A DNA stretch of 63,622 bases, filler included, from Sanchytrium tribonematis (Eukaryota), in the NCBI GenBank assembly GCA_018985235.1. It is 7 parts of 7 records of this genome, joined end to end, with 100 filler letters (N's around TTAATTAATTAA, not from the genome) between each part and the next. Parts side by side here need not be neighbours in the genome. Positions count along the whole stretch, not along the records: positions 1 to 28,844 come from JADGIG010000056.1; positions 28,945 to 34,682 come from JADGIG010000580.1; positions 34,783 to 40,511 come from JADGIG010000581.1; positions 40,612 to 46,307 come from JADGIG010000582.1; positions 46,408 to 52,090 come from JADGIG010000583.1; positions 52,191 to 57,862 come from JADGIG010000584.1; 1 more part is not named here. One strand, 5' to 3'. Each line of letters starts with the position of its first letter. The stretch's first letter is position 1. The notes below the pieces were generated by a model, which did not search any database, was not told where the DNA came from, and was given only the letters and a program-made list of their open reading frames with translations. A program made the position numbers and the translations under genes. Of this stretch, positions 1 through 63,622 are shown one piece after another.

Positions 1-208
1 CCAAGGACAGAATCACTACTGTACAAAAAATTTATCCCAATTTAGGCTACACCACGCTAGTGTATGTCATTGATATATATATTCAATTTGCGCAAAGTAG
101 AACTCTTATCGAATAAAATCACGTGTTCAATATCGTAATTTGCAAAAAATATTTTAATTTCATTGTCTTGTAGTATATCCCCTTGACACATCATTGTTCT
201 GTTACAAA

Positions 209-725
209 ATGGCCAAGAAGAAGGTGCGTGAAGAAGAAGAGACTTACGAAGTAGAAAACATTGTTGATCATAAAAATGACAAAGGAAAAGTTGTATATCT
301 TGTAAAGTGGAAAGGCTACGATTCAGGAGACAATACCTGGGAGTATGAAAAAAATCTATCCGGTTGCCCAGAGCTTTTAAAAGAGTATAAAAAAGTTGCT
401 AATATTGGCCAAGAAAAGCAAAAATCTGTTAGTAAGTCTAGTCCCAAAAAGCGCAAAAGTGCAGCAAGTAATGCCAGTCCTAAGAAGCGAAAATCCACTA
501 GTAGATCCAAATTTACAGATGACGATGTTTTGATGATTAGCAATATGGATAGATTGGAAAATGGAGAAATTGAGTGTCTCATAATATTTAAGGACACAAA
601 TGATGAGGTAGCACTGCCATTGTCTGTAGTTCGATTTAATGCTCCGCAAAAGTACTTTAAATTTATATAGAGTCATCGATTTTTTTGAGTCGCATTTAAA
701 ATTCACGGAGGAGTATACTGAATAA
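209..725 (+). CDS. HP1/Swi6-like chromodomain + chromoshadow protein; exons 209-651, 671-725
   Basis: N-terminal chromodomain (YEVENIVDH..YLVKWKGYDSGDNTWE). Removing the 19-nt intron 652-670 restores the chromoshadow C-terminus PQKVIDFFESHLKF. Confidence 0.88.
652..670 (+). other. 19-nt spliceosomal intron GTACTTTAAATTTATATAG
   Basis: GT..AG ends; removal skips the in-frame TAG and completes a conserved chromoshadow motif. Confidence 0.88.
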
Positions 726-743
726 ATATGCTCATTTCTGCCA

Positions 744-995
744 TTACTCATTCTTATTTATTAGCTCTTCTACAAGTCTAAAGACTTCTATATCAACTTC
801 AGGCTCATTCAAGTGATCGGCTACAATAAATTGTTTTTGATACTTTTTACCCAATTTTTTTGCTAGGTTTCCATTGTTACCAAATAAATCTGTTGAATTA
901 TTTTTAATGCCTACGGATAAGTTGGATATGTTCTGACCACTCTCACCAATATATATGAAGAAGGAATCATTTGAAATTTTTACTATGTCGATCAT
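744..995 (-). CDS. Small protein, possibly proteasome assembly chaperone 4 (PAC4/PSMG4)-like
   Basis: SFFIYIG..LSVGI..ST.L..LAKKLGKKYQKQFIV pattern resembles PAC4. Confidence 0.45.
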   Translation of the reverse strand: MIDIVKISNDSFFIYIGESGQNISNLSVGIKNNSTDLFGNNGNLAKKLGKKYQKQFIVADHLNEPEVDIEVFRLVEELINKNE

Positions 996-1023
996 TAAAA
1001 TTCAAATTTGGGTGAATCAAGGG

Positions 1024-2889
1024 ATGTTTTTGAACAAAACTGTGATTGTTGTCGGTGGAGGGCACGCTGGAATCGAGGCGGCTTGTGCGTCTGCCCGTAT
1101 TGGATGTAAGACTATACTTGTCACTCACAAGATAGATACAATAGGTGTAAACAGTTGCAATCCTAGCTGGGGTGGCCTTGGAAAAGGTATTTTGGTCCGT
1201 GAAATTGATGCATTGGATGGTGTTTGTGCTGATTTGGCTGATCGTAGTGGAATCAGATTCACTGTTTTGAATCGCTCCAAAGGTAATGCTGTGCACGGGC
1301 CAAGAGTCAGTGTCGACAGACAATTATACCAAAAATTCGCTCTAGCAAAAATTAAAAATTATCCAAATTTAGAGTTACTTGAAGGTAGCGTAGATGACTT
1401 GATATGCACAAAACTGGACGATAAGGTACTTGGAATAAAATTGTCCAGTGGACAAGAAATTCGCAGTGACTCAATTGTAATTGCGACTGGAACATTTCTT
1501 CAGGGTAGAATTCAAATCGGTTTAAAGTCTTTTGCAGCTGGTCGAATGGGTGATGCACCCTCTCTCAAATTATCTGGTACATTTCAAAGAATGCAACTGA
1601 AACTCTCAAGATTGCGAACTGGTACACCACCGCGACTTTCGAAAAAGAGTATTAATTTTAAGGTATTGCAAAATAATTATGGCGAGATTCCTCCTGAACC
1701 ACTAAGCTTTCTCACTGCATACATAACTCAAAAACAAGTTCAATCGTATCTGACCTGTACTAATCAAAAAACTCATGAAATAATTTTAAATAATATGCAC
1801 GAAAATACACATGTGACTCAAGAAGTTAAGGGACCTAGATATTGCCCCAGTCTGGAGTCCAAGGTTCTTAAATTTCCGCATAAATCAAATCATCATATAT
1901 GGCTGGAACCTGAAGGAATGTCATCCGATATTATATATCCTAATGGAATGTCAATGACTTTCTCAGAAGATATCCAACAAAAAATAGTCCAATCTGTAAA
2001 AGGACTAGGTAAAGCTGAGATTTTAAGGCCAGGATATGGTGTCACATATGATTTTGTGGATCCTAGACAATTAAAACACTCCCTTCAAGTTAAAAAAGTA
2101 GAAGGTTTATACCTAGCAGGTCAAATTAATGGAACTACAGGATATGAAGAAGCTGCCTGTCAAGGAATTATTGCAGGTGCTAATGCCGCTCTTTCTGCTT
2201 CAAGACGCCCGGAATTCATAATCGATAGATATGAGGGTTTGACAGGCGTGTTGATTGACGATTTGGTCACTAAAGGAGCTGATGAACCATATAGGATGTT
2301 CAGTTGTAGATCAGAAAACCGTTTATTTTTAAGAGCAGATAATGCGGATGCTCGCTTATCCAAAAAAGGTTTTGAAATTGGTTTAGTGGGCAATTCCCGT
2401 TTTGAGCTTACAGAAACAAAGTTGCAAAGGATCGAAAGGATTATCAGAGTCATGACTTCAATTGTCAAGACCCCTCACCAATGGCACGATCTTGGCCTCA
2501 ATATAGTCAGTTTAGATGGCAAAAGTAGGTCTTTGTATGAAATCTATGGTCCTTACCAAGTTTCAAACTTTTTGTTGTTTAAAGCATTTCCAGAATTTGC
2601 TACTTCAAATTTAAAAGATCTTAACCAAATTCGGATTTCTTCTAAGTATCATTCCTATATTACAAAGCTTGAAAAGGAATACGTTTATGTGAGAAAAGAA
2701 AAAAACTTCGTTCTTCCTGATATTGATTACTCTAAATTAAATTCTTTAAGTAATGAAGAAAAGGAAAAATTGTCTGCCGTAAAACCGAAAAGACTGAGAC
2801 AAATTAGCGAAATTTCTGGCTTATCTGAAAGATCAGCAGCAATTGTTTACAAATATGTTAAACAAAATCATAATCGATTAAATTTATGA
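1024..2889 (+). CDS. MTO1: Mitochondrial tRNA modification enzyme MTO1 (GidA/MnmG family)
   Basis: VIVVGGGHAGIEAA, SCNPSWGGLGKG, TGTPPRL, GPRYCPSLE and AGQINGTTGYEEAA motifs. Confidence 0.96.
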   Translation: MFLNKTVIVVGGGHAGIEAACASARIGCKTILVTHKIDTIGVNSCNPSWGGLGKGILVREIDALDGVCADLADRSGIRFTVLNRSKGNAVHGPRVSVDRQLYQKFALAKIKNYPNLELLEGSVDDLICTKLDDKVLGIKLSSGQEIRSDSIVIATGTFLQGRIQIGLKSFAAGRMGDAPSLKLSGTFQRMQLKLSRLRTGTPPRLSKKSINFKVLQNNYGEIPPEPLSFLTAYITQKQVQSYLTCTNQKTHEIILNNMHENTHVTQEVKGPRYCPSLESKVLKFPHKSNHHIWLEPEGMSSDIIYPNGMSMTFSEDIQQKIVQSVKGLGKAEILRPGYGVTYDFVDPRQLKHSLQVKKVEGLYLAGQINGTTGYEEAACQGIIAGANAALSASRRPEFIIDRYEGLTGVLIDDLVTKGADEPYRMFSCRSENRLFLRADNADARLSKKGFEIGLVGNSRFELTETKLQRIERIIRVMTSIVKTPHQWHDLGLNIVSLDGKSRSLYEIYGPYQVSNFLLFKAFPEFATSNLKDLNQIRISSKYHSYITKLEKEYVYVRKEKNFVLPDIDYSKLNSLSNEEKEKLSAVKPKRLRQISEISGLSERSAAIVYKYVKQNHNRLNL

Positions 2890-3921
2890 AGACTCTACAG
2901 GGATGTAGAAATTTACAGGAACATCTTCAAGTACTCCTGCCATTGTATCTCTTAGTCGTACTGCAACAAGTTTGTGAAGATACTCAACAAAGGAAACAGC
3001 CTGGAGCTGAACAATAGAGCATTCGCCTGGCTTCAGTACGATTTTCACCCTTAATGCAGAGGGATGCAACTTGATCAAAGATCCGCTTATATCTGTGGAA
3101 TTCAATACTTCAACAGGGTTATAGCACGTGCACGTATGAACATAAGTTGTGCTTTTACTTGTTTCTCCCACATAATTGAGCTCAGATTCTGTTATCAATT
3201 GTTCAATTTTGTAAGATTGTATGGTTTCCGTAAAATTTATCAGCTTGAATTCCAAAGTAAACAAACTGTTCTTTTTTGCTGCACCTAAAAGATTTAAGCC
3301 TATTGTGATTTTTTTGGAACTAAATTTTAGAGACTTCAGATTACAACTGAGATTTACCATTTGATTTGATTTGTAGCGTGAAGTAAAATCCATCACCCAT
3401 AACCTTAGCTTAAATTTACAATCGTCTTCCAATTGAACTAACATTGATATTTCTTTGCTGATGCTCTTACTGGTGAACACATCCCCTTTTGAAAAGGAAA
3501 TTCCATTTTCAACCCAGTCGAAGTTTTGAAGAGCCTCTATATAAATTTTGTTTGTATCGCCATAGACTTTTACAAACGGAATCACTTTAATTTTTACTTC
3601 CAATTTATCTTTTTCATATATCGCCATGGAAAATAATTTTTCTAATTCCAAGATGCTTTTGGAATTGTGCAAATTTTTATGTTTTAATGTCACTACAATA
3701 TCAAACGCTTCCTCGTGCACTATATCTGATGGAATGTCCCACAAAATTTTGATCAAATAATTATCTTTATCGATTGATTCTTCAGAATATTTCAAAGTAA
3801 GATCTAATTTAGTCTGCTCTGTCTCAGCTTCTATCAAATACTCATTGTATGAATCCGGTTTCTTAAATCTAAGTTGTATTGGCTCTCCCAGGAAGATAGG
3901 TGATTTTATAGCACTGAGCAT
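2884..3921 (-). CDS. Possible TRAPP II subunit Trs65-like protein
   Basis: 345-aa ORF; the C-terminal FTLEFKLIN...LKPGECSIVQLQ...VAVRLRD resembles the Trs65 C-terminal domain. Confidence 0.45.
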   Translation of the reverse strand: MLSAIKSPIFLGEPIQLRFKKPDSYNEYLIEAETEQTKLDLTLKYSEESIDKDNYLIKILWDIPSDIVHEEAFDIVVTLKHKNLHNSKSILELEKLFSMAIYEKDKLEVKIKVIPFVKVYGDTNKIYIEALQNFDWVENGISFSKGDVFTSKSISKEISMLVQLEDDCKFKLRLWVMDFTSRYKSNQMVNLSCNLKSLKFSSKKITIGLNLLGAAKKNSLFTLEFKLINFTETIQSYKIEQLITESELNYVGETSKSTTYVHTCTCYNPVEVLNSTDISGSLIKLHPSALRVKIVLKPGECSIVQLQAVSFVEYLHKLVAVRLRDTMAGVLEDVPVNFYIPVESS

Positions 3922-3970
3922 GTTTTAATTACCCCAATTTATTTTTCTTGGATAAAAAGAACACTTTGGT

Positions 3971-4388
3971 TCAAGATGTGAGAGATTGATCATTTGTTTT
4001 TAGATCTTCTTCTAACTATGTAAGTCCAAATTACAGATTCATTGTGCATCGATGACCTCAGCAATTGGTATAAAATAGGTTCTTTTGAAGAACTTATTTT
4101 CCTTTGATTATCTTCAAATTGTTCTGGGAGAGTGTTTGTCTCTGTGCTAAATACCTGTAGCGTATATGCGAGATCAAAATGTTGCAAAAATTCATAAATA
4201 ACAGCTAGACCCATTTTTCCCATTTCAGAATTGGTAAATGTATTTGAAGCTTGTAAGTTCTTTTCATTCTTTAAGATTTTGTAGATTTTTGCTCTTAATT
4301 CTGCCTTAGATTTGGCTAATTCACCACTCTCAGCTAAACTTTTTAGTATTTTCTGCTGCATTTCCAATATTTCATCATTTTCATTCAT
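3971..4388 (-). CDS. FOP/FGFR1OP (CEP43/CEP20)-like LisH protein; exons 4388-4035, 4015-3971
   Basis: LAESGELAKSKAELRAKIY and VIYEFLQHFDLAYTLQVFSTET motifs; candidate 19-nt intron 4016-4034. Confidence 0.8.
4016..4034 (-). other. 19-nt intron GTAATTTGGACTTACATAG
   Basis: GT..AG, A at -6, same consensus as the other tiny introns. Splicing gives the acidic tail LEEDLKTNDQSLTS. Confidence 0.65.
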
Positions 4389-4494
4389 GTTTCAAGTTTT
4401 CTATGTTGACTCCGAATCAATATTAATTACGGCATAGGAGCTGCTTCTGGTATTTTCTAGCCTTCGCAGATATTTTATCTGAAATCAAATTTAT

Positions 4495-5303
4495 TTATCC
4501 AATGGGATGTTCCGCGTTTGAATTTGAGGCATTTCGATGTGACCATTGTCTTGGTTGAAGTGCTTCAAACAGGGAAGTGTTAAGTCTGTCAAATTGGAAC
4601 GTTTTTAATTTAACAGCTTCATGAGTTTAAAATTACGCTCTTTTAAATTTGGAAAGTATCTCAGAATTGAGGGTATGCGTTCTGGTTGAAGAACCTCATC
4701 TAAAGTCAATTTTTGTATATATAAGAGCGGCTTCATATGATTAGGTATCACAAACTGAGTAAAATCCAATTCAATGATATTTGGGTTGTCATTTAAGTTG
4801 AGAATTCCAAGAGTCAAAGCATTTTCGGAGCTTCTACGTTGACCTCCTAAAATAAGGCATTTAAGTTTTTTAAAGTACATCAGGTTCTTAAAAATCACAC
4901 CTGGTCTACTCGCTTCAAGTTTAAGTTTCTCCAATTTAGGAAGCGCTTCTCCAAGGTCTTTTAATTGATCTTGGAAATCCCTGTTATCTGGCGCAATTAA
5001 GATTTCCAAGGTCTCAATATTTGAAAAACCATCTAAATATTTGATAAGAACAATCAAATCCTGTGTGGTAGAGCCTAATCCTGGAGAAAATCCAGTCACC
5101 ACCAGCTCCTTCACCCACAATTTATAATCATAAAAATTTTGCCTCTTTCTAGACAGCAAGAATATTTGTTGCTGAACCACATGTTTGTAGTAAGATTTCA
5201 AATATTCTCCCGTGAGAAATTTGTTAACTAGATAGCAGTCTTTCATGCCATTAAAGCTTGAGATATGTGAGATTAACTCCATTGGCAAAAAGGGTTGAGT
5301 CAT
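4495..5303 (-). CDS. F-box/LRR-like protein; unspliced ORF ends at 4605, candidate 20-nt intron 4617-4636 extends it to 4495
   Basis: N-terminal LPMELISHISSF F-box-like motif and LRR-like repeats (LPKLEKLKL, FKKLKCLIL, FPNLKE). Confidence 0.55.
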
Positions 5304-5344
5304 GTTGTGTAACAAGGGAAGAATGCCCAACCGCCACAAAAAGA

Positions 5345-8300
5345 TCATTTTTTATTAATAAAATTCTTATTTTTTGACTTAAAAACCATCAAAACTTCAT
5401 CCCTAGTTAATCCTGGTGTAGACAACAATCGAGATATAGCAGACATTGCATACTCTAGTGACTTAATGGTAAATCTATCCAGCACTTCTTCATACGACAT
5501 TTTCGCAAATTTAATATACTCAACCAAATTTTCTTGCGTCACAATTTTCATTTTAGTATCAAAAATATTTTTTCCAGCCGAATCTTTTGTAATCTCTAAT
5601 AACTCTGCCATTGTTCTTTTTTCTCCTGTTGGGAGCTCTTCAATCATCTTCAGTAGTGCAAAGATAGTGCAGCTTGTGTTTAATAAAGCATCTGACTTGT
5701 TTTTTAAAGTAAATAAGCCAGATTTGTTCTTAAATTTAAGGTAGTGTCTGTAATCATTAATGTTGTAATAGTAAACATTGTATTTTCCACACATTTCATC
5801 TGGAGTTATATAAAATTTCAAGACTTCTTGAGTTTGATCGAAGATATGAAAAGCTTCCTCAATTTTATCATTAAACTCCAGTAATCTTGCCATAAAGTAA
5901 TTTGCACGATATTGCCAGTTTTCGGTGTCCTCCAGCAAAAGTCTTTTGATAGAATTGATGCAAAATTCATAAAGATTGTCAGAAGTTTTCAAAAGTTGAC
6001 AAATCTCAGGATCTTGGGCACCATTGGCATATTTGCCACACAAGTAATAGAACTTTATCCTGTAGTCCAATGGCACCTCTAAACCTGCCATATATTCAAG
6101 AAGGGCAATATTGTAAGTATGCTTGAGGATTTGCTTAAGCTTAATAAACTTTTCCAAATCAGTAATGGCATGACAGTCTAAACTGTGTGATTCAAAATCG
6201 TAATACATCTCATTATCGAATTTTAAAACTTTGTTCGCCGAATCAACAAAATTAAAAGGAGACGCTTTTGACAAAAGATGCAACGACTGAAAACATTTTA
6301 AGCGGAGACCGTTAAATTTCTTATATGTGGCAATCATTTGATTTGAGTCCTTGAGTAGCAGTGAAGGATCTTGAGAAAGAAGTCCTATCAACTTCACAGC
6401 GTAACAGTGCCCCAATATTTCTTTCACTTGGATGTGAAGATAACCGGAACGCAAAATATTTTCAGCAATCGGTATGACAGAGCTTACTTCCTGCAAGTAA
6501 TTTTGACTGGGATGCTTAAATATCGAAAATTGCTTCTTATATATATTTTGAAGCTTGGAATACATCTCCAAACTACTCAATAACCCCAAAAACGCTGTAT
6601 TTTTGACGTTTTTAAGTGCTTGTCGTAAGAATCTCATAGACTCACTTGAAAATGAACAAGGTGCATACCCATTGAAATCTAGAATTGGCAAAGTCTCCAA
6701 GAATTGAATAACAGGTCCAGCATTGGTCAATCTATGTTTTTCTTGCACAAAATCATGCAGTTTTTCTTCAAATATATTACTTTGATAATAGCAACAAAGT
6801 ACAATCTTTTTGTTTAAAGTATTGCACTGTTTAAGCAGACAGTCTATACCTTGGTATGCATCTTGTAACAAGTGGCAAAGATCACTTGCATTTAGATAAT
6901 CATGAAGAGATTCAAATATCTGAATGTCTTGTCGCAAGAGTACAATGACAAATTTCTTGAATATTTGAACCATTTGCAAGCTAACAATTTCTTGAGGATG
7001 GCATCGAAGTACATAAAACAAATAGAATTTTAATCTGTTTTTCACGCTTGTTTCTAATTTTTCAAAAAAATTTAATAAATAAAGTATAACATCATTTAAA
7101 ATCACATGATGATAAAAACCGCTTAAATTAGATTCTTGAAGAACCTTTACACAATAAGACAAAAGACTGGGCCTCGCGTCTAAAGACCTGATCAAGTCGA
7201 TGTTTCTCACATCTTCAACAATAATAGGTGAAATTTCCAATTTCCAATTTTTGATATTTTTGATGTATCGAGTATTAACAGATTTTGTGAAATGGTCATA
7301 GACAACGTCATTATACAGTGACAAATATTTTGGATCATTATCAATTTGCTGAAAAATGTGAGCGCAAAGTGAGTAATAATAATCTTGGAAGAAAGGATGA
7401 ATTGTGGGGATTCGCTCTTGCTGAACAAAAGTAAATATTTTAACAATAGATTTCATTAAAAATTCGCAAATCTCAAAGTTTAAGCTCAAATTTGGAAACA
7501 AAGAGAGAATTTCCGCATAGCATTGATATTTAATTCCTAATTTGGTAACGCAAAGGACTAAATCTGCAAGTGTTTTAGATTCAGAAATTTTCAATAGTTC
7601 TTCGGAATTGAGATCGATTTCTTCTATGGATTTGAAAGAAATGCACCAATTATAAAAATCACTTTTGGTACTAAACTTTTTTTTATGAAATTGTTTGTAA
7701 TTGTTTAAAACTTGAGAAATGTATTCTTTGTAATTAAAATCTTGATAATTGCCTGACTCTAAAGTTTGAATTTCAAAACCAGACACTGCCACCAATTCCC
7801 AAAATCTATTAGGTTCCAGTATAGGGTCTGCTTGCTTTAATCTTTTGGAAGATCGAATTCCAACCATTTCGCTGTTTTCATCGTCTTCGGATGTGTCCAT
7901 CTTTTCAATAATTTTATATTCAATTTGAACAAGCGTCTTCATATCATTCGATTTGCACAAGTCAAAGACTTTCTTAAATAATTTCGACAAATTATTATCT
8001 ATAGTAAAAGAGACTTCGGGTTTTACTTCAATATCCTTCTTCGTGAATTCGCTGGCATCAGAAATCAATGACTTAACAATTGGTGAATATTTGGTTTTGA
8101 CATCCTCAAACTCAATTTTTGACAAACAATATTTGGCAATACTTGGATACTTTAAAAGAATCGCTTTCTGAAGCATAGTGCAATATATGCTAGATAATTG
8201 CCTTATTTTTAAAGCTTCTAATGAATAGAAAATTGATTTGTCATCTTCTAAAAATTCCCCCAAAAATTTGTAAATTGAAAATAGCAAATCTGTATTGTCA

Positions 8301-8425
8301 GAACATTCATTGACTAAATATTCCAACGTTTCTGTATCTCTGTTTTGTGCCGCATTTAAAAACTTTGAGTAAAGATCTTCAGAAACGGGTTTACTTTCGC
8401 CAACTGAATTAAAAGCGACAAACAT
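5345..8425 (-). CDS. Histone transcription regulator Hir3/CABIN1-like helical repeat protein
   Basis: 1026-aa ORF; MFVAFN N-terminus, RSSKRLK segment and WQYRANYFMARL segment resemble Hir3/Cabin1. Confidence 0.55.
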   Translation of the reverse strand: MFVAFNSVGESKPVSEDLYSKFLNAAQNRDTETLEYLVNECSDNTDLLFSIYKFLGEFLEDDKSIFYSLEALKIRQLSSIYCTMLQKAILLKYPSIAKYCLSKIEFEDVKTKYSPIVKSLISDASEFTKKDIEVKPEVSFTIDNNLSKLFKKVFDLCKSNDMKTLVQIEYKIIEKMDTSEDDENSEMVGIRSSKRLKQADPILEPNRFWELVAVSGFEIQTLESGNYQDFNYKEYISQVLNNYKQFHKKKFSTKSDFYNWCISFKSIEEIDLNSEELLKISESKTLADLVLCVTKLGIKYQCYAEILSLFPNLSLNFEICEFLMKSIVKIFTFVQQERIPTIHPFFQDYYYSLCAHIFQQIDNDPKYLSLYNDVVYDHFTKSVNTRYIKNIKNWKLEISPIIVEDVRNIDLIRSLDARPSLLSYCVKVLQESNLSGFYHHVILNDVILYLLNFFEKLETSVKNRLKFYLFYVLRCHPQEIVSLQMVQIFKKFVIVLLRQDIQIFESLHDYLNASDLCHLLQDAYQGIDCLLKQCNTLNKKIVLCCYYQSNIFEEKLHDFVQEKHRLTNAGPVIQFLETLPILDFNGYAPCSFSSESMRFLRQALKNVKNTAFLGLLSSLEMYSKLQNIYKKQFSIFKHPSQNYLQEVSSVIPIAENILRSGYLHIQVKEILGHCYAVKLIGLLSQDPSLLLKDSNQMIATYKKFNGLRLKCFQSLHLLSKASPFNFVDSANKVLKFDNEMYYDFESHSLDCHAITDLEKFIKLKQILKHTYNIALLEYMAGLEVPLDYRIKFYYLCGKYANGAQDPEICQLLKTSDNLYEFCINSIKRLLLEDTENWQYRANYFMARLLEFNDKIEEAFHIFDQTQEVLKFYITPDEMCGKYNVYYYNINDYRHYLKFKNKSGLFTLKNKSDALLNTSCTIFALLKMIEELPTGEKRTMAELLEITKDSAGKNIFDTKMKIVTQENLVEYIKFAKMSYEEVLDRFTIKSLEYAMSAISRLLSTPGLTRDEVLMVFKSKNKNFINKK

Positions 8426-8442
8426 CCGTGTTTAAAAAAGTA

Positions 8443-9285
8443 TTAATTCACAATTTTATTACCTCCCCAAATTCCTTTTAAATATGCAAATTCATCAGGT
8501 ATAGCAGAGTGGGTTGCATCATTGTACCGGACCCAAGGGTGTGAAATGTGTTTTTGATGTTCTTCTTGTGAGCAAGTTTCGCAGGCGTCAACATTACATT
8601 TTGAGCAGTGATATCGAACTCCAATAATTGGATCTATATTGCAAATCTCGCACATGAACCCATAATGAATGAGATCATGATTGACTGGTACCTCGTTTTT
8701 TTGATTGTCAGAAAATGAGACTGTCGATATTCCTAACATTTTGCTTGGCCTACCACGTTTCTTCTCAGATGTGGCTAAAGAATATCTTGCTCCTACTAAT
8801 GGCTTATTTTCCTTGACTAACTTCATATAAAACTTGTTTAGTTTGACTTGAATCTGTTTTTTAGACTTGGAAGGAAGATGTTTCGCAATTTGACCAAGTC
8901 TTTGTTTATGGTTTGTGCCAATCGGAAACTGAGCCAAGAGAGTTTTCTCAAATAATTCAGCTTCTTCATTCGTCCAATTAATTCGAATTTTTGTCTTTGG
9001 TGCTTTGACATTGCCATCTTTGTCTAGGTATTTCATTGAGTATTTTTTTACCAACTCAGGTGTCAAATTCGCTAAAACACTATCTATAGTATATAAGTTT
9101 GAGTGTCTATCAGGCAACTTTATTTCCTTTATTTTATTTGCAATTTCCTCGACATTCAAATTTTCCATATCAGCCCTTAATGAATGCAGATACTCAATGG
9201 ATTGTTTCAAAATGTCTTTTTGATATTGTATGCCTTTCAGAACTTCTACAAGTGAATTATAAGCAGCTTGATCGTCGGCCTGCAT
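8443..9285 (-). CDS. ZZZ3-like protein (SANT/Myb + ZZ zinc finger)
   Basis: WTNEEAELFEKTL..IAKHLPSKSKKQI Myb repeat; HYGFMCEICNIDPIIGVRYHCSKC..DACETC ZZ finger. Confidence 0.8.
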   Translation of the reverse strand: MQADDQAAYNSLVEVLKGIQYQKDILKQSIEYLHSLRADMENLNVEEIANKIKEIKLPDRHSNLYTIDSVLANLTPELVKKYSMKYLDKDGNVKAPKTKIRINWTNEEAELFEKTLLAQFPIGTNHKQRLGQIAKHLPSKSKKQIQVKLNKFYMKLVKENKPLVGARYSLATSEKKRGRPSKMLGISTVSFSDNQKNEVPVNHDLIHYGFMCEICNIDPIIGVRYHCSKCNVDACETCSQEEHQKHISHPWVRYNDATHSAIPDEFAYLKGIWGGNKIVN

Positions 9286-9330
9286 GGTTGGAGATTGTTG
9301 GAGATGTTTCAGTTACGTCAAAATTTGAGT

Positions 9331-10431
9331 TTATTTTTTCACAATTTGAACGACATCTTCGTCAAGTAAAATATGATCCTTGCCAACTTTTTGGGGGAAA
9401 TGTTTGACTGAAGATCCCCAAACAAGCGCATATTTAAATTCTTTGAGAATACTTTTATGGAGACAATTGCAAAAGTCTTCGATGGAACTTTTACCTGTTT
9501 TCATAACTATAGGAGACGTATAATCTGGTAGTTGACCCTTGGGCTTTGTGTATATTCTCACCAACTTCAATTCCTCCCACATTTTTTCCAGTAGCTCGTC
9601 CATATTCCATTCGTGATGAGCACTAATAGGTACACAGTGTGGTACTTTGGTCATTATATCGAGCTCTTCAATACTTATTTGATCAATTTTGTTCAAAACA
9701 TAGATCGCAGGGATATGAATTCTGTTTCCTTCTACAACATCCAAAAGGTCTTCTACAGTACAGTCTTCTTTAAACATAATATCTGCGTTGTGTATTTTAA
9801 ATTCAGAAAGAATAGCTTTTACTTGATCTAGATCAAGATGAGTGAGTGGCACTGTGTGTGTCATATTAATGCCGCCTTTTTCTTTTTTCTTAAAGTAGAC
9901 ATTTGGCGGTGCGCGATTTAACCTAATTCCGTATCCTTCCAATTCTTTTTCAATTAAGTGCTTATGAGTCAGTGGTTTGAGTGCATCCAAAACCAAAAAA
10001 ATCAGACTACAGGTCCTGGCGACAGCGATAACTTGTCTACCACGACCCTTTCCATCTTTTGCTCCCTCTATAATACCAGGCAAGTCCAGCATCTGAATTT
10101 TAGCCCCCTTATAGTGAATAACACCTGGAACCGTAGTCAATGTGGTAAATTCATAAGCGCCAACTTCCGAATGTGTGTTTGTAACTTTACCCATCAGTGT
10201 AGATTTGCCAACTGAGGGGAAGCCCACAAATCCTACTCTTGCAACACCAGTTTTAGCAACATCGAAACCGACGCCAGCACCCCCACCACTAGATTTTGAG
10301 TCCACTAATAATTCTTGTCTTAATTTTGCCAATTTTGCTTTTAAAATACCCAAATGCTTTGCTGTTGCTTTGTTTTTTTGAGTCCTAGCCATTTCGGCTT
10401 CAATTTCTTTTATTTTATCTACCGTAGACAT
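9331..10431 (-). CDS. RBG1: Developmentally regulated GTP-binding protein 1 (Rbg1/DRG1)
   Basis: [35 protein letters not shown] and a C-terminal TGS domain. Confidence 0.96.
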
Positions 10432-10590
10432 TGTCAATCGTGTTTTATGGGGAAATCTATTTTGTTTATTAGTGTTTAATTCCCTCGCCCGACCCTGAAT
10501 GCGCGGTATCTCGGCTTACATATGTGGAAGAAAGACAAATTCAGAACCTTAAACCGCTAGAAATTGTGTTTATGAAAACCCCTTTTTAGC

Positions 10591-12958
10591 ATGTTCCAAG
10601 CTATCAGAATACAACCATTTCTGGTAGACGAAGAAGACATAGACATTTTAAATCCGGTGCAAGACTATTTAGCTCTGTCAAATGCACTTGTTAAGTGTAA
10701 AATAAATGCAGATGACAATGGGTCTATTTTAATTAGCGAATTGCAGTGCCACTGGCTAGAATTCTTGTGCGGCCTAACAGGTCCTTTGTCTGCCATACCA
10801 TTATACTATGATAGAGTACCACATCCTTTTTCTACTATTTTATTTTTTAAGTTCTCAACCAGCGAATTAAAAACTCACAATACTACGAATTCATTGGAAC
10901 TTGACAAGACCATGAATACAAATGAAAAGTTTTGGAGCAAATGTATGTCCTTATTGAATGTTCTGGAGACATACCCTCAATACGTACAGGACATCTGTCT
11001 AGATTGGATGGAACAGGCGATTTATGATGATACGATACCCTTTCTTCATTTAACTGAAATTGCAAAAGTTTATTCACAATTTGCTTTAGATACAAGATTA
11101 TCTCAACACTTCATTTCGGAAGAAAAGGCACTTGAAAACATAAAAATTAATGATACATGCGAAATAGAGAAATTGGTCCTTCCTTCTGAAAAACTTATCA
11201 GAGAGTGTTTGGAAAATGTTACTTTATACTCTAAAATTATTAGGCTCTGGTCTTCTCTTCCTAATTGTAAAGGAATTTTTGACTTCGACTTGACAGATTA
11301 CTTTCTGACTGAAATGGAAAATACTGACAAAGATGGAAACTCTTGGAAAAACATAGTTGTTTTAGCGGATTTTTGCAGATATCTGCATGCGAAAAACCAT
11401 ATATACATCTTGTTTCATTTGTTTGTACATGGAAGTGATAAAAATTCAAAAGAGGTTTCTGTGCCCTCTTCTAAATTGAAGGAATTTATATTGTCAGTTA
11501 TGATCGACACAATTGATCAAGACGATATTGATACTTTAGTCACCACGCTATTAAATCCAGAGTTGAACCCAATCAAATCTTTATCAAGCCATTTTCACAA
11601 TAAGCTTTTAGTTTCATCTCGCCTCTTATCAGCTTTCGAATACATATTACCATACTACATGCCTAGCCATGAAATAGTAGGCAATTTACTCGAGTTTTTA
11701 GTCAAAAAACAACTGCAATTATTGGAAAGCTACAAAATTATTAGAACTATTCTGATTCATTTTGCCGATTCTTACCACAACAAAAAAGATCAAGATTTTC
11801 AAATATTTAAATATACAGAATTACTCCTTGTAGTGTTTTGCTTTAAACATTCTACGAGAAACGAGCAATACTACGATTTGTTAAGGGTATATTTAAGTCT
11901 GATATTAACATCCGAAAACGATCCCGCAATTGATCAATTTTACATGAGCGTATGTAAGCTTTTCAATAACACCGAAAAAGAAAATTTACTCTTTTTAAAC
12001 CATCTTGACATTGATAGGTCTGTGTTCTTAGACATTTTATGTAAAATATTAAGCGATCATCCTTTACTTCAAATTCATTCTTTAGAGGCAACTTGGGAAA
12101 TATTGAAAGACTTTAATAGTGGTAACTCCTACTTCGAACTCTACATATCTTTCATAAAGTATCTTCAACACAGCAAACGACTATCAGATTTTCATGAATT
12201 TCTTCAGCCAATTTATCAATTAAATACGAATTGGAAAATAGAACGAATAATAGAAGCCTGTAATTTATTATCAGGTCTGATTATATCCTCACCATCCACA
12301 GTCCAGCACCATCTAACAATGCTAAAGTTCGACGAAAATCACGTAATTTCCCATTTGGTTATGCTGTTGAACCATCCAATATCTGATGTGTTCTGGAGTG
12401 TATGTCAAGTCCTATTTTACGTATTTGTAAATCGGCAATGGGTCGAGAAGCCTTTAATATTGAAATGCTTTTCAAAGGTTGAGGATTCGTACTGGAGCAA
12501 CATTTTATTGCTGTTGGCTACAGAAAACTATGAATTTAACGCTTCGAAACTTAGAAAAATCGATTTGAAAAAATATCACAACTTGTTTCTCTCTGTTATG
12601 AATGAACAACTACCAGATATTAAAGATCTCCATTTTGAAGTTTTATCTAATGTAAGCAAACAAGTGAATGCGCTTACGCCACTTCCAAGACTTAATGCTG
12701 AGTAAAAACCACTAATTTAGTTCAAATTTAGATGATATGCTGGGCTATAAAAATCAACTGATTTCTATTGCAAATGAAATTCCTAATCATGCCTCACATT
12801 CGCATCTGGACATTTCGGAAGCGGAACATGAATTTAAATTCGATGATGTATTTGAACCTATAATAATGAACCAAGATGAAATATTAGACAAAGATTTTTC
12901 GAGAAAAATTTCAATCCTTGATGTACCAGATCAAAATTACAATGACATTCTTGAATAA
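10591..12958 (+). CDS. Large helical/ARM-like protein of unknown function; exons 10591-12701, 12721-12958
   Basis: The 704-aa and 73-aa ORFs join in frame on removing the 19-nt intron 12702-12720. Confidence 0.7.
12702..12720 (+). other. 19-nt intron GTAAAAACCACTAATTTAG
   Basis: Contains an ACTAAT branch-like motif with A at -6; removes the TAA and fuses two ORFs in frame. Confidence 0.82.
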
Positions 12959-12976
12959 TAAAAGGAGTCTCTCCCT

Positions 12977-13045
12977 TGCGACAATGATGTTAACCTTTTG
13001 ATTCCATAAATACTGCTGGATTCATCTTTCGGGGCTGATGTCGCA
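12977..13045 (+). ncRNA. Box C/D snoRNA, snR39B/SNORD2-like
   Basis: Perfect 7-bp terminal stem TGCGACA/TGTCGCA, box C-like ATGATG, box D CTGA. The guide CATCTTTCGGG is complementary to conserved LSU rRNA CCCGAAAGAUG, and D+5 falls on the G. Confidence 0.8.
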
Positions 13046-13247
13046 CCTTTTTTAATTTTCAATTCTTGCCATAATTCTTTTACTAGCTAATATCTAACTA
13101 AATTTAATAAAATTTCCGCGGAACTGTTTTTTATGAAGTTATTTATGTTGCGTTTGACTTTATAAATCGAGTGTCTGAAATATATATAGAGTAACGCTGT
13201 GCAGATTTTCGCACCAATTATCATAATTTTCCAAACAGAAATTGTGT

Positions 13248-14030
13248 ATGAGCTTCCCTTCCCCAAAAGACATTGATTTCAATAATTTATCATTTGAAAG
13301 CTCTTCTTACTTTAATCACCATCAAGATTCACCGCTGAATAAAGAAAGACACTTTAATCAGCCCACTTCTGGAGAGAAAAATTCTGAAAATGTTTTTAGG
13401 AAATTATATTCAAATGATCAGGAAAATAGCGGGATTGTTCAGTTTGCAAATGCAAATGATAAAAAAGTACAATCTGGAATTAGATTTGTTAAATCCAAAC
13501 CATTAACTGTCCCTAGGTCACCTTTATTGCGAACTAAATATCGAACAAGATCGACGAAGCAAGAGGAAGAAAAACACGGATTTGTAGCCCAAGAAATGCC
13601 AAACTTTAATCTGAAAAAAAGGCGTGTGATTCAAAAGCCTAAATTAATACCCGAGTCGCCTTTACTTCACACAAAAGAAAGAGCCAAAAAGAGAGAAATT
13701 TACGATGTTGAATTAGAAAATAAGAAGAAAGAAGAAGAAGACCTTTCCAGAAAGATGCAAGAAGAGTATGATAAACAGCAAGTTAAAAAAGAGAGAGAGA
13801 AAAGGACTTTCAAGGCAACAAGTATTGCACATTACAAGCCCACCAAAATCGAAAAATCCAATGTTCCTTTGACTGAACCAAAAACACCAAATTTTGTGCA
13901 TAAGCACAAGGATGACTCAGACTTAGACATATCTTATGAGGAGCTTCAAACTACTGATCGACAAATTGTTCGCGATAAACTCGAAAATATTAGGAAAGGT
14001 ATTCAAAATTTAAAACAGATAAAAGAATAA
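13248..14030 (+). CDS. TPX2-like microtubule-associated protein
   Basis: Repeated LTVPRSPLLRT / PESPLLHTKERA / FKA / PLTEPKTPNF motifs. Confidence 0.78.
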   Translation: MSFPSPKDIDFNNLSFESSSYFNHHQDSPLNKERHFNQPTSGEKNSENVFRKLYSNDQENSGIVQFANANDKKVQSGIRFVKSKPLTVPRSPLLRTKYRTRSTKQEEEKHGFVAQEMPNFNLKKRRVIQKPKLIPESPLLHTKERAKKREIYDVELENKKKEEEDLSRKMQEEYDKQQVKKEREKRTFKATSIAHYKPTKIEKSNVPLTEPKTPNFVHKHKDDSDLDISYEELQTTDRQIVRDKLENIRKGIQNLKQIKE

Positions 14031-14040
14031 AACAAAAAAT

Positions 14041-15871
14041 TTATTTTTCGTCTTTTTTGGAAGGGAAAAAGTGACTCGATCCAAATTTTCCAGGCAAAAC
14101 TGCAGATTGTGGGCCAGATTGAATGAAATTCAAATTTGTAGTAATCTTAGGTTTTTTCTTTTCCTTCCGCTCGGCGTCTGCGATTTCAACGGGATCGCTT
14201 AAATTCGAGTCTAAGTTACCAGAGAGCTCTTCTCTTGTATTTGTTCTTTTCCAATCCATGTTAAGAGTCGATCCAGCCTGAGGATGTCTTTTAAGTCCGT
14301 CAAGCCTATCCTTTTTGTGTAATATATCTGATTTTGATTTTTTTAGCTCGTTTGTGGGCTTTAATGGTTCCAGAGGCGTAGACGCATTTCTCTAAATTAA
14401 TAATATCAACCTCATTTCGTTTGCTAGTTACTTGTTGCATGGACGGCTTAAAAGGTCCTTCCCATTTTCTTCCAGTAATGAAGGGATGCATCTTCGCTTG
14501 TTGCGGTGAAAAACGTTTCAATGGATTCAGTTGCAGTAAATTCATTATAAAATCAATAAGGACGTGCCTGTTGTAAAATTCTTCATCCATTTGCTCCTTT
14601 GTCATTTTTCGAAATACAGGATAATGCATGATAATGTCTTCCAATGTTGTTTGCTGAAAGTACTGTTTGGAAGGCTTTTCCCTACAATTTTTTTCGCGGC
14701 TAAATTGTTCCATACTTTTCAGCTGGTAAGTATATTTCTTGTCGCCATTGGAAACTTTGTTAAAATAGTCCTTAGTTTTCTTTCCTACGTCAAGCATGTA
14801 AGTAGGAAGATTTCCAAGCATTTTATGAATTCTACAAATTTGGTTGTATTCGGATGTTCCTGGAAATATTGGTAAACCTAGAAATAGTTCAGCCACAATA
14901 CAACCAAGACTCCACATATCAATGCTACTGCTGTAATCTAAACCTAATATCACCTCTGGGGCTCTATAAAATCTGGATTGTACATAGGTATACATAGTGG
15001 ATTGCTCGTAGCATGCGCTACCAAAATCAATGACCTTAATTTTTGTATCAGTCAATTCACACAACAATATGTTTTCTGGTTTTAAATCACAATGAACAAT
15101 TTTGGCTTGTCCTAAGATGACTAATGCGTCTAGCATTTGTGACGTGAAATCTCTTACCAATTGAATATTGAAACCTTTGAAACCATTTTGTTTAATTAAA
15201 TCATACAAATTTATACTCAGTATTTCAAAAACTAGACACAGATGTTTTCTAAATATAAAAGTATCATAAAGCTGTATCAACGGCAACTCAAAAGGGGGTT
15301 GACTTTGGATAGTCATCTCATTTTTTGGGCTGGTTTGAGCTGCTTCTTTTTGAAATATATCAGTTTGAAATTGCGGTGATTTTTCCAAGTTTCCAAGCTT
15401 CCGCTTCTCTACTTTAGAATTTTGCTGGTTGCGAGCAGCGTTTTGTTGATCTTGTCTATGTGCCAAAAGCTTGGATTGGAAATTATAAATTTGATTTAAC
15501 ACCTTGATTTCCATCATTGACTGATTGAAATAAGCGGTCTTATTTTTAATTATTTTAACTGCTACTTTTCTTTTACTAACTAGATGAATGCATTTGACGA
15601 CTTGCCCAAAAGTTCCACAGCCCAGCAATTCGACAATCTTATACTGTTTATCCAATTTGTCTCCAATGACATCATTAACGTACAGAATATAGTCGAATTC
15701 AGAGTTATCGTGTCCATCATTGCCATAAGGAATGCTATTATTTGTAAGCACTCTTCTTGGATTATTATTGGGATTAAACTTAAAGCCAGGGTCACATGAT
15801 GAATAGTATTCAGCCAGATTCAGCGTTCTTTTTCGCAAAGAATTAGCAGATCTTCGCTCAACTTGCTGCAT
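14041..15871 (-). CDS. YAK1: DYRK-family kinase Yak1; exons 15871-14411, 14391-14041
   Basis: NPRRVLT..DYILYVND, HCDLKPEN, YTYVQSRFYRAPE. The 19-nt intron joins the 14041-14259 ORF. Confidence 0.92.
14392..14410 (-). other. 19-nt intron GTTGATATTATTAATTTAG
   Basis: Phase-0 removal puts the kinase in frame with the downstream MDWKRTNT ORF. Confidence 0.82.
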
Positions 15872-15993
15872 TTCAAATTGACTTTTAGAAAGAAGTGTTT
15901 CAAAAATTTAGAACTCACAACAAAAATTGGTCAATATGGGAGTTGTTTTCCAGCACATTACTAATCTTTCAGAGATACTCCATATTTTGATGA

Positions 15994-16746
15994 ATGGCTA
16001 GATCATCAATCTCCTTGAAATCAAGAATGGAAATAATCAAACAGGCCATTGAAAATTCAACAAGTTTGGAAGATTTGGAGCAACAGGAAATTCAGATAAA
16101 TACGCTAATGTATCTCGGAACCTTAAGTAAGTATGATATTGAAAAATTGACCCAAATATACCAGGCTAAGGCTCTAAAGCTTCAGCCAAAAAATACGTTG
16201 AACTTTAGTCAACTGGAGAAGACAAATTCAAGTACTCTAGGAAAACAATACATAAATTCTGGAGCAAAAGAGAAGCGCGATATAAACTATCTACCGTATG
16301 TAGCAAGTTCTACCAATGATTTGCTAAAAATTAAATCGAAATCTTTAGTGATTGAAAATCTTAAAGATTCTAAGATTGATATACCTGTTCCTGTCATTTC
16401 GAACGAGGTATCAGAAAATTTGAATGCGGTTGCTTCAGTGGGAAGAGTGCAGCTGTTCAATCTTGATGGTTGTGAAATTCAACTTTCAAATCCTGTTAAA
16501 TCAGATATATTTATTCAAAATTGCACAAATTGTGTAATTAGCGGCATTTGTCATCAATTGAGAATTTCCAACTCTTTTAATTTGACAATCAATGTTCTTT
16601 GTGGTTCCAACCCAATTCAAGAACATAGTGAAAATATATCAATTCACAAGTATTTGGTTAATGAACCAAGTCAGGCATTATCTGTATTGCTGAAGCGATA
16701 CAAATTTGATGAAAAACTTTCATTAAATTTGATAAACTTTACTTAG
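15994..16746 (+). CDS. Tubulin-binding cofactor C-like protein
   Basis: C-terminal beta-helix IFIQNCTNCVISGICHQLRISNS..NPIQEHS. Confidence 0.78.
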   Translation: MARSSISLKSRMEIIKQAIENSTSLEDLEQQEIQINTLMYLGTLSKYDIEKLTQIYQAKALKLQPKNTLNFSQLEKTNSSTLGKQYINSGAKEKRDINYLPYVASSTNDLLKIKSKSLVIENLKDSKIDIPVPVISNEVSENLNAVASVGRVQLFNLDGCEIQLSNPVKSDIFIQNCTNCVISGICHQLRISNSFNLTINVLCGSNPIQEHSENISIHKYLVNEPSQALSVLLKRYKFDEKLSLNLINFT

Positions 16747-16758
16747 TAAGTAAATTGT

Positions 16759-18306
16759 TTATTTTTTATTCTTTTTGGCCAACATCTCCAGCTGCCATGG
16801 TGCAACCTTGACCTCTTCCTTAGCAACCTCTGGCAATTTATTTTGTTCAACAGCTTTAATTGGTTGAGTTTCAATTTTAGTTTGTTGTGGAATTTTGACT
16901 TCATCCTTTGAGATTTTAAGTTCTGGCTGTTTCTTGTCACTTTTTGATTCCATTGTACCACTTACTTGCGAATTGGAGCCTTTGGTAATTTGGGGTGATG
17001 ATTCAGATTCCTTTTTAACGTCTTTTTTTTCTTCCTTTTTATTAAATATAGAAGATTTGGAAAAGATGCTTCCAGGTTCTTTTTTAGTTTCTTCAGAAGA
17101 TTTCGACTCAGATTTTACGGAGCCAGAAAGCTTCACGCGCGATGCGTCTGGGGCTTGAGTAGCAGATTGCACTGAATTGCTGTTTTTAGAATTGCTATTT
17201 TTGTCTTCCACCTTTTGTAAATCAGATAAAATTTCATTTTCATTTTTTGAATTGGATCGGCTTCTAACTTTTTCAAGAACTTGCTGCGCTCCATTTGAAC
17301 CAGCTCTCAACCTTCCTATTCCTCCAGTTTGTGGTGCAGTGGTAATTTGAATGGACGGTACTTGAGTTTGATCTACTTTGGCTGCTTCTACAAATTTTAT
17401 ATCGGCATCTTTGGCGATTACGCTATTGCTTTTAGACAATCTTCTTTTGAGGTTTTTAAAAAAATGTTCATTTTCTTCATTTTCTGCTTGAGTGTCGACT
17501 TGTTTAGCTACAGGCTCAATCTTAACAGGTTGCGAGTGATTGATTGCGGGCTTTTCTGGAAAGTTTGCGGCAGCTGATAACTTTCTAGGTCTTGAAGCGG
17601 GGTTAAGTGGTTTCTCGGCTTTTAATTCCGTTGTATCAATCTCCTTAGATTTGACTTCTTTAGTCTCTGGAACTAATTCCTTAGATTTTAGACTGAGATC
17701 AGAAGACTTCTTTTCCGCTTCACTTAAAGTTTCCCTACTTTTGACTGCTCCATTCGGCAAAGGAAGCATGGGAGTTCCGCCAGGTATCACACCAAAAGAT
17801 AATCTGTTGTTCTTGACAACATCCTTATTACTGAGATGTTCTGCATTTTCACCAGAAACTGAAAAGTATTCATAAGAACCAATAGTTGCCCTTTGGTTTT
17901 TATAAGGCTTGGCAATTTTCTTTCGATTAGCAACGGCAGGCACAACTTCCATCTCTTTCTTGTTCAAACTTGAAATAGACTGATGATCACGTTCTTTAAG
18001 TACCTTGCTTTCGTCCAGGGTTTGATTTGATTTTAATATTAGTTTGTTTTCTTTCTTATCTTCTAATTTTATCTTTTCATTCATATTCGAAGAGGATAGA
18101 CCGACCAGACCCGTCTTATCGGTGAGCTTATTAAAGGAACCATTTAATTGAATTTCGCTCTTGCGTCTTGGTATTGTCTCCATTGGTAAATTTATAGGAG
18201 TACTGATGCTGTTCTCTGCCAAATTTTTGGCACTACTTAAGTTATTGTGCGATCCTTGACGCGGTCCAACCTTGAATATTTCTTTTTCAACTTTTAAATT
18301 GTTCAT
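16759..18306 (-). CDS. Low-complexity K/S/E-rich protein of unknown function
   Basis: Long ORF with disordered composition; C-terminal APWQLEM. Confidence 0.6.
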   Translation of the reverse strand: MNNLKVEKEIFKVGPRQGSHNNLSSAKNLAENSISTPINLPMETIPRRKSEIQLNGSFNKLTDKTGLVGLSSSNMNEKIKLEDKKENKLILKSNQTLDESKVLKERDHQSISSLNKKEMEVVPAVANRKKIAKPYKNQRATIGSYEYFSVSGENAEHLSNKDVVKNNRLSFGVIPGGTPMLPLPNGAVKSRETLSEAEKKSSDLSLKSKELVPETKEVKSKEIDTTELKAEKPLNPASRPRKLSAAANFPEKPAINHSQPVKIEPVAKQVDTQAENEENEHFFKNLKRRLSKSNSVIAKDADIKFVEAAKVDQTQVPSIQITTAPQTGGIGRLRAGSNGAQQVLEKVRSRSNSKNENEILSDLQKVEDKNSNSKNSNSVQSATQAPDASRVKLSGSVKSESKSSEETKKEPGSIFSKSSIFNKKEEKKDVKKESESSPQITKGSNSQVSGTMESKSDKKQPELKISKDEVKIPQQTKIETQPIKAVEQNKLPEVAKEEVKVAPWQLEMLAKKNKK

Positions 18307-18340
18307 ATTCTCGAACGCGATAACAGCCACTTTATTACAC

Positions 18341-18841
18341 TCAAAAAATATTTACTAATAGCATGAGAACCAGAAACTTGAAGGGAATCAGCGTTGTAGC
18401 ACTATTTTTCGGAAAAACTTTACAGGAATAATCTGTAAAATAATCGGTCATATTAACATTTGTACAATTATTACAAGTATTATCGCACTGCTGAATTTGT
18501 GATTTTCCATCGACGCAAGTCGCGGCCACCCCATTTCCATATTGTCCTGCGATGGTATTATACTGGCGACATCTTCCATCAGCTCTGTAAACAAATTCAT
18601 AAGGGCCACCTAATTTCTTGTCAGTTTTCGTGAGCGCTCTGACATGATCAAAATTTACGCTTTTCTGAACAGAATTGATGGTACATGATTGTGAATAAAA
18701 GGCTAGCAGGGTATTATTTGTACATCGAATATTGCTGAAATCAAGACAAGATTGAGATGAAACTACGTCTTCCCTTGTCAGTAACCATGGAGTAGAACAA
18801 TTTCCTTCAAAGAATATTTTATCAAGTACTAGACCACTCAT
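18341..18841 (-). CDS. Cys-rich surface protein with hydrophobic C-terminus (GPI-anchor-like)
   Basis: Many Cys and N-glycosylation sequons; C-terminal NSA followed by a hydrophobic tail. Confidence 0.55.
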   Translation of the reverse strand: MSGLVLDKIFFEGNCSTPWLLTREDVVSSQSCLDFSNIRCTNNTLLAFYSQSCTINSVQKSVNFDHVRALTKTDKKLGGPYEFVYRADGRCRQYNTIAGQYGNGVAATCVDGKSQIQQCDNTCNNCTNVNMTDYFTDYSCKVFPKNSATTLIPFKFLVLMLLVNIF

Positions 18842-18967
18842 ATAAATTTCAAAGTGGCTTGTTGAAACAAATTTTTCTTCCAGACGAACAGTGAAACGGC
18901 ACTTCTCAAAGTCAGTCGCACGTCTGTACTCTGTAAGAACTTTATTAATATTTAACGCTTACGGTAC

Positions 18968-19240
18968 CTATATTTTTGAAATTTCAGATTCCAACTTTAG
19001 CTTGTTTTCATTCAGACATTGATTCCACTCTTTCGTATATGTTGAATAGCTGTTGCATTTGGTGTAAAGGCAAGACATAAATAGTCCACGAGTTGTGGCA
19101 CATTCTTCAACAACGTATTTAAATAAAATAGAATTTTTGTTTTTTTTAGGTGCTGATTGATATTCGTCAGTGCTCTTGACTCTGGCTACCACATCACCTC
19201 GACATACTGAGTAAGATTTTAGCAAATTAATGCAAGACAT
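18968..19240 (-). CDS. Small Cys-containing hypothetical protein
   Basis: ORF fills the gap between neighbours; spaced Cys residues. Confidence 0.35.
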   Translation of the reverse strand: MSCINLLKSYSVCRGDVVARVKSTDEYQSAPKKNKNSILFKYVVEECATTRGLFMSCLYTKCNSYSTYTKEWNQCLNENKLKLESEISKI

Positions 19241-19261
19241 GGAGAAATTAATTTTCAAATG

Positions 19262-20137
19262 TCAATGTTCGTGATGTTTTATTGGGTTGTATAGAGGAAT
19301 GACGGTTGATTTTTTTGGATTGCAACAGTACCAAAACAGGCCAAACACTAAAATTATAATAAGAAAAATTGAAATGTATAGATTTTCATAGAAAGTGATT
19401 AAGATTACAGAGTCCCATTCATGCCAAGTACTTCCTTGCCGAAAACTTATATATTCTCTAGAATTCCAATGATCTGGAAGTCTCCTAATTTGTTCCTGTG
19501 CTGGGTATGTATGTAGCAAATACGTTAGGAGAAAAGGGCCAGTAGAACACATAACTTTGAGGTAGGGCAGAAACCAAAACCTATTGTAATACTCGAAATG
19601 AGCAAGAAAATGCATCAGGATAGGATGACCCGGTCTTGAAAGTAACATGAAATTGGAATAGCCATGTGGGTCTGTTTGTGGCACTCCAAATTCATATTGA
19701 CGCAACTCCTCGAATGACTTTTTAGCACATATATCAAGGTCTGCATAAATACCACCATATTTGTGGAGCGCAACCAGTCTTAAAAGATCTACCTTTTGCA
19801 CAACATTGCTATAGCTATTGTAGGTATCCCATAACCAAGTGTATTCATCTAAAATCAATTGGTCGCCCATTTTTTCATTCCAACGTTTAATTTTCCAGTC
19901 AGGATTTGATTCTTCCCAGAATTCCTTGCAACTTTTCCAACCTTCTGGAATTTTAGACTCCTCATCATAATAGGCAATTTGATGAATTATTTTAGGCAAT
20001 TGATATTGTTGAGGTTCATCAGTATAAACTTTTGAAAACACTAGCGTATATAGTATCCGAATTAGCTCAATAAGAGTTTGAAGAAGTGGATACAACATAA
20101 ATAACGCTAGTAATATATAAAAGTAAATGGATTTCAT
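19262..20137 (-). CDS. GT32 mannosyltransferase, SUR1/CSG1-like (MIPC synthase)
   Basis: LPKIIHQ, DLLRLVALHKYGGIYADLD (DxD), STGPFLLT, GSTWH; N- and C-terminal TM segments. Confidence 0.88.
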   Translation of the reverse strand: MKSIYFYILLALFMLYPLLQTLIELIRILYTLVFSKVYTDEPQQYQLPKIIHQIAYYDEESKIPEGWKSCKEFWEESNPDWKIKRWNEKMGDQLILDEYTWLWDTYNSYSNVVQKVDLLRLVALHKYGGIYADLDICAKKSFEELRQYEFGVPQTDPHGYSNFMLLSRPGHPILMHFLAHFEYYNRFWFLPYLKVMCSTGPFLLTYLLHTYPAQEQIRRLPDHWNSREYISFRQGSTWHEWDSVILITFYENLYISIFLIIILVFGLFWYCCNPKKSTVIPLYNPIKHHEH

Positions 20138-20432
20138 GTCAAAAAAGTTTCAAAAAATAAGAATTATGAAAACTTATCAGACGCTTAAAGCTCAGTTTCA
20201 GGCGTTTTCCTCGGCAGATCCGTTTTTACTTAATCTATAATACTTTTTTAAATCATTCGAATTTGTTACAAAATAAATTTGCAAAATTTGTACAAGTTAA
20301 ATAACCTGAAAAAGATTTTTATCCGCTTAATTTCTTTTGCATTACTTCACCTTTGGGTACCAATTAACACAAGCAGTCAATTGATCCCTGTTTTTGTAAA
20401 TGTACTTTACGAAAAAAATCTCCTTGAATCAC

Positions 20433-22998
20433 ATGAGCTTTCGTGCTTCACATTTGAAGAGTATCTTGGATCACCTTGGGCAGGAGGAATATACTCGAAT
20501 TGTTAACGCAGCTCGATACAATGATCAAACTCAATTAGGTCAATTGGTATCTGAAATGGATCCTCGTGATTTTGACTTTGCAATCCATTTTGTGAACAAA
20601 ATTAAGGAACGATTCAATAACAATGTCAGTATTTACAAGCAATTTCTGGATATTCTTAGCACATATAGGAGAGATAAAAGAACAATAGTTTCTATATACA
20701 ATAAGGTCAAGACCTTATTTTCGTCCCAACCAGATCTGTTTGAAGAATTTCAGAAATTTTTACCTGACCCTACACTAGGAACTCAGCCAGTTCAAGAAGA
20801 GGATATACAATTGCAATCTTCATTTGTTTCTCCGGAGGAAGTTGCATTTTTTGATAGAGTTCAGGTTTTGCTGGGCTCTAAAACTGTGTATGAAGAATTC
20901 TTAAAGGTAATTAATCTTTATAATCAAGATATCATCAACAAAAATATCTTGGTAGAGAGAGTTGCCTATTTTTTACAAAAGTCTCCAGAATTATTTTCGT
21001 GGTTTTGTAACTATGTAAATTTTAAACCTCAAGATAATATTAGGCGAATTGTTAATCAATTTCATACAAAAGGAATCACTTTAGATGAGCCTTTTTCATC
21101 AGTTTCTGTAAAACAGCATTTCGACAAAGACCATTTAGGATTGGGCCGCAAAGATGTTCAACTTTGGAAAGTATCTGGAAGCTACAGACTTATGCCAGAA
21201 TCCGAAAAGAAATCACCATCATCAGGCAGAGATCCTCTTTCAAATAGTGTGCTAAATGATACTTGGGTATCCCATCCTACATGGGCCAGTGAAGATGAAA
21301 ATTTTAGTGTTCACAGAAAAAATATTCATGAGGAAACCTTACATAGGACTGAAGATGAGAAATTTGAGCTTGATATGAAAATTCTTACTAACGATGTTGC
21401 AATTCGAGTACTGGATGCAATTTTTAAAGATGTAAGCGCCATGTCTGAGGAAGATAAGAAAGTTTTTGAATTGAAAGAAGACGATTTTCCAACAACATTA
21501 TACAAAAAAGCAGTCAGGCAAATATATGATGATGTGCGAGGAGATGAAATGATAAACGCAATTCAGAAGAAACCTTCCATCGCACTGCCAATAGTACTGC
21601 ATAAGCTTAAGATGAAGCATGAAGAGTGGCAAAAAGATAGACGGGATCATGATCGTGCTTGGAGAGACAACTTCAAGAAAAGTTTTTGGAAAGCGCTTGA
21701 CTATCAGGGTGCGAATTTTAAATTACAAGATAAAAAGTTTTTTACTCCCAAGACTTTATTCCTTGAAATAGAAGAACTTCATGCCAGCAAGCAGAAGCTT
21801 TTCAAAAACAAAAGTATACCAGAACTGCAAGCTGACCTAACTTTGGATTTTGACGATGATACAATACTGAAATGTGTAATTTTCTTTACCAATCTTTTTA
21901 AAAGAAGTTTAAGCACTACAGAATATAAAAAGTTTGAGGAGTTTGTCAATTTGTTCCTGTTACCATTATTTAATTGTCCAATTGATGACCCTTACGATTT
22001 ATATAACCCTAGTGAAATGAAGGACGATACAGAAGATTTAGAAATGCCTGATACGCTAGGGGATGTCTTTTTCCTTCCAAGTGCATTTTATTTAAGTTTG
22101 AAACTAATTCACTTATTATTCGTTAGGATTAAAGAATTGAAAAAATCCAATGAGGCATTGATAAAAGATCCTCCAAAGGCACCCAACAAAGAAGCAGTAC
22201 TTTTAAGTTATGCCTGTGTTCCGAATCCAACCGAGCAAATACACGGAGATAGATACGAATACATAATCACTCAACTCTATCAATACGTTCAGACATTTCA
22301 GGATCAAAATACTTTCGAAGAAAATTGTCGAAAATGCTTTGGTCTTGACGGGTATAAAGTATTCACTGTCGACAGAATATTGCAAACATTGGCTAAAGCT
22401 GTAACTAACATTTACTTAGGTCATTCCATTATTTAATGAGGAAGTATTTCAGAAGCATATGGAGTTGATACAAACGTATGCGAATATTCAAATTGATGAT
22501 TACAGCAGTCAAGAGCAATATTTAGAAAAAGCAAAAGAACTTATAAAAGGCGATGATTATGTATTTAAAATATGGAGAGAAAATTCCACTTCCACTTTTA
22601 ATATTCAGCTTATCTTAAACCAAAATTCTGCCGAGGAGATTCCAAATGAGGAATGGTCAACATATGTCGACAGCTTTTTGCATGCACCAACAGCGGAACC
22701 CATTGATTTGGGACCACAAAAGCCATTCTTAAACAGGAATGTCAATCACGAACTTAGTGAACACGATATCGTCCTCAAAAATGGTATGCAATTCAAATTG
22801 AAGGTTAATTCATACATAATTGAATATATTCAGGATACTGAAGATGTTTTTGAGAGAATCCGAGAAAGTGCTGCCGTTGCACCTGACCTTGAAGCTCTCA
22901 ATCTTAAAGTCCATGAATTACTATCGAAGGCTGTTGATACCTCACAAGTCGACGCAATAGACGAGTGGTATGAAATTGAACCTGTTAGATACGAATAA
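20433..22998 (+). CDS. SIN3: Sin3 histone deacetylase corepressor; exons 20433-22400, 22420-22998
   Basis: PAH domains, HDAC-interacting domain (SYRLMP..VLNDTWVSHPTWASED) and C-terminal PFLNRN. A 19-nt intron joins the two ORFs. Confidence 0.92.
22401..22419 (+). other. 19-nt intron GTAACTAACATTTACTTAG
   Basis: Phase-0 removal fuses the 20400-22436 and 22459-22998 ORFs (KA|VIPLFNEEVFQKHMEL). Confidence 0.88.
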
Positions 22999-23000
22999 AT

Positions 23001-23771
23001 TTATTGGAAACAATTGTAGTGCTCACCCAATGCCAAGTAATGTTTTAGATAAATTAATTTGATGCAAAATTTGGACTTTTTAGTGTTAGAGATTATTTGA
23101 GGTCCGTCAATTGAGTAGACTTTGATCTCCATATTGAAGATGGAACTTAAAGCGTTGAGCTCCAGATATCCTCCCCAATGGTTTTTTCTCATTTCTTTTA
23201 AATAAATAGCGAAAGGCTCCTCATCGCCATAGAATGGTTCGAAATCTTCAAGATGCGCTTCGATATAGTCGACAGACAGATTCCGCAGCTCCTTTGCCGT
23301 TTTGCTAATTTTGTGTTTGTGTAACTCAAAAGAAACACTGGTAAACATGCAGTCTCCATCGCCCTCCACATCCTGCATACTGTCAAGACTCAGATGGTCA
23401 TTTTCAAGAATAATTTTTAACTTGTCCAACTCAATTTTCTTGTAATCAATTCCAGGATTCTGAATGAGCTGTTTCTCTAATTGATCTTGCTCTTCCTTCC
23501 TTTTTCTAGCCCTTTTTTCTTGTCTTGACAATTTTTTGGTTTTTGGAGTTAAATTATCACCGTCTTCTAAGTTTTGTTTTTCATCACATTCTTCACTTTT
23601 GTTATTCTCCAATTCTTCTTCCCATTTTATCTTTGCTTTTTGAATAAGTTTCTTGTGCTCTTTAGAATGGAATTCTTTTTTCAATTTTTGTAAGTGACTT
23701 TGTAATTGCTTTTCTGGATTTTTGTTGCTAGAATAGACCGGTGTCGGAAGTGGCTTAAATTCAGTGTGCAT
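23001..23771 (-). CDS. OTU-domain deubiquitinase (OTU2/OTUD6-like)
   Basis: VEGDGDCMF, HWGGYLEL and LGEHYN catalytic motifs. Confidence 0.88.
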   Translation of the reverse strand: MHTEFKPLPTPVYSSNKNPEKQLQSHLQKLKKEFHSKEHKKLIQKAKIKWEEELENNKSEECDEKQNLEDGDNLTPKTKKLSRQEKRARKRKEEQDQLEKQLIQNPGIDYKKIELDKLKIILENDHLSLDSMQDVEGDGDCMFTSVSFELHKHKISKTAKELRNLSVDYIEAHLEDFEPFYGDEEPFAIYLKEMRKNHWGGYLELNALSSIFNMEIKVYSIDGPQIISNTKKSKFCIKLIYLKHYLALGEHYNCFQ

Positions 23772-23792
23772 AAATTTGCAAAACGGAGGGGA

Positions 23793-24407
23793 ATGAGTGA
23801 TTCTACTCATGTGTTCGCTAGATTACATGAAATAATCGATTTTTTAAAAAATGACACACAGCCTCACTCTATAGAAGCCATATATAAGAGGTTTAAAATT
23901 GATGATGAATTACAAGGTCTGATTAATAAAAGTGATCAAGTACTATATAATCGGGAAAATAGAACATTTCAATTTAAACAAAAATACACCTTCAACAACA
24001 AGGATAGTGTATACCTTTACATTAAAGATAATTTCTATTTAGATTTAGCAGCAGCTAAAAAATTTTATGAAAAAGTTTTGGACGATATTTCAGAACTAGA
24101 AAGCGAGAAAAAAATAAGTGTGCTAAAAAATAAGCAAGATCAACCTAAGCAGGCTTTTCTAAATTTACATTCAGATATTCCCGAAGCTGATGAAATATTT
24201 CGCGATGCTTGGGCTAATGTGAAAATTCCTGAATTGCCACAACTTAAAGAAATATTAATCAAAAAAGGGCTCTGGAAAGTAGAGAAATCAGAGGTAATAA
24301 TTGAACCTAGAATAGAGCCTATTGTTGCTCCAAAAGCTATCAAAAGAAAGAGAAGAATGTTTCAAAAGAAAAGGACAAATTTACACATGTCTCCTGAACC
24401 ACTTTAA
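23793..24407 (+). CDS. TFA2: Transcription initiation factor TFIIE beta subunit
   Basis: HVFARLHEIIDFLK, FQFKQKY, FRDAWANVKIP, C-terminal TNLHM. Confidence 0.8.
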   Translation: MSDSTHVFARLHEIIDFLKNDTQPHSIEAIYKRFKIDDELQGLINKSDQVLYNRENRTFQFKQKYTFNNKDSVYLYIKDNFYLDLAAAKKFYEKVLDDISELESEKKISVLKNKQDQPKQAFLNLHSDIPEADEIFRDAWANVKIPELPQLKEILIKKGLWKVEKSEVIIEPRIEPIVAPKAIKRKRRMFQKKRTNLHMSPEPL

Positions 24408-24421
24408 ATAAAGACAATTAT

Positions 24422-24751
24422 TTATTCTTTAGGTGCAACAATATCAGAGTCACCAGCATCTGTAATAGTCACTGTACCGACTCTAAAGTATTTACCACAA
24501 GCAGTTCCTAATTCAACATTTGTACCAGAGTAGTAAAACACCTGAGATTTGGCCAACATAGCGTAATATTCGATTTCTGATTTACGTAGAGGAGGAGTAT
24601 TAGAAGCTAATAGGATCATCAATGCTTTTCCTTGCCTTAAGGTTTTCAAAGCCTGTTTATATCCCAAAGAATATTTTCCAGATTTCATGACTAATGCCAA
24701 TTTGGAGTTGATGTTTTCTTTAGTATTCTTTGATTTCTTCGAAGCTGACAT
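24422..24751 (-). CDS. RPL30: 60S ribosomal protein L30 (eL30), intronless
   Basis: [30 protein letters not shown]. Confidence 0.97.
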
Positions 24752-24858
24752 TTTCCGAAATCAAGCGCAACTATAGTAAGCTGCAACAAATACACACAAC
24801 AACACGTGAATTATTTCCTGACAAATCTCCGATCTCCTTAAAAACTCAAACAATCGAC

Positions 24859-25680
24859 ATGACTTGGCTTAAAACCTTGACTGCTGCTGCTATAAAGAAA
24901 TGCGACGTTGAAGAGGAATTTGTACTTATGCTACTCACAAGCTTTGTCAGTCTTGAACCAATTCTTATTCTTTGCAGCGACTCAAATTATATTGAAAGTA
25001 CAATAGAATGTTTCGCTGATTTTTACACGTTGGATGCCTCAAATTGCTTATTATCACACATTGTTGATCTACTGAGTCAATATAATCCAGGTTTTGTTTT
25101 GATCACCAACCTTGACAGAGCGCCGGAAAAATTGCAGGCTTATATTTCATTTATAATTAATAATGTTCCCATTCCATACCGCTCTGAACCTTTATCTTTC
25201 AAGAAACCGAGATTCGTATTTAGTGCAGACCCCGATCGAATCACTGCAATTGAAATTTCGTTATTATCTGACATCCCTTTATGTTATATATATCAGAAGC
25301 AATTTATTCCACTAGAGCCGGATGAACTCTTGTCCCGAAATTTTCTGGAAAATCTAAGTGTTAAAATAGACCATGTGTATTTATCACCTCATATGAATAT
25401 TCTTATTCATAAATTCATTTCAAATTGCATTGATTGCGAAAATGTGGAAAATTATTTGGGATCCAAAAAGCAATTTATCAAAGTTTTGAAAGCATTGGCG
25501 GTTATTTTGGATAAGGATTTTATTACAGAAAATTTAATCTTGGCCATATGTGAGAAAGCTATGCTTCATAAGTTAGTATACGTCGATGAAGTTCCAATTT
25601 GCTTGCCTGTGGAAAAAAGATCTCATATTGAAAAGAGAAAGCGAATAATCATTGAGACTGCAAAAAGCCTTATTCCTTGA
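24859..25680 (+). CDS. Degenerate AAA+/chelatase-like protein (Mtc2-like)
   Basis: VLITNLDRAPEKLQ segment and a C-terminal lid-like region. Confidence 0.4.
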   Translation: MTWLKTLTAAAIKKCDVEEEFVLMLLTSFVSLEPILILCSDSNYIESTIECFADFYTLDASNCLLSHIVDLLSQYNPGFVLITNLDRAPEKLQAYISFIINNVPIPYRSEPLSFKKPRFVFSADPDRITAIEISLLSDIPLCYIYQKQFIPLEPDELLSRNFLENLSVKIDHVYLSPHMNILIHKFISNCIDCENVENYLGSKKQFIKVLKALAVILDKDFITENLILAICEKAMLHKLVYVDEVPICLPVEKRSHIEKRKRIIIETAKSLIP

Positions 25681-26032
25681 GGCAGTTATTCCATATTTCT
25701 ATTTCTTCGATCTCAAGAATAATTGTTGCAATTTCATGCACAGTTTTGTCGAAAAAAATTTCAATTTCCTCCAAGATTTTAGAATCGTGAAAGCTGTCAA
25801 TAAATACATCTGGTAACTTAGAACATAATATTATTAATTTGTCTAATAGATTTAGTGCTATTTCGTCCTTAATTTCTAGTCTACAATATGCAAATTGTTT
25901 TTCAAAGATCATTAATTTTTCAATGGATCTGGAAACGTCTCTCATATCTAATTTAAAAGCAATTTCGCGAACGCTTCCGAATTCTTTCATGAAAGCTGAT
26001 TTTGTGACAAGTAGTCTTTGATGGGTTCGCAT
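25670..26032 (-). CDS. Hypothetical protein
   Basis: ORF fills the space between neighbours; no motif recognised. Confidence 0.4.
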   Translation of the reverse strand: MRTHQRLLVTKSAFMKEFGSVREIAFKLDMRDVSRSIEKLMIFEKQFAYCRLEIKDEIALNLLDKLIILCSKLPDVFIDSFHDSKILEEIEIFFDKTVHEIATIILEIEEIEIWNNCLKE

Positions 26033-26051
26033 TGAGTTTGAAACCCGAAAA

Positions 26052-27476
26052 ATGGAGAAAAAATTTATAAATTTCTTTAAGCAATTTAATAACAAAAAGT
26101 GGATCGCTATTGATGTGGAAGGAACCGCTTTGACACCTTACGCAGTTGGCTTTGGTCTAAGTGAAGTTGGAGTATACACACCAAGAAGTTTAAGGCTTGA
26201 AACAATTAAACCTTTTAAAAAACACATTCTAGTAGGATGTGGTATGGAAAATGACATCAGCAGACTCAAAAATATCAACCATATTGAAGATGATCAGATT
26301 CATATCGATATCCAGCTTCTCGCAAAGTCTTTTGGAATTAAAGATTTGAAGCTCAGCTCATTAGCCAAATTTGTCAATGAAAGTAAGAAAAAGTCGCCAG
26401 GATTGTCATCTTGGAGCAACTCAACGAAAGAACTTCAAGAGTACCTTTCAAATGATGTTAGAATCACAGCTAAAATATTTCAATTCTTTGTGGCTGAGAG
26501 TATAAAAAGATCACATACTTTGTCCAGAATGATTCTAAGATCCACAATTGGCGATGAAAAACAATTGCTTGGCCACATAAAATTTAATTGCGGCAATATA
26601 TTCATTCCAGTCAACCATATTGTACATCAAAAAGAGATATGGAACTGCGTTCACACAAAGTATGCAACCACAACTAACATACAACAGCGTGAATCATATA
26701 TATTAGAGCTAATTTCGGCGTGGAAACCAGATGCTCCCATTGTTAAAGTGTATTCCTCAGTGAAAGGCAAACTAAAGAAAGAAAATATTAAAAATCTAAG
26801 CATGGCTTACGACGTAATGCAGACATCCCTTAAAATTGAAGATGACGATCAACCAAACATTGCCTTGCTTCTAACCACTGCGTTTATGACATGTAATACA
26901 TTAAATAATGTGCCTAAACTCGATATAGATTCGTTGGACAATAAGATTAAATTGCTTGTCACAAAAAATCTGAATGTCAAAACTAAAAAAGAAAATAAAA
27001 TTATCAAAAGCTATCACACGAAAACTAAATTGTTAAACGCCCTTTCAAAAAATCCCAAGAATCAGCCAATGCTGAATAGCCATACATTTGAAAAATTAAT
27101 ATATCAAGCATGGAGCTTTTTCATCAGTCAGGGAGATTTAATAATAGTTCGAAGTCATTTGCTGCACTTACTTCATCAAATTAGTCCTAAACTTATTGAT
27201 GCCTACAATTGCACTGAAAAACAACTTGGCTTACTTAGATCCGACAAAGTAAAACTAGGTCAACTGGTTGAAGAGTTTAGAGCAGAAATAGCAGGATTAC
27301 CTGGAAAGACTGTAATCGTGGCAAAAGACTGTGAAATAAAAGTCTGTCAACTAATGGCGCTGTGGTATATTTATAAGACAAAAAAAAATAGTGTGACTTA
27401 TATCTATGGCGGTGTTCAGGTCGATGATCATACTCTAAGAAAACTGATGGAGCCACATTTGAGTTTTGATTTTTAG
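26052..27476 (+). CDS. DnaQ/DEDDy 3'-5' exonuclease domain fused to an unknown C-terminal region
   Basis: ExoI IAIDVEG, ExoII LVGCGMENDISRL, LKLSSLA, ExoIII YLSNDV. Confidence 0.7.
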   Translation: MEKKFINFFKQFNNKKWIAIDVEGTALTPYAVGFGLSEVGVYTPRSLRLETIKPFKKHILVGCGMENDISRLKNINHIEDDQIHIDIQLLAKSFGIKDLKLSSLAKFVNESKKKSPGLSSWSNSTKELQEYLSNDVRITAKIFQFFVAESIKRSHTLSRMILRSTIGDEKQLLGHIKFNCGNIFIPVNHIVHQKEIWNCVHTKYATTTNIQQRESYILELISAWKPDAPIVKVYSSVKGKLKKENIKNLSMAYDVMQTSLKIEDDDQPNIALLLTTAFMTCNTLNNVPKLDIDSLDNKIKLLVTKNLNVKTKKENKIIKSYHTKTKLLNALSKNPKNQPMLNSHTFEKLIYQAWSFFISQGDLIIVRSHLLHLLHQISPKLIDAYNCTEKQLGLLRSDKVKLGQLVEEFRAEIAGLPGKTVIVAKDCEIKVCQLMALWYIYKTKKNSVTYIYGGVQVDDHTLRKLMEPHLSFDF

Positions 27477-27505
27477 TAAGGGGCAACATTTCAAACTTTC
27501 AATGG

Positions 27506-28471
27506 ATGCTTACATTTGTAAATGTGATTCAAATATTACTGATCTTAATCACCTCTACAACGCTCTCCAAATACTCTAGCACTCGATTTGATTTGGCATT
27601 GATAAGCGTGTTTTGCGGAATATTCGACCAAGAATTGGGTATGTACCTTAAATATCCTGCAATTTATGTTTATTTACCTTTGAAATATTTTTATTATGAG
27701 AATGAAAGCAAATATGATTCTTTGAAAGAATATTTTTTGATGATTTTAATGATTGTGCCATTTTTACTTTGCTTCTCATTTGCAACCCTAAATTTAATTG
27801 TTCAAGTAATTTCATTATTAATGGTACCTATTGCACATGCGAAAGGTTTGTGTTTTTTAATAGCATGGGTTCTACACCTGCCTATTCCATTAAACTATTC
27901 GTCTCAAGTATACACCATGATTAAATTATTATCCGGAAATATTGACAAATTAAATTTTCAAATCTTGTATCTCAAAAAGTTCCAAGATGTAACCCCAAGT
28001 GGCTTGAAAATAAAGCAAGAAAAGCTAGATTCCAAAAGAAGCAAATTGTTCGATCATGTTCGAAGCATATCAACATTGAAAGAAAATAGTTTATTTTTAG
28101 CTTCTTTGCTGTCAATCTCCTTTGCTTTATTGTATTCTGTTGTATATAGATTGTCTTCTAGTTTCAGATTATTCGGATTAGGACATTTACCGAATTACAG
28201 CTTTCACATTGATCAAGTCGTTGTAATGTTTGGTTCTTCCCATTTGCTAAAAGACATTTTTTTGCTTGAACCACTCTTTACTCTCAAATTTCACAAAAGA
28301 TTAAGAAAAAGAGGTTTGTCTACAAATCTCAAAAATGAGGGTGCCTTTCTGTTTAATGTCGCTTTGGTAACCTTGACTAGTTTCACATATGAGATAACTT
28401 CCTTATGGCTTCACTCACTATACCACATGTACTATATTGTTGTAATGATACTTTGCTTAGTATTCATGTAA
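27506..28471 (+). CDS. Multi-pass membrane protein of unknown function
   Basis: Multiple hydrophobic segments. Confidence 0.55.
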   Translation: MLTFVNVIQILLILITSTTLSKYSSTRFDLALISVFCGIFDQELGMYLKYPAIYVYLPLKYFYYENESKYDSLKEYFLMILMIVPFLLCFSFATLNLIVQVISLLMVPIAHAKGLCFLIAWVLHLPIPLNYSSQVYTMIKLLSGNIDKLNFQILYLKKFQDVTPSGLKIKQEKLDSKRSKLFDHVRSISTLKENSLFLASLLSISFALLYSVVYRLSSSFRLFGLGHLPNYSFHIDQVVVMFGSSHLLKDIFLLEPLFTLKFHKRLRKRGLSTNLKNEGAFLFNVALVTLTSFTYEITSLWLHSLYHMYYIVVMILCLVFM

Positions 28472-28505
28472 ATAAAATTGATAATTTTTCTTACAACTCC
28501 TTTCC

Positions 28506-28844
28506 ATGCAACTTGCCGAGGCTTTGAAATCAAATGACTCCAAAATTTACTTTCAGTATGAAAAATACAGCCGCAACAACCAGCTTAAAGACGAAAATTA
28601 TGCAATTATCAAACACATTGTCGATAGTTCTAAAGACTTGGCCCAAGATCTAGCCACAATTGCTAATAAACACGGGCTAATTAAACAAAATATCTCCAAG
28701 ATTGTGCAGCATATTTTGGATACCAAAAATCCGTCCCAAAAACAGTTGTTGGATTTATATGAAGTAACTCAAAATAAGATTTATTTAGAAGGTCAATATG
28801 CAAAAATTGTTTTACTACTCAGCAAAAATGATCCTTCAAAATTA
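28506..28844 (+). CDS. Hypothetical protein, truncated at contig end
   Basis: Open frame running into the linker. Confidence 0.45.
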
Positions 28845-28944
28845 NNNNNNNNNNNNNNNNNNNNNNNNNNNNNNNNNNNNNNNNNNNNTTAATTAATTAA
28901 NNNNNNNNNNNNNNNNNNNNNNNNNNNNNNNNNNNNNNNNNNNN
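28845..28944. other. Artificial contig linker N44-TTAATTAATTAA-N44
   Basis: Six-frame stop spacer flanked by Ns. Confidence 0.98.
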
Positions 28945-29612
28945 TAGAAGCATGCAAGTCAAAAAACATTAAAATCGTGTCATCTATGGGTGCTGGTGCA
29001 AAAGCAGATCCCTCCAAAGTGAAAATTGGAGATATTTCAGAGACATCCGAGGATCCTTTGGCCAGACGCATTAGACAGAGACTAAAAAAGAAGGGCATTC
29101 ACAAATTGGATGTTATCTATAGTATTGAAAAGTTTTTTATTAAATTGGCTGATCCAGTATCGGAGAATCCACAAGATTACAGCATTTTGCCAAATTTTAG
29201 ATCTCGTATTTTACCTGTTTTAGGACCATTACCAGCCATATTTGGCAATTCTCTAGCATTATTTGTCATTTGTAAGCTATGTAATTACCAATTAAATCCG
29301 ATAGCAACGAGATATCAGCCAAAAACATTGCAGAAAATATATCATGAAATCACTCAAAATGAGCAAGATAGCCAACTTTACCTGCATTATAATGAATTGG
29401 TGTATTTATTAGAAGAAATATATCACTATAGAAGCATCATAAGTGGACAAATACAGCAATTGACAGTGATTCGAATAAATCCAGATTTGCCACTCAAAAT
29501 TGAGAATGCCATGGTTGTCACTAAAAAAGAAGCAAATTTAATTAAAAATGGCATACTGCAATTGACAGACGACATAAGGAGCGCAGCCATGAATAAATTG
29601 AAAAATATTTGA
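28945..29612 (+). CDS. tRNA threonylcarbamoyladenosine dehydratase (Tcd1/Tcd2, ThiF/E1-like), 5'-truncated
   Basis: SSMGAGAKADP, EDPLARRIRQRL, FRSRILPVLGPLPAIFG. Confidence 0.88.
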
Positions 29613-29717
29613 GTATTTTTTTGAGATCACGCTGATTTTGAAACATAAAAGTCATTTTGGTACCAATGAGCCCATTTAGAGCGCATCAAAACTCAAACAT
29701 CCTCACTCTCCAGACAT

Positions 29718-30008
29718 ATGAGGTATATTCAACCGCCAATTCAGAAATCTGATTCATCTAATCCTCCATTAAATCTCCGTCGATCCATGCAAATCCCCAG
29801 AAATGAAATTTCTTTCAACAGATGCAAGAATTTACTAGATAAAATAGCCACTGAACTTGCTATTGATTCATCGTGTCTCTCAAAAAGACAGAAAATGAAT
29901 ATTTTGGAAATGCAGTGTTTGAGTTATTTGCAAATCAATGAAATGGCTCAAGAATTTGCAGATTTTGTAGAAAAGTGGCAAAATTATCATTTAGAAAATA
30001 AATTTTGA
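29718..30008 (+). CDS. Small hypothetical protein (may start at 29666 with a 22-nt intron 29723-29744)
   Basis: 96-aa ORF; an upstream ATG joins in frame if GTATATTCAACCGCCAATTCAG is spliced. Confidence 0.4.
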   Translation: MRYIQPPIQKSDSSNPPLNLRRSMQIPRNEISFNRCKNLLDKIATELAIDSSCLSKRQKMNILEMQCLSYLQINEMAQEFADFVEKWQNYHLENKF

Positions 30009-30102
30009 GATTTATTGATATGAAGTTGGATCCGCAAGACAGGCAATGATAGTTGCAATTCATGTATTCTCGTTTGTCTATTTTTTATGCCAATATTAGA
30101 AT

Positions 30103-30816
30103 TTATAGCAAAATTTTATTCAATTCCTCAATTGTGAAAATGGCTTCATTCAATCTTGTATGATTCTGAAATATACCGAAATACCGTTGCTTCTTAATAC
30201 TCAATTCATATTGAGGATCAAATGCATCTGAAATAATGTAAAATTCGTTTTTATAAATATAGGATCTATAAAATAAAAGAGTGGCTTTCTGAATAGCCAC
30301 GATTCTACTTGCATTTTCACCACTATATTCTTTAGATTCATCTAATGTACTCGCAAATAATTGATTATCTGGGATTTTTAAGAGTCTAAAATCAAAATCA
30401 ATGTACCAATCTACTACTTTGTTTAAATCATGAATTTTTAATTTGATATCAGATGCGTGTCGTTTTAAATGGTAATTGCATCCATGTCCCTTTATTTCAA
30501 ATGAAATGACAGGCCAAAACCACTCACAAAATTGACAATCATCTGCACAAAATTCATGACAAATATGAAATGCATTTTCAATAAACTCATTTTTATCCTT
30601 GTATGCCTTCCAATCTTGATCCATTACTTTAATCTGCCACTTTTCATCAAATTTAAACTCGAAATACATTTCTGGATCATCATCTTTTACCATAAATTTA
30701 GAAGCATCCTGTTTACGCATTTGAGATGCTAATGAATAACATCCTAATTTATACGCGATTGGAAAGGATTGACTGGCAATTAATAAAGTGAAATCATTCA
30801 ATTCTTCTTCCCTCAT
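30103..30816 (-). CDS. Hypothetical protein, possible divergent F-box-like family
   Basis: 237-aa ORF with weak resemblance to 58381-59148. Confidence 0.5.
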   Translation of the reverse strand: MREEELNDFTLLIASQSFPIAYKLGCYSLASQMRKQDASKFMVKDDDPEMYFEFKFDEKWQIKVMDQDWKAYKDKNEFIENAFHICHEFCADDCQFCEWFWPVISFEIKGHGCNYHLKRHASDIKLKIHDLNKVVDWYIDFDFRLLKIPDNQLFASTLDESKEYSGENASRIVAIQKATLLFYRSYIYKNEFYIISDAFDPQYELSIKKQRYFGIFQNHTRLNEAIFTIEELNKILL

Positions 30817-31016
30817 ATTTTAGAGAAATGTGTGGCAATTTTTAGAGGGCATTTTTAATTTTGCAAATCTCCGTCTCTCCTCCTTGCAAGTCGTCCATTT
30901 GTAAATCACAGGTCATGTTCTCATTTAGTTTAATGACTTTTAATGGATCATCGCACTTGATTGGATCTCATTTCTATGATATTAATGAATTGCCCACTTG
31001 ATGAATGATTGAGAAT

Positions 31017-31346
31017 ATGAGCCAACACGTTTCTACATTTACAGAAATCAACTATTCTGACTATTGTCCGACAAATCATAGTGGTGCAACTCGTATTTAT
31101 TCTGTGAATATTCCCAATCCATCTCTTCCTGGCTCGTATTACAAAAATACAGATCATTCATCCATAATTATTAAAAAACAACCATCTCCTACAAAGCAAC
31201 TGAATGATATTAAGATACCAAGCACGAATTCAGATTACAAATTACGGATTTTATTAAGTGGTAGTTTATTTATTATCATATTTGCAATGGTGCTCATTTT
31301 TGTGATTTTGCCACATTTTAAAATACTTCCAAACTCATTTCAGTGA
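31017..31346 (+). CDS. Small tail-anchored membrane protein
   Basis: C-terminal TM helix. Confidence 0.4.
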   Translation: MSQHVSTFTEINYSDYCPTNHSGATRIYSVNIPNPSLPGSYYKNTDHSSIIIKKQPSPTKQLNDIKIPSTNSDYKLRILLSGSLFIIIFAMVLIFVILPHFKILPNSFQ

Positions 31347-31486
31347 ATATGAGCAGTTAAACGAGTTATCCTTTGTAATAAATATAATCCAATCAACTTA
31401 ATGAGAATGGCAACTGATTTACTTTGACGAATCAAGATTCATTTTTAAATGAGTCAAATCCTTTTTAGTAAATTGGGGGAATCGCC

Positions 31487-32125
31487 ATGATGTTCTACTT
31501 ATTTATCACCTTGTTATACAGTATACAATGCAAGAAGATGGCTAAACAAGATGCCGCACCACCTGCTGCAATACCGGATCAGCCAGTCGCCCAACCTGCA
31601 GTGCCTCCTGAAGTTCCAGCAGCACCCGTTGCCCCTGCTCCACCCGTTGCTCCAGTAGCACCGTCACCTCCTCCAGCAGCTCCAGCAGCTCCAGTTACGC
31701 CTCCAGTAGCACCAGCAGCCCCAGTAGCAACTACAAATACCACTGGTGCTGGAGGCCAAACAGCAGGAACAGGTGAAAAATTTACAGGTGACTCTACTAC
31801 TTATGGTGCAAGTGGAACTGGTGCATGTGGGACAGATACTACCACTCCAGCATTTTCAGTAGCACTAAATCAGCCCCAATTTGGAGGTAATTTTAAATCT
31901 GAGAAATGCGGTCAACAATTATGTGTGTGTGGGACTGGTAATAAAGGATCTCAAGGCAATGCACCCAAATCATATACTTGTCAGACTGCAACAGTTAATA
32001 ATTTATGTCCAGAATGCAAACAAGGTGCGTTAGATTTGAGTCAACCACTCTGGAAAGCAGTGTTTCCTCAAGATGATCCTAGTAGATTTGAAGTGAGCTG
32101 GACATGGGGTGCATGCAAGAAATAA
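31487..32125 (+). CDS. Secreted expansin/RlpA-like DPBB protein with Pro/Ala-rich linker
   Basis: Signal peptide, PAAP repeats, FTGDSTTY..GACG..VALN..CG..NLCPEC..LDLS..VSWTW. Confidence 0.85.
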   Translation: MMFYLFITLLYSIQCKKMAKQDAAPPAAIPDQPVAQPAVPPEVPAAPVAPAPPVAPVAPSPPPAAPAAPVTPPVAPAAPVATTNTTGAGGQTAGTGEKFTGDSTTYGASGTGACGTDTTTPAFSVALNQPQFGGNFKSEKCGQQLCVCGTGNKGSQGNAPKSYTCQTATVNNLCPECKQGALDLSQPLWKAVFPQDDPSRFEVSWTWGACKK

Positions 32126-32143
32126 ATAAATATTTACTCAATT

Positions 32144-32887
32144 TCACAAATATTTGAGCAACTCTTTTTTTTTAATTTCTACCAATTTGGCTTCTATTTC
32201 TGCATCCGATGGCAACTGGCTTAGGAAATGAATATCCTGTGGATATATACCAAATAAATTGCCATTATTCTGATTAATTTTTGCCATTTCTTTCTCTTCT
32301 AATTCTTTTGCCAATTTTAATGCGTCTTCATCCCCATAATATTCAATGGGCATTACTGGGATATCTGGTATTTCATTCTCTAATGCTTCAAATTCACGCT
32401 GCTGTTTCATTAATAATTTGACACCTTCTAATTCCCTAGCACGTCCAAAATATCTATAGCCATTTTTAGTATCCTTTGCAATAAATGCTTTAGATGGCTC
32501 AATTCTAGCATAATTAGGACCTCCTAGTTCTATAATACGCTGCTCCCAATCCTCCTTCTCACGAATTAGTTCATTTATTTTATCATTCATTTCTCTAATT
32601 TGAAATTCTTGCAAACTTTCATCCTGAATCATTTCTACTTTACGGGATATATCTTCAATTAACTCGAATCTAAACATCTTTGCATCTTCTAATGACTCAC
32701 AATCTTTGGTATTGACTGGTCTAGGCGTATATCTTTTTAATAATCCGCCTTCATATAATTCTTCCAAATCATATTGAGTGATTTTAAAATCATCTAATGC
32801 ATTTGTAAATGTTCTTTCAAAGTTTGTAAGGTCATAATGGGATGTTAGCGTGATTAAATCAGCATCAATTAAATTTGGTTTGCCCAT
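32144..32887 (-). CDS. ISY1: Pre-mRNA splicing factor Isy1 (divergent N-terminus)
   Basis: ISRKVEMIQD..FQIREMNDKINELIREK..WEQRIIELGGPNY, GYRYFGRARELEGVK. Confidence 0.9.
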   Translation of the reverse strand: MGKPNLIDADLITLTSHYDLTNFERTFTNALDDFKITQYDLEELYEGGLLKRYTPRPVNTKDCESLEDAKMFRFELIEDISRKVEMIQDESLQEFQIREMNDKINELIREKEDWEQRIIELGGPNYARIEPSKAFIAKDTKNGYRYFGRARELEGVKLLMKQQREFEALENEIPDIPVMPIEYYGDEDALKLAKELEEKEMAKINQNNGNLFGIYPQDIHFLSQLPSDAEIEAKLVEIKKKELLKYL

Positions 32888-33111
32888 GTCTTTGCAAATT
32901 TCAAGGAGAAGACTTGGGGATTTAAGAAGAGAATTGCAGAAATGCTGCAAACTGCATCGACTCGAGAGAATCCCAAGTCCTGAATATTGAACTTGTCGTT
33001 GAAGAATCTGTGAATGGATCTATTCCTCTGTTTAATCATATACACAGAAAACGAGATACTTTGATTGGACACACAAAGTATTTGAAGCTGCTCTTGATCA
33101 TCCATCAAAAA

Positions 33112-33828
33112 ATGATCTACCTGACACTTCTATTTGCATTACCAGCCGTAGCCAACCGGAGAAAAAGACCAAATCGAGTCCCTAGCAGAACAAAACCAAA
33201 ATTAACCAAAATCTTGGCCAAAAATCTTGCTTTTCGGTTAAATCAATATAAAAACTATCATGAATTACAATTCAAGATAGAATTAGGAACTATTCTCGAA
33301 GAGTATGATATAGTATCTGCAAAAAATAAACTTGAAGGCTTATCGGGGCAATTGGCTGATATTATTCGATTAAAAAATGTGCAACTTAAAAATATCAAAA
33401 AAGGTGATTTTGAAGCAGTCAGGCAATTTTTAATTGTCAACGGAGTGACTATCGAGGACATCAATTCAAATGCAGCTGTGTGGGATGAAATGAAAGGGAA
33501 TTTCGATAATTTTGAAAAGGAACTAAAAATTAAAACACTAGTTGCCAAGGAAGTTGAAGCATCAATGAATCCCCGAATTCAATCCACGTCAATGGAAGGT
33601 ATACTAGCAGGTACTGAGGCTGCACAACATGCATTAGATACTGCTATGGAGCCTGGAAATGAATTTGTTCCAAATATTGATGCCAATTTGGGAAATCCAT
33701 CCATTGATGTGGGTAGCAATGTCAATCCTGAAGAATGGATTCCAGAATTACCTATAGGACCAGAAGGGAAGACAGAGGGACCACCAGAAAAACCCATTGA
33801 AATACCAGCACTACACTTGATTAAATAA
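33112..33828 (+). CDS. Putative secreted protein
   Basis: MIYLTLLFALPAVA signal-like start. Confidence 0.55.
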   Translation: MIYLTLLFALPAVANRRKRPNRVPSRTKPKLTKILAKNLAFRLNQYKNYHELQFKIELGTILEEYDIVSAKNKLEGLSGQLADIIRLKNVQLKNIKKGDFEAVRQFLIVNGVTIEDINSNAAVWDEMKGNFDNFEKELKIKTLVAKEVEASMNPRIQSTSMEGILAGTEAAQHALDTAMEPGNEFVPNIDANLGNPSIDVGSNVNPEEWIPELPIGPEGKTEGPPEKPIEIPALHLIK

Positions 33829-33979
33829 ACAGCTTAAAATCAAATATTTATTGTTGATCAAGACAATATAAGAGAGCGTCAACAATGCAGTCACGATATC
33901 TAACCAATTTCAAATGTCCTGGATGATCTGGGTCGAAAACTAGCATTTCTAAAGTAGATTATTAAAAATTGATTCAAAT

Positions 33980-34315
33980 TTATTTCAACGGAATTGGTTC
34001 TTTTTCTACTGGATCAACTATAACAGTTTGGTATTGGTGCAAACAAAAGTCAGTGGCATTTGCTTTGCAATCCAAATACAACAATGTACCCACAACATCC
34101 AATGGAGTTGTAGACATTGAAGTCGAGTCGCCATTATCCACTACCTTTGAGATTGGGTAATTTGGTCTCTTGCAGATCACAATTCCTGCTGCATAACAAT
34201 TACTGAAATCTGTTAAAGTTGGAGGAGGTGGAGTAGGGGTTGCTGGTGCGGGTGGAGGACCATGGCTGGTTTTAGTCGGATGAGCAAAAACGGATAATGT
34301 GATCAAAGAAATCAT
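33980..34315 (-). CDS. Small secreted Cys-rich protein (paralog A)
   Basis: Signal peptide, Pro-rich stretch, FSNCYA..C..LDCK..A.DFC. Confidence 0.65.
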   Translation of the reverse strand: MISLITLSVFAHPTKTSHGPPPAPATPTPPPPTLTDFSNCYAAGIVICKRPNYPISKVVDNGDSTSMSTTPLDVVGTLLYLDCKANATDFCLHQYQTVIVDPVEKEPIPLK

Positions 34316-34457
34316 TATTGTAGGGGATGCAAACTCTATTTATGTCAATTCAAGGTAAATTTATTTCATACACAGCCTGTGTTTAAATTAGTCAGCAAAT
34401 CATGAAAACTGACATTTAATGACACAGACTTGGGAAATTAATTAGGGTTAAACTCAT

Positions 34458-34682
34458 TTATTTTCGAATCATTTGGGGTAGTACTGAGTTACTCGTCGTT
34501 GTTTGGAAAGTAGCTAAACAATGATCAATCGCATATAATTTGCAATTTAATTTCTTGGTTAAATGTGAAGATGGATCCTCTGAAGGGCTGTGATATATCT
34601 CTGGTTTTGGTACATCGCATTTTGCAGCATAACTTGCATAACAATTGCTAAATTTCGACATGTCAGAGAGAGAATTTGGCAA
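34458..34682 (-). CDS. Small Cys-rich protein (paralog B), 5'-truncated
   Basis: FSNCYA..C..LNCK..A.DHC..FQT pattern shared with 33980-34315. Confidence 0.6.
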   Translation of the reverse strand: MPNSLSDMSKFSNCYASYAAKCDVPKPEIYHSPSEDPSSHLTKKLNCKLYAIDHCLATFQTTTSNSVLPQMIRK

Positions 34683-34782
34683 NNNNNNNNNNNNNNNNNN
34701 NNNNNNNNNNNNNNNNNNNNNNNNNNTTAATTAATTAANNNNNNNNNNNNNNNNNNNNNNNNNNNNNNNNNNNNNNNNNNNN
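34683..34782. other. Artificial contig linker
   Basis: N44-TTAATTAATTAA-N44. Confidence 0.98.
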
Positions 34783-34924
34783 CTATTCTCTAATATGCAA
34801 TTTTTATACATGTATGACATTTTAGATGCAATTTGGGGTGATAAAATATTATAAGACATGATTTTAATCATTTTAAAGGAGTGTCTCAAAAAATAAAATG
34901 ATCATTCGTTTATTGTTTGATGAA

Positions 34925-35707
34925 TTAATTTTGCCATTCACCTAGTTTTGATTTTATGAAATAGTAAAATCGGGAAGTCAAATTGTCAACTTCAAGAGAT
35001 CCTACAAATAGTTTCAACTCATTTAGTGCTTTATCCATTAAATAACGTTTCGGATGAACATATTTTGATACAAGTAAGTGTTTTGTAGAGAGCCCCAATA
35101 CAACATCAGAATGAACAAAGTGATAATCCGTATCCAAACCGTAGTTGTTGATTAGCGGATTCATTTTGTAAACAAAAATATTTGTGGGAATGATTTCAAA
35201 TTGTTTGATAAAAGTCAACAAAATAGTTATTTTTGAATGAAGTATGACACGATCTTCTGATAAAAACTCTAATAGTACACCTATATAGTTTGCAAAATTC
35301 CATTTCAAGGTAGAATCGAAGATGTCCCACATACGAATAAACAAGTTTAAATTTATCAATATATTTTGTTTTGATTCTCTATCTAAGTTAGTTGATTTTG
35401 TTGATCGACTGGTGGTTCTTTGTGACGATTCATAATCAAAATCATTGAACAAATTTTTAATGAACAATTGTCCGCAAGAAGAAGAAGCTTTGCATTGGTA
35501 TTGATCATCCATTGAGTCGCGCTTTGATCTCAAAAACTGAATCATTGATGTAATTGGTCCAAGTGATTTAAAACTACATGTTCCACTTATTGCGAAGTCC
35601 TGTAATATGTTTACAACGTAATCTGCAATCATTCCATTTTTGGATGAACTGGGTGGATTGTTCAATGTGGGAAATGCAAATAGATGTAAAAATACAATCA
35701 ACATCAA
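34925..35707 (-). CDS. Putative secreted hypothetical protein
   Basis: 260-aa ORF with a hydrophobic N-terminus. Confidence 0.5.
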   Translation of the reverse strand: MMLIVFLHLFAFPTLNNPPSSSKNGMIADYVVNILQDFAISGTCSFKSLGPITSMIQFLRSKRDSMDDQYQCKASSSCGQLFIKNLFNDFDYESSQRTTSRSTKSTNLDRESKQNILINLNLFIRMWDIFDSTLKWNFANYIGVLLEFLSEDRVILHSKITILLTFIKQFEIIPTNIFVYKMNPLINNYGLDTDYHFVHSDVVLGLSTKHLLVSKYVHPKRYLMDKALNELKLFVGSLEVDNLTSRFYYFIKSKLGEWQN

Positions 35708-35933
35708 GGGGTCACATTGTCAATGGAATGTACAAATAGGATCAAACCATTTCTGAAGCAAATCACCTAAATTGGAAGCAATTAAACACTGCAAATCCAC
35801 TCACCACTAACTACCAATTGAAGCATTGCCCTGTAAATCACCATGTCTCACTATGAATCATGTGCTTACAACATGTAATGACATGCGACGTCTATACATT
35901 TTGAAACAAATTCTAAAAATCAAGCCTCTCCAA

Positions 35934-36377
35934 ATGCTCTCTCAAAAATCATCCATCATGAAGAGATTAAATAAAGAATTCAATGAATGTATGTTACATC
36001 CAGTAGATGGCATTGATTTATTCCCAGATGACACATTATTAAAATGGACTGCCATTATTGAAGGAAATGGGGTCTATTTAGGCTATTCTTATAAATTAGA
36101 TGTCTCCATTCCAACTAGTTATCCATTTCAACCCCCTAATGTCCAATTTATGAATTTCTGTTACCATCCAAATGTCAATCATCAAGGGAATATTTGTTTG
36201 GATATTTTACAAGATAAATGGAGTCCTGCTTATTCTATTCAATCCATGTTATTGAGTATTCAAAGTTTATTAAGTGATCCCAATTGTCATTCACCATTAA
36301 ATGGAGAAGCTAGTAAATTATGGGGTAGTTCAGAGTATTTGGAACAATTAAAATGTACATATGAGCCATTAGAGTAA
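35934..36377 (+). CDS. Ubiquitin-conjugating enzyme E2, UBE2C/Ubc11-like
   Basis: YPFQPP, YHPNVNHQGNICLDILQDKWS, SPLN. Confidence 0.92.
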   Translation: MLSQKSSIMKRLNKEFNECMLHPVDGIDLFPDDTLLKWTAIIEGNGVYLGYSYKLDVSIPTSYPFQPPNVQFMNFCYHPNVNHQGNICLDILQDKWSPAYSIQSMLLSIQSLLSDPNCHSPLNGEASKLWGSSEYLEQLKCTYEPLE

Positions 36378-36534
36378 TATTAATAAATAAATGTAGATAT
36401 AGGTGAATTGATGTCAATGTGGACATTGTAAAATACCCATAATCCCAGGAGGCACGTACAAAGAATTGATTGGCTTGTAAATATTACAAATGACCCCAGG
36501 TTGACTATTTAGCAGTTGATACCCCCGGAGAATC

Positions 36535-37350
36535 ATGATGTATTCATTCGCAATGTTGGCAAGTGTATTGTCAATAAAGGAACGATCCAAATGTGCTGCG
36601 TCGGGTATTGTTGAACAAATATTTGAATGGAAGACTATAAAGTATAGCTACTCTTTAAATACACATTCATGTGAAATCAATGCTTTTGAATTTAAATCCA
36701 GAGGTGTACAGGCCATGTATGGCTTACTAGATGATGAAAGTCACAATGATCATTATGCAAAGATCAAGCAAAAGCTCGAAAATTCTAAACAGATAACATC
36801 AACCTATGACCACTATGAAAAAAGAACTTTTGAAACTGTAAGTTTTCTATATTTAGAAAACAATTTAGAATTGTATAAAATGGCAGAGAATATGTACAAG
36901 GTCAATTTTAAATTGAATGTTGTGTGCGTCGACGCCGTTTATAGATACAATAGCAAAAAGGCTTCCACGTTCTTTCATTTGGATCGTCAAAATGACGATT
37001 ATAGATATTCTAGAATGGGTTTTCAAGAAGAACTGCAAACAAAGTACAAGTACAGATTGAGGAGAACATATTTAAATGTGTGGATTAATTTGGGAAAGAC
37101 CATAGGCAATTATCCATTGGGGTTCATTTTTGATTACCCAGAAAACAGTTTGTCTCCACAAAGGGACACTTCTACGCTTGATGATGGTGAATATGATGTA
37201 TATTATTACAAAGATATGAGTCCAGGTACTGTCTTATTCTTTAAATCGTCTGAGATTGTACATGGAGCTATTAAATTTAATGACGAACCAGCTGAGAGAA
37301 GTTCTTTAGAATTTAGATGCATGGAGAAAAGTAGTGGATATAGTAAATGA
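36535..37350 (+). CDS. CmcJ/NvfI/AsaB-like Fe(II)/2OG oxygenase with signal-like N-terminus
   Basis: HLD, LNVWINL..YPLGF, YYYKDMSPGTVLFFK, HGA, ERSSLEFR. Confidence 0.65.
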   Translation: MMYSFAMLASVLSIKERSKCAASGIVEQIFEWKTIKYSYSLNTHSCEINAFEFKSRGVQAMYGLLDDESHNDHYAKIKQKLENSKQITSTYDHYEKRTFETVSFLYLENNLELYKMAENMYKVNFKLNVVCVDAVYRYNSKKASTFFHLDRQNDDYRYSRMGFQEELQTKYKYRLRRTYLNVWINLGKTIGNYPLGFIFDYPENSLSPQRDTSTLDDGEYDVYYYKDMSPGTVLFFKSSEIVHGAIKFNDEPAERSSLEFRCMEKSSGYSK

Positions 37351-37481
37351 TTTGCAACTTGATTGGACAATCAATAATGGCTCAAAATGGCTTTCAATAA
37401 CCCATGTTCATTCGCCATAACATTGATCAAATCATCTTAATGTTTTCCCATTTAAATGAACCATTGCCCTTTTTCAATAAA

Positions 37482-37847
37482 ATGAAATCGCTCTTAACCC
37501 GCAAAGAACAATTACTAACCTGGTTCACCATCATGTTCCTGATAATCAATTCCAGCAATTCCTTTATCCAATTACCCTATCTATTCGTGATTGTATCCAT
37601 ATACCGAATTGATCCAAAATGGTTAACAAAAGCACATAAAATTCACAAAATCACATTTGTGGTATACTTTATTTTTTTATTATTAAGAAATATTGATATT
37701 CTTATTGCACTTCATACTTATCCGAATGTTATTTTCCATCAAATACTAGATTTTTTGATAAGTTTGGGATATTTAGTGATATCTGTAAGAATGGATTATT
37801 TATTTGGTAAGCATATTGAAGATTTAAATGATCCAACTGATCAATAA
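37482..37847 (+). CDS. Small membrane protein, tandem paralog 1
   Basis: TRKEQLLTWFTIMFL..YRIDPKWLTKA..RMDYLFGKHIE. Confidence 0.7.
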   Translation: MKSLLTRKEQLLTWFTIMFLIINSSNSFIQLPYLFVIVSIYRIDPKWLTKAHKIHKITFVVYFIFLLLRNIDILIALHTYPNVIFHQILDFLISLGYLVISVRMDYLFGKHIEDLNDPTDQ

Positions 37848-38200
37848 CCGAATAAATCATTTTATTTATTTCGTCTTCTTTTACTTTATGGTAATTCAGA
37901 TGATTGACAAATCTTTATCTCGGAGTTTGACCAAAAGATTCTCCATTCAGGATCAAGTTGATCCTAGCAATTAACCAGCTGAAAAAAAGACTTTAGAATT
38001 TAACAGATATAGTAAATGATTTAGTAAACATAATTTGTTTTTGTTAAAAAGTCAACATTACTTGATTGGACAATAAATAATGGGCTCAATAATGGCTCAA
38101 AATAACCCATGTTCATTCGTCATTTCAATCTACAAATCAATTCAATCTAATCATCTTAATGTTTTCCCATTTAAAGGACCATTGCCCCTTTCAAAACACA

Positions 38201-38581
38201 ATGACAACGCTCTTCACCCGCAAAGAACAATTACTATCCTGGTTCACCATCATGTTCCTCACTCTCAACTCATTAAATTCAAGTATCCAAATCATTTATT
38301 TGTTCTTTTTTGTATCCATTTACAGAATAGATCCAAAATGGTTAACAAAAGCATATAAATATCACAGAATCACCTATGTGATATTATCTTTTATCATTTT
38401 ATCAAATAGTATTAGTATCATGGCATTTTCCAATGATTTACATGCAATTAATAATCAAATTCTTGATTTTATCAAATATTTGGGATATTTAGTGATTTCT
38501 GCTAGAATGGACTATTTATTTGGTAAGCATATTGAACATGTCAATGATCCAACAGATCGATTGATTTCATTAACAGAATAA
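38201..38581 (+). CDS. Small membrane protein, tandem paralog 2
   Basis: Same motifs as 37482-37847; the upstream DNA is duplicated too. Confidence 0.7.
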   Translation: MTTLFTRKEQLLSWFTIMFLTLNSLNSSIQIIYLFFFVSIYRIDPKWLTKAYKYHRITYVILSFIILSNSISIMAFSNDLHAINNQILDFIKYLGYLVISARMDYLFGKHIEHVNDPTDRLISLTE

Positions 38582-38587
38582 ATCAAT

Positions 38588-39676
38588 TTATTGAATGCGT
38601 CTTCTTTGTCTTTTGGGTGATTTTTGAGTATCTTGTACATCTTCAGAAAGTAATCCCAATCTCTTCAATTTATCATTTAAATATTGGCCTGCTCGTACAT
38701 ATTCTTTAGTCTCATCTACTGGTCCAATTAATGGTTTCAAATACAAATCAGGATGTGAATGAAGAAACAAAGTCGATGAGACACGCCACAAGGGTCTATT
38801 TAATTGAAATTGTCTATTTCGTGCATCTAATGTCTTTTCAGTCACTATGACTTCATGATATCCTGCTAATACTTGATCATTTGTCAACATTTGCAATTGT
38901 TTTCCTGCTTGCATCAATAAATCCCCATTTTCCAATACAACAGGCACTTTTTGTAAATCTCTTGTCCAAATAAACAATCCAGGGAATCTAGATTTACCAT
39001 GTACAGTAATCAAATTCATATCCGAGTGAAATGCAGCCAATACATTCCCTGTTTCAACATTTGATAAATCACTGCCTGTGGGTGCTAATAAATGATTGCC
39101 ACTGTCACAATATTGCATTAATTGACCCGGTTGGAATTCAAATCCAGTTTCAAGCATTTTACAAACTGTAATACCGGATTGCACGAGTAATTCACCCCAT
39201 TCATTCATGGTGGATGCCCATTGATCTTGGAAATGCTCAGGAATCACTGGTTCATATTGTTTATGGGGGAAATAGATGCTATGACATGTACCAATTCGCC
39301 AAAAGAATCTCCATTTTGGATCTGGTTGATTGTTCCATTCTGTTGCTTGATTCTCACCAGATAATTGGGTAAAAACTTGAGCACATTTTGGATTCCTTAA
39401 ACAACCTGGATGTTCTTTATTACCGGGTGTGGCACCTGCTTGATATCCATAAGTTGGTCTAGCATCTTTTAATTTCACTTGATTGTCTTGATTGTAATAA
39501 TCTTCCAACATGTTTAGAAAATGGTCATTTTTATCAAATGAGACACGTGGATCTTTAATGATGACTGCACCGTATTCTGAGAAACCTTGTTTAATGGCAT
39601 TGATGGCCATTGGATCAATTCCATTTTCAATAAATGTGGATAAATCAATAGTTGGCAAAATGGAAGAGAGCTTCAT
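38588..39676 (-). CDS. IPNS/clavaminate-synthase-like Fe(II)/2OG oxygenase
   Basis: DPKWRFFWRIG, HLLAPTGSDL, FHSDMNLITVHGKSRFPGL, AGYHEV, WRVSSTLFLH. Confidence 0.85.
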   Translation of the reverse strand: MKLSSILPTIDLSTFIENGIDPMAINAIKQGFSEYGAVIIKDPRVSFDKNDHFLNMLEDYYNQDNQVKLKDARPTYGYQAGATPGNKEHPGCLRNPKCAQVFTQLSGENQATEWNNQPDPKWRFFWRIGTCHSIYFPHKQYEPVIPEHFQDQWASTMNEWGELLVQSGITVCKMLETGFEFQPGQLMQYCDSGNHLLAPTGSDLSNVETGNVLAAFHSDMNLITVHGKSRFPGLFIWTRDLQKVPVVLENGDLLMQAGKQLQMLTNDQVLAGYHEVIVTEKTLDARNRQFQLNRPLWRVSSTLFLHSHPDLYLKPLIGPVDETKEYVRAGQYLNDKLKRLGLLSEDVQDTQKSPKRQRRRIQ

Positions 39677-39822
39677 GGGGAACAACGAGTGATGTGATTT
39701 ATAGATTCACGTGGATTAATGTGATGTAATATGGTGTGATTTACAACTGAATGACTTGCAAATGACGCATCTATTGCGAAATCAGGAGAGAATTGCAAGA
39801 AATAACATTATTCCAAAATTTA

Positions 39823-40511
39823 TTAAAAATGAAATGAGCTCTTGCTTTGATTCAAAAATAATGATAATCTCTTAGTTTTCTTCTTAATATGCCATGGTGT
39901 CTTTCCAATAATCAATGCTGCTAGAATAGAATTAAAATATGTTCTAAAAATTGAAAATGGTGTCCAATTGACTTGTAATATTTTACCATTTTGAGTGTAT
40001 TGAGATAGTGTGACTGGTAAAGAGGATAATGAAGTGTAATTTGAAGTAGTTTGACTGATATTTAATGAAGATTGTGAGTTTGTAGAAATAGAAATGGTTG
40101 TAAATCTAAAGATTCTAGTGGGAATACTGGGTAATGTGGAAGTAAATTCTGTAGTCACCGAGTTTATAGTACTTGAATTGGTAAATAAATTGTCATGTGT
40201 GCAAAGGGAGAGAATATTTTGGATATTCTGGTTATTTAATAGTGGATTCTGACTGATATTACAATCTGACAAGCTAGAATTGTTCCAAATAATCACATTA
40301 CTGATCATGTTATTATCAATTTGCAAGGTAGCTGGTTGTTTAACAGATAATGTGCCACTCAATTGATTATTGGATAATCTCATAGTTGCTAGTACACTAG
40401 AGAATGCGTCATCTGCATGAATATGGTAATATGTAAAATTACTCACATCATCAATCAATAAATTATTGTTTAAATTGATTTCTGAGATGGAAATTGGAAA
40501 AGGAGGGGGCG
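39823..40511 (-). CDS. LRR cell-surface protein (LRR, S/T-rich stalk, TM, basic tail), 5'-truncated
   Basis: LSNNQLSGTL, IDNNMIS, CNISQNPLL..C, Ser/Thr-rich region, then a TM segment. Confidence 0.7.
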
Positions 40512-40611
40512 NNNNNNNNNNNNNNNNNNNNNNNNNNNNNNNNNNNNNNNNNNNNTTAATTAATTAANNNNNNNNNNNNNNNNNNNNNNNNNNNNNNNNN
40601 NNNNNNNNNNN
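40512..40611. other. Artificial contig linker
   Basis: N44-TTAATTAATTAA-N44. Confidence 0.98.
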
Positions 40612-40720
40612 GGATTTAATTAAGTCATACGATGATATTTTACAATATGAAATTGAAAGACTCAAACAGGCACCTATCGACCTATTTTATAAATTGCAAT
40701 TATCAAAACGTAGACATAAA

Positions 40721-43700
40721 ATGAATTCTGTAAGCTATGTATATTGTGATGGTACCAAATATCTTCTGCAGGGGAAATATTCAACATATTTCTTAAAAAG
40801 AAGTATTTATTGGAAATATCTAGAGCTTGAGAGATTGTGCTCATTAGATTTGTGGTTTTATCATCCACCCTACGATGATATAACCACATTTACAACATTT
40901 GAGTTACTCATGTTTGTGCAATGCTTTTTGTGGATGTCAAATTACCTACTTGTCGTACCTTTTAAACCGGTTTCTAGCACCATAACGTACTTTGTTAAGC
41001 ACCCTCACTGTAAAACAATAGTGAAAACTACATCAGTCGACACCTGGTTCTCTATCGTGAAAAAGGATCTAAATTTGTCCCAATCACAGGATTTAAAATG
41101 GAAATACTTTAGAAATGGGATTTTGCAAATTCGAGACTTTGTTTTGTGTCACAATGACACGATTACTGTTCAATTGATGTCACTTGGTGGCTCTCCTAAT
41201 GTGAATCAATTTGAGATTCTAAATAGTGAAACATCAGATGTGAGCATCTCTGCTAGTCATGGTTATAATTTGCGAGATAGATCGACAACAAATAGACAAA
41301 AAATATTAGAAATTAACTTGCAACCACCCAAAATGAACGTACAAGCACCTCCAATCCAATCAGGAATGAAGAGAATTTCATTTAATAATATTGATGGACT
41401 ACAGAAGAAGGCATCTGCAATTTTGCCAATTATGGAATCAAACTCAATAGACATCTTGATTCTAGCTGAAACCAAGTGTGCGGCACACAAATCACTACCG
41501 CAGCCAATAATTGATCATTCAGATACTGTGGGATCAAATTTTGGTATGGCATGCGCTATTCATCCAAAATACACAGCTAGAGCACTGAATATCCACTCTA
41601 GCCCTTACCATATCAATATTATTTTCCCTACATACAACATTCTGGGAGTTTATGTGCCAGAAGGAGAGAAGCACAAAACAGCATTTTTTATTGAGCACTT
41701 TGACCAGATGATAGATAAGAATACGTATCTCATTGGCGACGTAAATCAGCGTCTGGATAATCCTACCACATCTGAATCAATTGGATTGATGGATTATCTG
41801 TTTAGAAAGGGCTTGCTCTATCATTATTTAGAGAATACTACATTCTCATTCTATAGAGAACCACTTGGACTGCCTGCCCAATTTGGATTTCCAGACCATC
41901 TTTGTGCACCCATTGAATCAACACAGCGAATTGATAAAAGTGGCACTATATTCTATAAAATGACTGCTCATGCTGTTCTATGGTTTGATATTACTTGTGA
42001 TTCACTGCCATTATTACCCAAAAATGAGAAATGTCGATCTTACAAACTGTCCGAGGATCAACAAGAATATGAATTCCATCATCATTGCAAATTGAGAATG
42101 TCTAACATCATTTCAGATTTCAATTACATCATAAACACGACACCTAATCAATTATCTAGCATGTCTGATGATAGTAAAGAAGATCTGGTGACAAAAGCAT
42201 ATGGAATGTTTCAGGAAATTGTTGTTGATTCTGCAAAAGACGCTGTTGGGATGACCAGAGCCATACCAGCTGAAGTATCTACTGCATCTGTTGAACTTGG
42301 TGAAGAGATATTGCGTGAATATTCAAGTAAAACAAAGAAAAAGATCCAAAAGCACAAATCGCAATTCTTTAGTCAATTGAAATCTGACACAAATAAGACA
42401 TGTAATAAGCAGTTTATTAAAAAACTGAAGTGGAAAAGACGCAGAAAGTTTAGCAAGCGAACAATGATTGATTATAATAAGCTGGATGATATTATTGAGT
42501 CGATCCGTTATAAATGGAATGTAGACCAATTTATAGATTTGACTGGTGATTACCAAGGCACAAGAGATCCATTTAGATTTTCCATGGTTGATTTGGATGC
42601 TGCTATAAAGGATATGGCAAATGGGCGCACTCCAGGTGAGGACTTGATTGACCGGGAAATGCTTCACCATTTACCCCCAGAAATGAAAGAGATGATGTTG
42701 GACTTGATGAACTTCATTCTCATGGTTGGTAAACTGCCAATGCTGCTTAAGAGTTCGGATTTGATTCCACTAGTGAAACGAGGAGATGGGCAGAATATTC
42801 ACACAGATCTGCGCTATATCGCATTATCCAGTCACTTTAGAAAATGTTGTGAGAAGATGATACTTATTCACACCCAGCAGATATTTCATACCAGCCACAG
42901 ACAATACGGTTACAAGCGAAACACTTCTGTGAGTGATTGTGTTTATGATGTTGGAAATTTACTAGCAAATTTAAAGGCAAAAGGAATCAAATATAGAGTG
43001 CATAAGCTGGATTCTAAAGCAGCTTTTGACACATTGAGTAGAGAAGCCGTCAAATCATTCATTGATAAAGCAGAATGCAATCCCAACTTGAAACACTCTT
43101 ATGGGAATTGAACAAATATCAACGATTGCGACTTCGCCTCGGTCAATTTACCTCTCACTACATTGAAACTAATAGAGGGGTGATTCAAGGCGGGTGTGTG
43201 TCCCCTCTGGTATTTGCCAAATTAATTGAGGAGGTATTTTCAGACTGGCAAGATTCAAATGGATACATCTTCTTGTTCAGTGATGATTTACTTGGAATAG
43301 AGTTATTAAACGACTCTGCATTTGATTTTATCGGTGATGTACAGCGCAGATTAGCCACAATTGGCCTAGAATTGAATATGGAGAAATGCGAAATTGTCAC
43401 ATCAAATTACTGCAAATATCTAGGATATATGATAAACGACTCCGGATACAACATTCATCAACAGGTAAATAAGAATCTGGGAGCTGCACGTGTTAAAATT
43501 GGTGAACTAGTGAAAATGGGCATCTTCAAAAACAGTCTTCATGTTGACAAATTGCTCCGCTGTTTCGGCATCCATGTGATGCCAATCATCGAGTTTGGTT
43601 TGAGTATCTGGTCACCCACTACGGCCATAAGTGATAAAATAGACTCATTCATAAAGACTCAAATCAGGAATTTAACTGGGATTGCAAAAATGACCCCATT

Positions 43701-44743
43701 AGATCAATTATTTGAGATTTATGAATTTTCTGATTTCAACAGCAGATGGTCAGCCAGACATCTAGCTTGGCATAATCATAGATGCTACTTTGAGAATAAT
43801 GGCACTCCATTCTACTTTGAAGACGTGAAAATGAGCTTTAAATTGAATCAAAATGTCAAAGATATCCAACATGAATATCCGGGTATTTCACGATTATTAT
43901 CCAGAAATATACCATTTATAAGTATTGATGAGTGTAATATCTGTCTAGGGACCCACAAAGTTCCAAATGGGCAAGTCAAATGCCTCCACAACCATTTAAA
44001 ATCCATCATCAAATTAGATCCACCAGATCCAATTAAAACATTAACTCAACTAGATATAGATTTATACTTATTACAACATAAAAATGACCTTATTAAGGGT
44101 TTAGATCCAGATGAATATCAAGTATTCACAGATGGATCATTCACAAAGGAGAAATCCAAAATTGGATATGTGATTATAAATAATGGTCAAATCCACATGA
44201 GATCGTATGATATCACACATTTGAACATCCACTCAAGTACTAGATCAGAAATAATTGGCATCATCATGGCAAGTCATGATAATTTGATTAATTTCAACAA
44301 ATCTGTCCATTTTTATTGCGATTCAAAAGCAGCAATTTCCACCGTAACAAATTACAAATCAGGTAAATCATTTAGAGGAATGCATTCTGTAGATTTATTA
44401 GTGCAGAGTGATTTATTACACAAGCCATTTTTACTCAAGTGGGTGAAAGGCCATGCAAAATCTCATGGAAATAATTTGAGTGATTTATTGACTAGAATTG
44501 AGTCTAATAGCGATAATTGGCCTATTAGCTTAGTATATCATTGTCATAATTTGAGTAGAGCCACATTTAAGGCCAAAGAGAAAGAGAATGACAGATTGAT
44601 TGCACTTTTGCATCGATCATTGAAACTGCCAGATTTGCAGAGAGAAAAAATTGAAGGGCTAGTCAAAGTCATTTTAAATAATTACTTTAATAAATAGATG
44701 AGATGATGCTGCCATGCAGCACATCGAATTCGGTAAAAAAAAA
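40721..44743 (+). mobile_element. Non-LTR retrotransposon (LINE): Ubl-like leader, APE endonuclease, RT, Cys/His motif, RNase H; one frameshift near 43091; 3' hairpin and A9 tail
   Basis: APE: FNNIDGL, LAETK, GVYVP, IGDVN, PDHL. RT: TPGED, LRYIAL, QYGYK, LDSKAAFD, GVIQGGCVSP, FSDD. RNase H: FTDGS, RSEI, YCDS, WVKGHAKSHGN..D. Confidence 0.93.
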
Positions 44744-44779
44744 TGGCACTCAAGCAGCTCCCGCTTACAAATTGGCTCA

Positions 44780-45139
44780 CTAACGCAGTTTCCCGCGGAC
44801 CCGATTTCCGAAATAGTAGGTGATAACATTGAAATCACAGATATTTATTAAAAACGCTATCCGCCTGCTCCTCCTTTGATTGGTACCATCTAATTTTGCA
44901 ATACCAATGACCCTATTCTCTAATCTTAGTGCCAACGTGGGATCATTCTGCCCATTATTCTCTTTGTTATAATCCCCTATTTGAGAGGGTCTAAACAGAG
45001 ACTCAAAATTGTGGTATTTAACGGAAATAAAATATTCCATTAATTTTCTTGAAATGACCAACATGGTTATGGGACGGTAATTGGCCTTGTCAAGTGGATT
45101 GTTCTTCTTGTAACCAAGATTGTCTCGCTTTTTTTCCAA
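44780..45139 (-). pseudogene. Fragment of a second non-LTR reverse transcriptase
   Basis: YKKNNPLDKANYRPITMLVISRKLME (conserved RT YRPI motif) with the rest decayed. Confidence 0.75.
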
Positions 45140-45324
45140 ATTCTTGGGACAAAGCAGCCTCGAATGATCTTTTTAAACAATAAATTAATAATATCAAAAT
45201 GATTTGGAGTTGTTTATTTGCGTGGTTTAAACGACTCTGCAAGAAAGTTTATTGAAGTAGCATGTGCATTTGACACAAGATCCGTCTTTCATAACGATGC
45301 TCTAAATGATGGTGATGTTATTTT

Positions 45325-45475
45325 CTACATTCGATCATCTCCAATAGGTAAAATCTATTTATTCAGGAAATACCAAATTTAAATCAGTAGAAAATAGATC
45401 TACATTCGATCATCTCCAATAGGTAAAATCTATTTATTCAGAAAATATCAAATTTAAATCAGTAGAAAATAGATC
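45325..45475 (+). repeat. Tandem duplication, 2 x 75 bp
   Basis: CTACATTCGATCATCTCCAATAGG...GAAAATAGAT repeated with 2 mismatches. Confidence 0.9.
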
Positions 45476-45819
45476 GCCGCCCACATCTACATATGATAAT
45501 ACATTTTTACTTGGTTCAGATCTTCCTGATATGGCTGGATCTGCACCAACGATGCAGTTAGAAAATGCAGAAGATGGAAATATTGATGTTATTGAATATT
45601 TGAAACCATTAAACGCTGCAAATTTAGATGACTCGGCAGAAGTGACATTAAATTGACTAAATGCCAAACCTAGCAGTTATTTTGAAGTCGTACCTACAGT
45701 GTGTGCAACAGACAGATCCTTCAAAGATTTGAAGTATCAAGATTCACACCCATATATGAATACAGACGTTGAAAATATTCAGAATTCAAGTTACAGTCGG
45801 GACCGTTAATTGCAGCACA

Positions 45820-46307
45820 AAGAGTTAACAATGGCGAAGAAGCAATAAAAATAGGTAAGATCCATTTGATTAAGTTATTCGGCTTCTACAACTTCGGGAT
45901 CCAACTAAAGAATCTGTGTATAGTCATGGTTTTTCAATGTTAAGTTGGAATATAATGGCCCGAGCCGGAAATATAGTTTCTGTTTGTTTGGGGCATATGG
46001 CATGGCAAAATGATGCTTTATGTATTTATTTTGCCCATATGAAAAATGATCAGACGGCAAATCGATCACGGGACCCCCATCACATTTACGCAAACAGTAT
46101 TAAACCTGAAATTTGTCCCATTCTAGAACTTGCTATTTATCTAATTGTTTACCACTTTCGTCTACTCAAATTACACTGTTTCATGGAAATGGTCAGTAAG
46201 ACAGATTATGACACAAGGAGAATCCAACTGCAATACAGCAGGAAAGAAATCTTCAATTTCACCTGAACAAAGACAAAAACAACTAGAAATGAAACTAAAC
46301 AACATTG
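45820..46307 (+). mobile_element. Degenerate Crypton-like tyrosine-recombinase transposon fragment
   Basis: LSWNIMARAGN..WQNDAL..FAHMKNDQ..RDPHHIYANSIKPEICPILELAIY; frameshifts; cut by the contig end. Confidence 0.7.
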
Positions 46308-46407
46308 NNNNNNNNNNNNNNNNNNNNNNNNNNNNNNNNNNNNNNNNNNNNTTAATTAATTAANNNNNNNNNNNNNNNNNNNNNNNNNNNNNNNNNNNNN
46401 NNNNNNN
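46308..46407. other. Artificial contig linker
   Basis: N44-TTAATTAATTAA-N44. Confidence 0.98.
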
Positions 46408-46642
46408 CACCATATGCTATATAAATGATAAAATCGTGATAGATCCACTAAAAGAAGAAGAATTACTAGCAGATGGCATTTATTCCATTATTGTCAATGA
46501 GCACGATGAAATATGCTCATTTGTGCCATTAAAAATGATGAAAATGGATCCAGAACAAGTTGAAATGATGATGCGATTGGCAGTTGAGAAATCCAAAGAT
46601 TTGCGCAAATTTGTGCGATTTCACGTCAGAAAAAATAAATAA
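46408..46642 (+). CDS. 3' part of a second RRP45-like copy (inverted repeat of 49633-49869)
   Basis: Protein identical to the C-terminus of 49635-50375; four synonymous nucleotide differences. Confidence 0.85.
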
Positions 46643-46658
46643 TTCATTTACAATTTAT

Positions 46659-47987
46659 TCATCCAAATCTCGAAATTCTGTGCATTTTACTACCTCGTTT
46701 AAATTTCATTCCCAAAATACTCGATTTTCTATTTTTCCCATATTCTTTGTTATAATCTCGTCTCATATCCACCAAAGGATCTTCCATCTCCTCCAAAATC
46801 ACTTGCAAATCATGAATAGTCCCATGTTGTCCAAGAAATCGATGCGTCAACATTCTTTTCGCAGTTGCTCTCCGCGTCTCATCGACCACCAAACATCTTT
46901 TTCTAAAATCTCTGCACAAACTCGTCGTCAGTGGTTTGTATTCCAATGGCAATGGTGGTGAACTATCCAATGATTTCAATGCATCAATCACATCTTTTGG
47001 TGATTCATTATGAAATAATGGTTTCCCAGTGATGCATTCATGAATTAATACCCCAAATGACCACATATCGACACTAAATTGATATGGGATGCCTTTAATA
47101 ATCTCTGGAGACATGTAAAATACCAATCCAATCATCGAATGTCTCTTTTTTAATGATCCTAAGCAATTTGAATAATTCTTAGAAATGGGACTCGTTGGAC
47201 TAGTCGTAGTTGCAGTAGATGACATGCTCGTCGCACTCATAATCTCACTTAATTCATTTACAGGACTAGAGGCATCTGTAGACTCCAATTGCACAGATTC
47301 ACAAAATTCACCAATTTTAATAATTCCATTATACGAAATAAAGATATTCTCTGGTCGAATATCCCGATGCACAATCAATAAATTATGCAAATAGTCAATG
47401 CCTTTGAGTACTTGAATGGCCACCAATGCCAATATATCCTGTGGAAATCCATTTCTATGATTTGAATGGACATGCGCAATTAATTGTGATAAATCAAATG
47501 GACAAAATGGTGTAATATACCATATTTCTTTGTTGAAATACTTCCATTCTTCATCAATTGGGATATTATTGGGGATATCTTTAATAAAATCCCCTTTTTT
47601 ATCAATTCTCAAAGAAGGATCCAATGAATCACAGTCAATAATTCCCAATTCAGTCAATTTGAGAATATTAATGCTATTTCTAGATTTAGATTGACTAATC
47701 ATTTGATATAAATTCATTTCTTTCATTAAATTGGAAATACGGGCATGTGCATTTGGATTATTGGTTAATATTCTTTTAACGAGGACAGTCTCATTAAAAT
47801 GGTTGTGTTGTGGATGTAATAACATGTATTGATCACCGACTTCACCCTCTGCATATGGCAATAATTTATATGCCAATTTAGATTGATTTAAAGAGGGGAG
47901 ATTTAATAAATAATGTGTGGTTGTTTGTTGGATATATTGTTGAAATAGTGGATGGATGCCATTTGTATTTAATGGAGAATTGGTCAT
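46659..47987 (-). CDS. STE20/PAK-like kinase with atypical catalytic motifs (possible pseudokinase)
   Basis: HRDIRPEN, KIGEF in place of DFG, KRHSMIG..YMSPE, DMWSFG. Confidence 0.8.
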   Translation of the reverse strand: MTNSPLNTNGIHPLFQQYIQQTTTHYLLNLPSLNQSKLAYKLLPYAEGEVGDQYMLLHPQHNHFNETVLVKRILTNNPNAHARISNLMKEMNLYQMISQSKSRNSINILKLTELGIIDCDSLDPSLRIDKKGDFIKDIPNNIPIDEEWKYFNKEIWYITPFCPFDLSQLIAHVHSNHRNGFPQDILALVAIQVLKGIDYLHNLLIVHRDIRPENIFISYNGIIKIGEFCESVQLESTDASSPVNELSEIMSATSMSSTATTTSPTSPISKNYSNCLGSLKKRHSMIGLVFYMSPEIIKGIPYQFSVDMWSFGVLIHECITGKPLFHNESPKDVIDALKSLDSSPPLPLEYKPLTTSLCRDFRKRCLVVDETRRATAKRMLTHRFLGQHGTIHDLQVILEEMEDPLVDMRRDYNKEYGKNRKSSILGMKFKRGSKMHRISRFG

Positions 47988-48251
47988 TTTCAATACAGTG
48001 ATGAATTGGGAGGGGTCGATTGATATGGCAAGTTAAAATGAATTCTGACCAATCACATGTGATTGAAAATTGGCTTGTTGAATAAAAAGAACTATGAATT
48101 CGATTGATATGGAAGTTCATCAGTTGATCGTATTAAAAATACACGTGTTTTAAACCAATGAGATGTTTCGCTAAAATGATTCCATTTTAAACTACTTGTT
48201 GGAGGAATTTGTGATGATAATGTAACGAGAAATCTATTACAATTTATTCAG

Positions 48252-48665
48252 TTACCATCTATTATTGACTTGCCCCAAATATTCTTTATCGGTATCATTT
48301 GCTTTCTTTGTTAATGCCTCAAATATTTCATGTTTCAACTGCATTGCCAATTTGCTATCTGCCAACTTCCTATTTGGTGTAGTCATTAAATACCCATCTA
48401 TACCCCCGCAATTATCAATATCTCTTAATGTGGCACAACTCACCTTGATTAATGGCACATCTCTCACATCTTCTAGCACATATCTGCCTAAAACATGGCT
48501 ATAAAATTGCTTCTTTTGTACATTCGGATCCCATTGTCTTTTGAACGTATTTCCCATTTTCGTCTTAAATGCTCCGAATCTCTTATTTTTGAATATGAGT
48601 GAATGAACTGTTTTGTTCCACATGTCACGAGGAGATATCATGGAGAAAAGTCCGACAGATGGCAT
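48252..48665 (-). CDS. Mitochondrial ribosomal protein bL28m (Mrpl24-like)
   Basis: KRQWDPNVQKKQFYSHVL..IKVSCATLRDIDNCGGIDGYLM. Confidence 0.85.
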   Translation of the reverse strand: MPSVGLFSMISPRDMWNKTVHSLIFKNKRFGAFKTKMGNTFKRQWDPNVQKKQFYSHVLGRYVLEDVRDVPLIKVSCATLRDIDNCGGIDGYLMTTPNRKLADSKLAMQLKHEIFEALTKKANDTDKEYLGQVNNRW

Positions 48666-49629
48666 CGACTCTCTCGAATTGATTCGTAATTATTTAAAGC
48701 GTACGACATGGTATGACTGCATGTCAGATTCTACTATTCAAGTCACTTTAGATGCCAATTTATTATTGGTAAAAGGCGCTGAAGCACTCTTAAAATATCA
48801 ATCATTGGGAATTCCAGTGGTCTATAATGGCTATTTTAAAGCTATGTTGGGTACCAATGATATTCTACTGTTAATGCACTATTTATATCACCATACCACC
48901 AATTTACAATCATCTCAAATATTATCACATTTAACCATCAATTCAGTGTTTGAATTGCCTAGGCCTTCCGGATTACAATATTTAAAGATGTCTTTACATC
49001 CAGATATCTCATTATTCAATGCAGCATCCATGATGTTGAAGCACAATCAATTTAGAGCCTGTATTTTAGAGATTGAACCAGCTGCAAATGCACCTGATAT
49101 CCTTCATTATCTGCCTGATTTAACAATGAGTCAGAATGGTCATCATTCTATATTGAGCGTGATTACGAATTACAGAATATTGAAGAATATCTCAAAAAAT
49201 TGCCAACTAGGGAATTTAAACATCCCTGCTAAGCAATTAATGAGTATTCCGCAATACACAGCAACCATGCAGACTACATTGATTCAAATTATTGAGATGC
49301 TGATTAGTTCTGGCGTCAATGCGATTCCAATTTTGGATGAAAATGACCATGTGATTAATGTGTATGGATCTCCAGATATTTTACAGTTCGTGGCAGATCA
49401 TACTGAATTTGACTTGAATATACCTATTGAGCATGTATTACAGAAGAGAGCACGGGATTTTGAGGGTGTGCATCTTTGTAGTGAAATTGACCCATTGGGA
49501 CATTTGATACAAGGATTTCAATATCAGAGCATTCATCGCATTCTAGTGACAGATGAGAATAAGAAATTACTCGGAATAGTGAGATTAGTGGATATTATTC
49601 GATTTTTAGTGCTTTATCAAGTGGAATAA
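48640..49629 (+). CDS. AMPK/SNF1 gamma subunit (Snf4-like CBS-domain protein)
   Basis: IRNYLKRTTWYD..LDANLLL; CBS repeats (AIPILDEND.VINVY, IHRILVTDE..LLGIV.L.DI). Confidence 0.85.
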   Translation: MEKSPTDGIDSLELIRNYLKRTTWYDCMSDSTIQVTLDANLLLVKGAEALLKYQSLGIPVVYNGYFKAMLGTNDILLLMHYLYHHTTNLQSSQILSHLTINSVFELPRPSGLQYLKMSLHPDISLFNAASMMLKHNQFRACILEIEPAANAPDILHYLPDLTMSQNGHHSILSVITNYRILKNISKNCQLGNLNIPAKQLMSIPQYTATMQTTLIQIIEMLISSGVNAIPILDENDHVINVYGSPDILQFVADHTEFDLNIPIEHVLQKRARDFEGVHLCSEIDPLGHLIQGFQYQSIHRILVTDENKKLLGIVRLVDIIRFLVLYQVE

Positions 49630-49634
49630 ACAAA

Positions 49635-50375
49635 TTATTTATTTTTTCTGACGTGAAATCGCACAAATTTGCGCAAATCTTTGGATTTCTCAACTGCCAA
49701 TCGCATCATCATTTCAACTTGTTCTGGATCCATTTTCATCATTTTTAATGGCACAAATGAGCATATTTCATCATGTTCATTGACAATAATGGAATAAATG
49801 CCATCTGCTAGTAATTCTTCTTCTTTAAGTGGATCTATCACAATTTTATCATTTATATAGCATATGGTGATGGAGATGGGATCAAATAAGAGCTGTAAAA
49901 GGGTGGGATTGCGGATATTAGCAGGAATTAATTTGTGATTTTCATCGACGTGCTGTTTCTTAATTTGCAATAACTGTGCCAAAATGCCAATAATATACGC
50001 ATCTAATTCATTTCCATCATTCTGTAGTGGGATTAATTGTAAATTCAACTCAAATCCAATGCTTCTTGTGACCATTAATGATTCTAAATCAACGCATTTC
50101 TCAATCACATTTGTAATCCATCTCTCTTTAAGGGGACATTGTAAATTGATTCTTTGTCGTTCGATTCGTGTGTAAATCAGTTCACTAGAACAGTAAATCA
50201 TTGTATTTCCCAATTTGACCAATGTGCCATTTGCATCTTGCTGGATTTGGATGTTTCTATAGCTAGATAAAGATCTGCCGTCTAATCTGACATTATTAGA
50301 AAGCGCAGAGGCAATAGTTTGTTGATTGATGCGTATCATCCGTTTAAAGAGGGGCATTTTTTGCAAATAATGCAT
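49635..50375 (-). CDS. RRP45: Exosome complex subunit Rrp45 (RNase PH family)
   Basis: ALSNNVRLDGRSL..YR, VKLGNT, VDLESL, NDGNELDA, IDPLKEEE. Confidence 0.8.
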   Translation of the reverse strand: MHYLQKMPLFKRMIRINQQTIASALSNNVRLDGRSLSSYRNIQIQQDANGTLVKLGNTMIYCSSELIYTRIERQRINLQCPLKERWITNVIEKCVDLESLMVTRSIGFELNLQLIPLQNDGNELDAYIIGILAQLLQIKKQHVDENHKLIPANIRNPTLLQLLFDPISITICYINDKIVIDPLKEEELLADGIYSIIVNEHDEICSFVPLKMMKMDPEQVEMMMRLAVEKSKDLRKFVRFHVRKNK

Positions 50376-50399
50376 TTGTCAAATACAATCAACATAAAT

Positions 50400-50840
50400 T
50401 TACTGAAATACAGGCGCATTACAAAATGCATCGCATAGCAATCTTGTTTCTGGTGTTTGTTTGGCTGGAGGTGCCACATCTACAGAATCTGAATCTGCTG
50501 CAGATTTTGGTGGAATTTGAGTTGGAATCACAACTGGAGGACCCTGAAAAGTCGTTGATGTCACTAAATGATCAATGTTGACATCCGGAAACGCCTTTCG
50601 CACAGCATTTCTCGCTTTCACAAACTTGTCATAATTTTGATTCAATTCTTCATTCGTTGCCGCAATGAAGCACTGCTGTTGTAATTCCAATTCATACCCT
50701 GTTGCATTAGATGCAGGTGTCTGATCTAAAGCATGAAAGCAATTCTGTTCTGCGACATGGTTTGGATCCGACAATGCAGATTTTGGTAATAAAAAGAATA
50801 CTTCCAAAACAGCTGATAAAATCAGATTTGTGAGAATCAT
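50400..50840 (-). CDS. Putative secreted protein; C-terminus shared with the gene at 51101
   Basis: Signal-like start; ends PETRLLCDAFCNAPVFQ. Confidence 0.6.
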   Translation of the reverse strand: MILTNLILSAVLEVFFLLPKSALSDPNHVAEQNCFHALDQTPASNATGYELELQQQCFIAATNEELNQNYDKFVKARNAVRKAFPDVNIDHLVTSTTFQGPPVVIPTQIPPKSAADSDSVDVAPPAKQTPETRLLCDAFCNAPVFQ

Positions 50841-51100
50841 ATGTCGAATTACTCTACCCGCTTATAAAGCGTAGAATTATCACACCATTTTACGCCATTG
50901 ATTAGGCGGCAAATTCATGATTTGCAAGATTATCCATGATTGGTACGAAAAATAATTGACACCAACACGTTCAAATGTCCAAAAATCAACTTGATCAATC
51001 AGCGTGATGGTAAACTTGACTAGAAATGTAACTAGAATCATAAATATTCAGATACAATTTAGAATCATTGTCATGTCCTCTAAAAAAAACCCGTAAGTGT

Positions 51101-52090
51101 ATGTTACTTTCAATTGCCATTTTCGCATCCTGTCACATCTTACCAATTCAACTTCAAAAAGCACTAAATAATGCAGTCGAATATGCACAAAGACATCAAG
51201 ACAAATTCATAGCATGTTTAGGTGAAGACACACCTGATTGTCAATCAGGTTTAAGTTAAATCAGGGAAGCCAGATATGGATGCATTTACAGCACATGGCT
51301 AAAAAATATAAAGACTGTCATGCATTTCTTTTTCGATATTTATTTGGTTCAAGTCATCAAATCGTAAAGCGAATGGATCTCGGAACAGAACTGTCTGATA
51401 CAGAAGTAAGGCACTCAATTGAAATTGAGCTACCCTCTCATCCTCAAATCGAAACACGGTGGCTAATATATGAAAATCTATTCCGTCATTTCAGTGAAAT
51501 CGTGAAATTGTTGTTGTTACTATTTCTTTCCATAGGTGGAACCGGTGCCTCAATTGCTGCTACTGTATTTGAAAATCAAGCAACAAATGATGCTTCTGTC
51601 ATTGCGGAACATGCTCGACAGGTATTAGAGACGACTAAAGCGATTTATAATGCAAATTGTCAATTTTCAGCTACTTGTAAAGATCTTCTCAAAGATTGTT
51701 CTACTTTTTGGGCTAGCTGTATTATGAATCCATTGATAGATCAAAATGGACAATGTATTATGTACGATCAAAAAGTTTACAAGCTTTGCGTTAAAAATGT
51801 GAAATCTGGTAATTGTGAAATTGTTCGTGATTCCAAATGGGATTCTCCAAGTTGTCTTGGATACGCAGAAACCAAATTAGCATTTAGGGAATCGGATTTC
51901 AATGAAAAGGAAAACACTGTAGGATTACATGCAGATCTCACTATTGCCTCTCTTGTTTTTGATTTTGCAGGTATTGCCTTGATTGGTTATTTATTAAATA
52001 ATTTGACAATGCTGGTAACTCAAGAAGATGCACCACCTAATGCACCAGATACAAGATTGCTATGCGATGCATTTTGTAATGCGCCTGTAT
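51101..52090 (+). CDS. Secreted/membrane Cys-rich protein with an apparent frameshift near 51250; 3'-truncated
   Basis: A signal-peptide ORF (51101-51259) overlaps a 2-TM Cys-rich ORF (51238 onward) ending PDTRLLCDAFCNAPV. Confidence 0.5.
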
Positions 52091-52190
52091 NNNNNNNNNN
52101 NNNNNNNNNNNNNNNNNNNNNNNNNNNNNNNNNNTTAATTAATTAANNNNNNNNNNNNNNNNNNNNNNNNNNNNNNNNNNNNNNNNNNNN
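52091..52190. other. Artificial contig linker
   Basis: N44-TTAATTAATTAA-N44. Confidence 0.98.
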
Positions 52191-54318
52191 TTAAATTCTT
52201 TAAAAACATTATTGACAACATTCAAACGAAGGTCATTATAAATTGATAATGCTAAATCTTTTTCATTTGAGTCTATGTAATTCTTGTACAAGCTTCCTGC
52301 AATCAGATAATTCATTTGAATCCAAATAGGACCTCTCCAATAATTTTCGCCTTGATGACTAAACTCATCAGTTAGCGCTAAAGATCGTATACCATATTTG
52401 GTCCAAACTTGTTCACTTTTAATAAATTCTAACACAGGTTTTAGATGATCGGATTTTTTGGGAATAAGTCCCAACATGAGTGGGTAAATTGTTAGGTAGC
52501 CCTTGTGACAAATATGTTCGGATTTGCTTTCAGGATTCACAGTCAGGTCACAATAACTTTTCTCATCTTCATTCCAAAAGATAGTTTCCAAGTTTTTGAT
52601 GCCATTTTTATAGTCCTTGGCAAATCTCTCAGTGTCTTTAGAAAGATTCATAATCGATGCTAGGTCTCCCAATAGTTTAGCATAATACGTCATCCAAGAT
52701 ATGAGATCTAAGTGAAGCTCAGCGGGGTGGGCTGGTGTAGCTCTTGGATAATCATCCATACCACTTCCAAATAAATGCGTCTCTGTTCTTCCTCTCCATC
52801 GAAACACAAAATCGTTGTCATATTCTCTATCATATTGATTGCAAATTCCACGTTGTGTGTTTAGGAACCACTCATAATTCTTTTTTAATTTCGGATACAA
52901 CACCGCAATTCGTTGGTATATGACTTCCAAATTTTCTTTTTGTTTAAATTCGTAAGTGTCGACTTCAAATTGTTTTGTATCCTTGTCAGACAAATAGGAG
53001 CTTATCTTTTTGGCTCTTTCTGCCATAGCCGCCAAAGGAATGACCAATGTCGGTGGGTTTCCAACGTAAGTGTATTGTGTTTGGAATTCTTCCGGGACCT
53101 TGCTTCTTGCCTCGTCGCCAAGAATTTGTTCTCTTGCAATCCAACCATCGTCATCCATCATACCAAACCAGGATTCAAGAATATCTAATCTATATTATTT
53201 AAAATCTACCCTATATTCTCATTAAATTTACCTATCATGAGCAAATGAAATCCTTCGTCCCAAATGAAGCCTCTCGGAAAGAACGATCGACTAGGGGTAG
53301 ATGAATATAATTCCTTCATATCTGAGAATTCAGGGTTTTCACTATCTCTACGATGACCCAACTTGTTCTTTTCAGGAGAAAGAGAGTCGTCGTTGTCGAA
53401 ATAGTCCGCAAACTGAGAGTCGTAAGGATCGAAGTCATCTTCAATAAGTGGGGTTTTGTCAAGAATGTAATTACCGCTAAAGTATCCAATTCCTCCAATT
53501 GTAGAAGCGATTGCGATTCTCGAATAGTTTAGGTATTCGGAACTAAATAGTTTGTTTCCTTTCTTTTTGGTAATTTTGTTGGTTGAAACGTCAAAATTTC
53601 TTTCAAAGTTCTCATTAAATTGTTCGACCAAGGCACTTGATCTTTCACTAAACGCCTTCGCCAATTTCTTCGCACCCTTAACCCCTTTTTCTGTGAAAGC
53701 AATTTTGAGCTCAAAATCACCTGCCGAAAGTTGTCGAAAAATCGCAAGATTTGAATTTTCTTCAAAGCTACTTTCAAAATAAAGGTTTTGATATTCCCTC
53801 ACTTTGTTTGTAAAATATTGTTCCGCCATCCAAACCTTTCCAGAATCAACTTTAAATCCACTGTGTTTTATCATTTTAGCGTCACTTTCTATATGTAAAC
53901 CAAAATCCTTATTATTATGATATCCTGTAAAGCTAAAGAATTCTGCATTATCTTCTTGATTTATGAAACCATTCTTGCTATCAGTTCCAATATAAAATGC
54001 TAAGCCAGTGGGGCTATCTTGGCTTGTTGTTTTACCCTGAATTTTAGCGACCCATTCGTGTCCAGTTCTAACCCACTCAACAGTAAGTTTCAGGCCTAAA
54101 TCGTTTATAATTTCTTTAGAGTAATTTTCGCCGTCATGGATATCATAATAGTAAGAGTGTTCATAATTATTATCACAAACATGTCTAATGTTGGGATTTG
54201 ATGCATTCCACCACATTAATCCAGCAATTAAACCATCAGGTTCTTTCGTACGTAAACCCCAATAAGATTGCGGTCTAGAAACCCAATCGAAATTAGCAAA
54301 TATAGGCTGCAGCAACAT
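52191..54318 (-). CDS. CWH41: Mannosyl-oligosaccharide glucosidase I (GH63); exons 54318-53210, 53189-52191, 3'-truncated
   Basis: PSRSFFPRGFIWDEGFH, GWIAREQILG, SGMDDYPR, YWRGPIW. A 20-nt intron restores ENIGLDILESWFGMMD. Confidence 0.93.
53190..53209 (-). other. 20-nt intron GTAGATTTTAAATAATATAG
   Basis: Removal skips the TAG and restores a conserved GH63 segment. Confidence 0.88.
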
Positions 54319-54468
54319 GGGGAAGTTTCGAATGCAAGTGGTGAATTTTGATAAATTGTTAACATGTCAAAATGTTTAGGCATTTGTTTGCTAAACATCC
54401 TATCAATTATTTAAATTTCATATATCACTGACTTGGTCACACCAAATTAGAAAGGAGAGTTTCTAACA

Positions 54469-56911
54469 ATGCAAATTGCAGAAGTTTTTGAGGTCGCTCA
54501 AAAACGAACAAATCAAAAAAATACCAAGTCTTTAATTAAAATACTGAAAGATTCAGATACATTAGAATTTTCTGACGAATTTTTACGAAATCTGTCGCTA
54601 TTTATGCCTGCCAAATCTAAAAACACGGAAGTTCGGAGACTGATTAAATTGACTAGCGATTTTATTGAAGCAATAGATTCCGAAGAATATTTTGAATTCA
54701 GCGACATAATTCTAAATGCTTTAGTTTTCGGTACGTCGTCTAAGGAAAAGCAAGTTCGAGTACATTGTATTACTCTAGCTGTTTCTATTCTCAAACATCT
54801 TCAAAGCATTGAGCCTGAAGTTTATAAGAAAATTAAGAATAAGTTTCAGAAAAGCCTAACAGATAATGAGTCCAATGTGAGGGTGAGTGCTGTAGAAGGA
54901 TGCTGTGTACTTTTGAAAACGGATGAAGGAGAGAACATACTAGAGCGTCTTTTGGATATGTTACAATGCGACCCTAGTGCTGAAGTTAGAAAAAAGCTTC
55001 TAGAGGAGCTTCCCTTATCAGATGTGACGATGCCCTTCATTTTTGGTAGAATTAGGGATATCGATGAAAATGTAAGAAGGGCCGTTTTGAAGAAAATTTC
55101 TGATGAAGTCCATAATTTTCAACAAATTCCTTCTGTTTGGAGAACCAAAATCCTAACGTTCGGGTTTACTGATAGATCTAAAACGGTGCTTAAAGAAGCG
55201 GAAATGCTGTTAATCAACAAGTGGTTACCAAGCATTGAGCTTAATTTTTTAAAATTTGTTTTGGATTCGGGTTTAAGAAATATTGATGTCTTGAAGAAAA
55301 TTCTTACTTGTGTTTTGAATGCTTTTCAAGACACTAAATTCGTTTTTGATGATGAATTTTGGTTTAACATTAGCTTTGAATCAGTTCTTATGCTTGAATC
55401 TTACCTTACAATTCTGAAAGACAGAAATGACGATGTTACAGAATGCTTACCACAATTAACTAATTTTGTTGATATTTTGAGAGAATGTAACTCATGTTTA
55501 TTTAGATTTGAAGACGTACTTAAAGTCTGAGTCGGATGATAATGAAGAGGTGATGCGAGCATTGTTAAAAATCCATAGATTTTACGATAGTGGTGATGTG
55601 TTTGGTGTGAACAAATTGTATGGTCTATCGCGTGACTTGCTTCTTTTACAAAAATGCCCAGTAGAGCTTGTGGATGATTTGCTAAATATTTTGAAATTTT
55701 CTACTGATAGTAATCATGAATATTCCGCGTGCTTGATTGAACTATTTAATACTGTAAAGGATGATTCTGAAAATATGGAAACAAATAAGAGGTTTTCTTT
55801 AAGTTTTAACGAAACTGAAACAGGAATTAGCCCCCAGTATCAGAATGCTGTTATGATAAAAGGCCTTAAGATTTTAGGCTGCATCCTTGCGTCCGATATA
55901 AGGCAAATCAAAGAATGGTTTAATGTTGAAGAAATTATGGCATCAATAATTTGGCCATATCTTGAAAACTCAGTCCCCATAGAAACTCGAATTGAAGCGT
56001 TACATTGCTTAGGCATTTTGGCAATTGCTTATGATGATGTCGCAGTTTCAAATATCAGAGGGATTACCGAATTGATATTTAAATCCACACAACCTATCCG
56101 GTCATTATCTCTCCAGATATTTATGGATTTACTGTACTATTGGAAGCCACAGAAGTTTAGTGATTTGGATATCACACAACTGCTCATCAATTGCTTAAAT
56201 ACCAGAAAGGATGACCTTCTCTCTCTTGCTGTTGAGGGAATTGTAAAACTTCTTATCAGCAAGAGGGTAAATTCGGTTGAATTGGTCGAAAATTTATTGA
56301 TTTTGTATTTTCATCCTAGAACCACTACATTACCAAGAGTTCGGCAGTGCCTGGCATATTTGTTCAGTGGTTGGACGAAGGGCGAACCAGGAAATGTCCG
56401 GATTTTGTCAGATTTGTTGCTTCAAGTTTTGCTTAAGTTATTTCAAATTCATTCTCAAAACTCTGACTTGAACATGCTGGATCCGGCTGATATCGCGGCT
56501 CAAATTATTGATTGGATTGACCCTAGAAAAGCGTTCGAATCAGAAGATCAATTTGACTTTGGATATCAATGTGATATAGTTCAAAATTTGTTAAGAAATA
56601 TGTTTTCGTATACCCAGCTCCAGCTTCGATATAGTTCTGCGATCCTATCAAAGTTTTATATAGAAAAGGCTGGTAATGAGCGGCTGGCTGCTAATCTTCT
56701 ATACTTGGAGCTTTTGATGGAAAATATATCTGACAGCTCAGTGTTCACAACTCTTAAGCGATATAAGACTAGCACTGCGAAATTAGTTTTCAAAAGTTAT
56801 AAACTACCTGCAGACTTGGAAGACAAAATCAGGAGGGATGTTAATCAGCTTATTACTGGAGACAACAAAGTCTTGGAATTTGGAACTCCCTCAAAATCAA
56901 TTTTAGAATAA
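54469..56911 (+). CDS. YCG1: Condensin subunit CAP-G/Ycg1; exons 54469-55486, 55506-56911
   Basis: HEAT repeats, DPSAEVR, RIRDIDENVRR, AVEGIVKL, LYFHP..RVRQCLAYLF. A 19-nt intron joins the two ORFs. Confidence 0.9.
55487..55505 (+). other. 19-nt intron GTAACTCATGTTTATTTAG
   Basis: Phase-1 removal gives RE-Y-LKTYLK and fuses the two CAP-G ORFs. Confidence 0.85.
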
Positions 56912-56912
56912 A

Positions 56913-57323
56913 TCATTCTTTATTAGGCAGACACAGCAATGCAGCGTTCCGATTTTCGGTGGAAAGAATTCCATGCGTTGAAATTGCATTTTTTGTCAGC
57001 ATGGTCTCGAAAGAAATTCCGAATTCAGTTAGCCTTTTTTGAATTTCAATGGGTAAACGGAGAGAATTGGATCCGGTACCAAATATTAAAAGGTTTGGAC
57101 GCAATTGCTTCCAAAGCTCGATATGGTCTATATCAAATGTATCTGCATTCCACTTCAAGACCATATTTTTGTACAGAGCAATAGGACCTGCAAAATTCTT
57201 GCCATCACTAAGCGTAAATTTTCCATTACTGTAGCTTGATACAACTAGGTTTTGAGAGCCCTCTGCTAGAAAATCCATTTGGGTTGGTTTAAACTTCTGC
57301 AGTACAAACCCTCCAAGTTTCAT
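56913..57323 (-). CDS. NDUFAF3/Mth938-like complex I assembly factor
   Basis: GPIAL..LKW, PNLLIFGTG, GISFETMLTKNAIST..L..ENR. Confidence 0.82.
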   Translation of the reverse strand: MKLGGFVLQKFKPTQMDFLAEGSQNLVVSSYSNGKFTLSDGKNFAGPIALYKNMVLKWNADTFDIDHIELWKQLRPNLLIFGTGSNSLRLPIEIQKRLTEFGISFETMLTKNAISTHGILSTENRNAALLCLPNKE

Positions 57324-57771
57324 GCGAAGCTGGATTTCTCAAGTCAAGAAATTAAATATGATAGCTGTACAGACAGTCAGCTGGGGATCATTATTTGCTC
57401 ATTTAGTTGCATCTCCTGCGTTGGGAGTTGGTGACTCGATGTTGCCTGTCATTGAACCAAATTCCATAATTCTTGTACAAAAATGGTTTTCATCTTCTAA
57501 AATAAAAGTTGGAGATATTGTTGCGTGCCAGAGTCCAGTGGAGCCCGCAAAGTATGTATGCAAACGAGTTGCTGGGGTTGCAGGAGATACTGTCATCATC
57601 GATTCACATTCGTCCTCTTCTAGGTGTATTAAAATAACAAGTAATCATGTATTTTTAAGAGGAGAAAATCATCAAAAAAGCTTTGACTCGCGCTCATATG
57701 GACCTGTCCCATTGCAAAATATAGTGGGTATTGTAAGGTTTTCAATATTTCCAAAATTTAAATTTCTTTAA
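57322..57771 (+). CDS. IMP1: Mitochondrial inner membrane peptidase subunit 1 (S26)
   Basis: GDSMLP, GDIV..SP, CKRVAG, GENHQKSFDSRSYGPVP. Confidence 0.85.
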   Translation: MRSWISQVKKLNMIAVQTVSWGSLFAHLVASPALGVGDSMLPVIEPNSIILVQKWFSSSKIKVGDIVACQSPVEPAKYVCKRVAGVAGDTVIIDSHSSSSRCIKITSNHVFLRGENHQKSFDSRSYGPVPLQNIVGIVRFSIFPKFKFL

Positions 57772-57790
57772 ATCTCCTCGTTTTAAACTA

Positions 57791-57862
57791 ATGTCGACTC
57801 CAATTATTGTGGGACTTACAGTTGGAATTTCTGCATTGGTCGCTAGAAAAGCATTATCTATG
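57791..57862 (+). CDS. N-terminus of a possible Pam18/Tim14 J-protein, truncated
   Basis: MSTPIIVGLTVGISALVARKAL resembles Tim14 N-termini; only 24 codons are visible. Confidence 0.45.
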
Positions 57863-57962
57863 NNNNNNNNNNNNNNNNNNNNNNNNNNNNNNNNNNNNNN
57901 NNNNNNTTAATTAATTAANNNNNNNNNNNNNNNNNNNNNNNNNNNNNNNNNNNNNNNNNNNN
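57863..57962. other. Artificial contig linker
   Basis: N44-TTAATTAATTAA-N44. Confidence 0.98.
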
Positions 57963-58380
57963 GCCAAATATTTTCCTCCGCAAACTTGGATATTCAAATC
58001 TTCCCAATTTATTTCCTCCATAGTTTGATGTCGAAGAAAATTTTTATTTTTGAGACGCTCTCACTTTCAATGTTTAAGACATTCTATTTATTACCAATTT
58101 ATATTAAGCAGATTTCGATTATCATTGGAATCCTTGGTTCAAAAGTGGAAGCCTGATTATGAGAGTGTGTCTTGTGTAATTCCCATTTGCGGCGTTGTTC
58201 CAAAAATAAATTCAGATTTGCAACATTAAACACTTTCAAATAATTATTTGATCAGCGTCAGTATTAAATGAATCCCAAGTATATCTAGAAAAACGCCTAG
58301 TCAATTTAACTAAGAAGATGATTGGTCATGGCCACTATTGAAAACAATTTCATCACCACTCAACCCCTCGTGGAGAGAAG

Positions 58381-59148
58381 ATGCAATGGAACAGATTGCC
58401 AGCGAACGCTCAAGATAACATTCTATCCTACAGCGGATTTTATGGCTGCCTTCTGCTTAATAATTATAAATGTGCAAAGAAAATAAGAACGAGAAAACCA
58501 CTTTACATGGAGCTCGAGATAAAATATGAAAACTCTAATGATTCATACCTAAAATGTGTCATTCATTTTGATGGAGAGTGGAAATTTGGAATAGTAAAGT
58601 CAGATGGGACCGTTGAGCAGATAACATGGATGTTTGTCAGCAATTATCACTCATTATCGAATCTTTTACATCAACCAGTCGCAGCTATGTTTAATGAAAA
58701 GCAAGAGCCGATTATGGTAAGCTGTTGGTACAGTTTTGAACCATTACAGCAAACTTTTAGCATGGGAAAATACGCGTTCGTGCCTAAAAAATTGGACAAG
58801 TGTGCCATGATTTTGAATACATTGTTAAGCACCTACATTCAGATTGATGAGATGAAATTGACAAAAAAATTAGAATTGCCTCTATTGACAATCAGTAATA
58901 TGGCTATTGCGGTAATGCATTTTAGGGAATTTGTTTTAGTGCGTCAAGCTGATGACAATCAATATCTTTGCGTTTACTTTAGTCACGATTCCCAACTTAT
59001 TGACCTAGTTTCCACCTTGCTATTGCATCACAAACAAAAATTTCATATCAGCTCTGATTTTACATCAAATTTATGGCTTGTGGGATATGGCAAACAGCGG
59101 GAATTCACAAATGGACTTCAATCCTTGAAAGAAACAAGATTTCAGTAA
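58381..59148 (+). CDS. Hypothetical protein with F-box-like N-terminus
   Basis: WNRLPANAQDNILSY. Confidence 0.55.
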   Translation: MQWNRLPANAQDNILSYSGFYGCLLLNNYKCAKKIRTRKPLYMELEIKYENSNDSYLKCVIHFDGEWKFGIVKSDGTVEQITWMFVSNYHSLSNLLHQPVAAMFNEKQEPIMVSCWYSFEPLQQTFSMGKYAFVPKKLDKCAMILNTLLSTYIQIDEMKLTKKLELPLLTISNMAIAVMHFREFVLVRQADDNQYLCVYFSHDSQLIDLVSTLLLHHKQKFHISSDFTSNLWLVGYGKQREFTNGLQSLKETRFQ

Positions 59149-59238
59149 TTATATTAATAAATCATCAAGTTCAACAATACGAATGTTTGCTATTAGTAAA
59201 ATTACAATTTTTGAAACAACAAATTTTTATTTATTTCA

Positions 59239-60222
59239 ATGAATTATTTTTGTCACCAATGCCATCAACCTACATCCCAGATACCATGCGAAAGATGTCA
59301 AAGTGAATTTGTCGAGGAGATGGCCACAATAGACCCCATAGAAGAAGTCAGTCACGCTTTTTTTCGAGCAATGCAAAATAATAGCCAAAATCGAGGAGCT
59401 CAACCACCAAACCATAGCAATAACAGTAGTTCTGGAACTAATCGACATTCTGGACCTCAACCTTCGCCAGAAAATAGAGAAGAATTTCCATTTCCAGGTT
59501 TTTCATTTTCGTTTCAGACGAACCGAAGCACAGAAAACAGAGGTAGTGAAAATCAGCAAGGATCTCAAGATATGCTATTTAATATATTTGATTTAATCAA
59601 TTCTGTGGGAGATGGTTTTCAGATGGGAGGCGAAGGTGGTCTAAATGAGCTTCTGAATCAATTATTTCAGCAGCACGAGGCTCCTCAAAGGACTGTGCCT
59701 AAAAATGTTCTAGATTCCCTAAAGAAGAAGGAATTTTTAACTCCTCGAGACTGTGCAATTTGTCAAGATTCTTTGGAGTTTGGACTTGAATTAAGATGTA
59801 AACATTGTTATCATGAAGACTGTATAAAGGAATGGTTTAAACAGCAAAATACTTGTCCAGTTTGTAGGGCAAAGGTTTGTGAAGATGAGGATTGTGATCC
59901 TATAGAACGTCCAACTAGCGTTCCTCCACCAAGACGAAGAGATAATCCACAGCACAACAGAAGCAGAAGTTTACCGCGAGATCCATTCTCATTATTTATT
60001 GATACTAGCAATTCTGATAGAAGCCCTGTTAGTCCACCTATAAGGCGAAGATATATTCAACCAGGTGACCATGGATTTGTTATGATGGAACAAGACGATT
60101 TGGATACATCACAAGATGGCATCGAACAGCAAAATCCACCTTCTACTACACAAAATGAAGAAACTCCGCCACCTCCAAGACGCAGATCATTCTTCAGCCG
60201 CCTGTTTCATTCCGGAAACTAA
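59239..60222 (+). CDS. RING-H2 E3 ligase, RNF126/RNF115-like
   Basis: N-terminal YFCHQC..CERCQSEFVEE finger; CAIC..CKHCYH..C..W..CPVCR RING. Confidence 0.9.
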   Translation: MNYFCHQCHQPTSQIPCERCQSEFVEEMATIDPIEEVSHAFFRAMQNNSQNRGAQPPNHSNNSSSGTNRHSGPQPSPENREEFPFPGFSFSFQTNRSTENRGSENQQGSQDMLFNIFDLINSVGDGFQMGGEGGLNELLNQLFQQHEAPQRTVPKNVLDSLKKKEFLTPRDCAICQDSLEFGLELRCKHCYHEDCIKEWFKQQNTCPVCRAKVCEDEDCDPIERPTSVPPPRRRDNPQHNRSRSLPRDPFSLFIDTSNSDRSPVSPPIRRRYIQPGDHGFVMMEQDDLDTSQDGIEQQNPPSTTQNEETPPPPRRRSFFSRLFHSGN

Positions 60223-60835
60223 TGGAATACCATATATTAAATTAAAGTAGAACAACTTTTAGAAATTGATTAAAGATAAATTGATTATTTTATCTCACTA
60301 CTTTATCGATTTTGACGGATTAAATTTAGCTTATTAATTTGAGAAATTTACAGGACGTAATAATCTGATGGAATTTTAATCTTTTCGGTTCTATCTAATA
60401 TTAAAATTAATGCCAAATGTTTACATTAATCATACTATTTATATAAATAAGATTGCCCTTTACAACCAAATTAATTTTTTCCCCGATGATATCAAAATCT
60501 TTGTTAAGAGAGTTTTATGGCATCAAAGAGCTTAAAAACATCACTGGTAAAGCATTGTTTTGCAAGTTCGTATGGTATAAATTTGGGTTTTGATAATTTA
60601 TCTGCACTGATGGCAACATTTTTCCATTTTTCAATCGATATATTATATCTACCTTCGATTCAATATATCAAAAACAATTTCATCATATAAGTGAATAAAA
60701 TCACCTTTTTAACAACACTTAAAGTTTTTACAGTTTTTTAATACATTGGATATAAAACAAAATTCTCTTATTTTTGTAAAACTAACAGAAACATGCAATT
60801 AAGCAAAATAGATATCTTATTTGATCATTAGGAAT

Positions 60836-61183
60836 TTATTTCTTCGAAATTGCACTACTTGTCGATGACTCGATTTCTTTTTTCTTACTGAAGTAATGGT
60901 AATCCAAATATCTATAACCTTGAACCAGTTGAGCAATTTCGTTTGTAAAGTGACATGCAAATAATAGATTGTTTCTAGGTTGAACTTTAATAGCAAATCT
61001 CATAAATAATACAGAATATGCAGCTAATGCTATTGTCATGTTTCCACTGATAAATTCTGGTGATTTTTGAGTATCTGCAATAGCAGCTAATGGAAGACCC
61101 CAATTGAATACTGGACCCCAGAAATGAGTTGAGGTCAAATACTTTCTAGTCTCCGGAGATTTGAGGGCAGAGAATATTGACAT
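60836..61183 (-). CDS. MPC1: Mitochondrial pyruvate carrier 1
   Basis: [44 protein letters not shown]. Confidence 0.95.
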
Positions 61184-61681
61184 GTGTGTCAAAAAATTCT
61201 CAGCAAATTGGAAACGATATTAAGATTTCAATGCAAACGGACTTAATTTAATTGACTCGTGCAAGTAGCAAACAATAAGGACTAGACATATTGGTTTACA
61301 AATCCAAGATTAACGTTGCTGTAATGGACCATTATCAGGTAAAATCATCATCATTTGCAGTCCAGTGTTAATAGAAATTTGGTAGCGGGTGGATTGGCCC
61401 AACAGATGGTCGCATTTTCCTTCATTCGAAGCCAAGGAAATCAAGATTTCTTCGCCAGAAAATTGTTCTTGTAGCAACTTTGCCCTATCCTAAAGTAAGT
61501 TAATAGAAATTCCGAACAAGACTCTAGTAGTATTATTGCCTCATTTCATCTGGAATTTTGGAATACATTTGTACAATGGATAAGCAGCATTTTAAGGAAA
61601 TAGTTTCCATTCTGTCCTAAATGGGAATTATTAGATGTGATTCACCTCGAAGTTGTACCATTTTTGGAGTAGTAAATTGAT

Positions 61682-62278
61682 TTATTGATATCCATTCATT
61701 AGCGCCGCTTCCATCAAATCCCTCTGTCTTTCAAATCCTTCCATATCATCACGAGGATCCACAAATTTTAATGGAAATAAGCCTTGTGCGCGGTATGACA
61801 TGATGCAATCTTCCAAATCGGTTGGTTCCCTGTTTGCAAAAGGCGAATCGGGATGGACTATAAACTTGTGTGCTCCATTGCGACAACGAAATAGGGTCGA
61901 AGACGAAATTTGATATTTCTTTTGGGGATTATACGAAATGGCATTATACACCAATTGGTGGTATCGATATAAATATTCCATGATTTTAGGACGACATGGC
62001 TCGCACTTAATGTATTTGGCTTTCCATTCATCTGGAATGTCTTGGTCAATGGAGTTCAATACAAAATAATGATGGAGATCTCCATCTGGATATTCTGCTT
62101 CTATCTCTCGCAATTGGATATTTTGATCATCACCAGGTAATTTATACCAAATTTCTCTAATCAGGTATTTATGCTCTTCTAGTTCAGCATATTTAGAATC
62201 ATCTTTCAGTACCGATTTAACATATGACCCACTTTTATCACTGCACATTTTCTTTTCATTTTTTGAATTACTAGACAC
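61682..62278 (-). CDS. Hypothetical protein (frame open to 62353; a 5' exon is possible)
   Basis: 198-aa ORF with no recognised motif. Confidence 0.5.
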   Translation of the reverse strand: MSSNSKNEKKMCSDKSGSYVKSVLKDDSKYAELEEHKYLIREIWYKLPGDDQNIQLREIEAEYPDGDLHHYFVLNSIDQDIPDEWKAKYIKCEPCRPKIMEYLYRYHQLVYNAISYNPQKKYQISSSTLFRCRNGAHKFIVHPDSPFANREPTDLEDCIMSYRAQGLFPLKFVDPRDDMEGFERQRDLMEAALMNGYQ

Positions 62279-62862
62279 TTTGATCCAATTACCATTCCTT
62301 GCATTATCCCAGTTGGCTGTATCGTAATAAGATTCTGAATGAGAAAGATATCTCTAAAAATTTCCCATTTATCTACTTTGGGATCATAATTATGTGAATA
62401 AAAACACAGCCCCATTATCTTATGACTACCCATGCTATTTGACTCAATTTGTGTTGAGCGCATTGGTGAAACCCCTACTTCTCGAAAAGTTATAGTGATT
62501 GGCTTTCTGTTTATTAATCTACTTCCTAAAATTAAATCTATCATTAAGAAAACACGAGCAACCACCAAATTCTTTTATCCAGTTCACTCGATTTGTATAA
62601 ATTTTCCATATGCTAATTTAAATGGCGTAAAATATCATGAAGTTACCCCAGTCTTTAAAAATGCTGTAAAAAACATGAAATTGAATTTTTGGAAAATCTC
62701 CTGTCTAGTTTCCACAGAGCATGTCCCATATATGCGAGCAAGATTGTTTTTAAGTAATATCACCTCAAGTGAAAAAAGCAACATGATATTTCCTTAGAAT
62801 AGAATCACACCAATCAAATCAAGCCCTAAATTATTAAAATCTCTTGACATCTAATCTAATCA

Positions 62863-63315
62863 ATGAGTAAACAGTTATCACCTACTCTGGTACATGCAAT
62901 CACATCTACTTCGAAGTCGGTGCTGCACGTACCTAGTAGCCCTACCACTCATGTCGACAAATTTATTCAACGAATCGTTAAGGATTCGAAAATCACCCCA
63001 CTCGTCATTGTCGTTGCCTTGATGTATCTGAACAGATTGAAAGACATTTTACCGAAAGACGCTGTGGGCGGTGAAGATACCTGTCAAAGACTATTCTTAA
63101 GTGCCATTTTGATAGCTTCTAAATCATGTTACGATTATTGTTTAAGAACCAAAAGATTAGCCAAACATACCTACGGTATCTATAACACCAAAGAATTATT
63201 TAAAATGGAGATGTCTTTGTTGAAATTATTGAATTTCAATACAAGAGTAACGCAAGAAAAAATCGACGACTTTTTAAAAGAGATGAAAATGGATAAAATC
63301 GAGATAGGTTTGTAG
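62863..63315 (+). CDS. Pcl1/Pho80-family cyclin
   Basis: FIQRIV..VALMYLNRL..TCQRLFLSAILIASK..D..MEMSLLKLLNFN. Confidence 0.88.
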   Translation: MSKQLSPTLVHAITSTSKSVLHVPSSPTTHVDKFIQRIVKDSKITPLVIVVALMYLNRLKDILPKDAVGGEDTCQRLFLSAILIASKSCYDYCLRTKRLAKHTYGIYNTKELFKMEMSLLKLLNFNTRVTQEKIDDFLKEMKMDKIEIGL

Positions 63316-63622
63316 CAATTGCCTTTTATAAGCGCAAAATAAAATTACTGTCAAAGTCTTTTCTTTCAATTAAGAATTACTATCTAACTAACAGTACTTG
63401 TTAATTTTACAGGAGCAATATTGCACTCGAAGAATTAAGTGTATTTTGATTCAAGGAACTTGATACATGTCTCAAAGTAATGGTAAAATTTAAGGATCCG
63501 TTTTGAGAAAGCTGTGATTAATATTCCGAACCCTTGTTCTATATGCGTAGAATACCATATTGCAATTGGTGTTGACTTATTGTTGGCTGCGATAACTTTG
63601 ATTTCAGTATACAAAAGCGGGA

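Follow-up and report, generated by a model that had tools for sequence, protein, structure and literature searches.

Tiny introns are already known in several lineages. Stentor coeruleus is reported to have thousands of 15-16-nt introns, which are AU-rich, begin with GU, end with AG and lack a strong branch consensus; the branch A is base 10 in 15-nt introns and base 11 in 16-nt ones, which equals -6 from the 3' end, and the N-terminus of ISY1 is described as non-conserved (PMC9505925). In the nucleomorph of Bigelowiella natans, introns measure 18-21 nt with a mode of 19, and more than 800 of them are reported in about 300 genes (PMC10245619, bioRxiv 10.64898/2026.07.09.736142). Mikrocytid introns are given as 16-17 nt (PMC10245619), and those of myxobolids and dicyemids have medians of 22-27 nt (PMC13644364), the myxozoan donor being reduced to GTa. 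Encephalitozoon cuniculi has introns of 22-76 nt with a strict GTAAGT-type donor and an extreme 5' bias, mostly in ribosomal-protein genes (PMC3629993, PMC2483917, PMC6349667). In Yarrowia lipolytica, TACTAAC is followed by 2 nt and AG, which sets the branch A at -6, and there is no polypyrimidine tract (PMC2483917).

The DNA analysed here is a stretch of 63,622 nt (the window), which consists of seven pieces with six N44-12nt-N44 spacers between them. Its host is a little-known fungus parasitising algae. In the Sin3 tree (one gene, a quick tree with 36 of 38 rows), the window sequence, Amoeboradix gromovi and four relatives form one clade (SH-aLRT 100), and CAP-G of the window shares 69% identity with that of A. 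gromovi, which supports Sanchytriomycota or close kin as the host lineage. Judging from the sequence, the 19-20-nt inserts in seven genes of the window are very probably U2-type spliceosomal introns shrunk near the minimum, with a branch signal predicted to lie right against the 3' end. We found no published report of sanchytrid tiny introns, and these inserts would be shorter than any fungal intron that we found in print, the shortest on the fungal side being 22 nt.

All seven segments start with GT and end with AG on the coding strand, four on the plus strand (from 652, 12702, 22401 and 55487) and three on the minus strand (from 4016, 14392 and 53190). Six are 19 nt long and one is 20 nt (53190-53209), just as the initial annotation had placed and measured them. 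Its description of the ends also holds in all seven: the 3' end reads T-W-A-Y-W-T-A-G (T at -8, W at -7, A at -6, Y at -5, W at -4, T at -3) and the donor is GTA (six) or GTT (one). Upstream of this motif, A at -10 and Y at -9 each occur in six of the seven, a feature absent from the initial annotation. Compared with TACTAAC, five introns fit best when the branch A is placed at -6, and in two this placement ties for best; 3-5 of 7 bases agree with the U2 branch consensus (yUnAy / UACUAAC). Such a 3' end is what the usual U2 branch consensus would give if set at -6, and this fit points to the invariant A as the putative branch point. The window contains 6 copies of the 19-nt pattern GTWN8TWAYWTAG (0.73 expected; none of 100 shuffles reached 6), an enrichment that is inflated because the pattern was derived from these very sites; seven sites in 63 kb are also a small sample, picked post hoc.

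The likeness to Stentor covers the GU..AG ends, the AU-richness, the A at -6 and the non-conserved ISY1 N-terminus, but Stentor introns are 15-16 nt and number thousands, whereas those of the window are 19-20 nt, have a density of about 0.15 per coding kb, carry a clear TWAY element and belong to an unrelated lineage. The nucleomorph introns are of the same size class, but they sit in a relict green-algal nucleus, whereas the nuclear genome here is fungal and poor in introns. Like microsporidia, the host is an intron-poor parasite akin to fungi, and the microsporidian branch hexamer TAAYTT resembles TWAYWT. It differs from them in the length of 19-20 nt, in the GTW donor, in intron positions that span 0.42-0.90 of the coding sequence (five of seven in the last quarter) and in the lack of such an intron from the window's gene for ribosomal protein L30. 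Yarrowia is a true fungus whose branch A is fixed at -6 against the acceptor, the place of the putative branch A here, but its median intron is 204 nt and its donor and branch consensus are strong (PMC2483917). Mikrocytids, myxobolids and dicyemids are also parasites with narrow intron sizes, although the first are rhizarian and the others animal lineages; besides, the putative branch A of myxobolids drifts from the AG as introns lengthen, while here it stands at -6 in both 19 and 20 nt.

The 20-nt intron (53190..53209, minus strand, phase 2) is located in a glucosidase I (GH63) gene running from 54318 to the contig end at 52191. After its removal the protein is in exact register with PDB 7r6j and 4j5t, and the GH63 Pfam match is divided between 111 and 113 across the intron. 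An intron of 47-64 nt lies at the identical nucleotide in 26 of 34 scored fungus-like metagenome loci (13 GT-AG and 13 GC-AG, several of them near-duplicates); the scan gave 52 loci of 30-56% identity, none of them sanchytrid-like. At least this intron is likely an old fungal one that has shrunk, not a new insertion. In the HP1/Swi6-like gene (209-725), the 19-nt intron at 652..670 (plus strand, phase 2) precedes an exon 2 that forms the last helix of the chromoshadow domain. Against a profile of five HP1 homologs, its removal scores best among 31 GT..AG removals (21.1 bits; next 9.9; unspliced 5.8) in a gap-free register, and the 22 matches of the HP1 search included no sanchytrid ortholog.

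The 19-nt, phase 0 intron of Sin3 (gene 20433-22998; intron 22401..22419, plus strand) divides the Pfam Sin3a_C match into 1-121 and 123-281. In Sin3 of A. gromovi (P0004) the frame breaks at the same donor, and the tail agrees with the motif at all 8 positions for a length of 19 nt and no other; another relative (P0005) also stops at this donor. Three of the five close relatives continue through the junction without a break, so either some relatives lack this intron or their records have already been spliced. A Sin3 metagenome scan returned 45 pattern matches, of which none was confirmed. For condensin CAP-G (54469-56911; 19-nt intron 55487..55505, plus strand, phase 1), both halves align with Cnd3/Ycg1 structures in a register of 15 versus 16 residues, which does not separate the 19-nt choice from a 16-nt one. 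The latter (55468-55483), proposed by a gene model, was rejected because it would cut out residues conserved in both orthologs, P0042 and P0043. These orthologs are alignable up to the donor, share a read-through Cys codon and reach a stop at most seven codons on. Only with 20 nt does the P0042 tail agree with the motif at all 8 positions, while in the P0043 tail at 19 nt the stop falls on -8..-6 (three positions; 0.07 under a random AT-rich null). Under the same null the chance of the P0004 and P0042 fits is 0.006 each, and P0004, P0042 and P0043 had been left out of the motif derivation. Sharing of the position, in two of five relatives for Sin3 and two of two for CAP-G, is inferred from the read-through protein tails of the relatives only.

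Removal therefore restores the protein to homologous register exactly in GH63, HP1 and Sin3 and within one residue in CAP-G. The statement that most segments rejoin split reading frames or complete conserved motifs is strengthened by these four genes, and it does not extend to 4016-4034 or to the conserved motif proposed for Yak1. The gene at 10591-12958 has no Pfam match; its 19-nt intron (12702..12720, plus strand, phase 2), identified by frame rescue and motif, has a stop at the donor, adds 78 residues on removal and uses the sole same-frame donor within 120 nt. The Yak1-like gene (15871-14041, minus strand) yields 603 aa with removal of a 19-nt, phase 0 intron (14392..14410) versus 521 without it, but this site is past the end of the kinase domain, and no conserved motif is completed by the removal. 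Its donor is uncertain, with a same-frame rival of 40 nt (14392-14431) that has a GTAA donor and a higher matrix score. The weakest of the seven, a 19-nt, phase 0 candidate in a small gene with a FOP-dimerisation-like match (4388-3971; 4016..4034, minus strand), is suggested by its motif: with a matrix from the other six introns, none of 563 other 19/20-mers scores as high. The product is 132 aa spliced and 132 aa unspliced, so no reading frame is rejoined.

We compared these sites with other segments of the window. In a motif-free test, the product after removal is at least as long at all seven sites, which were probably chosen partly for frame rescue in the initial annotation; among the remaining GT..AG 19/20-mers on the sense strand of coding sequence, this holds for 4 of 211. 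A gene model without the motif and with a flat length prior of 12-90 nt picks four of the seven introns unaided, including 12702..12720 and the Yak1 intron; it fails on HP1 and 4016-4034 and prefers the 16-nt rival at CAP-G. The same model proposes eight further joins of 14-79 nt, which lack the motif and connect adjacent ORFs or fall in a retroelement. A plain frame-rescue length histogram has no 19-nt peak (4 of 180), and for the 3' motif alone (n=29) a GT at 32 nt (5) is nearly as common as one at 19 nt (6). The full motif is found in none of 217 other sense 19/20-mers; T at -8 together with A at -6 is present in 18 of them, and these two bases alone are therefore insufficient.

That sequencing or assembly errors or pseudogenes cause the breaks, with the GT..AG fit due to chance, has a very small probability in our judgement. 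The window does resemble a fragmented draft in seven pieces, but after a 1-nt error 6-7 additional residues would remain, plus an in-frame stop in GH63, and the homolog register has neither; moreover, the same donors are broken in other species, and other loci carry an intron at the GH63 nucleotide. The error reading, which the initial annotation had named as its refuting case, thus fails against the homolog alignments, and the proposal of spliceosomal 19-20-nt introns in a fungal lineage gains from the register, the shared GH63 position and the breaks in relatives. Removal by another machinery, either hairpin cleavage of the Ire1 or tRNA-endonuclease type or excision at the DNA level, is scarcely credible. 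Filamentous-fungal hacA has a 20-nt hairpin intron removed by cleavage of this kind, and the closeness in length is the one point in its favour. Ire1- or endonuclease-type introns have stable stem-loops at the cleavage sites and lack the GT..AG rule, but all seven segments with 20-nt flanks show no stable structure beyond shuffles (z-scores +0.33 to +1.18), GT..AG ends occur in all of them together with a branch motif of U2 type, and the GH63 position is common to normal spliceosomal introns.

It is very unlikely that the mRNA keeps the inserts and ribosomes bypass them by frameshifting, or that splicing is so inefficient, as it is in microsporidia, that most of the product is truncated. Six of seven inserts are 3n+1, five of seven lie in the final quarter of the coding sequence, a region in which retention is cheaper, and microsporidian short introns are reported to be spliced at less than 20-25% (PMC6349667, PMC4435813). 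Against this, frameshifting would add about six residues to the chromoshadow helix and could not get beyond the stop with which the 20-nt GH63 insert opens, and unspliced GH63 and CAP-G would lose half of the protein. Low splicing efficiency is compatible with spliceosomal introns near the minimum; bypass without splicing is not. A rather improbable reading, which deserves more weight, takes the introns as the short tail of a broader distribution, with longer introns present and sites chosen by sequence signals and not by a ruler. The 40-nt Yak1 alternative with its better donor and the count of only seven sites agree with it, 3n introns without a stop or introns off the motif would escape the tests used, and E. 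cuniculi is described as mixing introns of 22-76 nt (PMC3629993). However, six of the seven introns have no same-frame GT donor 20-48 nt from the acceptor, and full motif fits of ortholog tails arise only at 19 or 20 nt. Besides, nine perfect 3' motifs inside genes without a GT at 19-20 nt are all in unbroken frames; the perfect motifs with a GT at other distances (17, 25, 27, 30, 31 nt or longer), seven in number, are in unbroken frames too. The latter give only indirect support to the length-defined splicing proposed in the initial annotation. All candidate introns so far are 19-20 nt, seven in the window and three inferred in relatives, with Yak1 ambiguous.

For U2-type introns near the minimum, base pairing between U2 snRNA and the TWAY element would leave the invariant A at -6 bulged out. 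The donor, cut down to GTW, lies 14-15 nt from this A, which would give a lariat loop of 14-15 nt, and the second step would take the AG five bases past the branch, leaving no space for a polypyrimidine tract. Since the donor carries scant information, the spliceosome probably selects GT via its distance from the branch-acceptor block. A. gromovi annotation is reported to include at least PRP8, BRR2, PRP22 and a U2AF subunit (PMC8371127 supplement), and an Rfam scan of the 63-kb window gave no match and no snRNA. The window also encodes the spliceosomal branching factor ISY1 (Ntc30; 32144..32887, minus strand), identified by Pfam Isy1 and PDB ISY1 alignments. Its N-terminus is lineage-specific, with about 18 extra residues followed by an altered R-N-x-E-K motif; the Pfam match starts at profile position 19 and the PDB alignments start at human residue 19. 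Compared with relative P0071, residues 8-35 are identical at 27 of 28 positions and residues 166 to the end at 44 of 82. Tentatively, the remodelled N-terminus could be an adaptation to the tight loop. We regard as doubtful, though worth stating, the joint picture in which sanchytrids splice genome-wide in a ruler-like manner, with only 19-20-nt introns, the shortest in Fungi, shrunk from ancestral ones independently of microsporidia, and with a spliceosome rebuilt for a 14-15-nt lariat that includes a new, strongly conserved ISY1 N-terminus, which replaces the active-site-reaching peptide, in parallel to Stentor.

If true, introns near the physical minimum, so far listed for few lineages, would gain an independent true-fungal origin, and an ancestral intron position of 47-64 nt could be traced down to 20 nt. 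Through the altered ISY1 one could directly address the unsolved question of how a spliceosome closes a very tight lariat, because fungal spliceosome parts are testable in yeast. As anticipated, gene finders miss these introns: the public protein collection has all seven genes as unspliced read-through products. Sanchytrid proteomes predicted without introns would contain truncated proteins (at least 7 of about 50 genes in the window), with consequences for how gene content and gene loss are counted in this phylum.

Several other segments resemble the introns. A possible eighth (4617..4636, minus strand, 20 nt) has a GTAA donor, T at -8, A at -6, Y at -5 and an AAG acceptor, and its removal would lengthen the product from 247 to 277 aa. 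A perfect motif with GT at 17 nt in GH63 exon 2 (52273..52289, minus strand) is a decoy, the frame aligning through it with 7r6j and 4j5t. The top matrix score of the whole window belongs to a 25-nt segment with a GTAA donor in an Rpn5/CSN4-like gene (28764..28788, plus strand), apparently no intron, for the PF22241 match (ORF residues 22-115) continues in frame; a PDB search with this ORF gave weak coiled-coil chance matches only. The 20-mer at 13999-14018 in the TPX2 gene lacks Y at -5, and its removal would extend the product into a convergent gene. Two identical 19-mers also occur at 45348 and 45423, in a duplicated non-genic stretch.

Seven segments of the window, at 652-670 (HP1), 4016-4034, 12702-12720, 14392-14410 (Yak1), 22401-22419 (Sin3), 53190-53209 (GH63) and 55487-55505 (CAP-G), are very probably real introns, judging from their sequences and homologs. 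The initial annotation had placed them correctly: on the coding strand all of them start with GT and end with AG (7 of 7), six being 19 nt long and one 20 nt. It had also described a T at -8 and an A at -6, counted back from the intron 3' end, and both turned up in all seven introns aligned by their 3' ends, together with the annotated donors GTA (six introns) and GTT (one). All seven introns have W (A/T) at -7 and -4, Y (C/T) at -5 and T at -3, which is the described motif TWAYWTAG; further upstream, positions -10 and -9 are A and Y, respectively, in 6 of 7 introns each. The AT content of the introns is 78%, compared with 65% for coding sequence. They lie at 0.42-0.90 of the coding sequence, with 5 of 7 in its last quarter (binomial 0.013, to which ascertainment may contribute), a trend opposite to the 5' intron bias of yeasts and microsporidia. 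The window, 7 pieces with artificial spacers between them, has a GC content of 34% and is gene-dense; many intergenic gaps are shorter than 30 nt, and convergent gene ends overlap.

As for whether such segments could arise by chance, the window has 6 occurrences of the 19-nt pattern where shuffled sequence yields 0.73, and none of 100 shuffles reached 6, the pattern having been derived from the same sites whose enrichment it scores. With a leave-one-out matrix, the number of other GT..AG 19/20-mers scoring equally high was 0 to 3 out of 563. At all seven sites, removing the segment kept or increased the product length (six longer, one equal), as it did for 4 of the 211 other 19/20-mers on the sense strand of 50 genes. 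Run with its milder penalty, a gene model without the branch motif and with a flat 12-90-nt length prior made 13 joins. Four of them match introns of the seven exactly, one is a 16-nt rival for CAP-G, and the other 8, 14-79 nt long, connect adjacent ORFs or fall within a retroelement; the HP1 intron and 4016-4034 were not recovered. Two observations are not in favour of the tiny-intron reading. The frame-rescue length histogram of the window has no peak at 19 nt (4 of 180), and among the 29 TWAYWTAG sites on both strands, GT stands 19 nt upstream six times and 32 nt upstream five times, with 1.3 expected per length.

Comparison with homologs bears on most of the introns. For HP1, the 19-nt removal scored 21.1 bits against a five-homolog profile, followed by 9.9 bits for the next of 31 GT..AG removals and 5.8 bits for the unspliced form, and exon 2 aligned without gaps on the last chromoshadow helix. 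In Sin3, the 19-nt intron splits the Pfam Sin3a_C match at 121 | 123. Both halves of CAP-G matched Cnd3/Ycg1, with a spacing of 15 residues vs 16 in 5oqr, which is undecisive between the 19- and 16-nt choices; the 16-nt choice would delete residues conserved in both CAP-G orthologs. At 12702-12720, the reading frame stops at the donor, excision lengthens the product by 78 residues, and no other donor in the same frame lies within 120 nt. Removal of the Yak1 intron adds 82 residues, and a 40-nt alternative with a GTAA donor achieves an equal gain. Overall, four introns are supported by homologs, one by frame rescue and the motif, one has an uncertain donor, and the candidate at 4016-4034 has the motif as its one line of support.

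In GH63, the alignment of exon 1 with PDB 7r6j stops at residue 437, with five residues of the exon left, and that of exon 2 begins at residue 443, so the 20-nt removal neither gains nor loses a residue relative to 7r6j; 4j5t agrees, and the Pfam match is split at 111 | 113. Among 52 metagenome GH63 loci, judged fungus-like by intron signals and including several near-duplicates, 35 cover the exon 2 start and 34 were scorable. It turned out that 26 of the 34 have an intron of 47-64 nt whose nucleotide position and phase are identical to those in the window (13 GT-AG and 13 GC-AG); eight have no intron within the allowed range of -45 to +20 nt, and introns at different offsets are absent. GC was the best reading of the donor in 13 of these 26 introns (e.g. 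loci L009, L017, L018, L031 and L040), and a GC-AG intron is apparently conserved in one group of the metagenome loci.

The five nearest relatives of the window Sin3, among them a protein of Amoeboradix gromovi from EukProt, show 44-65% identity to it across the full query. Together with it they form one clade with a long stem (SH-aLRT 100) in a quick tree of 36 of 38 rows, from which two short ones were dropped. The window CAP-G is 69% identical to that of A. gromovi. Because of the Sin3 clade and this CAP-G identity, the host can be taken as a sanchytrid or a close relative. Proteins of A. gromovi were predicted by running TransDecoder on genomic contigs, as the methods excerpt of PMC8371127 has it, so an unrecognised intron would be read through, leaving a short tail. 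The A. gromovi Sin3 diverges from full-length homologs at the window's junction, with a tail V-x-x-x-Y-L-G common to both. In another Sin3 relative (P0005), V comes first and a stop follows two residues past the junction, while three others (P0002, P0003 and P0006) have no break at the junction and the frame continues. Both CAP-G orthologs share with the window the Cys codon formed by T and the GT donor, with a stop within 7 codons. By codon enumeration, the tail of A. gromovi Sin3 fits 8 of 8 motif positions at 19 nt only, and that of the other CAP-G ortholog (P0042) fits 8 of 8 at 20 nt only. The A. gromovi CAP-G tail fits at 19 nt over the 3 positions covered, and the P0005 tail is too short for a motif fit. 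Under a random AT-rich null, the probability of fitting every position at 19 or 20 nt is 0.006, and that of fitting three positions is 0.07; these tails are independent of the motif definition. Judged from such tails, the tiny introns of the window's Sin3 and CAP-G genes are probably also carried by relatives. All seven genes that hold the introns, too, are present in a public protein collection exactly as unspliced read-through products.

The 3' consensus reads as an ordinary U2 branch element. Compared with TACTAAC, a branch A at -6 gives the best fit in five introns and a joint best fit in the other two, with 3-5 of 7 positions matching. This places the A 14-15 nt from the donor and leaves five bases to the intron end. 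The introns have no polypyrimidine tract, and the donor consists of three bases. We propose that U2 would pair with the TWAY element, the A at -6 would attack a GT located mainly by its distance, a lariat of 14-15 nt would form, and the adjoining AG would be used. Removal by an endonuclease is countered by the lack of any hairpin signal in the seven introns (z +0.33 to +1.18). Spliceosomal choice of the GT by distance from the branch gains indirect support from decoy motifs. Across 52 genes, the sense strand has 16 TWAYWTAG sites, and the seven that GT precedes at 19-20 nt correspond to the introns. No frame is broken at any of the other nine, one of which is a gene's own stop, and seven of these nine have GT at 17, 25, 27, 30, 31 nt and longer. 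Homolog matches run in frame through the 17-nt decoy in GH63 and the 25-nt decoy in an Rpn5-like gene; the 27- and 30-nt decoys are weaker, since a stop-free intron of those lengths keeps the frame. The motif also matters beyond distance: among 217 other sense 19/20-mers, none has the full motif and 18 have T at -8 with A at -6. It is quite likely that the 19-20-nt rule holds genome-wide.

Tiny introns are a known kind and have evolved repeatedly. The excerpts of the cited reports give 15-16 nt with a branch A at -6 for Stentor (PMC9505925), 16-17 nt for mikrocytids and 18-21 nt for nucleomorphs (PMC10245619), 17 nt for karyorelicts (bioRxiv 10.64898/2026.07.09.736142) and a median of 22-27 nt for myxobolids (PMC13644364). 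Among fungi and their relatives, they give about 30 nt for Rozella (PMC6349667) and 22-76 nt for E. cuniculi, where donors are strict, a TAAYTT hexamer is present and introns are biased to the 5' side (PMC3629993, PMC2483917, PMC6349667). Yarrowia shares the -6 geometry, but its introns are long (PMC2483917, in excerpt). The introns of this one window appear to work like the known systems and show every testable U2-type feature. Sanchytrid introns were not found in the full-text literature searched, which mostly excludes subscription journals, where a passing mention is possible. In the genome paper (PMC8371127), a reference title holds the single instance of "intron", and the main text lacks "splic"; excerpts of PMC10459994, PMC9730499, PMC13393502, PMC8476143 and PMC4435813 hold nothing on the subject.

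As for the splicing machinery, an excerpt of supplementary file 4 of PMC8371127 indicates that A. gromovi retains PRP8, BRR2, PRP22 and one U2AF subunit. The window contains an ISY1 gene (32144-32887, minus strand), whose Pfam match begins at profile position 19 and whose PDB alignments begin at human residue 19. The start M-[ASG]-R-N-x-[ED]-K is present in 69 of 149 other ISY1 homologs returned, many others being variants or fragments; in the window, Thr replaces Arg in this motif and about 18 additional residues lie ahead. The only close relative found (P0071) is 72% identical and has the same N-terminus; 27 of 28 residues are identical at 8-35, compared with 44 of 82 over the last third of the protein. 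A hidden intron in the N-terminal stretch is ruled out, because the stretch contains no GT. The ISY1 N-terminus reaches into the active site and touches the intron backbone; in Stentor it is non-conserved, conjecturally avoiding a clash with the tight lariat (both from excerpts of PMC9505925). A link between this N-terminus and the tiny introns is tentative and somewhat doubtful, with two sequences from a fast-evolving lineage as its basis.

Several other features were observed in the window. A LINE-like element (40612-44697, plus strand) carries a long ORF upstream of one for a reverse transcriptase-RNase H, the two being in different frames, and is truncated by a contig end. The fragment at 45874-46266 (plus strand) resembles a Crypton-type tyrosine recombinase and has no Pfam match. 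One contig holds the end of an exosome RNase PH-like gene in two oppositely oriented copies (46408-46642 and 49635-49880), possibly as an assembly or amplification artefact. Sequence is shared within two pairs of adjacent unannotated genes, namely 37401-37847 and 38093-38581, a membrane-like paralog pair, and 50400-50840 and 51238-52090, which have a common Cys-containing C-terminal segment. A non-genic, near-tandem 75-nt duplication at 45312-45477 holds two identical 19-nt GTA..CAG segments, which agree with the intron motif except for C at -3.
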